From contig NC_043000.1 of the NCBI RefSeq assembly GCF_006345805.1, positions 49,414,001 through 49,478,000 on the forward strand: a stretch of 64,000 nucleotides of DNA. Reading direction: 5' to 3'. A model generated the notes under the pieces. That model searched no databases, was not told the origin of the DNA, and saw nothing but the letters and a program-made list of their open reading frames with translations. A program made the translations under genes and the position numbers. Shown here piece after piece: positions 1 through 64,000 of the stretch. The stretch is from Octopus sinensis (taxonomy: Eukaryota). Each line of letters opens with the position of its first letter. Position 1 is the stretch's first letter.

Positions 1-141
1 TAGCCCCAGGAGATCATCATCTCCAGCTGGCTTTAGGCACACTATCTGTGCCCTTACGGTATTTGCAAAGGGAGGTCATATACCATAAGGGCACAGATAG
101 TGTGCCTAAAGCCAGCTGGAGACGATGATCTCCTGGGGCTA
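1..141. mobile_element. Fold-back palindrome A (56-bp arms; left arm may extend beyond the window edge)
   Basis: 1-56 is the reverse complement of 86-141 with 1 mismatch, around a ~29-nt spacer. Confidence 0.85.
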
Positions 142-252
142 AAAGCTATAGTAACACCCACTCTTTGTGGTTAGCCATATTGAGATGGCTATTATACTTT
201 ACGTTGTCGAGCGGTTACTGTTTACATCTCGTCCAGAGATTTATTATTGCTA

Positions 253-294
<42 letters not shown>

Positions 295-397
295 GAATAG
301 ATAGATAGATAGATAGATAAAGTTGTTCATCACTTTTTCAGTCTGTGGAGAAATGGTTAAAATTTACCGTCTATAATTATACCATATGTTGTATATG

Positions 398-463
<66 letters not shown>

Positions 464-2700
464 AAAAGTAACAAAGTTACTCAAGGGCCAACAAGAGTTT
501 CATGCATTAGTCAAACTAGTGACAAATCAAGGAAGTAGTTTGATAAATGCTTGCACACGATACTCTGAGGCATTGAGTTACTCTGTTACACACAACAAAT
601 TCTTTCAGTTTCCATCTATCATATCTTCTCACAAGGTCTTGTACTAGAGCAGATGGCACTTTCTTAATATATCTTAAATAATTTAAATGCCATGTATAGA
701 ATTCAAATTCGACTGTCAGACAAATTGCTCTTTTCTCTTCCTGAGATAATGAAATAAAGCTCTACTAATATACTTATATCATTTCCATTGAAAATATCTC
801 AGAAAACAAAATTTACTTTCTACATAATCTAAGGAAATCTGTATATGTAATCTAATGTTATCTAAAACAGATGCTACATAGTCACAATATATTTAATGTA
901 TTCCTATAAATATATATATAAAACGTGTGTGTGTGTGTGTAAATATATATAGTCAATCTAAATAAACAAGCAATTCAGATAAATGAATAAAATTAATGGA
1001 GAGCATGAGGACAAGCACAAGGTATGTATTAGCTCTATGCTTGGGGAAAAGAGAGAGTTTGACGTTTTGAGCATAGCTCTTCCTCGGAAAGGAGAAAGGG
1101 AAAAGTCGAAAAAAGGTGATTTCTTTATCACCAACACCGCATGTGTAGTTACATTGCTGAAGTAAGTTTATGTGTGTGTGTGTGTGTATGTGTGTATAGA
1201 TAGACTGATATTTCAACTAGAATATCATTATCATCATTTGGTGTCGAGGTAGATTTTTGTACCAGGTGCTCTTCCTGTCACAAACACTTGCCTGTTTCCA
1301 AGCAAGATAATGTTTCCCATGACCACACATTTTTTTTCTACTGGAGACCAGAAACAAATGACTTTGCATGTATGATTAAAATGTTCGTTTACAGCTTTCA
1401 CATGATTCACAGCAAGGTTACACACAACCACATATACATACAATCATGCATACATATGTACACACACACACACACAAACGATGGGCCTCTTTCAGTCACT
1501 GTCAACTAAATATTTTCACAACACTGTGGTCAGACCAGAGCCATAGAAAACACTGCCCAAGGTACCATACAGTAGGATTGAACATGAGACCACATCATTG
1601 GGAGACATGCTTCTTAATCACACTGGTGAACAAAAATCTAAATACTCCGTTTATGACATTAGATTAACTGGTCATATGATATAAAGCTTGTGAATGGATA
1701 AAGAATTAGAAAATTCTTTCCTGCAGTTAAAATGTGGTAACATAGTTCTTTATAGAACAGCCATGTTATAGTGGCAAAAAAAGTATTACCGTCTAGTATT
1801 GTTCCTAGTTACTGAGTTACTCAGTTACACACAACGAATTCTTTCAGCCATGTTATAGTGTTATTTTAGAACTTTGCTTATTTCAAGATCTACAACTGTC
1901 TGCAGCTTCTCTGTTCATATACTGTAAATAGGGACAATTGACTGCTGTCTCTAGCAGGCAGGTGTCCAGTACCAATGAAGAGTAAAGACTCAGAAACCAT
2001 GATCTACTGGTCTTGCCAAGCTGGTGGGAGTGATTCAGTCCCTTACTCACAATATGCCGAACACAGATTGTGTGTCATTAACCAGCTGGAAAAGACGTTT
2101 TCCCGGGGTTAAAATGTAGTTACATGGTTCTTTATTGAACAGCCATGTTATAGTAGCAAAAATACATTACCGTCTCGAATTCTTACTACTACTCATATCT
2201 CGTTTAGAGATTTTAGAACTAGCTATTTTGCTCATAATTAGAAAATTATTATCTTCAGGGCTTCGTATCAACCAACATCAGGTAATAATGACTTCAAAAT
2301 TTACATATAGTAATATAGCTTAATATTCTATATAGATCAATCATAGTAATGTTGTGATGTGATATTTTCCTAATACTTCAGTTCATTATTTCTTTCTTAA
2401 TGTTTCCAGCAACATTAGTCTTTTAAATGCAAATAACACATTTTAGTTATTTCCTTGCTAAAATGGTTGAGTAGACCAATTGTTATATCTTTAATTCATA
2501 TCAAGTATTGTATAATAATATCAAAACTATGCAAAATATTAATATGTAGGGTTATGAAAGCAGCAGCTGCAAGGAAAACTTTTGAAGTCTTAACTGATCA
2601 AATCTTAAAAGCAAACAGGAATAATATTTCATCCAATTGAAAAAGTGGGGTTTTTTAAATTAAAATTTTACAGATACACATAAGCATATATATATATATA

Positions 2701-2930
2701 TTTCTTTACTACCCACAAGTGGCTAAACACAGAGGGGACAAACAAGGACAGACAAAGGGATTAAGTTGATTACATCGACCCTAGTGCGTAACTGGTACTT
2801 AATTTATCGACCCTGAAAGGATGAAAGGCAAAGTCGACCTCGGCAGAATTTGAACTCGGAACGTAACGACAGACAAAATACAGCTACACATTTCGCCCAA
2901 TGTGCTAACGTTTCTGCCAGCTCGCTGCCT
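2701..2930 (-). mobile_element. SINE family S2 (ggcgagctggcagaaacgttagc... consensus)
   Basis: Highly similar copies at 9481-9710 (-), 9911-10140 (-) and 47449-47677 (+); degenerate copies near 7460-7670, 28323-28752 and 33000-33320; B-box-like gagttcaaat. Confidence 0.85.
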
Positions 2931-3008
2931 TAATATATATATATGTATATATATATATTACAGCAGTATTAAAACCAAGCAGTGTTCCGGCATAAGTGAA
3001 CTTTTGGC

Positions 3009-3379
3009 TAGTTAAAATGTTTGACATATTTCAACTTCTAAAGACAAATTCACTGCAGCTACCATGGAGAAAAAAGATTCTCACTTAAGGTAAAATGATG
3101 TAAAAACACCATACCTGTCCCGTGCTGCTCCCTCTCAGATTCTGTTATGTATTTCTAGTTCTGCAGTCATTATCAATGGGAAATACTGAAGAAAGGCAAC
3201 TCTGGACAGCTGTAACTTTAACTAAAAGACTAGAAATGCATCTGAGAATCAAACAGGGGGCAGCACTGGAGAGATATGGTAGTTCTATACCATTTTACTA
3301 TAAGAGAGAATTTTTTTCTTCATGGTAACTGCTGTGAATTTGCCTTTAGAAGTTGAAATATGTCACAAACTTTCAACTA
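3009..3379. mobile_element. Old fold-back palindrome C (~150-bp arms) with a hammerhead remnant at the apex
   Basis: 3009-3159 is an imperfect reverse complement of 3229-3379 (roughly 75-80% by eye). The spacer contains CTGAAGA...GGACAGCTGTA (3186-3214). Confidence 0.75.
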
Positions 3380-5892
3380 ACCTAAAATTTATATAGACAG
3401 ACAGATAGATAGATATTGCATCAATTTGTTAAAGTAGGTAAATTTTTTTTTTTTTTTTTTTTGTAAATTGATATATGCCAATGCATTTGTATTTATGACG
3501 TTACAGATGGAAAAACAAGCAATGTTGTGCCCTGACTCCAGACCATTTTAACTGAAGCATTGACTGATCACTCTCTAAATTAGAGTCTCTGATAATTTGT
3601 ACTTATGATGACAATGAAAGACTAGACTTTAAGATTCTGAGTTTTATACTCTTAAAGCATTTATTTATTGTATTAATCTAAGACATTTATTGTTCACCTC
3701 TAGATTAACTCTAATTGAGCAGGCATAATTTTAAGTTAGTAAAATTGATATGAGTATTTAATATTAGCCATAGAGATAAAATTTCTGAGTGGGCTATTCA
3801 CTAATAGATCATTATAATTACTGTATTTGTTTCATTGTGTCATAGAACATAACATTAACTGTATTTAACAACACATAAGACATTCTTTTCTATCTTTTAA
3901 TATAGCAAAAAATTGTCCTTTGTCTAATGCAGCGAAATTATGAATGGTCAACAGTGTGTTGTAGACCAGAGTGCTGGATATGCATAAGTGCACATGGCAC
4001 AACAGTTCTTTCTAATAATAAAATACTGAAAACCTGCCAAAACAGTACAGTCTGCTAGCACAAACTTCCAAGAAATTACATACAGTACATGAGACGAGAT
4101 CATATTATCTCATTATACTTCCTTCCTCAGCATACGTGTCCTATACTTGATATGTGTCTTAGATTATTTAAAGACTGTGTTACCTTTACAAAATATTGTT
4201 TTAGTTATCTGGAAGAAAAAAAATTCTCCTAGGAAGATGAAAGTAATGCTTAACTTTCATCCACTTGTCAATTATTTGCAACAAATCGATGACAAATGAA
4301 CAGTAGCAGTGGTACACCATCTTATAGGATGATCGCAGTAACTCAAAACATCTCAGCCAAAAGTATGAGTCTTACATCTTGTATGACAATTTTTTTGACC
4401 AAAATGAACATCTCTACAGTCAATCTGAATGAAGATAAAACTAAAATACAGTACCCATATAGCACTGTTTATATATGATAAAATTATAGTTTTATACTTT
4501 ATTCCACTATACTGTCACAGTATTGTATTTATATGCATAGACTCAAACATTTTCCTCTACAAAGCAACTTTGAAATATCTTTCAATGTTTGTATGAGGAA
4601 ACATAAATTTCTTTGGTTTTTTTTTGTTCCAAAAAATATACTTATAAAATCCAAATACACCTTATATTCCAGCAAATACTGTAACTAAGAGCTTGTGAAA
4701 GCCTGACATCTTTTCCATATATACGATCAGTCACTTAATATTAAATTTAAGGCTAAACAATATTTTTTTTTAGCAACATTCAGTAACTGAAGTTTTGGAA
4801 ACACAAACTTCATAATATTCCACTAAGAAGTAATAATATTGAATTAGAAGAGCAGGTCTTTGATGTGAACCCATCATTGTTAGATAATCAGAGAGGACGT
4901 CTTGTTTTGTATTTTCGGGGGGTGGGTGGGTCAGGATTCTGGTGTAACCCTATAGTGTAGGCTCATGGTGCAGTGGTTTCAATTCCTGGACTAGGCAATG
5001 TCTTGTGTTCTTGAGCAAAACACTTCCTTTCACATTGCTCCAGTCCACTCAGCTGGTAAAACTTAGTCATGCTGCAATAGACCCGTGTTCCATCCAGGGA
5101 GGAATATATACACAAGAGAAACCAGGGAAACTGGCACTATGCTCCTTATAGAGTAATGTAGACTACAAAACCCATCATATATGCACCTTCCCATTTAGAT
5201 AGTTGGCCAATCCCAAAACTAATGTATTGATGGAACCCATACCCTTACAAGCCCTGATTCTGGTCACTTCCCTCATGTCTTTTATCAAATTGTGAATACT
5301 TCTTGCAGAATCCATTCCACTGCGGGTATTTAAACCAAGTCTAAGGATTACGTCCTTCCACCAGCCTCATAGGCTCTGAAAACGGCTTTGAACTAACTGA
5401 GGTGTTTGAGCACAGGACAAAATGATAATATTTGTTCCAGCTCTCTGTCCTTCAAGTTCAAATCCTGCCAAGGTCTTCTTTCCTGTCCATCCTTTCTGGA
5501 TTGATAAAGTAAGATGAAATACCGATCCAGATCAATGTTTGGGTAGAAATGTTGCAGTGTCTTACACAATGCCTTGTGGCAAATTGTTCCTTATCTCTAT
5601 GTTCTTGATTTTGGGGTGCTAGATTTATTCTGTTACCCCCAACCGGTCCTAGAGTTCACTCTGCTGCAAGCTTTCAAGCCCGGTTCATAATTTGAGCATA
5701 CAATTTTTCCTTGCTCCTACCAGTCTTAGGGGCACTGAAAAAAAATAAAGGATCATAGGGTCTACTCTTCAATCTTTGACAAAAATAACACAAAATAAAA
5801 ACGAAAGAAAAAGAAAGATTTGGTGGACTCTACTTTTCTCCCTGTCACTGATTTTCCACAAATAAATAAATAATCATCTAAAACTAATTCGT

Positions 5893-6082
5893 TTTTGGAT
5901 TTGGTTTGCAAGATTCTTTATATGAGTTCGTGTGTTGAAGCATATTCTGTTGTGTCTGGGGAGAGTTATTTTCTTTTTGTGCCTTATAATGTAACACACT
6001 CACCAGTAAAATTTCCACTTATTTCTTATTTTTATTCTCCTACAATTTTCGTTGCGTCTTTCAACCTTTTCAACAGTTTTCT
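5893..6082 (-). mobile_element. 3' fragment of a non-LTR retroposon with a (CCAAAA/CCAAAT)n-like tail
   Basis: Similar (~85%) to the TSD-flanked insertion at 28477-28681; a related segment lies near 61185-61225 (+). Confidence 0.65.
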
Positions 6083-6252
6083 AAATAGTCATCTAAAATT
6101 ACATTTATCTGTTCTTCCTTTTTTATGACAGAACAGAAGTTTAAAGCAATTTAACCCCTTTTTTTTATAGAAGGGTGAATGATTACATAGAGGATATGCT
6201 CTCTCTTTGGTATTTATAGTAACATAAAGAAAGCAAGAATTTCTAAATTTGA

Positions 6253-6299
<47 letters not shown>

Positions 6300-6758
6300 T
6301 TTCTTTCCAAAATAAATAATCGATTTAATCAAACCAAGTATATGACGGGAATTTTGTCACTATTGATACCAAAAGGGGGAAAGGTAGCTCGGCATCGAAA
6401 AAGCAATAATAATAATCATAATAAATGTTCAGGATTATTTATAAAATTCATCATCTGAAAGATAAACGATATTTGAAGATGTTCAAGGGAAACAACTATG
6501 GCATACTTCTTTATTTGTTATGTCCCTTGTATATTAATTCCAAATTCCACTAATAAATTTTATCAGGTTATTTAATCAACAAAACATTATCATCCTTTGT
6601 ATTAGTGCTTTAGAATCTTAATTATATTTTTTATATATTAACATAATTTAAGGCTCTGTGAGATATATGTGTACATGTGTTTCTTTTATATAAAGATGTA
6701 CATATATATGTAGAACAATCTTACTTAGAAATGGATGCATGCATTCCGTCATATAAAA

Positions 6759-7143
6759 AATTAATAAATAAAACATATGCATATATACATACATATATGT
6801 ACGTACCTACCTCTACATCTATATATACATGCATATATGGGTACAGGACACCAAAAAAACGTCGAACACAATGAGAAACGAAAACATAAACAAAACCAAG
6901 GAACTGGACATTTTTCATGGCGACTGAAGAAGGGGGATTTTCCTTGTGTTATTTGTCCTGTACTCTATTTTTTCGTTGTTTAAGAAAAATGTCCAGTTCC
7001 TTGATTTTGTGTTTATGTTTTCGTTTCTCATTGTGTTTGACGTTTTTTTGGTGTCCTGTACCCATATATGCATGTATATATACATGTAGAGGTAGGTACA
7101 TACAGATATGTATGTATATATGCATATGTTTTACTTATTAATT
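6759..7143. mobile_element. Fold-back palindrome D (~158-bp arms, 67-nt spacer)
   Basis: 6759-6916 is the reverse complement of 6984-7143 with few mismatches. A non-palindromic copy of spacer plus right arm lies at ~61435-61670. Confidence 0.9.
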
Positions 7144-8012
7144 TATTACATATATATGTATATTTTCCTGTTCTTTCATCAGACTCAAGCAAGCATAGGA
7201 AAGTAGACATTAAGACAATAATGATGATAACGATCAATATAGTCATCTTCAGACTGATCTGAGTTCAAATTCTGCCTAGGTCAACATTGTTTTTCATCCT
7301 ATCAAGGTCAATAAAATAAGTACCAGTTGAGCAGTGGGGTCAATATAATCCAGGCCTTGAACATATAATAGAAAGGATTATTATTATGATTATTATTATA
7401 GTTATTATCATCATCATCATCATCATCATCATCATTATTATTATTATCATTAAGGCTGCAAGCAGGCAGAATCATTAGCATGCTGGGTAAAATGCTTAGC
7501 ACCATTTCAGTTGTCGTTATGTTCTGAGTTCAAATCACACCAAGGTTGACTTTGCCTTTCATCCCATTCAGAGTTGCTAGAATAGGTACCAGTAGAGCAC
7601 TGGGGTCGATGTAACAGACTTACTCCATACTCCAAAATTTCTGGCCTTGGGTCAAAATTTGAAATCCTTATTATTTTTATTATCATTATTACTTCTATTA
7701 TTAGGGTGGTCAAGATGTTGCACTCATGATCTAGCATTTGTAATTTCAGTTCCTAGACCAGGTAGTGCACTGTGTTCTTTGAGGAAGATCACTTTGTTTC
7801 ATGTTGCTCTGTGATCACTTCGACACCTGATGCATGGTACACCGGGCACCTGTTCAGGCAACCTGGATTTGATGGAAAGAGTAGCACAAACATTTGATCA
7901 CTATAAACAAATCATTTGTGCAGCTCATTTGGCAAAAGCCAAACAATCATGCATCATCTTCGACAGGAGAGTCCGTCATTATTATTATTATTATTAATAT
8001 TATTATTATTAT

Positions 8013-8565
8013 TGAGTGAGAGAGCAGTGCATGCCATCAAACTGACACTGGCGTAAACTATACGAAGCCCAGTATACCTATCATGACTACCCGTCTGGTA
8101 AGGGTACACCAGGCACATGCATCACAACCATATGTGCATGACATGGTGTTCTCATATCAAGATAAACAGCACATGATGTCGTAGGTGGGGCCCAGTTAGA
8201 ATTTTCTTCAGGTTGAGTAACCCATCTCACTCAAAAGGTCCCTGAATAAGGGTTGTTTAAGGATGTTGAACAAAACACCCATGTTTCCAAAGGTGAATTA
8301 TCCAAAACTCTAGGAATTCCTTTCAACACATGACTATGATGCTGCCCCACTTCTGCTCATGATCAGAGATGCACATATCTTCAGCCACTTAGGGACATGC
8401 TCAACTGGTTATGGTCAAACAACTGACAAGTAAATCTGTGGTATTGAGCAGGATATTTGCTGTAGCCCATCTTTTATACCAAGACAAAACAACGTACATG
8501 ATAACACTTCCAATCAGTTAAGATCAGCAGCCATGAGAGCCACTGTCTAGTACTGCATCAGGTCA
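8013..8565 (-). mobile_element. ~550-bp retroposon/SINE-like insertion with an (AAT)n tail
   Basis: GC-richer block flanked by (ATT)n tracts (7978-8012 and ~8565-8578), lying between two copies of another SINE (7710-7975 and 8580-8845). Confidence 0.55.
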
Positions 8566-10616
8566 TTATTATTATTATTCAGGTGGTCAGGGTGTTGCAC
8601 TCGTAATCTAGCAATCATGATTTCAATTCTTAGACCAGGCTGTGCGTTGTGTTCTTTGAGCAAAATCACTTTATCTCGTGTTTCTCTGTGATCACTTCGA
8701 CACCTGTTAGGAGAACATTGATCTGATGGAGAAGTGTGGAGTTAATGTGCAGCACGAACACTTGACCACTATAAATAAATCATTTGTGTAGCTACTTCAG
8801 TAAAAGCTGAACACACCCGTTGTCTTCAATGGAAGAGTCCATCATTATTATTAATTCAAGAACTACATAGGTGTACAACCTTAGCTTTTCATCTCTGTCT
8901 CACACAATATTATAGTCATTTGGTATTGCTACATCAATTGTTAGTACACAATTCTTATTAAAATTCAAGCCAGTTTTATTGCATGCATTCGGGCAGTCTG
9001 TATTGTTGCAATCATTGCTGTCGTAGTTGTATGTTCTTATGGACAGGAATTGAAAATTTAGTTCTCTCTCAACACATCTTTTATTATTCATTTTGCTGTT
9101 AAGTTTCAGCTGTTTTGCATCAACTTCCACCATTCTTTCCATTGCTTCGAAGTGGAATTGTGCCACGCCTTGAGTTTAATACTGATTCCTATTATTACGT
9201 TCTACAAATTTATATTAATAATGCAATTCAATTCAATAAAAATTCCTTTTCAGTACTAGAACATATAGATGTAAGTGTGTGTGTGTGTGTGTGTGCATGT
9301 ATGTAGGTGTGTGTGTGTGTGTGTGCATGTATGTAGGTATGTGTGTATGTATGTGTGTGCATATATGTATATATGTATCTCTGTGTATGTGTATGTAAAT
9401 GCATGTATGTGCATGTGTAAGCATATATGTATCTGTGTATGTGTATGTACACATATATATATGTGTGTGTGTGTGCGTGTATTTCTTTGCTGCCCACAGG
9501 GGCCTAAACATAGAAGGGACAAACAAGGATAGACAAAGGTTTTCAGTCAATTACATCGATCCCAGTGCTTAACTGGTACTTATTTAATTGACCCCAAAAG
9601 GATGAAAGGCAAAGTCGACCATGGCAGAATTTGAACTCAGAACGTAAACCTAGACAAAATACCACTAGGCATTTCACCCAGCGTGCAAACGATTCTGCCA
9701 ACTCACCGCCCTGATATATATATATATTAATATTAATATAGAATATAGTTTATTCAAATTCTTTTGTATAAATTCTATGGATAGTTGCAGACTTCCATAT
9801 GTATGTCCAGTAAAAGAAGTCCCACTGTATGATAACATCTGGTTGCCAATACCAAGAGAGGAGCTTTGGGAAGCAAGCTATAAAATTATAACCCAGATAT
9901 TATATATATATATTTCTTTACTGCCCACAAGGGACTAAACATAGAGGGGACAAACAAGGACAGACAAAGGGATTAAGTCGATTACATCGACCCCAGTGTG
10001 AAACTGGTACTTTATTTATCGACCCCAAAAGGATGAAAAGCAAAGTCGACCTCGGCGGAATTTGAACTCAGAACGTAACGACAGACGAAATACTGCTGAG
10101 CATTTCGCCGGTGCGCTAACATTTCTGCCAGCTCGCCACCTGACTGTGCAGTTAAGAAGTTTGCTTCTCCACCACATGGTTTCAGGTTCAGATCTCTTGC
10201 GTAGTACCTTGAGCATGTGTCATCTTCTGCTATAATGCTGGGGTAATGCTGACCAAAGGCTACTGATTGTATTTGGTTGGTGGAAACTGAAAGAAGCATG
10301 TTGTAATGATGGTATGTGTGTGTACACAAACACAGATGCAAATATATATAAATATACGCAAGCATATACATATATCCTTGTCCACACTCTCTCTCTCTCT
10401 TTCTCTCTTCTGTCTCTCTCCCTTTCTCTCTCTTTAACTAAACCTGTTTCAGAATGCAGGGCACATCTACATGTGACAATTTCACTGTGGCTATTATAAT
10501 ACATACATATCATACATACATACAAAGAAATAATTGAGATTCAGTTGAGTTAGGTACTTAAGTTGAAGCATCAGTCAGTCTGGTTTTATCCGCACAGCTC
10601 AAAGTAAAGTGAATAA

Positions 10617-10773
10617 AATCAAAATAAGCAACAGGCTATCAAGTAGTGATGCATTACAACCGTTTCAAGCCCTGCATTTAAACTGATGTAATGATTGCAT
10701 TGTTTAATTAAATGGAGCTGCTTGAAATGGTCTCACTGCATCACCTTTTGATATCCAGTTGCTTATTTTGATT
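10617..10773. repeat. Imperfect fold-back (~65-bp arms) adjacent to a hammerhead motif
   Basis: aatcaaaataagcaac..tatcaa..tgatgca..accgtttcaagc..catttaa pairs with ttaaatg..gcttgaaatggt..tgcatca..ttgata..gttgcttattttgatt. Confidence 0.75.
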
Positions 10774-10828
10774 ATATACATATTTATATATATATGTATG
10801 TATAAATAATAACACAGATGGATTGAGG

Positions 10829-10911
10829 TTCACTACAGCTGTTTCAGATGTGTTCTTTATTGATGAAAACTAAAGGTACATCATGCAAAACATGCATTTT
10901 CTTCAGGTGAA
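10829..10911 (-). ncRNA. Putative type I hammerhead ribozyme with canonical core and long loop II
   Basis: Minus strand: UUCAC-CUGAAGA-AAAUG-[~44 nt]-CAUCU-GAAAC-AGCU-GUA^GUGAA. Stem I is 5 bp and perfect, stem II is 4/5 bp, helix III is the palindrome ACAGCUGU. Confidence 0.6.
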
Positions 10912-11699
10912 TTACAAAAGTAGAACACAATGCAAGTTGACCCTACCATCTAGGTTAGAGCTGAGAGTGTAAATATATGTGGGTAGGTAGGTAGGTACGT
11001 GGGTAGGTAGGTCAGTTGGTACTGTACGTATGTGTGAAACAGAGGCATACCAAAGGAAGATGAGAGAAGCTAAACCAGCTTACTAGGAATGGATTGCTAA
11101 AACCAATTTAGTCCTTTTTCATCTGTAATATTATTGTATCCAGTTACAGATCATTATATCCAATATACATATATGAAACAGGAAACTGGAAATTATGGGT
11201 ATTATTTATTCACCATTACACATGTTTCATATGTTAATAGGAACTACAAAGTTTTCCATGTTAGATAGACATGTAAAGAATTTCCGATTAGAAATTCTTC
11301 AGTAAGAGAATATAATACATTATAAATTATACTATTTCTTTATCTGATGAATTTCTAATAGGAAGCTTACTACATGTATATTTAACCTGTAAAACTTTAT
11401 AAATCCTATTAGCAAACAAAACATATGTGATGATGAATACATAACACAGTAACATTTCTTATTGACTATTTTGTTATACAATGACTCTGCAAATAATATT
11501 TCCATAATTCTCAATTTTAATATGTATTTTCAACTAACATACAGCAGCAACTGAGACTACATATTGGACTGCAATTGAGACGACATATTGGATTGTAATA
11601 AGAGGAAACAGCTGGGATTTACCCTAACTACATATGATATATATGTTTTATTTTCAAAATCCAATATATGATATATGTATTTATATATATATATATATC

Positions 11700-11904
11700 T
11701 TTTACTTTTACTTGTTTCAGTCATTTGACTGCAGCTATGCTGGAGCACTGCCTTTAGTCAAACAAATTGACCCCAGGACTTATTCTTTGTAAGCCTAGTA
11801 CTTATTCTATTGGTCTCTTTTGCCAAACTGCTAAGTTACAGGGACATAAACACACTAACATTAGTTGTCAAGCAGTGGTGGTAGTGGTGGTGGGGACAAA
11901 CACA

Positions 11905-11944
<40 letters not shown>

Positions 11945-12117
11945 CATACATACGACGGGCTTCTTTTAGTTTCCATCTACCAAATCCACTCACAAGGCTT
12001 TGGTTGGCCTGAGGCTATAGCAGAAAACACTCGCCGAAGGTGCCAAGCAGTGGGACTGAACCCAGAGCCATGTGGTTGAGAAGCCAGCTTCTTACCATAC
12101 AACCACTCCTGCACCTA
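11700..12117 (-). mobile_element. SINE family S1 (tRNA-derived head, ccttgggcaagt core, internal AT/GT microsatellite, ~400 bp)
   Basis: Reverse complement of aggcgcaggagtggctgtgtggtaag...ggttcagtccc...aaatgactgaaacaagtaaaaga; at least 12 copies in the window. Confidence 0.9.
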
Positions 12118-12494
12118 TAACTTCTTATCATATATTCAAACTTGAGTCTGTGTGGGTCATAACACTGAATTGCTTGAGGATTTGGGAATAAAAAACCTGC
12201 AAGTTATGACCATGCCATGAATAAATACTATTCCACTTTTTCATGCAGCAAAGGGGATCTACTTTTGTTTATTTGCTTTTCACAAATAAGATACAATATG
12301 ATATAATCATTTCTGATAAATCATCTGTATGTAATGTAAATATGTATTTATCTATCTCCATATTAATTTTGGCATAAACAGTGCTTGAATTAACAATGCA
12401 AAGTTACTTATAGTTGCATGTTTGTCACAAATTCAGTCATCAGTAATCCACAAAAGCAAAGCATCACAGGTGTGTGCATGAGTGTGTGTGTGTG

Positions 12495-12534
<40 letters not shown>

Positions 12535-12614
12535 ATACTTGACTGCATTTACTATTATTATAAGCCACCTTCCAGTGTTCTATATATTTTAGTATCTGCA
12601 TGTTATATACTGTG

Positions 12615-12890
12615 GGGGCGCAATAGCTCGGTGGTTAGGGCAGCGGACTCAGGGTCGGAAGATCACGGTTTCAATTCCCAGACTGGGCGTTGTGTGTGTT
12701 TATTGAGCGAAAACACCTAAAGCTCCGGCAGGGGGGGGTGGCGACCTCTGTTGTACTCTTTCAGCCCAACTTTCTCTCACTCTTTCTTCCTGTTTCTTGA
12801 GTAATGCTGCAATGGATTGGCATCCTGTCCAACTGGGGGGAACACATATGCCATAGAAAACAGGCTTGAAAAGGACACATAAATAAATAA
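12615..12890 (+). mobile_element. SINE family S4 (tRNA-like head gcgcaatagctcggtggttagggcagcggactc)
   Basis: A-box/B-box-like head followed by a shared body; copies at 24140-24450 (-), 43885-44175 (+), 49160-49395 (-), and a variant at 29280-29570 (-). Confidence 0.85.
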
Positions 12891-13304
12891 AAAATGTTAT
12901 ATACTGCATGTTATTTATGTATGTATGGATGCATGTGTGTGTATATAAATATAGATATGTATTTATAAATGTGTGTGTGTAATCTAGATAAGAAGAAGAC
13001 AAAAATATGTTTGAACACATCTTTAATGATTCATTACAGTTGTTTCTGTAGTGACTCAGCTTGCAATGCCAGCTTTTGAAAAATTCAAAGTGAAAATTTA
13101 CATAATATTTGCAGTTTTAGACATTTGAATGACACTTCATGAGACTTACATCAAAGGTGCCCTATCATATTGGCACAACACACACACACATATATGTATA
13201 AGAACATATGTGAGTGTAAATAAACAGATAGATACGTACATACACATGTATGATTTTATATACTTTGTGTGTGTGTGTGTGTATATATATATATAAAAGC
13301 ATTG

Positions 13305-13490
13305 GTGCTGGTGCCACATAAAAAGCATGCAATACACTCTGTGAAGTGGTTGGCATTAGGAAGGGCATCCAGCTGTAGAAACCATAATAGAACAGACAGT
13401 GGAGCCTGGTGCAGCCCCAAACCTTACCAGCTCTGGTCAAACTGTCCAAATCATACCAGCATGGAAAACAGATGATAAATGATGAGGATG
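13305..13490 (-). mobile_element. SINE/retroposon family S3 (ttggcgttaggaagggcatccagctgtagaa... ending in (GAT)n)
   Basis: Copies at 17450-17625, 18651-18790, 18830-19030, 24857-25110, 54345-55590, 55665-56015 and 56112-56462. Confidence 0.85.
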
Positions 13491-13511
13491 ATGATTACAT
13501 ATATATATATA

Positions 13512-13896
13512 TACTAGCAGTATCGCCCGGCGTTGCTCAGGTTTGTAAGGGAAATAACTATAAAGCATTTTTAGAGAGTTATAGCCAAAAAATAGAAAAA
13601 AAATGGGAAAAAATGATGGTAAATTTTTTTTGAGATTTAAAAAAGGTGGAGTTGCGTCCTCTAGACAGTCTGTGGTTTGTTTCTGATTGTCGACCCCATG
13701 TCGAATTTATCGATTTTTTTCAGAACTGGGGGAACTTTTCAAAATTTTCGCTGCGTTAGTTTTGAATTATGACATTGGGCTATGTGTGTGTCAAGTTTCA
13801 TCAGAATCGGTTGAAAGCCGTGGTCAGGGTGAGGGTACAAGCAAACAGACACACAGAAACACGCACAGACAAACTGCCGTTTATATAGAGAGAGAT
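13512..13896 (+). mobile_element. Non-autonomous Helitron/Helentron-like (Lep1/DINE-type) element
   Basis: Begins tACTAGcagtatcgCCCGGCGTTGCTCaGG (subterminal hairpin-like) and ends ...actgccgtttatatagagagagat, inserted in (AT)n. This is the architecture of invertebrate HINE/Lep1-like repeats; family assignment is by resemblance. Confidence 0.55.
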
Positions 13897-13904
13897 ATAT
13901 ATAT

Positions 13905-13960
<56 letters not shown>

Positions 13961-14885
13961 ACATACATAGGTAGATGGCTTAATATAAAGTCAATAACAT
14001 TGTAACATTTCTCATTTCTTTTCCTTTATTATTGCATTCTCCTCATCTGGGAAAAAAAAGTCTATATCTGTATCTTTGTTTCCCCCGAAAGAAAATAACA
14101 AAAATAAGATAGAACGAAATAAAATAAAAACTTAATACATCACCTTTAATAAAGCAAAAGCGACAATTTTTTCCCTATTTGTCTTTCTCCACACACTGAA
14201 AACATTCGCCATTCCATCTCATTCCTCTTTTTTCTTCTCTCCATCCTTCATTCTTTCCTGTCTTTTGTAGCAAATACAAGCAAATAACCCATGTTGAATT
14301 TTTATCCTTGGGCCATAAGTTGTGACTTTGAAAATCAATATTAACAGAGGTTTTCTCATTAAGTATGAATTTGGCAATTTCAACTAGTTGCAGTTGAATC
14401 CTTATGGCGATGTGAAAACCATCTTGAACAGAAGCTTTCTTTTTGCTTGTTTTTGGTTTTCCTTTCTGTTTTTGTTTTGCTTTATTTGTTTTTGTTATTT
14501 TTTTCTTTCCATTTGTTTGATGGGTTATTGCAATGTTTTGCTTGCTTTGGCTGTACATTGCAATTCAGTTCCAGAGATTACATTGTGTATCTATATACAC
14601 ATATGCGTGCACACTCAAACACACATACATATGTACATGCATACATACAGACAGACAGGTATACATATATGTACAAGGAAATGGACTTTGAATGATGATG
14701 ATGGTGATGATACATGCATTTTGTGTGCATGTTTATGTGTGTGTGTGTGTGTATTATATATTACTTGGGTCTTAAAAAATTATCTCTGTCGCAATTCCTA
14801 AATTTTCTCTAAGACACCTTCTGAAGAGAATCTAAGATTCAAAATAAAAGTACTTCTGCAAAAATCTTGTGTGCATGTATGTGTA

Positions 14886-14931
<46 letters not shown>

Positions 14932-15023
14932 AATGTGTGTGGGTGTAAAGAGAGAGAAAACTATCTCAGCAAGTTTCCTGTAACCCATGCCAACATTGAC
15001 AAAGGAGCCATAAAACCAGTGAT

Positions 15024-15059
<36 letters not shown>

Positions 15060-15062
<3 letters not shown>

Positions 15063-15240
15063 CGCAGGAATGGCTGTGTGATAAGTAGCTTGCTTACTGA
15101 CCACATGGTTCTGGGTTCAGTCCCACTGCATGGCACCTTGTGCAAGTGTCTTCTTCTATAGCCTCAGGCAGACGAAAGCCTTGAGAGTGGATTTGGTAGA
15201 CAGAAGCTAGAAGAAGCCTGTCGTATATATATGTATATAT

Positions 15241-15285
<45 letters not shown>

Positions 15286-15493
15286 ATACATGTTTGTATG
15301 TCTGTGTTTATCCCCCCAACATCGCTTGACAACTGATGCTGGTGTGTTTACGTCCCCATAACTTAGCGGTTTGGCAAAAGAGACCGATAGAATAAGTACT
15401 AGGCTTACAGAGAATAAGTCCTGGGGTTGATTTGCTCGACTAAAGGCGGTGCTCCAGCATGGCCACAGTCAAATGATTGAAACAAATAAAAGA
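15060..15493 (+). mobile_element. SINE family S1 copy
   Basis: aggcgcaggaatggctgtgtgataagtagc head through the ...gattgaaacaaataaaaga tail. Confidence 0.9.
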
Positions 15494-16934
15494 GTAAAAA
15501 ATATATATATATATATATATATTGAATATAATTATCAGTGCTTTTATGTCTCTTTTGTCAATGCTAGCATGGGTTATAGGAAACTTGGTGAGACAGTTTT
15601 CTACTTTCAGATGCTCTTTCTGTCATCAACTCTTACTTTTTGCCACATAAAGTGTTTATTCTATTCTCTCTTTAACTTAACAAACTATAAAACAACCAGG
15701 CAGGTTTCAACAGATTATATAAGCATTGACACCACTTAAACATTGTCATTGTTTCATGTTATAAACACACAATGTGAAGGCTCAGATAGGAATAGACAAA
15801 CAGATGTATAGGTACACATGTGCGTGTGTGTGTACATATATGTATGGATGTACACATATGCTAATACATTATTCTCCCGCACTGTCTTTTTCTCTCTTTC
15901 TCTTTCTCTCTTCCCACATCATTGATTCTCTGTATCCATCTCCAAATGAGTGTCTCCTCTCAGTCACCTAATAAATTCACTGTCTGTTTCTTGATCTCTA
16001 TAAATTTTCAGGGCCTGAAAATTAGGACATCGTGTTAAGGAAAAGACAGAATTGCCATCTGCTTTTATACATATGAAATTGAATTTTGTGTTGTTTAATC
16101 TTGAATGGAAGTTGTACATGAAATTCCATGTATTATAAAAACAATGTTAAAAAAATTACGTCTACTTTGAAATAACTGATGATACAAAATATACACAAAT
16201 TCAAATTCAAGATTATATGTATGAGTTTTATTAAACTCATATATTAATATTCTTTGACTATATCTTACATGCTCTAATATCTGCAGGTATATACATACAC
16301 ACATTCATATATACACATTTGTGTGTGTGTGTGTGTGAGAGAGAGAGATAGAGAGAGTGTAGATATATGCAACTTCATGTTATACCATATGGGTGTTTAC
16401 TCGAAAATAGCTTTAGCTTTAAATTAAGTTTTTCTGTATTTATTGAGATCTTATTTTGACTGAAGTAGCAAACTCATTAAAAAATATTATTTTTATTAAA
16501 TATTACAAACGAAGACTTGATAAATTACATACTAAGGTATTAGTTTCTGTTCACTGTTGACTTTTGCACAGTCCCAAATGGTTTTCCCTTTTAGTGGTGA
16601 AGTTTCCAGTACTGAAATATTGCTACCGATTCTAATGTCTCTTTTGTTTCATTATTAAAAAAGAAAAACATTTTTATTTGTTTTCATTTACAATTTTGCT
16701 GCTAAATTTTATGACTCTTCAGCATATGACTTTTTGAACTTTATAGAAGTTTTTATAAAATGGAATTCCCGCATGCCATATACAAATTACATTGGTCAAA
16801 TTATATTTTCTCAAAGAAAAAAATATTGACAAAATATAGAGCAGCTCTCATCCAGTTGTTAAAATGTCAGTTCTTAGTCTCAAGTAATTTACACAAATTT
16901 ATGTGGTGAGAATTATTTTAAAAGAATGAATCTA

Positions 16935-17343
16935 TAGGCACAGGAGTGGCTGTGTGGTAAGTAGCTTGCTAAACAACCACATGGTTCCAGGTGCAGTCCC
17001 ACTGTGTGGCATCTTGGGCAAGTGTCTTCTGCTATAGCCCCGGGCCGACCAATGCCTTGTGAATGGATTTGGTAGACGGAAACTGATAGAAGCCTGTCGT
17101 ATATATGTATATATATATATGTATGTGTGTGTGTTTGTGTGTCTGTGTTTGTCCCCCTAGCATTGCTTGACAACCGATGCTGGTGTGCTTACGTCCCCGT
17201 CACTTAGCGGTTCGGCAAAAGAGACTGATAGAATAAGTACTGGGCTTACAAAGAATAAGTCCTGGGGTCGATTTGCTTGACTAAAGGCGGTGCTCCAGCA
17301 TGGCCGCAGTCAAATGACTGAAACAAGTAAAAGAGTAAAAGAG
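16935..17343 (+). mobile_element. SINE family S1 copy (young subfamily)
   Basis: Full head to tail; shares diagnostic variants with 30859-31263. Confidence 0.9.
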
Positions 17344-20300
17344 TAATGTATTTGATATTTTACAACATACTAGTACAAGAAATCCTATTTAATACTTTTG
17401 ATAATATAGTGTTTTGAAATTGTTAGAATATAATGAATTATTTATACACATCCGCTTCCCAAGCTGGCATGAGTTGGATGGTTTGACTGGAGCTGGTAAG
17501 GCCAGGGATACCACTAGCCTTCATGGTCTGTTCTGGCATGGCTTCTGCAGCTGGATGCCCTTCCTTATGCCAACCACTCCAAAGAGTGTACTGGGTGCTT
17601 TTTATGTGGCACTAGCACCAGTGCTTCCATATGTATATCAATATTTATACACACACCTACCATAAATTTATAAATATTTATATGCATTGGCCTCCTCCTC
17701 CTCCTCCTCCTCATCATCATCATCATCATCATCAATATGATCATTTTACTTTTTCTACCTTTGCTGGCATAAGCTGAATATATTGCCTCTGTTACAATCA
17801 ATTCTTATTCAGAGTTAAGTGTTTCTTAGATGGGTTTGGAAGGCCACGTCTTACATTTACATTGCATTTCTGCTAAGATTTCTATGACCAGATGCCCTTC
17901 ATTTCACCAAGTGCTTTACAGAGTGCACTGGGTGGATTTTATTATGTCACCATCTCTATAGTTGCTGTATCTCTAGCATGACTAAAGGGACTTCTTCACC
18001 CACTTATTCACCCTGAGTTGTTTCTGGCTCTAGCCATTTGCTAACTACTTTACAGAGTGTCCATGGTGTATTTAGTGAATGCACTATCACTAGAGGCCAT
18101 AAACACAGAAATACAAACTTATAAAGAGATAGAAAGAAAATGAATTTCACAAGGCACTTTATTCACTATGATCATTTCAATCCATTGTGCACTGATGCCT
18201 CACAGGTGAGATACTGTACAAACTTATATACAAATATAAACTGACTGAAGCCTGTAACCCATTAATGAATCATTTAATCATCAATGAAAGCTAAGTGAGA
18301 CTTGTATATTTATTTGAACAGTTCTGTTTGATCGTATTTGCTTCTACACTGCAAGAGAAATAGGTCCTCATGATTCCACATTACTTCTGTGATGAGATAA
18401 AGGTGGAGAAAAAAAAAAGAGATGGTGATGATTGAGGATGAAACAGAGTGAGAGGATGAAAGAAATGGTATGGCTGTGTGGTATGTAGCTTGCTTATCAG
18501 CAACATGTTTCTGAGTTCAGTCCCACTGCATGGCACCTTGGGCAGATGTCTTCTATTATAGCCTCGGACCAACCAAAGCCTTGTGAGTTGATTTGATAGA
18601 TGGAAATTGAAAGAAGCCTGTTGTGTGTGTATGTATATATATATATATACATGTTGGCGTTAGGAAGGGCATCCAGCCGTAGAAACACTGCCAGATCAGA
18701 CTGGGCCTGATGCAGCCTTCTGGCTTCACAGACCCCAGTTGAACCGTCCAACCCATGCTAGCATGGAAAGCGGATGCTAAATGATGATGATGATGATATA
18801 TATATATATATATATATATATACGACAGTACCGCCTAACTGGCCCTCGTGCCAGTGGCACGTAAAAGCACCCACTACAGTCTCGGAGTGGTTGACGTTAG
18901 GAAGGGCATCCAGCTGTAGAAACTCTGCCAGATCAGATTGGAGTCTGGTGCAGCCATCTGGTTCACCAAACCTCAGTCACATCGTCCAACCCATGCTAAC
19001 ATGGAAAGTGGACGTTAAACGATGATGATGATATATATATATGTATGTATATGTTTGTGTGTCTGTGTTTGTCCCTCCACCATCGCTTGACAACCAATGT
19101 TGGTGTGATTACATCTCTCGTAACTTTGCAGTTCAGCAAAAGGGACAGATAGAAAAAGTACTAGGCTTACAAAGAATGTCCTGTAGTCAATTTGTTTGAC
19201 TAAAGGCAGTGCTCCAGCATGGCCACAGTCAAATGACTGAAACAAATAAAAGAATAATAAGAAAAACAGAGCGAATTGGAGAGTAGGAGTAGAGAAGGGA
19301 GAATCGCAGGAGAGACAGTGCTTGGGAGAAAAGGCAGTAATGTGAGGAAAGGCAGTGGTAGCAGGTACTTGTTTGGTGGCTAAGAGAGAGTGTGTAAGAA
19401 AGTGAGGGCAAGTGATAGATATATAAAACATAGCAATTGGCAATGGTAATTGAAAGTAATGACATAATGATTGATATGGTAGGACAAAGTGATAGCTAGT
19501 GAGACATAAGTGATGATGGTGGGATGTATTAGGATGCAAAAAGATCTGATTCTGAGGCATTGTTATATTACCATTGTGCTGGAAAAGAGAGGTAGGGATA
19601 ACAAGGATGGCAGAGGAATTGGATATGAAGAGAGGCAGAGCTGTTTTTTGATACATGGTCGATATGATATCTTTTATTTTTTTTACCTGTTTCACTTATT
19701 GGACTGTGGCCATGCTGGGGCACTTCCTTGAAGTGCTTAGTTAAATAAATCAACCCCAGTGCTTACTTTAGCCAAACCAGTCAGTTACAGGGACATAAAC
19801 AAACCAACAACAGTTGCAAAATGGTAATGAGGGACAAACACACACACACACATATAGATATACATGTATATATGAAGATATATATGTGTGTGTGGGGGGG
19901 TATATGTATATATATAACTATAAGCAATCATAAATCTCTGAGCAAGGTATATATATATATATATATAATGAGCTTTTTTTCAGTCTCTATCAACCAAATC
20001 CACTTACAAGACTCTAGTCAACCTGAAGAGCTAGAAGACACTTGCTCAAGGTGCCTCTTTGTGGGATATCTTTCTTTTCTAAGAATGGAAGGTGAGAGTT
20101 GCAGGAGATCTGGTTGCTGCCAAATTTCACACACAAGACATTGGTCATGTTGAGGGCTAGGTAGAAGATGTTTGCCAAAGTAGAACAAAATGATATCAAA
20201 CCTAGACCCACATGGTTCTGAAGTGAATTTCCTTAGTTGAACAACCATGCATGCACACAAGGTAATAATACATGAACCACTGACCAAATAGCCTGGCGGG

Positions 20301-20697
20301 CTATTGAGCAGCTACTCAAGCTTATATTCTAATGGCATCCCTTTCCTTACAGTATTATATATAATGAGTAAGTTTTGGGGTCGTCGTACTGCTCATAGAG
20401 ATAGAACCAAGTAACCAAAATTTGTATGTATCATTATCTGTGCATTTATGTGTGCATTTATTAAGAAAGTGTATATGTGGGAGAGAATGGGTGAAAAAGA
20501 GTTAAAAATGGACAAAGAGAAAGAGAGAGTTTCTTACACATAGTAATAAAAAAAAAATATAAAGAAATCTATGTCACTGTAATAAATGGAAGGGAAGAAT
20601 GTAGAAGACAAAAAATAAAAGAGGGTATATAAAAGAATGGTGTGGATATTGTAGGCACCTCTTTTATATTTTTTATTTTTATTTTTTGGCTACCTCC

Positions 20698-20731
<34 letters not shown>

Positions 20732-23110
20732 TATTATTATTATTGTTATTATTATTGTTTTTCTTTTCCTGCAAAATGAGATGAAGTTTGTAACAGTTCA
20801 GTTATTCGACTATATAAAGTTGAATGAGATAGATAAGTTAGAATTTCTATTATATAGAGAACACAGACACTATTTTGATTAAGTGAATGACTGGGATGTT
20901 TTCCAGCTAATAAACTGCAGTAAATGCTTGGCTAGACTAAAATAAGGATTACTTTTTAATAACAGAAATGTCACTTAGGAGAAATAATTCAATAACGTAA
21001 ATTTTTATTGTCTTCCTTATTTTATTATTTTTATTATTATTATTTTATTTCTTCTTTTTCTTCTTCTTCTTCTTCTTCTTTTTCTTCTTCTTCTTCTTCT
21101 TTCTCCTTCTTCTCCTTCTTTGTATTATTTGGAGAATTGTATGCTAGCTTGAACAATCATGCTTATATTTTATCTCCGCAAGTTTGAAGGACGACGTTTA
21201 TTTCATTTTAAGAAAGTATATTCTGGTCTGGTCTGGTTTGGACTGACTTTAGTCTGATTTGGCCTGAACACGTGATTTCCTTTCAGTTTATAAGAAATGG
21301 CACACATACACACACACACACACAAAACGTATCTCTTTTCTGCTCTTGTATTGTAATGAAAACGAAGAAGTATTGCAAGTTCGAAATGTGAAACAGATTT
21401 TTCAGAGACAGGGATGGGGTCCAGGAGTGGGAGCAAAAGTAAATACACTGAACTGAAAGTGCTGCAAATAACTACAGATATATAGATAGTGGTGAAAAAC
21501 TGGTCACAAGTTCATATCATATGAGGAACACTACATTGAGCCAGTAGTCAATAGGTAAGACACGTAACCATCAAAACCACTAGATTACCTAGCTGAGAAT
21601 GTGTATCATATAAGCTAACTAGATGTCTTAATGTTGTTGCTCAACCTGCAAGAAATAGCTGTAAAATGTCCCTCAAATCGTACTTTGTGATTATAAAAAG
21701 AAAAAAAGAAAAGGAATGGTACCTTCAGTTATAGGGTTCTAGACACACCATGTCTGAAAGGAAAGCCTAGATGTTCATTGCTAAAATGCTTTAGATCATT
21801 GGTATGCTTGACTAAAGCTAACCTGGTGCTAAACACGAGAAATAAATAGCACATGCTAATACCTGAGGGGATATATTAACTTGCATGGAAACAGGTGAGG
21901 GCTGGGGACAAGAAGGATATCCAGCTGTAGAAAATCTGCCTCAACAAATTCCATGTGACCTGTGCAAGCATGGAAAAGAGGACATTAAAACAATGGTGGT
22001 CATGGTGGTAGTGATCTCGACGGTGATGACAGCAACAATGAGGATGATGGTAAGTGATGATGATGATGATGATGATATATGAGAAATTCATTGGCAGTAG
22101 CACAATATTTTAAACGAAGGTTATTGGGCTCGCCTGCATGTGAATAGCAAGCAAAATTGTACAGAAGAATGCCTGCAGTAATAAAAGGACAGCGTTTGGA
22201 TCCTGTTAAAATATTATCAAAGTATATTGATCAAAGAACAGACACACAAGAAAGATCACTTTGTGGTAACCAAATAATTACCATGGGACTTTGGGAAGCT
22301 TTTTGTCAGGAAAAAAAAAAAGAGAGGATACGTTTGGTTAGGGCTAATGTTCTAGCAAAGGATCAAAGACAGTAATCCTGAAGACACTATGAGAGGCATT
22401 TCACGGATGGCATCACTTGGCAATTATTGAAGCTGCTGTGTTTGTTGTTTGTATCATACATATATAACATAACATAAAAGAAAAATATTTTTTTGAAAAT
22501 AACAAAATAGAAATGGGGAAAATACAGTTCTGGTCTTTTAGTTATAATACTTAATTCACTGAATTCGAATAATCTACACATTTGTTAGCTTCAGGAGCCT
22601 AACACATATTATTGTTTTTTGTTTGTTATCTTTTTTCCTTTCATTCATTTTATTTTTACAAAAACTGAAAATTTTAATACAAATTTAAATTGAATGAATG
22701 ATTGAATAATTTTATTTCTTTTTAATGCATTTTGTTTAATTATTTTTGTCCAGTTGTTCAATTGCAATTAACAACATAGATTGCTTTCTTCTTCCCAAAC
22801 TGAAGTTATAACATTTAATATGAGCTTCATGAGAGATAGAAAGAGAGATAGAAAGAGGGAGAGAGAGGGAGAGAGAGAGAGCAATGAGTTGGTGAATTGA
22901 CAGAAATACTACACTGCAAGACTAAATTGTCTTATAGTGTTTAATTTCATTCCTTCCTCTGTTTGATTTTAATCCTGTCCGGATTTCAACCATCAAGGAT
23001 TAATGAAATACGAAGAAATAATATTCTGAAGTAGAATCAATCAATCAATCTGTTCTCTCACTCCGACAATACAAATTGAATTTGCCCCAATTTCATCAGC
23101 TTCCATTATT

Positions 23111-23320
23111 AACCTTTTTGATATCAGCCCGCCTGAAACTAAACCTTAGTCGTGTGATACAAACATCTTGTCTTAAGGTGATGTAAATTAAAACCATCCA
23201 TTAAAACTTCATGTTGATTTATGTTTGAAACGCCAGCTTTAAGAATGACAAAAATATTTTACTAAACTCTTCATTATTTACAAAATTAATTCAGACAAAA
23301 GTAGTGTATTTCTGAATAAG
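23111..23320 (+). mobile_element. TTAA/CCC-type (piggyBac-like) MITE, degenerate copy
   Basis: Alignable to the reverse complement of 59947-60171 (ttaacc.tt.tgata.c...cttcatgttgatttatg...aattaattcagacaaaag). Confidence 0.55.
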
Positions 23321-24820
23321 AGCAGAATAATTAATTAGAGCAATCTGATTCTTATTAGTGAGATGTAACAGGCATTTATATTGTGCTAGAGTAATTTAAG
23401 TCATGCTAGTTAAGTCAAGATCTTGACATTAAGACAGAGTTGTCTGTGTCCCGCTAGTAATGTTCATGTGTCTAGACCAAACTGGTAGTATCTGAGTCTT
23501 TATTACCAGAAAAGTTCATATAAACACATGCATAATGTATACATGCATACATATGTACATGTGTGTGTGTGTGCACATCTATATACTCCTAATTATCTGA
23601 ACAATCTTTAGAAGAAGCTAATCAAAATATCATGTCAGATTCCTCAATAAAGGTCCAAAATAAGAAAAATAGTCTGCAAACAGACATCAGTAACTGTTAA
23701 TTTTTTGGAGACTCATCACCCCAGCCCATCCCAATTTCAGGTCTCTGTAAGAAATCGATTCATTTCATGATTATATTATATACTGTAAAATAATGTATTA
23801 ACTTATATGCTAACCATTTAAAAGCCACTCACAACACATAATAAATTACTTATGATTGAATAAAACTCTCATCATAACATGAATGATAATATACTTCAAA
23901 ATTTTCTAACATGATGGAATGATTCATAAAGTATTAGTTAGGTAACAATAAAGCTTACAAAAATAGATAATACAGAATTGTTTATAAAACAAGTGAAGGT
24001 GCCTGAAATATTAGAAGGCCAATGTTGATTTAAATGCATAAGTTTTAGTTTAATCTCTATAGATTCTGAATTCAAACACAACCAAAGTAAATTTGAGTTT
24101 GTCATTTGTCTGGTTATGATATAATATTGTCAGCTATATGTGTGTTTTGTTTGTCCCTTCTCAAGCCATGCCTGGCTCATTAGGGCTGGTTTTCTTGCTT
24201 CCTTGGTGTATAGGTTCCCCACCTGGATGGGACGCCAGTCCGTTGCAGGTGAGCTGCAAGATGCAGGAGGAAAGAGTGATAGAAAGTTGTGGCGAAAGAG
24301 TCAGCAGAAGTTCGCCATTACCTTCTGCCGGAGCCGCATGGAGCTAAGGTGTTTCGCTCATAAACACACACATCACCCAGTCTGAGATATGAACCTGCAA
24401 TCCGTCGACCGCGAGTCTGCTGCTCTAACCACTAGGCCATGTGCCTCCACCTATGTGTGTGTGTGTGTGTACAGAAAACAAAGATATTTTATTCCACATA
24501 AGTAGAAATACAGGCAAATTTGAAAATTCACTGAGAACAGTCAAAATATCTTTTATTAAAATATTTGAGGCTTTAACCAGTTTCACAGTTTACACTGATT
24601 TCCCAAAAGTTCAAATAGGAAGATGTGGCTTATGTCACAGCTGTCTTGCTTCTGACTAGTGTCTGAAGTTTACCCTGTTTTTATAGGGAGTTCATGGCTC
24701 AAATTAGTATATGTTTTGAATAGGATTTCATTTGTAGAGGATAGTCACATGACTGGTCTTAGAAATTTTTGTAGGTTTCCAGTTAAATCCTTGTTCTTGT
24801 GTTAGTATCAAATGACAATG

Positions 24821-24858
<38 letters not shown>

Positions 24859-27592
24859 TCATCATCATCATCGTTTAGCATCTGCTTTCCATGCTAGCAT
24901 GGGTTGGACGGTTCAACTGGGGTCTGGGAGATCAGAAGGCTGCACCAGGCCCAGTCTGATCTAGCAATGTTTCTACGGCTGGATACCCTTCCTAATGCTA
25001 ACCACTCTGTGAGTGTAGTGGGTGCCTTTACATGCCACCAGCACAGGTGCCAGATGAGGCTGGCAAACGGCCACGATCGGATGGTGCTTTTTACGTGCCA
25101 CCGGCACGATTCAATCACCTGTGGACATTTTTTATCTAACCAAGAGAAATCAATGAAAGGCAAATAAAATTTCAAGGACCATTGAATAGAGGAAAGCTTC
25201 CAGGATGTCGTGTAACATGATCTCCTTTCCTTCCTGTCCACTCTCATCTAAATTTAATGCATTATGCTTTATGAAATGTTGAGTACCTTTGAGCAAGGTG
25301 AATTTTGAGGATTGCTGAGGTAAGCTTGTCTGCAAGCCAAATTCATGAATTGTTTAAATACTTACTATTTATAAGTATTTCCCTTATGTCTGCAATTCTC
25401 TCACTGTATTCTCTGTAATCCTTTGCCAGTCCTGACCTGTACTGAGCATTAAGTTTGTCTCGCTTGACCATAGCCTGCAAAGGTTTCCTTTAGCTTTTTT
25501 TTTTTTATTATTTCTATGGCAAGCTGTCTTTTATTGTAACCTCTTGCTCAACTTTCATCTTTTATTCGGGCTTGTAATTAGCTGGTTTCTTTATTTGATT
25601 ACTAAGTAGGGAGGAAAGTGTGAAGGTATGTAGCTTAGTGGTTAGGGTGTTTGGCACATGACTGTAAAGTCATAAGTTCAATTCCTAGTGACACATTGTG
25701 TCCTTGAGCAAGACACTTTATTTCACATTGCTCCAGTCCACTCAGTTGTCAAAGATGAGTAATACCTGTATTTCAAAGGGCCAGCCTTGTCACAATATGT
25801 GACATACTGAATCTCCTTGAGAACTACATTAAGGGTATGCTTGTCTATGGAGTACTCAGCCACTTGCATATTAATTTTACCAGCAAGCTGTTCTGTTGAT
25901 CATATCAACTGGAACGCTCATTGTCATAACCAACGGCATGCCAGTTAGGGAGGAGACTAGCAATTTCTGAGAGAGAAAGAGAAGGTGGGGAAAATAGAGA
26001 TGGAGAGAAAAAAAAAACAGAAGAATTGAAGTTACTACTTTACTAGTACTACTATTTTATTGAAGGATGGAAAGCAAAGTTGACTGCAATGTGGTTTGAA
26101 CTCAGACTGCAAAGACCTGAAATAAATAACAAAACATTTGAATGACAGTCTAACACTTCTGCCAATCATATGCAGCCAATCTCACCATTGAAATGCATCC
26201 ATATCACACAATTTTATTTCTATCCCAGCTGCCAACTCCCAATAACCTGTAAACCCAGTATTAAGCTGAGAGTTTTATTTCTGAATGTATATGTGTGGCT
26301 TTTTATTTTTATGAAAGGAACCAGCAATCACAATCACTTGAAGAAATAAAAAGAAAACCAAAATAAAAAAAAAAGCTTGAAAAATAAATTAAAAGGAACT
26401 AAAATAAAATTGAATGATATGTTCTTGAATGAAATTATTTTCAAGAGTATGAGACATCATGTAAAGACATTTAGATGACTTCTTTCTTCAGTTCCTCAGT
26501 TGTGATTGCACATATGCATGTACATACATGCACACATTCAGTTATGTGGAGATTTTAGATATATGTACATACACATAGATATACATAAATGCACATGTAA
26601 GCATGGTGTAGCCTATAAATACAAACGTGTGTGTGTGTGTGTACCTGATATTTTGTCAAAGACTCGTTAAAAACTGCTGAAACATGATTATAAATTTCTC
26701 CATTGGTATCAAGTTAAACAGCTTAAATTGTTTGTATTGCCTTTGCTGAATAACAGGAGATTAATGTTAGACAAATAAAGTGAAAATAATAATAATAAAA
26801 TAGATAAATAAATATATAAAAACAAAACAAAATTATGTAAAAGAAATAAAATAGAATTTGTTAAAGTATTACAAAAAGACATATTAAAAAATACCCACAA
26901 GTCAGAAAAAAGAATCCATAATTTACACTTAGCCTGAAGCAGATTCTAATTGGTCTACTTCACGTGACTAACCTGAGGTTGTAGTGGCAGTTAATATAAT
27001 TTATTGATTAAAGCATGTAATTAAAGTTTTCAGTGAGATTCATAGCATCTTGTAAATGGCAGTTCAACTTTGTTTAGATAAAACTTGAATTTGAAAATTA
27101 AAATGGTGTATATGCCGATGTATAACATATATTTGTATACGTGTGCATGAAGATGTTTACATTTTTGTGTGTGTGTGTAACTATTTGTATATTTATTGAT
27201 TATATCATTAAATCCATATGATGACTTCTTTTTCATCCCCACCCCCATCCTTTAGTATTTAGGCTGATGTTAATCTTAGGGGATTCAGCAGCATTCAATC
27301 AATACAAATCCTGAAAGTAGGGTATGAATTTAATGGTATTGTTGCTAAATATAAAATATGGATTATGCCAAAGACTATGCATGCTTCCGTGTATTAAGAA
27401 CTTCAATTGAATTTTATGCTTTGGAACATAAAATTACATATATATACATATATGTATGTATATGCATATGTATATATGTATGTGTGTGTATGTGAGTGTA
27501 TATGTATATATATATATATATATATAGGTATGCATGTATGTGTGTGTATATATATATATGTGTGTGTATGAATATATATGTAGGAGTGGTAA

Positions 27593-27755
27593 AGGCACAA
27601 GAATGGCTGTGTGGTAAGAAGCTTGCTTCCCAACCACATGATTCCAGGTTCAGTCCCACTGCGTGACACCTTGGGCAGGTGTTTTCTACTATAGCCTTGG
27701 GCTGACCAAAGCCTTGTAAGTGAATTTGGCAGATGGAGACTGAAAGAAGCCTGTC

Positions 27756-27791
<36 letters not shown>

Positions 27792-27998
27792 GTATTTGTG
27801 TGTCTGTTTGTCCCCCCACCATTGCTTGACAACCAACCGATGCTGGTATGTTTACATCCCCGTAGCTTAGTGGTTCAACAAAAGAGACTGATAGAGTAAG
27901 TATAGGTTTACAAAGAATAAGTCCTGAGGTTGATTTGTTTGACTAAAGGCAGTGGTCCAGCATGGCCACAGTCAAATGACTGAAACAATTAAAAGAAT
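27593..27998 (+). mobile_element. SINE family S1 copy
   Basis: aggcacaagaatggctgtgtggtaagaagc head through the tail. Confidence 0.9.
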
Positions 27999-28087
27999 AT
28001 GTATGTAATGTGTATTGTCCTCCCTGCTGTATATGAATGATGGTGAGGTTCTTGAAAGCAATCACTCTCAAAGTATTGAGTCAGTGA

Positions 28088-29151
28088 TTGTGTAATATCA
28101 ACTTAGATGATGAAGGTCACTTAGTGAGACTGGAGAACTGCAGGATTCCAAAGCAACTCCTGTATGGCAAGGTGTGGCATGTTGAGCATCCATCTTGTAA
28201 ACCTGAGCTGCATTTCAAGGACTGCATAAAAACATCCTTGAAGAAAGCTAAAGAAAAGGGTTGCAATGAAACTGCAACTGATCAGGCAAGATGTAAGAAA
28301 GCAATATATAATAGAAGTAGGGCACTGAGCTGGCAGCATTATTAGTACACAGGGCAAAATGCTTAGTGACATTTCATCTGTCCTTATGTTCTGAGTTCAA
28401 ATTCTGCTGAGGTTGACTTTGCTTTTCATCCTTTCAAGGTTGATAAAATAAGTACCAGTGAAACACTGGAGTCAATATTTGGTTTTGGATTTGGTTTGCA
28501 AGGTTCTTTATATGAGCTCGTGTGTTGAAGCATATTCTGTTGTGTCTGGGGAGAGTCATTTTCTTTGTGCCTTATAATGTAACATTCACAGGTAAAATTT
28601 CCACTTATAAAAAATTTTATTTTCCTAAAATTTCGTTACATTTCGCAACCTTTTCAATAGTCTTGACTCTCCCTAGGCACAACTGGAGTCAATGTAATCC
28701 ACTTAATCTTCCCCAAAATTGCTGGGTTTGTGCCAAACTTTGAAACTAATATACAACAAAAGTGAGAACTTTGAAATAGCTTGAAGAAATCATGAAACGT
28801 TAAAGAGAGACTGCTTGATAGGCTGTGGATGAGATTATTTCTAGGGAATGTGGATGACCAGATTCTGCTGACATGTAATGAATGTAGAAGAGTCTGCTTT
28901 AGCAGAGCAGGATTGAAAAGTGACAACAGAAGTCACATATAGAGAGTTCAATCAAATTGCACCATGCACAGCAAAACAACATGCCATGAATGTAGCAAGG
29001 TTTGCCTATCAGTTGGGGGCTTGAAACAACACATGAAAGTGCATGATGACCAACAAGTGACACTTGTTGTTGGGGGCAATCGTTGTGTGACATCTGTGCC
29101 AAAGAGTGTAGGTCACATGCCAACCTGAAAAGTTACACATGTGCTGTTCAC
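28088..29151 (+). pseudogene. RTE-clade LINE ORF C-terminus (degenerate) with three C2H2 zinc fingers, split by a SINE insertion
   Basis: GHLVRLENCRIPKQLLYGK...KPELHFKDCIKTSLKK...ATDQARCKKAI matches the RTE C-terminal pattern GH(V)xRMxxxRxPKQLLYGE..G.P..R(F/W)KD. Downstream are TCNECRRVCFSRAGLKSDNRSH, TCHECSKVCLSVGGLKQHMKVH and CDICAKECRSHANLKSYTCAVH, with one stop and one frameshift. Confidence 0.8.
28477..28681 (-). mobile_element. 5'-truncated retroposon inserted in an S2 SINE with a 12-bp TSD
   Basis: Flanked by actggagtcaat at 28465-28476 and 28682-28693; homologous to 5893-6082. Confidence 0.8.
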
Positions 29152-30858
29152 ACATGTGACTGATTCTAAAATGCTTCAAGTGATGGCTATACTTGAGAAT
29201 GAGGAAGTAGTCATCATGCATATATATATATGCATACATACATGCATATATATATATAATATATATATATATATATCACGTGATCATGTGACCGACCAGT
29301 CCATCAGATGTAGTTACACATCGCTGGTCACAATGCGTTCGCATTGTTTTAGCCTTCGAATGATGCCTCCCCGCTGGCTAAGCGAGCAGGCCAACAGGAG
29401 AAGAGTGGTGAAGGAGTACAGCAGGGATCACCACCACCTGCTGGAGCCTCGTGGAGCTTTTAGGTGTTTTCGCTCAATAAACACTCACAACGCCCGGCCT
29501 GGGAATTGAAACTGCGATCCTACGACCTTGAGTCCACTGCCCTAACTACTGGGCCATTGTGCCTCCACATATATATATATATGTACACATATATATCCCG
29601 TCTTATTTCCATGCCCCTTCACAAATAGGGGCAATGTTCAAACTTGTACCAACCCCTCCATCACCACCATTTCTACACCCTGTACAATGGACTTTTGCAT
29701 ACTTTCCTCTTTCCAAATTCCACAGACAAAGTATTGGCCAACTGGAGACAAAAGAGACCAATAGAATAAGTACAAAGGCTTACAAAGAATAAGTCCTGGG
29801 GGTCGATTTGCTCGACTAAAAGGCGGTGCTCCAGCATGGCCACAGTCAAATGACTGAAACAAGTAAAAGAGTAAAAGAATATTAAAAAGGCTATTCAGAA
29901 CAGATATGTTGATGCTGCAAATTTTGGGGATCAATACTTATAAAAGGCTGCTGTACTGCCAATCTCTCCAAACTATACCAGCATGAACAAAAAAAAAAAA
30001 AAACCAAAAAAAAACCACAGATGTAAAACTGATATTAATGATAATGACTGTGATGATGACAAGGACAATAAATAGAAAACTTTCAAAAATTATCCTTTGC
30101 CAGTCATTATGAAGAAAATCCATAACCAGGCGGATGATTGCTGTCTCAGATAGAATTTAGAAAAGTCAAAAGAATAATAATAATAATTCATATCATGAAA
30201 ATGAGTGAATGCAATAAACTTTTTATTAAAAACCATCTATCTTGATGACATTAAAATCCCTATTTCTCATGAGGCCAAAAGTCTTGATATTATATTAGAT
30301 AGGATTGGCCTTTAACCAAGACATCGATCAGCGGATCAATGATGCATTCATCACCCAAAGAAATTACATATTTTTTTTTTTTTTAAATAAAACAAAAATT
30401 CATTAATCTTGATCAGATCAAGATTTAAGCTAAACTCTCTTATGATTTCCAAATTCAACAGTTGTATTTCACTCAACTTTTGTGATGTCATTTAAAAATA
30501 AAGAAGTAAATCATCATCATCACAATCATTATCATCATCATCATCACAATCATCATCATCATCATTATCATCACTAAATTTATCATTGTTTTGACGTCCA
30601 TTTTCCCATTATTTGCATAGGTCTGATGGAATGTGTTGAGGCATATTTTACAAGACCAGACGCTCCTCCTATCACCAACACCTTGATCCGTTTCCAAGCT
30701 AGATACTATTTTCCCATGCCTAGACATGTTTTTTTACAGAGGACTGACAACAAGCAGCATCACTTGTATCACAGTGTTGCTCATTCACAACCACTACAAG
30801 ATGTTGAGATAAGAGCTCACACAAACACATATACATCTTCTCTTTTTTTTTTCTTTTA

Positions 30859-31263
30859 TCTTTTACTTGTTTCAGTCATTTGACTGTGGCCATGCTGGAG
30901 CACCGCCTTTAGTCAAGCAAATCGACCCCGGGACTTATTCTTTGTAAGCCCAGTACTTATTCTATTGGTCTCTTTTGCCGAACTGCTAAGTGATGGTGAC
31001 GTAAACACACCAGCATCGGTTGTCAAGCAATGCTAGGGGGACAAACACAGACACACAAACATTTACACACACATACATATACATATATATACATATATAC
31101 GACAGGCTTCTTTCAGTTTCCGTCTACTAAATCCACTCACAAGGCATTGGTTGGCCCGGGGCTATAGCAGAAGACACTTGCCCAAGATGCCACACAGTGA
31201 GACTGAACCTGGAACCATGTGGTTGGTAAGCAAGCTACTTACCACACAGCCACTCCTGCGCCT
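30859..31263 (-). mobile_element. SINE family S1 copy (young subfamily)
   Basis: Full-length, about 95% identical by eye to 16935-17343 in inverted orientation. Confidence 0.9.
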
Positions 31264-31280
31264 ATATATATATATATATA

Positions 31281-31941
31281 CAAGATAAGAAAATGGAGCA
31301 ATACATCTAAATCAAATATCAATTTCCAGATAATACTCAATCACATACTTTATTAAACCACCACATAAGAGACTGTAGGGTTAAATATAAAAAGCAGAAC
31401 AAATCAGTGTACATAAAGGAATGTACATAAAAAAGTGTACATAAAAGAGTAATGTTGTATAATAAGTAGAATATATATAAAAGAGAATATAGATATAAGT
31501 AAATATAAATATAAGTATAGATTACATCTTACAGCTGTTTCGGCCATGTAGATAAGTATGTCTCATTTTACCAATATTAGCCCTTTATGGTTGGTCAATA
31601 TATAGATATAAATGAGACATTTACAAAAATATCATAAGGGCTAATATTGGTAAAATGAGACATACTTATCTACATGGCCGAAACAGCTCTAAGATGTTAT
31701 CTATATTTATATTTATATTTACTTATATTTATATTCTCTTTTATATATATTCTACTTATTATACAACATTACTCTTTTATGTACACCTTTTTTATGTACA
31801 CTCCTTTATGTACACTGATTTGTTCTGCTTTTTATATTTAACCCTACAGTCTCTTATGTAGTGGTTTAATAAAGTATGTGATTGAGTATTATCTGGTAAT
31901 TGATATTTGATTTAGATGTATTTCTCCATTTTCTTATCTTG
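31281..31941. mobile_element. Fold-back palindrome B (~309-bp arms, 43-nt spacer), pLTR-like
   Basis: 31281-31589 is the reverse complement of 31633-31941 with roughly 10 differences; TA on both flanks; the arms contain GCCGAAACAGCT(G/C)TAAGATG and a distal AATAAA. Confidence 0.9.
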
Positions 31942-34599
31942 TATTAGTAATTTGTGGTAAATCATTTTACCTTTGCCCATATAATACAGTAAATGAATTG
32001 ATAGCATCGCAATCATTAACATTTATGTATTAACTTTGTTGGGTACTTCACTAACAGTATATTGGATATATGTTATCCCATGGAGTGTTGCATTTACAAC
32101 CCCTATCTCAATTTGTATATATATATATATATATATAAACAATGGGCTTCTTTCAGTTACCCATCTACCAAATTCACTCACAAGGCTTTGGTTGGCTCAC
32201 AGTTTTAGTACTAGACACTTCTCCAAGGTACTGTACCATGGCACTGAACCTAAAATTTCATGACTATGAAGCAAGCTTCTTAATCACAGACATTCCTGCA
32301 TCAATTAATATCCTTCCTTTTTGCTTATTATGGCCATATAATTAAGAAGATCACTTTGCAATCAGGTATATTCATTCAGAGTTTGTTACCACTGCTTGAT
32401 ACCATTTTGAGTAAGTATCCCTCTATCAGACCCTCAAGTCTACTAATGTCTTGTGAGTAAAACTAAGTTGATGTAAATTGTGTGGAAAGATCATCATATG
32501 TGCTATATCTGTCCTTATATGGCAGACATAATCCATTGCCTGCTTTCACCTAACTTATGTGTGTATGTAGCAGTGTTTATTCCACTGCTTTTATACCATG
32601 ACTGATGGCACATATCCCAGTGGTTTGGGCATTACACTTACAATAGAGAAGTCATAAGTTCAATTCCTGGACTGGTTGGTGCATTTTGTTGTTGAGCAAA
32701 ACATTTCATCTCACATCGCTTAGCAATTGCTTTGACATCTGATGCATGGCGCACCATGCCCCTGTTCAAGCAATGTCGATTTGATGGAGGAAGTGAGCTA
32801 ATGTACAATACATTCATTTTACAAACCCAGAAGGATGAGAAGCAAAAACAAAAAAAAAAAAAGAAACATTGTGGGATTTGAGTTTAGCACATAAAGAAGT
32901 GGATGAAACACCACTAAGTATTTTGTCCAATTAATCACCTTTCGAATAATAATCCTTTCTACTATAGGCACAAGGCCTGAAATTTGGTGGGAGTGGTCTA
33001 GTCGATTTCATTGACACTAGTGGAATTTGAACTCAGAATGTAGCAGTAGACAAAATATCACTAAGCATTTTGCCCGGCATGCTAATGATTCTGCCAGCTC
33101 ACCACCTTACTCCTTTCTAATAATAATAATAATAATAAGAAGAAGAAGAAGAAGAAGAATCCCTTCTACTATTGGCACAAGACCTGAAATTTGGGGGGAG
33201 GGGGCTAGTTGATTACATTGACTCCAGTGTGTAGCTGGTACTTATTTAATCAACCCCAAAAGGATGAAAGACAAAGTCGACCTTGGTGTGCTACCAATTC
33301 TGTTACCTTGTCACCTTAATAATAATGATGATGATACTAATAAGGGTGATTGTACAATGTATATTGAAAAAAACTGGGAAATTTTTAGGAAGCCTTGTAC
33401 TCAACTGATGGTTATTTTAATGATACCAGACAAATGACTGGTAAAGTTGACAATGGGAAGAGTTCATCACAGAATGGAGATAACTAAATACTACAAGAGA
33501 TCAATTCTATATCACACATGTGCATATACACACATATACAAATACATATATATAAACTCCTGTATCCATGTAATCTGGAATTTTGGGTAGAATCAAAGCT
33601 ATAATATATCCAGAATGCAATTTGCAAGCAAAAATTAAATTCAAAAATACAATTAACAAAAACATACAGACCTTTCGTTTTTGCCTGCTTACCATACATA
33701 TACATGTGGACAAGTGTCTGTATACTCTTATGCATGCACACACACACATGCATACATGCATGTGTGTGTGTATTACCTCTAATGTTCCTCCAAAATTTGA
33801 ACACCTATAGAATTATTGATTTTCTTTGAAAAGTTGCAAAATTTTACACTATAATTGTTACAATTTAAATATTTTAGAGGTGCAAAGTTGCAAAGTTTTG
33901 GGGAAAATATTAAAGGATTTTGTTTATATTTTTATTTCTCTACTTTTCTTTCACACCAATATGGTTCCTTCATTTAAATTTTCCTTTTTTTTTTTTTTTG
34001 AAGATTATTTTAGAAACTTTTCCATTTAGGTGTTCTTTCATTTTTTTTTCATGATAATACAAAGAATTTATCGGTTCTCATGTTGCTACCCCCACCCCAC
34101 CATTAAAATAACAAAATGTTTCAGAAGAGAATGATTCATTCACATCATGATGATAATGGTCAATAAAAGAGATTCTGAAAGACAAAAACCATCTGTTCCA
34201 TTAAACATTATACATAGCATCAAAAGCAAGAGAAAATGTCAGCAACCAGAAACAATGTGTCTAGCAGAGTCAAAAGCAAAAAAAAAAAAAAAAAAAAAAA
34301 ATAGAAAAAAGAAAAAGGAAGAAAAAAGCACAATGCTTAGGAGATAAGAGATTGCTTACAAAACTAATGTCTACTGAGAGAAATCCTGTCATCAATTCCT
34401 CGTGGACAAATTTGACTATAAATGATAGAAGCCATGTATGTATCCACAGAATCTAGAAGATTCTCAAAAACAGAAAACAAAAAATTCCAGATTTTGTAAC
34501 ATTCCAGTGCCTGAAAAAGCTCAGATATCAAGAAATAAAGCATTGCTTACAGAAACCAACTTCATGAATGGCACAAAATAGATGGCCTGATTTTGTTTT

Positions 34600-34980
34600 T
34601 TTTTAATGTTATCTTCTAAAAATGAATCAAGAATTTCCTCTTTTCCCAAATGAAGCTCACAGGTATCAGGAAATACTGTTTAACAACCTACAAGAAGATC
34701 TTTAGGTGATGATAAAATCGTGTGTCGGTCTTTCACTTGTCGTGGTATAGAAAATCTTTCTTGTTCATTTCCTGCAAAAGTAGTATGAAAATGTTAGAAG
34801 GAAGAAATTTGAGAAAAGCATTTCCTCTACATTTATAGAATGGCTAATTCATCCCATTCTGGCAATATCCCAATGTAATAATGTTCCTGCTTATTCAGCC
34901 AAATTAGTAAAAAAATTTCTCAAAGCTCACGAAATGGAGACATTGTTTGAGTCTATAGATTCTCCTGACTTGAATTATAC
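34600..34980 (+). pseudogene. Highly degenerate Tc1-like transposase remnant (extent may be ~34400-35140)
   Basis: SSKNESR (cf. FSDES) at ~34613-34633, and NNVPAYSAKLVKKFLKAHEMETLFESIDSPDLN at 34877-34975 (cf. QDNAPxHxAK..K.FL.....L.WP..SPDLN). Confidence 0.7.
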
Positions 34981-35404
34981 AGTACAAAAGCTAAATTCAA
35001 GAAAATTTTAAACCAAGCAACTTTACTGCTGGCAAATATTGAAGAATGAAAGAAATTTGAGCCAACATTATTGAAGAAAGCTTTCTGACAATATTATTCA
35101 AAGGATTAAATATTTCTCATATATTATTGCCAGAAGCACTGATTCAATTCTTAAATGTTGCTCAAGGATAAAATAATCTTCAATTATTTTAAAATTGGAA
35201 CATAATAATTGATTTGATTTTAACAAAAATAAAATTGAATAAGCCAAATTAAAAATATTTCAGTCAATCCAGCTAATTTTTGCAGAAGGAGGATTAAATT
35301 ATACGTAGATGTCTAAACATGTGAAAGAGCTTTTATATCATGTGCATTGATGTATAGAGAAAACAATATATATTTATGAATACATGTTATGTATATATAT
35401 ATTA

Positions 35405-35438
<34 letters not shown>

Positions 35439-35634
35439 CACTAAGTTACAGGGTGTATATATGTATGTATGTATGTGTGTGTGTTTGTCCCCGGAGTTGG
35501 TTTGCTTACACCCAGTAACTTTGTGGTATATATACACACACAAATATACATATATATATATATGTGTACTTGTATATATATATATATAAGTATGTGTGTG
35601 TGTTTGTCTCTCTAGTTAGTTTGCTTACACCCTG

Positions 35635-35682
<48 letters not shown>

Positions 35683-37857
35683 AAAATGGGGAAGGCTGGT
35701 TTATGTAATTACTTTAGGTTTCCTGTCCACAAAGGGTTTAGCGAATATGTATACACTGGGCTTCTTTCAATTTCCATTTACCAAATCCACTCACAAAGTT
35801 TTAGTAGGACATACATATGCAGAACTGCTTTGACACCAAATCTGCAAGTGCACTAACATGATCGTAAATTCACATTTATGCAAATAACTACTGTAGCATA
35901 TACCTATTTTAGTATATACTACAATATGGAAAAGCTAAGATTTTCAAACTAAGAAATACCCCAGCTAATATGAATTTTATACATACAATCTGTAAGTAGA
36001 ACAGTAAAAATATTGAATACATCTTTAAAGTTCAATATATATTATATCAGTTATAGTTATTGTCCAGATTTCACTGATTGAATTATGTTTCTTTGTTAGA
36101 AACCAAATTGTCTCATGGAGGCATCAAATAAATAACACACTGACACACACATGTATATCTGTGTGTGTGTGTATATATAAATATATATATATATACACAC
36201 ACATATACACACTTGTTGATATGTGTGTTTGTTTATTCTTAGTTTAATTATTCCTCATAGTGCTTACTACATTTGATATCCTCATGTAGAAATATTCATA
36301 CAGTCTCAAGTGTTGTAAAAAAGAAGTTTCAATGTGCTTGTTTTCCTTGATATTGTAGTTATTGTTTGTTTGTTTCTATTCATTTGAGTTGAAATGGAAA
36401 GCAAGCTAATGTTTCGTTACCTTTTCGGTTTACTGAATATAATGTAAGTATAAAATAGAGTTTTGACATTTTGACCATTTTTAAACAAAGCCTGTCAAAT
36501 TAATCTTATGTAAAATGACATATGTTAATTTTTTTCTCCGATTATAACAGTGAGAATGTGCTCCAATGAAATATATGATAAATCTATAAAACTTTCAGTA
36601 ATAGTAAAGAAAATATCAACAGCAATAACAATAAATTTATGAAAATACCAACAAAAATTTGCTACTAAGATATAGCGATAAAGCAGTTGGCATTACTAGT
36701 GGAAAAAAATCCGGAAATTATTTTAGTCATAAGCTATACTTTCAGAGATAAATAGTGTCTTCCATATATAAATTTTCATAAAGTTTTCACATAAATATAG
36801 TTATTTTTGTTGAAAATATTACACTTGTGGTCTGTCCATAAATTGGTAAATAAGTATCTTCTACATGATTAATCTTATTCAAATTAGGATTTAAATATTG
36901 TTTAACTGACAAATGAAATAAGTTTGTTTCTATTTATTATTTTTTTTTATCATGTACAAATCAAAATTCCTTCTAAACTTTTTTATTAACTATTTATCAC
37001 TTTCCTTTTAAATTCTGAAGTTTTATATCCCTGAATACATGACACCGCAGTCACAAAAGAGTGATGAATACTAAGCTTTTGTTTGAAAAGGGTTGTACTT
37101 TTGCTAATAATATATTTGTGTTAATATGTATCAGGGTACCACTAACACCACTTGACCTTATGATCCTAGGTCATTCTTAAGTAGCTTTTTAATGAATGAC
37201 ATTAGACTGTTTAAATTAACTACTGTAAAAACCCATGTAATTTATGCACTTTTTCTTCACAAAAACAAAAATGAACTTTAGGGGATGTGTAAATTACATG
37301 AGTGGATTGTTTCCAGAATTTTTTTCGAAATTTATTTTGACAAATGACATGCAAGTATAAATATTCGTACTGGAAGTTGATTCATTTAATGTCAGAACAG
37401 GTTTTTTTTATCGAAAAAATATAATTGACTTCTTTTTATACTGGACAGTATAATGCTTACTTTTTTCTGTATAAATTTACAAAAACCATTAAATGGTTAA
37501 CTACTTTTTGAAGCTTGACGTTCATGCTGGTAATCATGGTCCAGGCCATATTTTACTGCATCTAACGCAGACGACAACATCATAATTCATCCTTGTGTAT
37601 GTAAACTCACTAAGTGAATATGACTTAGCATTCCTGCAAAAACATTCATTTATCTTATACGATGTTTAATGTTGTTTCACATTCATGATGAATTATGCAG
37701 CAACCTTATGTTCTCCACATAGAACACTCATAATTTATGTATTGCCAGTTCTTTTGGTACAGTAGATTTTTGCTATTCTTGTTTATGTCTCCTCACAGAT
37801 GTGTAGATTCTAAGAAGTTACTTCTTAAATTTCGCACCTCTCTTGTTCAATAAACAC

Positions 37858-38265
37858 TCTTTTACTTGTTTCAGTCATTTGACTGCAGCCATGCTGGAGC
37901 ACCGCCTTTAATCGAGCAACTCGACCCCGGGACTTATTCTTTTGTAAGCCCAGTACTTATTCTATCAGTCTCTTTTGCCGAACCGCTAAGTAACGGGGAC
38001 ATAAACACACCAGCATCGGTTGTCAAGCAATGCTAGGGGGACAAACACAGACACACACAAACACACACACACACACATACACATATATATATATATATAC
38101 ATATATACAACGGGCTTCTTTCAGTTTCCACCTCCCAAATCCACTCACAAGGCTTTGGTCGGCCCGAGGCTATAGTAGAAGACACTTGCCCAAGGTGCCA
38201 CGCAGTGGGACTGAACCCGGGACCATGTGGTTGATAAACAAGCTACTTACAACACAGCCACTCCT
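37858..38265 (-). mobile_element. SINE family S1 copy
   Basis: Full length, close to consensus. Confidence 0.9.
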
Positions 38266-39112
38266 GTCCCTGTTTATCTTCTCCTTTCTCTTTTTAATGT
38301 TTATTTCAGCAAGTTACCAAACTATCAGTTTGGTCTCCTGGCTAAAACAATAATGACAAATTTTAAAGTTTGCTTGGCATTTTATAAGTGTGAAAGGGGT
38401 TAAAATTTCAATACTCCATATCATAGGTTCCGACAAGAATAGGTAGAAAATCAGAGCTTGAGACAAGAAGACACTTTCGACTAATCAGAATTCTGTTTAT
38501 ATAATCAGTTTGATTGATCACCTTCATCAGTCAGTTGAATAAAGTGTCATCCAAGCTGATGTTTATTGGTAATTAAACTTATTTTTCAACACTTATGCAT
38601 ATTTATCAGCTTTGTTTTTGTTAATAAGAATTATCAACAACTTTGCCTGTGATTGTGATTTGAGATGACATACAGAAGTATACTAAAGAGTGGAGATAAT
38701 CTCTTGTGGGCAAGAAATGTAAAGTAAAGATTATTATAAACAGCACAAACACTTTGTAAATTAATAGCTTTCAATGTGATACCTGTTAAACAGAAATTAT
38801 TTTTTATTTAAGGAAAATTTAATAAAATATAATCATAAGTGAAATTATGCTAAATACAACTAAACTGAAAACCTTTTTCCCCTGGCCACATTGCCAATTC
38901 TGAAAACTATTTGGTGTGAATTTTACAAGAGTAGAAGCATTTTTTAACAATATATTCCTGAAAATCACCGGCGTAAATTACACAGGTATGCAAATTACAT
39001 GGGTTTTTATGGTACTTCCTACATACACATAAAAATACATGCACATACACACACATTTATTTGCCTGTATATATGTATGTATGCATGCACATATGTATGT
39101 GTGTGTTTGTGC

Positions 39113-39144
<32 letters not shown>

Positions 39145-39376
39145 TCTTTTCTTCTTTTATTCTTTTACATGTTTCAGTCATTTGACTGTGGCCATGTTGG
39201 AGCACTGCCTTTAGTCGAGCAAATCAATCCCAGGACTTATTCTTTGTAAGCCTAGTACTTATTCTATCAGCTCCTTTTGCCAAACCGCTAAGTCACAGAG
39301 ACATAAACACACCAGCATGGGTTGTCAAGCAATGTTAGGGGGGAACAAACATAGACACATAAAAATATACACCCAT

Positions 39377-39411
<35 letters not shown>

Positions 39412-41655
39412 ATATATATATATATACACATATAAAAAGAGCAGATTATCATATTTGATCTGGTGAGTCAAAATTAATTTTTAATCAATTACAATTAAAA
39501 TTCTAATGAGAAAAAATTTAAAAAATGATCAGAGTAAATGAAAAATTATTCTCAGAAGGAGCAAAAGGGGGAACTTGGAAAATTTCAATCATTCAGAAAG
39601 AAAGATCTGGTGAAAGAAGAGTGACTCTGATCTTTGGCAACAATGTGGACAACTTTAGACATGTTTCAATCCTTTTGAACTCTCTCATTGTAGCATAGCC
39701 CAGTCAATAGCTGCCAACAAGCCAGAATGATGCACACGTAAACACACACACAGAGGAAGAACATGAGATAGAGGAATAAAATATTTGATGTTGCTTTTAT
39801 AGTTTAAATCCAAGTGGACACGCATTTGGTTGATCCATAATGAAAAGCTTTTCACCAGGTCTTCTTTCATGTATAGAGCACTCTATATTATTCAATGCAT
39901 CTTTGCTTTCAAGATTGTAGAGTAGGTCTTGAGAGCAATTTGGGTAGCATTTATATCCTGTTAAATTATCATGTAGAGTCTTCTTATTGGTTTGTGAGAG
40001 AAAGTGAGAGAGAGAGAGTGGATGAGGAGGAATTTGACAGACAGACAGACACATAAAATCTAGCAGTAAAAACCATGTGAGAGGTCTCAAGAATCTGTAG
40101 AACCTACGTGATTTACTCATTTTGTTTGTTTGGGTTTTTTTTCCCAGTTTCATTTTCTATTGAACAGCACAGAATATTATTTTGGATCTGTAAATATTTC
40201 AGAACATTTTTCTGCAGTTTGTTGCAGTGTTTTGTTTTTTAGTTTTTTTCACTTGTTTTTTTTAGATTAGAAATTAGTTCTTGCCACCCAGTTCTTCTTC
40301 CTGCATCAGTAACCACCTGTAAAACTTAAATCACAAAGCCACACAAAGAGACCTCAGAAATAAAAAATATTTACGAATATATTTTAAAAAATAACTCCCT
40401 GAGCTTACTTACACACAAACACTATTTACACCAAAAAACAAAAAAAAACAAAAAAACAATAGCTAAGCAGGCCATAATATATTTAAGATAGTGAATATTA
40501 AATATCTAATTAAAAATATTTGTGGTGAGAAGGCAACAATAGCTGGATGACTGATACTATTCGAATCATTTTGACAAGTATGTGAAATAAGTCTGGGTAT
40601 ATTTCCATTTTGTTAGAGCTATGTATTGAAACAAAAACTTCACCTCACTTGCCATGTAGTGGTGAGAGAATCCTTAAGTAGATGTCCAAGATTGTAAGTA
40701 CATGGGTAAAAAATAAAACCCATAGCTGTCACTTGCAAGTGAAAATGACTTCAGAGCACTCACCGTACTTGTACATTGTTTTAGGTGCCTACGTAGATGC
40801 AAGTAGACATAAATATCCTCTCAGTTCTTCCATCCTTGGCCCAATAGAACATCCAGGATGTGACAAATTGAGAGAAAGACAGATATGTCAACACTCAGTG
40901 TGTACTCATTTCAGCTGAGTAGACTGATGCAATGTGAAATTAGGTGGCTTTCTTAAGGATACAACATGCTATCTAGTCCAGGAACTGAGCCTGTGAATTC
41001 AGGACTGTAAGTGCAGCACCTTGGCCACTAGACCATGCATTTTTTCTTTTTTATAAGTAATGAGTAGGCATGAAAAATAAGCAAATTGTACACTAAAGTT
41101 AATGGAGAAAAGGAGAGAGAGAAAGATAAAAGTAACAGAAGAATGATAGTGAAAGGCAAGGAGGGGGAGGAAAGCTAAGCAACAGGCAAAATTGGACAAC
41201 TGAAGGACAGGGACATGAGAAAAAAGAAGCTGGGAGGAAACAGAAACAGGAGGAGGAGGAGATGATAAAGCAGGAAGATAACAAAAGTGGGAGGAACAAG
41301 AGGTTGCAGAAGGTGGTAAAAGTTACAACTACAAGGAAAATTAGCAACACAAAAATAAGCATTAGCAAAATATTATGAAAAATAATTTTAAAAAATTTCA
41401 AATTAAATATATATGATGCTTTTATTCTCCACTTTCCTCATAAAAAAATGTACATAAATATACATCACACAAAAACAACAAATATATTTGCATAAATGCA
41501 AAAGTTATAAAGTATTTCTTTAGGTCAATGCTTCATGTGTTCAAACGAAATAAAATAATAACAGTAAACAATGCAACTATCTCAAGTGCTGCTGACTACT
41601 AAGGCAGAAATGAATAGAGAGTTCACATAAGACACAAACCTATATATACAGTGTG

Positions 41656-41746
<91 letters not shown>

Positions 41747-43293
41747 AAGGAAAGATTTGCAGATACAAATGTGTCTGATTGGGTTATTTATTTTCTTTTG
41801 CTGATAAACTGAAGAAAAGAAAAAAACACTAAACAAAAAGCATACTGAATTCATTTCTGTGTTTACTAAGTTCATTGAACTAAGAGCCATATTATTGGTC
41901 AGTGTGGGTCTGTGTACACTGAGGTGGTTACTGAAATTATTGAAATGAGTAGAGGAATAGAAAATCTAGAAAGATAAGAGAAAAGAAACAGTTGTGAGTG
42001 CATGTGTGTGTATGTATGGAAAGATATATACACACATATATATATATAAATATACACATGTGTAAATATACAAACATATATATAAATACACATGCGAGTG
42101 TGCACACATGTATGTGTATGCATATATATATATATATATATACACATATATGTGCATTTATATATGTATATATATAAATACATGCATTGTATAAATATAG
42201 ATAGATAATAGGAACTGATGATGAAAAACATACTGAATTATATTGATATTTACTAAGTTAATTGAACAAAAAACCCATATTATTGGCTAAATAGAGGAAA
42301 TGAAGGGGCAGGGTTAAATGTTGAGCTGGCTATTGAAAATAGAATAAAGACACCAAATCTGAAAAGAAAACAATAGGGTGAAAGAGGAAGGAAAATAATA
42401 AACATACACACAAACAAATATAATGTAATATAATATATAATTGTAATATAATATATAATATTATATATAATATTATATAATATAAAAAGCAACAAAAGTG
42501 TAATTGACAGTTCTGACAAAAGTAATTGTAAGATTCTATCTGAAGTAGAAAAATAATGCCAAGACAGTCATATATGGAAATATATAAAATATTGGCTAAA
42601 ACAACAATATCAAATACAACAACATAAACAAACTACAACAATATATTGTGTTGGTGCTATGTGTATATGTCTGTGGGCTTAGGGTTAAACAAGAAGGTAT
42701 GCATTAATGTGTGAATACGTATGTATGTACATGTGTGTATGTTTGTGTGTGTGTGTGTGCACATGTATGTATATCTATCCATCTATCTATATTTATTTGT
42801 TTATTTATATCAAATGGTAGGGATCACAGCCCTTGTGGTCATTAGATCAGTAGCTTCCAGCATATGATTGGCTAGGAAGATACTCTGAGGGAGACACTAT
42901 AGACCAACCAACTGGTAGATTGTTTGATAAGCAATTTTCTATTCTTTGTTAAAAAAAACTGGAAAGTGGAAAAATATAGAAGATAAAACAGGTATTTCAC
43001 AACCCCAGATCTACAAGTAACATACGTAACTTGTAGCATGCATTAAATTCAATAAAGTTAAACAGGTGGCCAATAAATATATAAACAGAAATATTAATAT
43101 TTCTAAATCTCTGAAATAGAGACATTCAGAACAGGAAGTTGTTACTGTTCATTAGACCCAAGAATCATTATTTCTAGCTGGCTAATCGACACACTATATT
43201 TTAGACCAGTGAATTCAGCATCTCCACCCCACACTGAACAACATCCCTTTCAGGACAGCCATATTATTTGGGCAATTAGCTTTTACTTTAATA

Positions 43294-43332
<39 letters not shown>

Positions 43333-43410
43333 CATACATATATATGTGCATGTATATATTTATATAAGAATAAATGTTTTATATATAAAGAAATATATAT
43401 ATAAAATAAT

Positions 43411-43637
43411 ATGTTACAAATACTCAATAGTCAAGATAAAACTCTGAGTTTCAGATGCTGAAGTGGAAATCCACAACACCATCTCTTCGGTTATCTGGCC
43501 ATATGAAAAAACGCTTTCTTTTTTTTTTTCATAGCGTTTTTTCATATGGCCAGATAACCGAAGAGATGGTGTTGTGGATTTCCACTTCGGCGTCTGAAAC
43601 TCAGAGTTTTATCTTGACTATTGAGTATTTGTAACAT
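43411..43637. mobile_element. Young fold-back palindrome E (105-bp arms, 17-nt spacer); the + arm continues to ~43720
   Basis: 43411-43515 is the reverse complement of 43533-43637 with only 2 mismatches, both C/T at CpG. Confidence 0.92.
43552..43614 (+). ncRNA. Putative type I hammerhead ribozyme, CCGA core variant (mirror copy 43434-43496 on the - strand)
   Basis: AGAUAA-CCGAAGA-GAUG-[22 nt]-C(G/A)UC-U-GAAAC-UCAGA-GUU^UUAUCU. Stem I is 6 bp and perfect, stem II is 4 bp, helix III is a near-palindrome (ACUC-A-GAGU). Confidence 0.55.
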
Positions 43638-45654
43638 TATTTTATAGATAAATTTCCTCTATTTACATAATATTGAGGTCTTTTTCTTTCTTTTGTTATC
43701 TTACCGTTTTTACCAATATATATAAATATATATATATATATGTATCATGGGATTCCTGTACTCAAGCTCTATCAGAAAAGTTAAATTCAAATATAGTCTT
43801 CTTTTGAAATAAGAATAATATTTGGAGTCAGTCAATTTCAGGCTTTAATCTTCTTTTTTACCTCAGTACTTTTTTTTCTGTAGAGGCACAATGGCCAAGT
43901 GGTTAGGGTAGCAGACTTGCAGTTTTGATTCCCAGACTAGGTGTTTTGTGTGTTTAATGAGCGAAAACACCTAAAGCTCCACAAGGCTCTGGCAGGGGGT
44001 GGTGGCGACCCCTGTTGTACTCTTTCACCCCAACTTTCTCTCACTCTTTCTTCCTATTTCTTGAGTAACACTGCAATGGACTGGCATCCCGTCCAGCTGG
44101 TGGGAACACATATGTCACAGAAACCGGGAAACCAGGCCCATGAGCCTGGCTAGGCTTGAAAAGGGCACATAAATAAATAAAATTATTTTTTTTCTACTCA
44201 ATATTTTTGCATATAACTAACATGGATAGATTCCTGTCATCGAGGTCTATCATATAAGCTTAAGTGAAATACAGATTTTTTAAAAAAAATATATAGATGT
44301 CCGGCATTATTCTCCTGTTTGTGACCTCACATATTTGACTCAGACTTTTTTTCTACAGAACCAATTTTCAAATTTTTTAGCTCTAAATGTAGCTGATGAT
44401 GTGATTAATTTAAAAATGTAAACATCATCTAATTTGGTTAAAAACTGAGTAGTGACAAAGCCTAGTACTGGTTATGAATGAGTAAATGTTGACCTTAAGA
44501 GTATTATTCACACACCACTGTTTTCTGAAAAGATTAGCCCTATGACACTTGTTCTGATGAGTTCTATCATATGAGATAGAAAAACGGTTTTAGGTTTTCA
44601 ATCTGATTTTAGGTGTTACCACTGTTTTACGGCACATTTGATCCCAATAGTTATTTATTTAAAATTTTCTTTTGATATAATAAGCATCATCAGATTCTTC
44701 ATGTGGAGGTCTATCAGAAAAGTTGAATTTAAATTTTCAAATTTTGTAACTGAAAATGTAGCTTAGGATGTGACCTATCTCAAAATGTCAACGTCACCTA
44801 ATTTGGTTAAAAACTGAGTTAGTGACAAAACCTAGAAGTGGTCACAAGTGAGTAAATGTTGACCTTAAGAATATTATTCACACACTACAGTGTGTGAATC
44901 ATACATACATATGTATGTACGTATGTATGTACATACACATGTACAAGCATTCATACATTTGTAAAATGCATACATACATACATACAAAAATACATACATA
45001 CATATGTACACACATATGTGCATACATACATATGTGCATATATATGCGTGTACATATGTGCGTACATAAATGCATATGTACGTACATACACATGCACACA
45101 TACATACACACACATACATGCAAACACACACACACAAGCACACCTATATAATTTGCCTACTGTTAAAAAGAATTTTCACAGAATAAGAATTATTTATGCT
45201 ATGGATTCTATACAAAAGATTCCGATTTGACAATAAATATCACTTAATATGCCTCTTCATTAGCATTCTATCAAAATAGGGGGAGTTTCGAATCCAATGA
45301 AACTAGTGATTGTTTGCATCAAGAAAAATCAATTAACATAAATTTCTGAAGATTTGTAAAGTTTATTGGCTTTAGCCTTTCATCTCCAATTGAGAAGTCA
45401 GTTTTAAAATGAAGTGGGCAAATTTATTTGTTGAAGGGAAGGTTGGATGTGTAAAAGAAATGTGTAGGAATGTGAGGAGAAGTCAGAAATGTTAGGTAAA
45501 CAAAAAGAGGATCAAATAACTAACTGTACAATAAAATAGATATACTTATTTCTTATGCAATTACAAAAGAAATGGGATTAAAGTGACAGGTTAGAGTATT
45601 GTATGCTCAATATCAACAATAGAGTATTTTTGTATGTATGTATGTATGTGTGTG

Positions 45655-46213
45655 TGTGTGTGAGAGGCATTATTCTGTTTTATTTCAAGATTTCTTGCAA
45701 ATAGAAAAAAAAAAAAAACAGTTACTGATCTAGATCTAAGGCTCCTTCATTGGTATTTCAACAACATCAGCAGGGTATCTTTGCTTGCTTGTGTATATAT
45801 GGACAGTATTTGGAGTCAGTGCATGTGCAGATTTGTATGTTTTATGTATGTATTCTCATGCATATAGTTGCATATCTTGACATGCTCATATATATTTAAA
45901 TGATAAACATCGGGAAAGTTTTGTATGTATGTATGTATGTATGTATGTATGTATGTATGTATGTATGTATGTATGTATGTGTATGTATGTATGTGTGTGT
46001 GTGTGTGTGTGGTGTGTGTGTGTGTGGTGTGTGTGTGTGTGTATGCATGCAGATTTGTATGTTTTATGTATGTATTCTCATGCATATAGTTGCATATCTT
46101 GACATGCTCATATATATTTAAATGATAAACATCGGGAAAGTTTTGTATGTATGTATGTATGTATGTATGTATGTATGTATGTATGTATGTGTGTGTGTGT
46201 TGTGTGTGTGTGT

Positions 46214-46247
<34 letters not shown>

Positions 46248-46590
46248 CATGCATGCAGATTTGTATGTTTTAGGTATGTATTCTCATGCATATAGTTGCA
46301 TATCTTGACATGCTCATATATATTTAAATGATAAACATCGGGAAAGTTTTGTATGTATGTATGTATGTATGTATGTATGCACGCACGTGTGTGTGTGTGT
46401 GAGAGGCATTATTCTGTTTTATTTCAAGATTTCTTGCAAATAGAAAAAAAAAAAAAAAAGTTACTGATCTAGATCTAAGGCTCCTTCATTGGTATTTCAA
46501 CAACATCAGCAGGGTATCTTTGCTTGCTTGTGTATATATGGACAGTATTTGGAGTCAGTGCATGTGCAGATTTGTATGTTTTGTTTTATG
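45655..46590. repeat. Complex recent tandem duplication: ~200-bp block repeated at 45655 and 46395, enclosing three ~200-bp units with (TATG)n/(TG)n
   Basis: Near-identical gagaggcattattctg...gcagatttgtatgtttt twice; gcagatttgtatg...catcgggaaagttttg three times (~45827, 46028, 46254). Confidence 0.9.
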
Positions 46591-46661
46591 CATGTATTCT
46601 CATGTATGTATATATGTATGCATGTAGGTATGTGTGAAGAGATGCGTGTGTATATATATAT

Positions 46662-46710
<49 letters not shown>

Positions 46711-46714
46711 CTTT

Positions 46715-46914
46715 AACTTGTTTCAGTCATTTGACTACAGCTATGCTGGAGTGCCCCTTTATTCAAACACATGAGCCCCAGGACTTATTCTTTGTAAGCC
46801 TAGTACTTATTCTATCAGTCTCTTTTGCCAAACTGTTAAGTTAAAGGGACGTAAATACTCCAAAATTGGTTGTCAAGTGATAGTAGGGAGACAAACACAG
46901 ACACTCAAATACAT

Positions 46915-46947
<33 letters not shown>

Positions 46948-47440
46948 CATGATGGGCTTCTTTCAGTTTCTGTCTACCAAATCCACTCACAACGCTTTCA
47001 TAAACCCAAAGCTTCAGTAGAAGACACGTGGGACTCAACCCAGAACCATGTGGTTGAGAAGCAAGCTTCTTACCACACAGCCATACATATATTCTTTTAC
47101 TTGTTTCAGTCATTTGATTGTGGCCATGCTGGAGCATCACCTTAATGTGCTTTAGTCAAATTGATCCCAGGACTTACTTTAGAGGGCTCTTTTGCTGAAC
47201 TGCTAAGTTATGGGGATGTGAATACATCAGCATCAGTTGTCAAGCGATGGTGGTGTGAAAAAACACAAAAAAAGCTACATAAATATATATACAATGGGCT
47301 TCTTTCAGTTTCTGTCTACCAAATCCACTTACAAGGCTTTGGTTGGCCTGAGTCTGTAGTAGAAGACACTTGCCCAAGGTGAACCAGAACCATGTGATGG
47401 GAAGTAAGCTTCTTACCACACAGCTATACCTGTGCCTATA
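46715..47440 (-). mobile_element. Two tandem S1 SINE copies
   Basis: S1 pattern at 46715-47086 and again at 47093-47440. Confidence 0.8.
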
Positions 47441-47698
47441 TATACATGGCGGCTAGCTGGCAGAAACGTTAGCATGCCGGGCAAAATGCGTAGCTGTATT
47501 TCGTCTGCTGTTACGTTCCGAGTTCAAATTCAGCCAAGGTCGACTTTGCCTTTCATCCTTTCGAGGTTGATAAATTAAGTACCAGTTATGCAGTGGGGTC
47601 GATATAATCGACTTAATACGTTTGTCTGTACTTGTTTGTCCCTCTGTGTTTAGCCTTTTGTGGGTAGTAAAGAAATATATATATACATGCATGTGTGT

Positions 47699-47745
<47 letters not shown>

Positions 47746-47752
47746 AAGAGAT

Positions 47753-47807
<55 letters not shown>

Positions 47808-48985
47808 CTATGCATATATACAATTCTTGGATTGTAAAACAGAACTATTGTTTAAAGCCCCTCACTAAAAAGTAATTGCTAAGAATCTGTTCTTAGCAAT
47901 TTGATGCATCTTTTTTTTTTATCTAAGAGGTTTAAGTAAGGATGTTTCAAAAGAAAAGGCATTGTAGGAGATACAAACAGTGCAAAGCAAAAAAAAAAAC
48001 AAAAACATAAAAAAAGACAAAACACAAAAAAAGACATGAATAGGGAATTATTTATTTATTTATTTATTTATTTAATGTTTTTGAGTCTGGCTGTTTCCAG
48101 TGGAAATTATTAGCTTCAATCTTAAAACAGGTACATAAAAAGAATAACAACAATACAAAAAAAAAAAAATCTGCCCCTCACCCCACCCCCACTACCCCCA
48201 TCCACCACCCACCAAAAACAAATAACATTAAAACAACCGATGATCAAACAGCTCTTTGGAAGTTCGATGGAAATGTGTTTGCGTGAGTGCATGCATTTGC
48301 AAGTGAGTGAATGAGTGAGTGTGTATGTGTGTGCATGTATGTGTATTTATGTGTGTGTTGGGTGGATAAGGCTGATTATTGCGCCTGACTGGATTTATGA
48401 GGTTTTTTTTTGTTTGTTTGTTTGTTTGTTGTTTTTTTTATTCTTCTCATCTATTTGTATGATGAGATACACAGCAAGATTACTACAGGTGCATGTGTAC
48501 ACCAAACAAGAGAGACAGGCAGCGGGAAGGAAGGAAGGAAGGAAAGAAGGAAGAAAGGAAGGAATGGTACACTACTGACTATGTGATGTCTGGTGATACG
48601 AAATGAAATCTCTTTGCTCAAATGGTACAACAAATAAACAAACATCCAAAAAAAAAAAAAAAGATAGAAAATGCAAAATAACAGCAATATTCCCAATATA
48701 TATTGATATGGAGTTTCTTAGTGAAGAGTGGTTGTGCTACTGAGATTTTCCCTGTTTGATACTGTCAAAGCGAGTGTGCTATTGTTAGTAGTAGTAGTAG
48801 TAGTAGTTGTGTCTTATAGCAATGAAGACATACAAACCTACATGTGTATATATGCACGTACATATATACACATGCATTTATATATATGTATATATATATA
48901 TATCAACATGTGATCTCTTGAGCACCACCAGCAAAAAAAATTTTTTTCCTCTGTCTTCCCTTCTCGGGATCTTTCCTTCTCCTTT

Positions 48986-49020
48986 GTTTCCGACGAAGAG
49001 CTCCGCTCGAAACGTTAAAC
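48986..49020 (+). ncRNA. Putative minimal (dimer-type) type I hammerhead ribozyme, CCGA core variant, in a pLTR-like fragment (~48950-49120)
   Basis: GUUU-CCGACGA-A-GAGC-UCC-GCUC-GAAA-CG-UU^AAAC. Stem I is 4 bp, stem II is 4 bp with a G-C closing pair, helix III is the loopless palindrome ACGU. Confidence 0.6.
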
Positions 49021-49115
49021 CCTCCTTCCCTTCTTTCCTGAGCATCAAATAATACTTTAATTGTTCCACATCCTCGCGTTGCTGTGTTTTTTTCTGTGTT
49101 TTCTTGTTTGGATTA

Positions 49116-49150
<35 letters not shown>

Positions 49151-49397
49151 GTGCACTTTTAAAGCCTAGTCAGGTTCATGGGCCCGGTTTCCCAGTTTCT
49201 ATGGCGTATGTGTTCCCCAGCTGGATGGGACACCAGTCCATCGCAGCGTTACTCATTTTTGCCAGCTGAGTGGACTGGAGCAACGTGAAATGAAGTGTTT
49301 TGCTCAAGAACACAACATCTCGCCCAGTCCAGCTATCAAAACCACAATCGTACGATCATGATGCTGACACCGTAACCACTAAGCCATGCGCCTCCAC

Positions 49398-49430
<33 letters not shown>

Positions 49431-50470
49431 ATATATATATATATAATATATATATATATGTATGTATGTATACACACATGTATGCACATACATGCATAGC
49501 AATAAATACTGATACACACACACACACACACACACACAGAAATATGTATATGTTTGTATGTTTGTCTTTCTTCATGATTTATTGAACATACGACCTTATG
49601 GAGGAGGTGTTTGGGGGGCTCTACCACCCACCCGATCCCCATCCTAGGAATAATAGGTGAAGAAGATGAATTCATGGATAAATTTATTCAAGAGTTTTCT
49701 TTTGCAGAATTCAAGACTGCCACTAACAAAATGACAAAAATCTTTAGTTTAAGTCAAGCCAGGGTTTAAGGTAATCTAGAATTGTTGGTGTAAGCACAGA
49801 TGTGTATGTGTATGTGTGTGTGTGTAAATTCCAAATGTGTTTCTGATTGTATGTTTATATGCAGCACAGGAGCCTCAAAGGAAGAATATCTGTGATGCAT
49901 TACAGATTTTCACTGTACCACTAATCAATTGTATTCAGAGAATATGAATCAATTTTCACTTTGTTCTACTTTAGAAAACCCACAGCATTTCAGGACTTTT
50001 ATATGCAAGTTTTTTGTTATGCAACCAATGCTCCTATGATAATAGATACAAATGAAAATTATAGCCTGGATATAGAAGCCGTAAATCTCTCATTAGTTCC
50101 CTATAGATGTTCTCTTTTCAAGAATATAACTGATACTAGAAAGTCAATCTTAATTTATGATGATTTCTACTGCTGTCTGGCATATCTATGGGAAGCTATA
50201 ACAGGGCTGAGGTAGCTAATTTCATCAGGCTGTCTTGGATACTTTAAGGAATGTACATACCCTCAGGGTACAGGCATGGTGGTCAGACAATCTCAAGCTA
50301 AATTAATTGCCATGCCATAGAGAAATTCAGGAAGAATCTGATAAGTGACCTTCAGTGATTTCAATCTAACTATTATATTGCTATTGCCAACCCGAAGGTT
50401 GACTTCATATCCTCTGAGACCTAAGCAAAGTAAGTACAGCCCCTACAGAAAGCCCAGTAAGGTGACTGTT

Positions 50471-50860
50471 TACACTCATAGACACTGCAACCACCACCAA
50501 CTCAACTGTAATTAGAAACCTAGTCACGAGCATTGATAGAAGAATCTATGACAGGATCACACCTCACTATAATGAGGTATTAGAAAGGAGTGCATTTATC
50601 AAAAAGATGTGTTATAATACTATTCCACACATACAAAAACAGCCATACTAACAATCCAACATACCTCCATCATCAGTTGCCCCACAGATATCATTATGGT
50701 TTCGACACTTGGGCAGTACCATTCAATCTGGTGGTGTCAACAGTGCTAAATAAGTATTGTTTTGGTACAAACATATCAAAGAAACCACAACTTTCAAACA
50801 CATTTACCCTATATACAACATTATCAGTAAATAAATTCAATTAGTAAATCTATAACTAAC
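50471..50860 (+). pseudogene. Penelope-like retroelement ORF remnant (RT thumb/linker region), copy 1
   Basis: YTHRHCNH..STVIRNLVTSIDRRIYDRITPHYNEVLERSAFIKKMCY, then II-WF..PFNLVVST (frameshifted). Resembles the PLE pattern SNHPP.VI.NL..SI.RRIS...AP.YN.AL..SGF...RNIIWFNPPF. Confidence 0.6.
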
Positions 50861-51081
50861 TCCTAAACACATAACTAAATAGCAACCAATCCTTTAAGTC
50901 ATACAAAAAAATTTTCCCTACCGTTTTCTATCGTATAATATAAAAGCGAAAGCTTAATAACCACATTCATTTAATCTAAATATAGGCAGGATTAAATACT
51001 AACTTTATCAGTAAGTTATTATAATATGCTATATATAGAGGAACCCATCCCCCACTTCTGAACCCAAAGAGTGTCAGAAAG

Positions 51082-51700
51082 AGAAAAATAGTCTAGTTGA
51101 ATCCTCAATGCAACTTGAGAATTTCCAATAACATAGCTTGGAGCTACTTAATGCTAATTAGAAAGCATTTCCCAAGAACCCAGAGATTATATAAATGCTT
51201 CAGTCTCCATAATGTCATGGTCAGCTGCTCATTTTAGATAACATCACTTCAAGTATTGCACACACCTACGCAATCACCAACCCACATTCCTACTTCTAAC
51301 CATCAAAATCCTACCAGCTGCCACCTGAGACAATCCTGCCTCTCAAAGACTGTTGTCTATAGAACTCACCTTACGCTGCCTGATGTCATCACAAGACACT
51401 ACACAGGCATGACAGTTGATAACTTTAAGAAAATGTACACACAGTACATGCACTCTTTCAAGTGCAGGGACAGGGAAAACTTCACCTTCTGTTATGCTTC
51501 ATCTGCAGACTTTGTGACTATCGAAATGACTTCCCCAACATCAAATGGAGTACTTTTAACATGGCCCCCTCTTCACTCATGTGGAGCTTTCAATTGCCAA
51601 CTCTCTCCCATGATAAACTATACATACTCCACCAACCTGTAGTATACATTCATTATATGCATCTCTGATGGCATTTTATTGATGCCATCAGAAATACACA
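51082..51700 (+). pseudogene. Penelope-like retroelement C-terminus with GIY-YIG endonuclease, copy 2
   Basis: RKIV*LNPQCNLRISNNIAWSYLMLIRKHFPRTQRLYKCFSLHNVMVS; then SCHLRQSCLSKTVVYRTHLTLPDVITRHYTGMTVDNFKKMYTQYMHSFK (VVY...YTG = GIY-YIG, ORF 51256-51642); then FPNIKWS..APS...DKLYIL in the adjacent frame. Confidence 0.8.
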
Positions 51701-52299
51701 CTATTAATGAACTTCAAGCCTCTGGCCACAGGCAACCCAGACATACCTCCTTAGCTGACAGACCCACAAGGGCAGGGTATTTAATAGCTGCTACTCATAA
51801 AGTCTATAGCCTACTTATGTTGGCCTTGATACTTCAACTGTAACCCAGTATCATCAAAATGGTTATCCCTAAAAAATACTGCTTCTACTAATGTGTTCAA
51901 ACACCACAGAACAATGACTCAGCTACTGGTTCCTGCCAACATCTTATCCCACAATATGAGGTACCCAATACAAGGAACTGATTTTGCTGAACATACAATA
52001 CCATTGTTTTCTATTATTATAGTGCTGTTATTATTGTGCCAATTCCTTTTCCAAAACATGTGGACTAAAAAATAAAGAAAGTAATTGGTGTCGTTTTAAT
52101 AATATAAATAATCTAGGATGATCACTGGAGTCTTGAACACCTGGAAACCACTTTGAATTCCTTTCAAACCTTTCACTCTACCTTTCAGGGTCTGATGAGA
52201 TCCTGAAATACCTCTCAAATACTTTGATTATATGAGAGGTAAGTGAGATTGGCTGGCAGTTCACTGCAAGGTACTTGTTTCCCTTTTTGAAAACTGGGA

Positions 52300-52834
52300 C
52301 AACAGACTAGGACAGAAAGTTCTTGGGAAATATCATATCACCTTTCATATCCTCAAGGTATTTGAGAGGGTGGTGAGATCACGGATAACCCACTGTCTTG
52401 AAAGCAATGGACTGTTGAATTCCAACCAACATTGGTTCTGTAATGAGAGGAACTGCCAAATGCAGCTCCTGCATCACCTTGATGACATTTTGAGAGCTTT
52501 GGGAGGGGGCTCAAATACTTATGTCATCTACATTGATTTCAGCAAGGCTTTTGACCGGGTGGATCATATGATCCTCTTGAAAAAACTATCCAACATTGGT
52601 GTCTGTGGAAAGTTACTCCAGTGGATCAAGTGTTACCTGACAGACAGATCCCAACATGTAGCTGAAGGAGCAAAATCAAGCCCAGCCAAAGTCAGTAGCA
52701 GCATTCCACAAGGTACTGTGTTGGGCCCACTTCTTTTCATCATCTACATCAATGACGTTACTGACATCATCAAGTACACTAACATAAGAATCTTTGCAGA
52801 TGATTCCAAGATCCATAAGGTCATCAGTCTCTAA
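52300..52834 (+). pseudogene. CR1/L2-group LINE reverse transcriptase fragment
   Basis: KVFERVV..SNQH.F...YIDFSKAFDRVDH..LLKKL..G..GKLLQWIK.YLTDRSQ...IPQGTVLGPLLFIIYIND...IFADDSKI; truncated at both ends. Confidence 0.92.
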
Positions 52835-54313
52835 CTCCTTACAAACTTTGTAGACGAAAGATCTGGAAACTTTTAAAAATCAAGATTCTTCTAAATCACT
52901 ATGCTCAGCCTTTATAACTGCAATAACAGCATGCCTCTTCATTTTTTTGAGTAAGCTGAGGGTCTGCCATTATTATTTTCTGAAACAAAGATTATATAGA
53001 CTTAGCAAAAAATGCAGCAACGACCCCCTCCCAAATATGTCCTCAAATACCTTACACACCCTGTATATATATATATATATATATGATATATACGTATGTG
53101 TGTGGGTATATGATATATATACACATATATATAGGTGTATTTATGATATGTATATATGTATGTGTATATATAATATATACATATGTATATATGAGATATC
53201 TACATGTACATATGTATATATGATATATATGTATATGTGTGTATGACATATATATATGTATATGTGTGTATGATATGTATCTGTATATATATTTGTGTGT
53301 TTGTATGTATATATGTATGTTTATAAATACACAAAACCATATACGTGTCTGTATACAGTAAACATTACTGCCTTTTCAAACAGTAATTTTAAAGGTTAAT
53401 GCCTGCGAGAAATTTATTGAAGTGTGTCTATATATCTAAGACAAACACATGAATATACATTTATATATAAATATCTTTTAATACATTTCTTTTTGGTTTA
53501 CATTTCTCTATTGTTTGATGTTCTTTATATGATTTTCTTTTTCCTTTTTTCAATTTATTTGTCTCATTTTCTCCTTTGAGCAATGTATATAATATACACA
53601 CATGTGCACACTCACAAACACACACACACACACACACACAAACAATCTCAAAGCAAATCAAGTTAGATACTTTAGGTGTTATGAAAATACGTAGAAATTT
53701 GTATGTAAATATGTGTGTGCAGACATGCATATAGATATTTATCTTCAACTATAATATATTCACACACATGCATACACACATATCATTATATATATTGAAA
53801 TTTGTACTCAGGACGCAAAGAGAGACAAAACACTGCTGAGCATTATATTCACCGTTCTAACAATTTTGCCGCTTGTTTTTGTCTCATTGTCACACTCTTT
53901 CTCTTCATCATCTAGCACAAGATCACCTCCTCCAATGCCCCTTCTACTTTCAAAGGATCTTTGTCTTGCAAATTACTTGGTGACCCTACTAATGCTGGTG
54001 CCACTTAAAAAGCATTCAGTTCACAATGTAAAGAGGTTGGCATTTGGAAGGGTATCCAGCCATAAAAACCATGTCAAAACTGACCTCATTAGGGCTGGTG
54101 CTATGTAAAAAGCACTCAGTCCACTCCACGAGGTGGTTGGTGTTAGGAAGGGCATCCAGCCATTACTAACACTGTGCCAAAAACTGTACCAAAACAGATA
54201 CAGAAGTCTGGTACAGTCTTCTGTGTTCCTGTCAAACCGGCCAACTTCTGCCAGTACGAGAAGGTGGACCTTAAACAATGATGATGATCATCATCATCAT
54301 TATATACATACTT

Positions 54314-54344
<31 letters not shown>

Positions 54345-55590
54345 AACCAAATCAAAATAGATGAATATCAATGGAATTTGTATCTTTGTGGTTCCAGTAC
54401 CGGTGGCACACAAGAAAACCATCCGAAGTGGCCGTAGCTGGTACCGCATCGACTGGCCTCCGTGCTGTGGGCACAACAAACACCATCTGATCGTGGCCGT
54501 TCGCCAGCCTCACCTGGCACCTGTGTCGGTGGCACATAAAAACACCATCCAAAGACCCGGCGACGTAGTCAGTCCACCTGTGCATACCTTCCCTCTTATG
54601 ACACTTGTGAAGACCTGTTGAGGCAGAGGCAAGTGTGTGACACTTGTGAAGACCTGTTGAGGCAGAGGCAAGTGTGTGACACTTGTGGAGACCTGTTGAG
54701 GCAAGTGTGTGACACGCGTGACACTTGTGAAGACCTGTTGAGGCAAGTGAAAATCAAACCAAATCAAAATAGATGACATCAATGGAATTTGTATCTTTGT
54801 GGTTCCAGTACCGGTGGCACACAAGAAAACCATCCGATCGTGGCCGTTCGCCAGCCACATCTGGCACCTGTGTCGGTGGCACATAAGACACCATCGAAGA
54901 CCCGGCGACGTAGACAGTCCACCTGTGCATACCTTCCTTCTTGTGACACTTGTGAAGACCTGTTGAGGCAAGTGACACTTGTGAAGACCTGTTGAGGCAA
55001 GTGAAAATCAAATCAAATCAAAACAAATCAAAATAGATGAGCATAAATGGAATTTGTATCTTTGTGGTACCAGTGCCGGTGGCACACAAGAAAATCATCC
55101 GAACGTGGCCGTAGCCAGTACCGCATAGACTGGCCTCCGTGCTTTGGGGACGTAACAAACACCATCCGATCGTGGCCGTCCGCCAGCCTCATCTGGCACC
55201 TGTGTCGGTGGCACATAAAAACACCATCCGAGCGTGGCCGTCTGCCAGCCTCGTCTGGCACCTGCCAGCCTCATCTGGCACCTGTGTCGGTGGCACATAA
55301 AAACACCATCCGAGCGTGGCCGTCTGCCAGCCTCGTCTGGCACCTGTGTCGGTGGCACATAAAAACACCATCCGAGCGTGGCCGTTCGCCAGCCTCGTCT
55401 GGCACCTGTGTCGGTGGCACATAAAATCACCCACTACACTCTCGGAGTGGTTGGCGTTAGGAAGGGCATCCAGCTGTAGAAACACTGCCAGATCTGACTG
55501 GCCTGGTGCAGCCTTCGGGCTCCCCAGACCCCAGTTGAACCGTCCAACCCATGCTAGCATGGAAAACGGACGCTAAATGATGATGATGAT
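54345..55590 (-). repeat. S3 SINE with massively expanded internal tandem repeats (~62-bp, ~30-38-bp and higher-order units)
   Basis: The unit accatccgatcgtggccgttcgccagcctcatctggcacctgtgtcggtggcacataaaaac recurs at 55162-55425. gacacttgtgaagacctgttgaggcaagt recurs about 6 times at 54600-55000. The block aaatcaaaatagatga..atggaatttgtatctttgtgg occurs at ~54348, 54760 and 55026. Confidence 0.9.
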
Positions 55591-55600
55591 GATGATGATG

Positions 55601-55628
55601 ATACACATATATATATCATCTCCAAACC

Positions 55629-55665
<37 letters not shown>

Positions 55666-56467
55666 TTATTTAATATCCACTTTCCATGCTAGCATGGGTT
55701 GGACGATTTGACTGAGGTCTGGCAAACCAGACTCCAATCTGATCTGGCAGAGTTTCTACAGCTGGATGTCCTTCCTAATGCCAACCACTCTGAGAGTGTA
55801 ATGGTTGCTTTTACATGCCACCGGCATGGGGGCCAGTTAGGTGGTACTGGCAACAGCCATACTCAAATGGTGCTTTTTATGTGCCACCTGCACAGGAGCC
55901 AGTCCAGCGGCACAGGCAACGATCTCGCTCAAATGTGTTTTTCACGTGCCACCAGCACAAGTGCTAGTAAAGCACCACAGGTAACGATCACACTTGAATG
56001 GTGTTTTTAACATGCCATATATATATATATATATATATAATATATATATATATATACACATATATATATCATCTCCAAACCTTCTAATATATATATATAT
56101 ATATATATATCATTATTTAATATCCACTTTCCATGCTAGCATGGGTTGGACGATTTGACTGAGGTCTGGCAAACCAGACTCCAATCTGATCTGGCAGAGT
56201 TTCTACAGCTGGATGTCCTTCCTAATGCCAACCACTCTGAGAGTGTAATGGTTGCTTTTACATGCCACCGGCATGGGGGCCAGTTAGGTGGTACTGGCAA
56301 CAGCCATACTCAAATGGTGCTTTTTATGTGCCACCTGCACAGGAGCCAGTCCAGCGGCACAGGCAACGATCTCGCTCAAATGTGTTTTTCACGTGCCACC
56401 AGCACAAGTGCTAGTAAAGCACCACAGGTAACGATCACACTTGAATGGTGTTTTTAACATGCCATAT

Positions 56468-56480
<13 letters not shown>
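55601..56480. repeat. Near-perfect ~450-bp direct tandem duplication (S3 SINE plus AT tracts)
   Basis: Identical ORFs at 55699-56010 and 56146-56457 (offset 447); only the AT tract lengths differ. Confidence 0.95.
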
Positions 56481-56503
<23 letters not shown>

Positions 56504-56576
56504 CATGCACACACACACACAAGCTCAGACACACACATTGGGTTGAAAATCTCTTTTGAATAGAAAAAATTCAAAG

Positions 56577-56645
56577 CTTGCCCATAAGACCCAAACCTAG
56601 ATCTCCTGTAAACATGGCAAGTATTCTACCATTCGATCAAAGCAA
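56577..56645 (-). other. Degenerate tRNA(Gly)-like sequence / SINE head
   Basis: Minus strand atggtagaatacttgcc...aggagatctaggttt resembles gtggtagaattctcgcc...gggaggcccgggttc; acceptor stem not intact. Confidence 0.3.
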
Positions 56646-57105
56646 TCTTTAACATGTCTTTATACATTTTAGGAGCATTTTTCTTTTATCCATGAGAATT
56701 GTATGTTGTTGACATCATAAAATTTTAGTATCTTTAAAGAGGATTGAACTGTGAATCTCGAAGCGCATAAAGCTATAAATAACAGCATGTAAATATTGGA
56801 CTGAAAATCCCTTTTGAGTATATATTATATTGTTATGATTAGCAAGAAATCCTATGGAGAACTTTCATTAGCCAATAAAGAAACTAAGGTATTATTAGGG
56901 TAGTGAGCTGGAAGAATTGTTGGATCATTGTAAAAAATGCCTTGCAATATTTATTTAGGCTTTGTATATTATGATATTAAGGCATTGATATTGAAGATAG
57001 AGAGGGATCACTAAGAGAGATGGTTAATGTGAGAGGATAAGAAATACAGGATGCAAAGTGAATGAAGGAAGAGGATTAAAATATGTACATGAAATTAGAT
57101 ATATA

Positions 57106-57538
57106 GGCTCAGGCATGGTTAAGTGGTAAGGAATTAGCTTCCCAACCACATGGTCCCCGGTTCAGTCCCACTGTGTGGCACCTTGGGCAAGTGTCTTATA
57201 CTATAGCCACAGACCAACCAAAGACTCGTGAGGGTGGGATTTGGTAGACAGAAACTGAAAGAAGCCCAAAGTGTGTGTGTGTGTGTGTGTGGTGTGTGTG
57301 TGTGTGTGTGTGTGAGTGTGTGTGGGAGTGAGTGTGTGTGTGTATATATACATATTTGCTCCCCACCACCACTTGACAACTGGCGTTGGTGTGTTTACAT
57401 CTCAGTAACCTAGGGACCAATTCAATAAGTAGCAGGCTTAAAAAGAAAATAAGTACTGGGTTCAATCAGTGAGACTAAAATTCCTCAAGACAGGGCTCCA
57501 GCAAGGCTGCAGTCTAATGACTGAAACAAGCAAAAGAT
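57106..57538 (+). mobile_element. SINE family S1 copy
   Basis: aggctcaggcatggttaagtggtaagg head through the tail. Confidence 0.85.
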
Positions 57539-58002
57539 AATAAATATATTTCATATATTCACAAGAAGTGAGAAGGTGAAAGGTTACTGTGGTTACAATG
57601 CAAATAAAAGTGTCATGTGATTACAGTGAACATAAATGAAACTATAACAATATGAACTTCATTTAGTGCAAAACTAATGGTTACTGTTTCCTGGTAATTT
57701 GGCAGTGAACTGTTCTAATAAGGAGTCATTATTTCTCCTTTTCTCTTTATATATCTCCCTATATATGTCTTCCTCTCATTTCCAAGTTCAAAATACAATG
57801 AGTGTGGTAATATTTAAACTGAAGGCTATGTTATCAGTAGAGCAGTATATTATTCTCACAGTATACCAGTCTGTCTTACACCACCCCTGAAGCTATGATA
57901 CAAGCAATCTGGCTTTAAATTATCTGAATTAAAACATTCAGTTAAAATTTCGTGTTAATTTACATTCTAAACAACCAACTAATTAATACTATTTTACTCT
58001 TT

Positions 58003-58588
58003 TTACTCTTTTACTTGTTTCAGTCATTTGACTGCGGCCATGCTGGGGCACTGCCTTTAGTCGAGCAAATCGACCCCAGGACTTATTCTTTGTAAGCCTA
58101 GTACTTATTCTATCGGTCTCTTTTGCTGAACCACTAAGCTATGGGAACAAACACAGACACACAAACATATACACACACACACATACATACACACACACAC
58201 ATATATATATACACTACCGTCAGAAATTAATTAGCACCCTTGATTTGCTCTTCACTCAAGGTATGTGCTGTCACCTAGTGGCCATATCTCGAACTATTGC
58301 TTTGTTGCGAGTTCACTGTTGCGCAGAACGATGACGTAACTTTGTTTGCAGAGCAGTTTGAGAGTCTACAGCCTTATGATGTTGACATAGCAGTGCAACA
58401 ACAACTTGGAGTGCGGATGCAGACAAATCTTCCTTTGTTTAATAGATATAGGTAGCGCCTCGCAAGGACCGAAATCACACCATACTAAGTTTTCTCATCG
58501 CGTAAGACGTTTTGAACAGCTCATAGGTTAATTGATTTAACCTATTTAATGTAGAAATTTGAGAAGTGCTAATTAATTTCTGACGCAA

Positions 58589-58625
<37 letters not shown>

Positions 58626-58787
58626 TATGACAAGCTTCTTTCAGTTTCCGTCTACCAAATCCACTCACAAGGCTTTGGCTAGGCCCAAAGCTACAGCAGA
58701 AGACACTTGCCCAAGGTGCCATGCAGTGGGACTGGACCTGGAACCATGTGGTTTGTAAGCAAGTTACTTACCACAGAGCCACTCCTA
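58003..58787 (-). mobile_element. S1 SINE interrupted by a MITE
   Basis: SINE halves at 58003-58210 and 58592-58787. Confidence 0.85.
58212..58591. mobile_element. Tc1/mariner-type MITE, 380 bp, 26-bp TIRs
   Basis: cactaccgtcagaaattaattagcac versus the reverse complement of the right end, cacttgcgtcagaaattaattagcac; inserted in a (TA)n tract. Confidence 0.85.
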
Positions 58788-59537
58788 TGGATATTCTAAA
58801 AAATTCCTCATCTTCAAAATTAATTGAAACAAAAGCAGAGTGTATTTCAGTAGTAATACAGTAATGAAGTGGTTATTAACATTGTTGACAATATGCTGAC
58901 ATGGGAGAGTTAGCTCTTATGCAGCAGCAGATGAGATGATTGTCATCTGGAGATGTAATGTTGTCAGAAGTTGAGATGCAAACTCTTCAACTACAACGTC
59001 TCAAGTTCAGTCCCACCATCTGGCACCTTCAGTGAGTGTCTTCTACTAAAGCCCCAGGCAGAACAGAGCTCTGTGAGTGGATGTGAGAAACTGAAAGGAG
59101 CCCATCATGTTTGTGTGTATGTGTGTGTGTGTGTGTGTGTGCACGTGTGCATGTCTGCATGCATATGTGTGTATTGGTGTTTGTCCATGAACATAACTTG
59201 ACAACTGGTATTGGCTTGATTACATCCCTCTAACTTTGGATTTTAGCATAACAGACCCAAAAAAATAAGTTCCAGGCTTTAAAAAATAAACGGTGCTGGG
59301 GTCAGTTAGTTCAACTAAACTCTGCAAAGCAGTGCCCCTACATGGTTGCAGTCTAATGACTGAAACCAGTAAAATATAAGAGACAGAAGATAAATGAGCT
59401 AAAACAGTCATCTTTAGATTCAGTTGTGTCAATGTAGTAAACAGATGAATTAACAGTTACCTAAAAATCCGGTGCCACGTCAAAGAAATTGATTATCATC
59501 CATAAGTCTTGTGTGTATATTATCTAAAACTTTCAGT

Positions 59538-59620
59538 CAACTGATCTTAATGCGGTTATTGCCTTTATTTGTTTTTTGAGGTTGAACACCCATAGGGGAA
59601 GGTTTTGTCTACTAATTGCT
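59538..59620 (-). pseudogene. Third Penelope-like ORF shred
   Basis: QLVDKTFPYG...NNRIKIS resembles LIDKHFP....FN.NT.KISYS; very short and frameshifted. Confidence 0.35.
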
Positions 59621-59946
59621 AGGATATCATCAACTGATTAAAACTTGCCAATTCACCGCCTTATATATATGAGACCATACTGTATTTATATTTAGTATAT
59701 AGAATGCTCCCGTGAGCTATTTTTTCTCAATCATATTATCAATATACAGAATCAGCATTACTGAATTCTGTTTCTTCCTATATATATATATTTATTGATG
59801 ACTTTTAGTGTTGTCAGCCAAGTAAGAGATGATTCACAGGGGAGGTTTAACAAGAGCAAACCATAATGATGATGACAAGATTTTTATTGTGGTCACTGAC
59901 CTGTCCAACAAATAGAAAAAAGAAAAAGAAACGGAAACTCCTTTAA

Positions 59947-60171
59947 CCCTTCTGTTATCTCGTTTCTGTTCAAATAAACTGCTTTTGTTTCAATTAAGTT
60001 CGAAAATAATAAAGCATCCAGTGAAATAACTTCGTCATTGTTAATCAGTTATTTGCTTCATAAATTAACATGAAATTTTGATGAAAGATTTTCATTTAAA
60101 TCGCTTCCAAAGAGGAAGTTGTCTGTCTTGTAGAACCAGGGGCACTCTCAGGCTGAGTGTTATCAACAGGG
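59947..60171. mobile_element. piggyBac-like MITE (TTAA-CCC...GGG-TTAA)
   Basis: TTAA at 59943-59946 and 60172-60175; ends ccctt.tgttatc and gttatcaacaggg; related copies at 23111-23320 and split at ~57890-58870. Confidence 0.7.
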
Positions 60172-60538
60172 TTAAACTGACCATTTCTTTCATTTGCACC
60201 CTTTCCTCCAATATCTTAATCTTTCACCATCTTTCCCCTCCACAAATCCTTTTGCGCTCTCTCTCTCTCTCCCACCCTCTCTCCCTTCTCCCCCTCTTCT
60301 CCCTCCTCTCTCTCTGATTCAGTACTTACTTGCATGTACAACAGCCAGGCTGGGTGTTATAAAAAGGGTTAAACTGATCATTTCTTTCATTTGAACCCTT
60401 TCCTCCAATATCTTAATCTTTCACCACATTTCCCCTCCTCAAATCCTTTTGTGCTCTCTCTCTCCCCCTCTCTCCGTTCTCCCCCTCTTTTTCCCTCCCC
60501 TCTGTCTGATTCAGTACTTACTCACATGTACAACAACA
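60148..60538. repeat. ~195-bp tandem duplication of the MITE right end plus CT-rich flank
   Basis: caggctg.gtgttat.aa.agggttaaactga.catttctttcatttg...tctgattcagtacttact..catgtacaaca occurs twice. Confidence 0.85.
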
Positions 60539-61233
60539 AACACCTTATTATTTCTGATTCTCCCCTGGTTTTCCAAACTCTGAGGAAAAGGTTAAGAAAA
60601 ATAGACCTTCACCTTGAGATTCGACTCTTTGTGACATGCAAGCTTAAACTTTCCACTTTACAAATAAATGCAATTTATGTCAGCCACCACAATTTTATAC
60701 TAGCAAACAATAGCAGTGACTTGAAGTTTCATGTACTGATGATCCTGTTTAGATGGGGTCCTCATCAGATTGGCTTGTTATGGATCACAGTACTAACTTT
60801 AATGGGTGTTGAGTTCACCATTACATGAAACTTAGAGTTGAGACTGTTTTACTTTTTGTTAGTATGATTGTCATTTAAAGTGTACCATATGTTCTCACAA
60901 TATTTATAAAGTTGAGTGCCCTTTGCATTGACTAAAAGCCACAATCAATCATGTATATGTGTGTGTATATGTGTATGTGTATATATATATATATATAAAT
61001 ATATATATGTTGTTGCATTTAGGAATGGTCATTTTGCCAGTTTAGCCAATAAAAACACATGCACTATATATTTGGTGTTACTTTGCTTCAGATTTATTTA
61101 TTTTTTACTTTAATCTTAATCTTATTTCGGCCAGAGTTCTTTCATCACACTGGCAAAATGACCATTCCTAAATACAACAACATCTATTTCAACACACGAT
61201 TTCACATCAAGAATCTTGCAAAGCAAATATATA

Positions 61234-61284
<51 letters not shown>

Positions 61285-61379
61285 TACTGTCGTTACTGTC
61301 CTGTTTTTCTTACCATTTTTACCCCTCCGCAAAAAAAAATCACAAATTTTATTTAATTTGATTTTCGCAGGAAGGAAAG

Positions 61380-61670
61380 TTTCATTAAAGTCATGTATCG
61401 CCTTGACCTTCGAAACGTGGAGTAGATGAAACAAAGGCGACTGAAGAAGGGGAATTTTCCTTGTTTTGTATGTCCTATACTCTATTTTTTCGTTGTTTAA
61501 GAAAAATGTCCATTTCCTTGGTTTTGTGTTTATGTTTTCGTTTCTCATTGTGTTCGACGTTTTTTTGGTGTCCTGTACCATATATGCATGTATATATACA
61601 TGTAGAGGTAGGTACGTACATATATGTATGTATATATGCATATGTTTTATTTATTTATTAATTTATTAAT
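61380..61670 (+). mobile_element. Non-palindromic copy of the palindrome-D family with extra upstream sequence
   Basis: ggcgactgaagaaggggaattttccttg...gcatatgttttatttatttatt matches 6919-7143. Confidence 0.85.
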
Positions 61671-61696
61671 TTATTAAATATAAGTACATATATATA

Positions 61697-62322
61697 CACG
61701 TGGTCTGATCAATATATATCTGAACTATTGCTTATAGTAATGAAGCTAAAACATGGAGATTGAAGCTGCATGACACAGATTGACCTTCAGCTATGCTGTG
61801 CATGCATACTGTTTTAATGTTCTAGCTCACCTCCGTTGTTTAAAGCAGTGCCTGGAAGGCAGGTGTGTAGCGTGTGATTGTCGCATTGACAATGACAGAA
61901 AGTTTGCCAAAAGCTTAGTGATGCCTGCTGAGAGACTTACACGAAGTTTTCAAAAAGTTTTCATTGTTTTCAACGCAATCAAGGAGATCTGTGTCCTTTT
62001 GGTCAGCTGAAAGCTGTTTTGGCACAAACTTGGCAGACACGCGTCTCATACCAAAATCTTCAGTGATAGTTGACTGAACTGAACCATATCTAATCTGCAC
62101 ACCTTCTGATAACTAACGGATGGTGATTTGATTATTTCTCCTCACAGCTGCACGCACATCTGCGATGTATTTCTCAGTTCTGCTGGTTGTGAGTCTCCCA
62201 GAACGTTCATTAATATTGACATTGTTTCAGCCATGTTGGAAACATCAGAGCACTTGTACACTTGAGAATGCCTATTTCACTCCTCTCCATACACTTTCTG
62301 CAACTTTGTGTAGGCCTCTGAG
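61697..62322. mobile_element. Degenerate mariner: 5' TIR/UTR plus ORF start on + (61697-~61955) fused to a transposase HTH segment on - (~61960-62322)
   Basis: TA-cacgtggtctgatcaata TIR; ATG at 61892 (MTE..CQKLSDAC*ETYTK). Minus strand: SEAYTKLQKVYGEE...RSGRLTTSRTEKYIADVRAAV...ITIR*LSEGVQIRYGSVQSTITEDFGMRRVSAKFVPKQLSADQK (mariner WVP/FVP motif). Confidence 0.85.
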
Positions 62323-62384
62323 GGGACAAACACAGATGTACAAACATATACCCACACATACATACATATCTCTCTCTTTTACTC

Positions 62385-62591
62385 TTTTACTTGTTTCAGC
62401 ATTTGACTGCAGCCATGCTGGAGCACCACCTTTAATCGAGCAACTTGACCCTGGGACTTATTCTTTGTAAGCCTAGTACTTATTCTATCGGTCTCTTTTT
62501 GCCGAACCACTAAGTGACGGGGACATAAACACACCAGCACCGATTGTCAAGCAATGCTAGGGGGACGAACACAGACACACATACATACACG

Positions 62592-62638
<47 letters not shown>

Positions 62639-62819
62639 ACATATATACAACGGGCTTCTTTCAGTTTCCGTCTACCAAATCCACTCACAAGGCTTTGGTC
62701 GGGCCGAGGCTATAGTAGAAGACACTTGTCTAAGGTGCCACGCAGTGGGACTGAGCCCAGAACCATGTGGTTGGTAAACAAGCTACTTACCACACAGCCA
62801 CTCCTGCGCCAGCATCGGT

Positions 62820-62875
<56 letters not shown>

Positions 62876-63045
62876 TACAACAGGCTTCATTCTGTTTCTG
62901 TCTACCAAATCCACTCACAAGGCTTTGGTTGGCCAAAGTCTATAGTAGAAGACACTTGCCCAAGGTGCCACACAGTGGAAATGGACCCAGAATCATGTGG
63001 CTAGTAAGCAAGCTACTTACCACACACCCACTCCTGTGCCTATAG
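62385..63045 (-). mobile_element. S1 SINE (62385-62808) plus a second partial S1 (62870-63045)
   Basis: Full S1 pattern followed by a repeated head half after (AT)n. Confidence 0.85.
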
Positions 63046-63296
63046 CCACCCCAGCACCTATAGCCACTCCTGCACCTATATATATAGAGAGAGTTGCATT
63101 CCCTCGTGTTCCGTACAATGTAGTTATTATAGTAGTTTTGACTTTAAGAGTCCCTCCCAGCATGAGGCATTTATGTATAGTAATGCCCTTAATATAAATA
63201 AGTATATTTATAGGGAATTATTAATAAATTTTTCCCTTATGAAGTTTTTCACGCTAACTATTTGATAGGTTCTTATAAAGATTTTATCCTATATTT

Positions 63297-63335
<39 letters not shown>

Positions 63336-64000
63336 GTGTGTATGGATTTATATACATCTATATGTGTGTTGTGTGGTTACTTCGTTTAAACTGAATATAT
63401 ATTTATGCTTGTATGGGTTTATGTGGGTGTGTATATATATGAGTTCAATGGTATTCAAAAACATTGGTGTCTGTGTTATTGTAAAGATAATAGATTCACA
63501 TATACATGTCTATGTTTATATATATATACATATATAGACATATATATGAATATATATATATATATATTTATACACTCAAGCATATATATGATACATAAAT
63601 ACATGTATACAAATACGTACACTTCCATACATACAGGCATGTACAGACACATAGAAATCATGACCCTCTTTAATTCTTTTACTTTACACTAATATTAACC
63701 TCAGAAAGGTCATCAGCAAAGAGGTCAACACAAATTTATGATATCTAATGTATTGTTATGATTAAAAATACAAACAAAAGAGATGTTAATAATAATAATA
63801 ATATAATAATAATAATAATAATAATAAAAATAATGATAGTAACAGCAATAACAATGATGCTGATGGCAACAATGACGATGATGATGATGAAAAAGGTCAT
63901 TGTAAAATTGACCAAATGAAACAGTAGCAGTCAGGAAAGGAAAAAAGAAAAAAACATTATATATTTAACCAATAGATTTTTATATTTACATTGTTTATTT

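Follow-up and report, generated by a model that had tools for sequence, protein, structure and literature searches.

Six long fold-backs, several hammerhead-like motifs and remnants of a Penelope-like element (PLE) lie together in the 64-kb window analysed here (the whole stretch of DNA), octopod-like cephalopod DNA in which retroposons and microsatellites abound. The locus raises the question of whether the hammerhead ribozymes produce the fold-backs. The original prediction held that they do, all six fold-backs being hammerhead parasites derived from PLE partial tandem repeats (pLTRs), with RNA ends set by self-cleavage, cDNA that snaps back at the ribozyme and retrozyme-like circular RNA. 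We consider it probable, taking all parts together, that the window holds a decayed Hydra-clade PLE, two solo hammerhead units and two head-to-head pairs (FB6 and FB3), each pair arising from one PLE-type integration in which the hammerhead was a passenger.

Hammerheads are confined to one of six fold-backs

All six predicted fold-backs are present at or near the positions first assigned to them (Table 1). Compared with their own reverse complements they show 73-93% identity over the whole fold-back, and complementarity in the best ungapped pairs of arms is 89-97%; because arm identities span 73-97%, the fold-backs are old genomic features.

Table 1 Features of the window discussed in the text
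Feature	Position	Strand	Description	Basis
FB1 fold-back	1-141		cut by window start; no hammerhead	inverted-repeat and descriptor search
Unit B	935-1160	-	diverged second copy of unit A; CA/TA microsatellite at bounds	alignment
Unit B hammerhead relic	1057-1090	-	G12 changed to A	
FB2 fold-back	3009-3379		73% identity to own reverse complement; no GAAA box	
FB3 fold-back	6751-7151		no hammerhead	
FB3 left arm	6751-6916	-	inverted, 5'-truncated copy of right-part unit, joined via 2 filler bases	
FB3 right part	6919-7151	+	full ~230-nt retroposon-like unit; AT-rich (TTTATTAA)n-type tail; no hammerhead	solo-copy match
FB4 fold-back	10617-10773		no hammerhead	descriptor and covariance model
FB5 fold-back	31278-31944		667 bp; arm pairs 97% complementary; no hammerhead	
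FB6 fold-back	43395-43653		hammerhead in both arms	
FB6 left arm	43395-43515	-	inverted copy of right-arm unit, 93% complementary	
FB6 left-arm hammerhead	43434-43496	-		covariance model, strict descriptor, centroid fold
FB6 loop/junction	43516-43532	.	17 nt, T-rich, TTCTTTTTTTTTTTCAT	
FB6 right arm	43533-43653	+	one ~130-nt unit with a hammerhead, running 5' to 3' from the centre to an AT-rich outer end	inverted-repeat search
FB6 right-arm hammerhead	43552-43614	+	minimal type I	covariance model (16.6 bits), strict descriptor, centroid fold
Unit A	48903-49125	+	~220-nt hammerhead-bearing unit; TA microsatellite on both sides	alignment with unit B
Unit A hammerhead	48986-49020	+	minimal; predicted cleavage after 49016	
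PLE reverse-transcriptase remnants	50182-50627	+	weak, collinear, frame-shifted	profile search
PLE linker and GIY-YIG endonuclease remnant	51064-51642	+		HMMER, BLASTP, tblastn, profile
FB3-unit solo copy	61434-61670	+	94-96% identical; sets the unit's 5' end	

A strict minimal-hammerhead descriptor matched FB6 twice and unit A once and nothing else in the window, and any match at all arose in only one of 500 dinucleotide shuffles of the window. With one mismatch permitted, the descriptor returned 5 matches against 0.77 expected and gained unit B; even then it found no hammerhead in FB1-FB5, where covariance-model matches were noise. The covariance model, built from five hammerheads that all came from intact PLE contigs of other organisms, scored about 16.6-16.7 bits in each arm of FB6 (E about 0.05-0.06, modest values with rough calibration). 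Rfam hammerhead models gave zero matches in the window at E <= 10, a null that is uninformative because the positive control on intact PLE contigs likewise failed. Since these models miss the whole class, genome annotations will under-call it. The description of the fold-backs as hammerhead elements is supported for FB6 and not for FB1-FB5.

Hammerhead cores or core-shaped remnants had also been placed within about 20 nt of the turn-around point in five of the six fold-backs, where only one exact heptamer is found, a lone CTGAAGA 5 nt from the centre of FB2. In FB3 and FB6 the nearest exact CYGANGA lies 24 and 37 nt from the centre, respectively; in FB1, FB4 and FB5 it is over 200 nt away. Three of six centres with an exact CYGANGA within 40 nt, against 0.31 expected, is a count that favours a turn at the ribozyme, with a threshold picked post hoc; the heptamers of FB2 and FB3 are not hammerheads, because no GAAA box follows them. 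Of two further hammerheads that had been proposed, the one at 10829-10911 falls to noise level (9.0 bits, E = 6.7) and has no GAAA, and the one at 48986-49020, in unit A, proved to be a good Penelope-type minimal form.

FB6 carries a hammerhead in each arm of an inverted pair

The right-arm hammerhead of FB6 reads AGAUAA CCGAAGA (31-nt helix II region including an unpaired U) GAAA CUCAGAG U U/UUAUCU, the slash marking predicted cleavage, after 43608. Helix I has 6 bp, helix II is extended, helix III is a 9-nt palindrome and H17 is U; all three helices are visible in the centroid fold. In both arms C3, G5, A6, G8, A9 and G12-A13-A14 occur in order, and helix II pairing is preserved between the arms despite a U-G to U-A change in the left one.

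Since the hammerhead lies on the plus strand in the right arm and on the minus strand in the left, the 5' ends of the two units face the centre. Relative to the predicted cleavage site, which is 85 nt from the centre, the arms reach 76 nt upstream and 45 nt downstream; the hammerhead core starts 25 nt within the arm. With the 5' ends meeting at the centre and the arms spanning the cleavage site, cleavage is not what sets the ends of FB6, contrary to what had been proposed for the RNA ends, and in this window the turn-around does not fall at the ribozyme. Earlier work described opposite-strand pairs of minimal hammerheads with a spacing of 100-700 bp (PMC4209133); the two motifs of FB6 are closer, at 55 nt. 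Judged by its arrangement, FB6 fits the known signature of Penelope insertion.

Solo hammerhead units and a decayed PLE lie in the same window

The hammerhead of unit A, GUUU CCGACGA A GAGC-UCC-GCUC GAAAC GU U/AAAC, likewise has C3, G5, A6, G8, A9 and G12-A13-A14 in order. Core position 4 is C and H17 is U; an unpaired A precedes helix II, G10.1 pairs with C11.1, two helices have 4 bp each, and helix III is the palindrome ACGU. Unit B is 65% identical to unit A over 184 nt, and its hammerhead relic is 83% identical to the hammerhead of unit A; N7, loop 2 and H17, which are free to vary, account for four of the six differences. This relic was absent from the original prediction. In size and layout, units A and B look like the 3' untranslated end of a PLE.

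A PLE endonuclease had been proposed nearby, and HMMER, BLASTP and profile searches confirm the GIY-YIG remnant. The ORF (51256-51642, 128 aa) is preceded by stops and frameshifts. Window positions 51088-51591 match P0008 residues 532-708 (BLASTP E = 8e-18), and the GIY-YIG region matches a profile built on 23 full-length homologs at E = 8.8e-19. Upstream, the reverse-transcriptase remnants match profile positions 312-393, 399-424 and 441-474 in order, each insignificant alone; the N-terminal reverse transcriptase is gone and the linker is degenerate (SCHLRQSC). Among 22 full-length homologs, 18 carry RWK/R, 19 carry DKT and 12 carry CxCx5C, motifs that, together with hammerheads and (TA)n targets, are described for Hydra-clade PLEs (PMC8557442). 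On these homologs' motifs, rather than on a tree, the window PLE, at roughly 50.2-51.7 kb on the plus strand, is placed as a decayed Hydra-clade element.

The hammerhead remnant proposed at 51755-51775 drew neither a descriptor nor a model match, although it occupies the expected spot, 113 nt past the stop codon compared with 82-148 nt in intact relatives. Comparison of 48.6-49.4 kb with 51.6-52.3 kb gave no direct repeat of the sort expected from a pLTR around the ORF, and no fold-back unit showed similarity to the window PLE. The idea of short pLTR-derived units stands in part: there are hammerhead units resembling a PLE untranslated end, as separate insertions in TA microsatellites, and there is no similarity linking the fold-backs to the PLE copy beside them.

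Full and inverted truncated copies in FB3 and in Argonauta hians

The full arm of FB3 starts at the same base as the solo copy (61436), at most 2 nt from where the inverted arm stops. The unit is mobile, given the solo copy 54 kb away. An adjacent, inverted, 5'-truncated copy is frequent at PLE insertions (PMC8557442), and the comparison with the solo copy supports this PLE-documented layout for FB3. The same kind of neighbour occurs in Argonauta hians, and FB6 is consistent with it. Fold-back I9 of Argonauta (L013:20058-20266) consists of a full hammerhead unit and an inverted copy truncated within the hammerhead core, and each of its outer ends coincides with the 3' terminus of a unit that also occurs solo (L013:8990-9117). 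With the external-PLE covariance model, Argonauta units gave E-values of 7.6e-6 and 0.002. TA repeats adjoin both Argonauta units examined (9045-9088, 15077-15118), as TA/CA repeats adjoin units A and B. This brings the hammerhead-bearing fold-backs to two, one in each of two species, with the layout expected if both cut strands prime reverse transcription.

Origin of the inverted pairs

In the mechanism we infer, the GIY-YIG endonuclease would cut the DNA on both strands, and each of the two 3' ends would prime reverse transcription of the unit RNA; alternatively, the cDNA might switch template on reaching the 5' end of the RNA. Both routes would leave two copies with their 3' ends outward and their 5' ends joined at the centre by a short filler, and the hammerhead would travel as a passenger that neither causes the turn nor sets the ends. 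A PLE protein has been shown in vitro to cut both strands of DNA and to extend them, and insertion does not need hammerhead cleavage (PMC11167929). Against this mechanism, the hammerhead-bearing fold-backs number only two in all, and no target-site duplication turned up that would have proved a single insertion. FB1, FB2, FB4 and FB5, hairpin-shaped as well but free of hammerheads, may be other short retroposons in pairs, or DNA-transposon MITEs.

We regard it as unlikely that the fold-backs are MITEs with long terminal inverted repeats, for instance of Tc1/mariner type with a TA duplication, FB6 having captured a PLE fragment. Like MITEs and fold-back DNA transposons they are short, non-coding, hairpin-forming and have TA ends, FB1, FB2 and FB5 showing TA...TA at both boundaries, and the annotation of Octopus vulgaris includes both MITEs and Tc1/mariner elements (PMC13282606). 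However, TA is self-complementary and also a PLE target, so that it does not discriminate, and, low-complexity DNA apart, the exact fold-back boundaries showed no target-site duplication of at least 4 bp, the TA flanks being ambiguous. FB3 and FB6 also differ from MITEs in their retro-type asymmetry and unit polarity. Random MITE truncation would not be expected to make the FB3 solo copy start exactly where the inverted arm ends, and the outer ends of Argonauta I9 coincide with the 3' end of a solo retro-type unit.

A DNA-level origin without retroelement machinery, in which template switching during replication or the repair of hairpins produced inverted duplications at palindromic TA microsatellites, is very improbable. 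TA-rich repeats do adjoin the fold-backs ((TA)8 on the left flank of FB5), the lack of target-site duplications would agree with such an origin, and by eye the loops of FB5 and FB6 hold short repeats of neighbouring arm sequence; yet the arms stop at natural unit ends rather than in unique flanking DNA, and the distant solo copy marks the FB3 unit as mobile.

Least probable is the full model of the original prediction, to which FB6, the I9 arm and the apex count lend something, and against which stand the five fold-backs without a hammerhead, the FB6 arms straddling a cleavage site 85 nt from the centre, the insertion of uncleaved RNA by a PLE in vitro (PMC11167929) and zero tandem copies, hence no retrozyme-type multimer. 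The evidence does not support the view that ribozymes generally drive the fold-backs of this genome; a turn at the ribozyme survives as a genome-wide question because the truncated arm of I9 stops inside the core.

Relation to known elements

The hammerhead repeats and their fold-back are a known kind of selfish DNA. As in the minimal type I hammerheads of PLEs (Cervera and de la Pena 2014, PMC4209133), helix I is short, an unpaired nucleotide sits beside helix II, the G10.1-C11.1 pair is present and the palindromic helix III suits dimers; those motifs, too, are sited in the PLE untranslated repeat and occur as many solo copies and opposite-strand pairs. They have U4, whereas the window copies have C4. 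Hydra-clade PLEs (Craig et al. 2021, PMC8557442) share with the window element a C-terminal GIY-YIG domain and homologs with RWK/R, DKT and CxCx5C, and with this locus short hammerhead elements, (TA)n insertion and inverted 5'-truncated copies; the window copy differs as a decayed remnant with no pLTR found around it and a clade assigned by motifs, not by a tree. The locus thus offers concrete cephalopod examples of Hydra-clade PLEs and short hammerhead-bearing derivatives.

Animal non-LTR retrozymes (bioRxiv 10.64898/2026.07.22.740005) are also short non-coding hammerhead units, akin to the repeat ends of PLEs, whose enzymes presumably mobilise them. What defines a retrozyme, however, is a tandem array and circular RNA, and the window units are solo or inverted and never tandem, which leaves the retrozyme status first proposed unsupported. 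The FB6 ribozymes lie on opposite strands and therefore form no same-strand dimer, which minimal hammerheads are thought to need.

A non-canonical core recurs in window, Argonauta and intact PLE copies

Core position 4 of the hammerhead is normally a conserved U. All four window copies have C there instead (CCGANGA), and the Argonauta copies also carry U at core position 6. Given these substitutions, catalysis is doubtful, and the motifs of the window and of Argonauta could be relics. There is a slim chance that the whole of a wider picture holds: that PLE-dependent elements of 130-230 nt form a large class in octopod genomes, that their non-canonical hammerheads (C4, sometimes U6) would act as a pause or recognition structure for reverse transcriptase rather than as ribozymes, that these would integrate in TA microsatellites as head-to-head hairpins by both-strand priming, and that the long dsRNA would feed the cephalopods' unusually active RNA-editing or small-RNA systems. 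Cleavage by such motifs is worth testing, since the C4 core is also found in elements that are otherwise intact: the PLE contigs L003/L004 and L011, two lineages from marine metagenomes.

Detection of hammerheads in the window

We wrote a hammerhead descriptor from published features of the minimal hammerheads of Penelope-like elements (PLEs), namely a short helix I, an unpaired nucleotide by helix II, a G10.1-C11.1 pair and a palindromic helix III (PMC4209133); early descriptors without the bulge, or with a 5' bulge only, missed those of the fold-back FB6. The strict form matched three window sites only, and produced any match in just one of 500 dinucleotide-shuffled windows. Since MAFFT misaligned the GAAA box when window hammerheads were included, a covariance model was built solely from five hammerheads in PLE contigs of other organisms; it matched both FB6 sites at 16.6-16.7 bits (E about 0.05-0.06). 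Permitting one mismatch added a fourth site, where a diverged version of the 48986 motif has A in place of G12. A two-box search allowing up to two mismatches yielded 99 cores versus 81 ± 10 in shuffles, which is noise.

Of the six reported fold-backs, FB6 carries hammerheads by both descriptor and model; FB1-FB5 contained none even with one mismatch permitted. The hammerhead noted at 48986-49020 was confirmed by the strict descriptor. That proposed at 10829-10911 lacks a GAAA box and scores as noise, and the remnant at 51755-51775 is undetectable, though its position is that of the hammerhead in intact relatives. The 48986 and 1057 motifs sit in homologous ~220-nt units, A and B, each bounded by TA/CA microsatellite. 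These are 65% identical overall and 83% inside the hammerhead, where four of the six differences fall at free positions (N7, loop 2, H17).

Rfam scans of the whole window and sub-regions, at the gathering threshold and at E <= 10, returned zero hammerhead matches. In a positive control, Rfam was also blind on intact PLE contigs, relatives of the window PLE, in which hammerheads are present by eye and by descriptor, so that its negative result on the window is uninformative. The Rfam 15 hammerhead models missed every PLE-type minimal hammerhead here, in the window and in four outside contigs (L001, L003, L005, L006), intact elements included; standard annotation would therefore call zero ribozymes. 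An Rfam mir-9 match on FB6 (43475-43573, both strands, just above the gathering score) is an artefact of the near-perfect long hairpin and no microRNA gene.

Four independent lineages have C at core position 4 (CCGANGA), and two of these are intact PLEs whose helices are full. In Argonauta the core is CCGUNGA, where position 6 is U; a single copy has CAGAAGA (A4). The PLE-type class may either tolerate these C4, U6 and A4 changes or keep the motif for a non-catalytic purpose. The recurrence of C4, intact elements included, the U6/A4 variants in Argonauta and the Rfam model failure seem to be less described.

Positions of the features in the window and in outside contigs
Feature	Position	Remarks
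FB1	1-141	fold-back
FB2	3009-3379	fold-back
FB3	6751-7151	fold-back; right part 6919-7151
FB4	10617-10773	fold-back
FB5	31278-31944	fold-back
FB6	43395-43653	fold-back
Solo copy of FB3 unit	61436-61663
Hammerheads, strict descriptor	43552-43614 (+), 43434-43496 (-), 48986-49020 (+)
Hammerhead, one mismatch	1057-1090 (-)	in unit B
Unit A	48903-49125 (+)
Unit B	935-1160 (-)
C4 cores, window	43558-43564; 48990-48996; 1081-1087 (-)
C4 cores elsewhere	L003 525-531; L011 2484-2490; L013 9052-9058, 20196-20202	L003, L011: intact PLE lineages; L013: Argonauta hians
L013 solo unit	8990-9117	end at TA repeat
L013 hammerhead fold-back	20058-20266	right part full unit; left arm inverted copy
L013 fold-backs without hammerhead	17808-18444, 16569-17109, 9165-9369, 14794-15000	within 20 kb
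GIY-YIG ORF	51256-51642	PLE endonuclease
Abundant SINE, 3' end ...GGCCACAGTCAAATGACTGAAACAAGTAAAAG + (AGTAAAAG)n-type tail	11693, 15442, 17283, 19202, 19670, 27945, 29819, 30843, 37856, 39152, 46710, 47090, 57487, 58001, 59326, 62375	16 copies/64 kb
Second SINE, ~200 nt, (TGA)n tail	13310-13495, 17451-17612, 18653-19032, 24855-25053, 55399-55836, 56054-56283

The fold-backs as a set and their apexes

All six reported fold-backs are present. Compared over their whole length with their own reverse complements, they are between 73% (FB2) and 93% (FB5) identical, and complementarity in the best ungapped arm pairs is 89-97%; the spread of identities argues for real genomic features of differing ages rather than assembly artefacts. 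Alignment revealed no similarity among the fold-back units, or between them and units A and B; only A aligned with B. FB1, FB2, FB4 and FB5 carry no hammerhead, resemble no other unit and have no clear target-site duplication, their TA flanks being ambiguous. Their terminal TA is compatible with a TA-repeat target as well as with duplication of the Tc1/mariner type. Separately, both FB5 arms (31660-31700 (+) and the left-arm mirror) hold UAUCU-ACAUGGCC-GAAA-CAGCUG-U-A-AGAUG: a helix I, a palindromic helix III and the GAAA box are there, but helix II and the CUGANGA box are lacking. The motif could be a chance occurrence or a hammerhead with an internal deletion.

The fold-backs had been proposed to turn at the ribozyme, with a core within ~20 nt of five apexes. 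Exact CYGANGA heptamers number 43 in the window versus 28.7 ± 5.5 in shuffles. From fold-back centre to nearest heptamer the distance is 5 nt for FB2, 24 nt for FB3 and 37 nt for FB6, and it exceeds 200 nt for FB1, FB4 and FB5. One centre of six thus has a heptamer within 20 nt (P about 0.15); three have one within 40 nt (nominal P = 0.003, at a post hoc threshold). Among these apex-near heptamers only that of FB6 belongs to a hammerhead, and in this window the proposed association is not supported.

Architecture of FB6 and FB3

In its right arm FB6 has the hammerhead on the plus strand, in its left arm on the minus strand. The two unit copies thus stand 5' to 5' across a T-rich junction of 17 nt, and their AT-rich 3' ends point outward. 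Each arm begins 76 nt upstream of where cleavage is predicted (after 43608) and continues for 45 nt downstream of it. Spanning this site both ways, the arms indicate that the copied RNA was not delimited by self-cleavage, against the idea that cleavage sets the RNA ends. In an FB6 transcript the sense ribozyme would pair with the antisense copy, making cleavage from the fold-back RNA unlikely. The right part of FB3 comprises a full unit of ~230 nt, which shares its first base with a solo copy elsewhere in the window; two filler bases join it to the left arm, an inverted copy that lacks the first ~75-88 nt.

An adjacent inverted 5'-truncated copy is common at PLE insertions (PMC8557442), and opposite-strand pairs are known for minimal hammerheads (PMC4209133). 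In work with a purified PLE protein, both DNA strands were cut and extended, and the inserted RNA had not been cleaved by its hammerhead (PMC11167929). FB6 and FB3 probably each stem from a single PLE-type event, in which either both strands primed synthesis or the template was switched at the 5' end of the RNA.

The closest known systems to the window units are PLE minimal hammerheads, Hydra-clade PLEs and animal retrozymes. The suggested retrozyme-like status fails on the tandem arrangement that defines retrozymes. Unit polarity, an asymmetry of full versus truncated arms, a TA-repeat context and homology to Hydra-clade PLEs were all observed, and the units fit PLE derivatives.

The Penelope-like element

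The GIY-YIG ORF is Penelope-like, in line with the note. HMMER found 19 relatives, and residues 532-708 of one relative (P0008, 759 aa) align with window positions 51088-51591 (E = 8e-18); a word-indexed protein search and Pfam gave no matches to the ORF. Among 22 full-length homologs checked, RWK/R is present in 18, DKT in 19, Y/FRDD in all and CxCx5C in 12, with a C-terminal GIY...YIG motif in most. These motifs are published diagnostics of the Hydra clade, which targets (TA)n and bears hammerheads (PMC8557442). A profile of the full-length homologs recovered weak, collinear reverse-transcriptase pieces at 50182-50627, upstream of the endonuclease; the window copy is decayed, and no partial tandem was found around it. 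A dispersed repeat family with at least eight window copies (e.g. 4973-5146, 44062-44186) has a member at 49133-49397, between unit A and the PLE remnant.

Comparison with Argonauta hians

In a 20.7-kb Argonauta hians locus (L013), the covariance model gave five matches (E <= 0.06). The left arm of its hammerhead fold-back has its 5' end inside the hammerhead core. At least four further non-microsatellite fold-backs there lack hammerheads. Hammerhead-bearing fold-backs thus recur in octopods, yet as a minority among fold-backs, and a high density of fold-backs seems typical of octopods generally. Three of the four hammerhead-less ones (not 9165-9369) start TAT... and end ...ATA, and two of those three adjoin TA repeats on one flank. 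FB6 (43640-43653) and L013 (9100-9117) have in common a 5' TTTTCAT, a helix III of GAAACUC(A/U)GAGU and a 3' end like TATTTTA(G)ATAAATTT; on these motifs, the two unit families may be related, with a common 3' recognition end.

Other repeats of the window

The window has a G+C content of 31-41% and is dense in TA/CA microsatellites and short retroposons. Scans of metagenomes for the FB6 hammerhead and the abundant SINE gave no matches, and a large ENA contig locus (L014) bore no relation to the window. The only named close relative of a LINE reverse-transcriptase fragment (52370-52834) is an Argonauta hians protein (57% identity). The most abundant window SINE also occurs in an Argonauta locus at 78-92% identity. 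These similarities make an octopod cephalopod the most likely source of the DNA. A second conserved SINE segment (38110-38220 and 12 other window sites) is shared with Argonauta hians, again at 78-92% identity.

Three further inverted repeats were rejected as transposon inverted repeats and differ in kind from FB1-FB6: they are pairings, by chance or tail to tail, of copies of two abundant SINEs. For those at 29819-30910 and 57484-58060, the boundaries consist of the abundant SINE's 3' end with its (GTAAAAGA)n tail (16 window copies); that at 55399-55836 is a tail-to-tail pair of the (TGA)n-tailed SINE. The latter has eight window copies, which include this pair and a 97% local duplication, and its 33-nt head recurs four more times upstream of 55399 (54514, 55193, 55275, 55337), spaced 62-82 nt apart. 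Identical 44-nt strings at 45745-45773 and 46484-46512 (-), separated by ~740 bp, point to a local duplication surrounding an ORF (45816-46250, -) with a weak match to the TRIP13 N-terminal domain (E = 1.8e-4).
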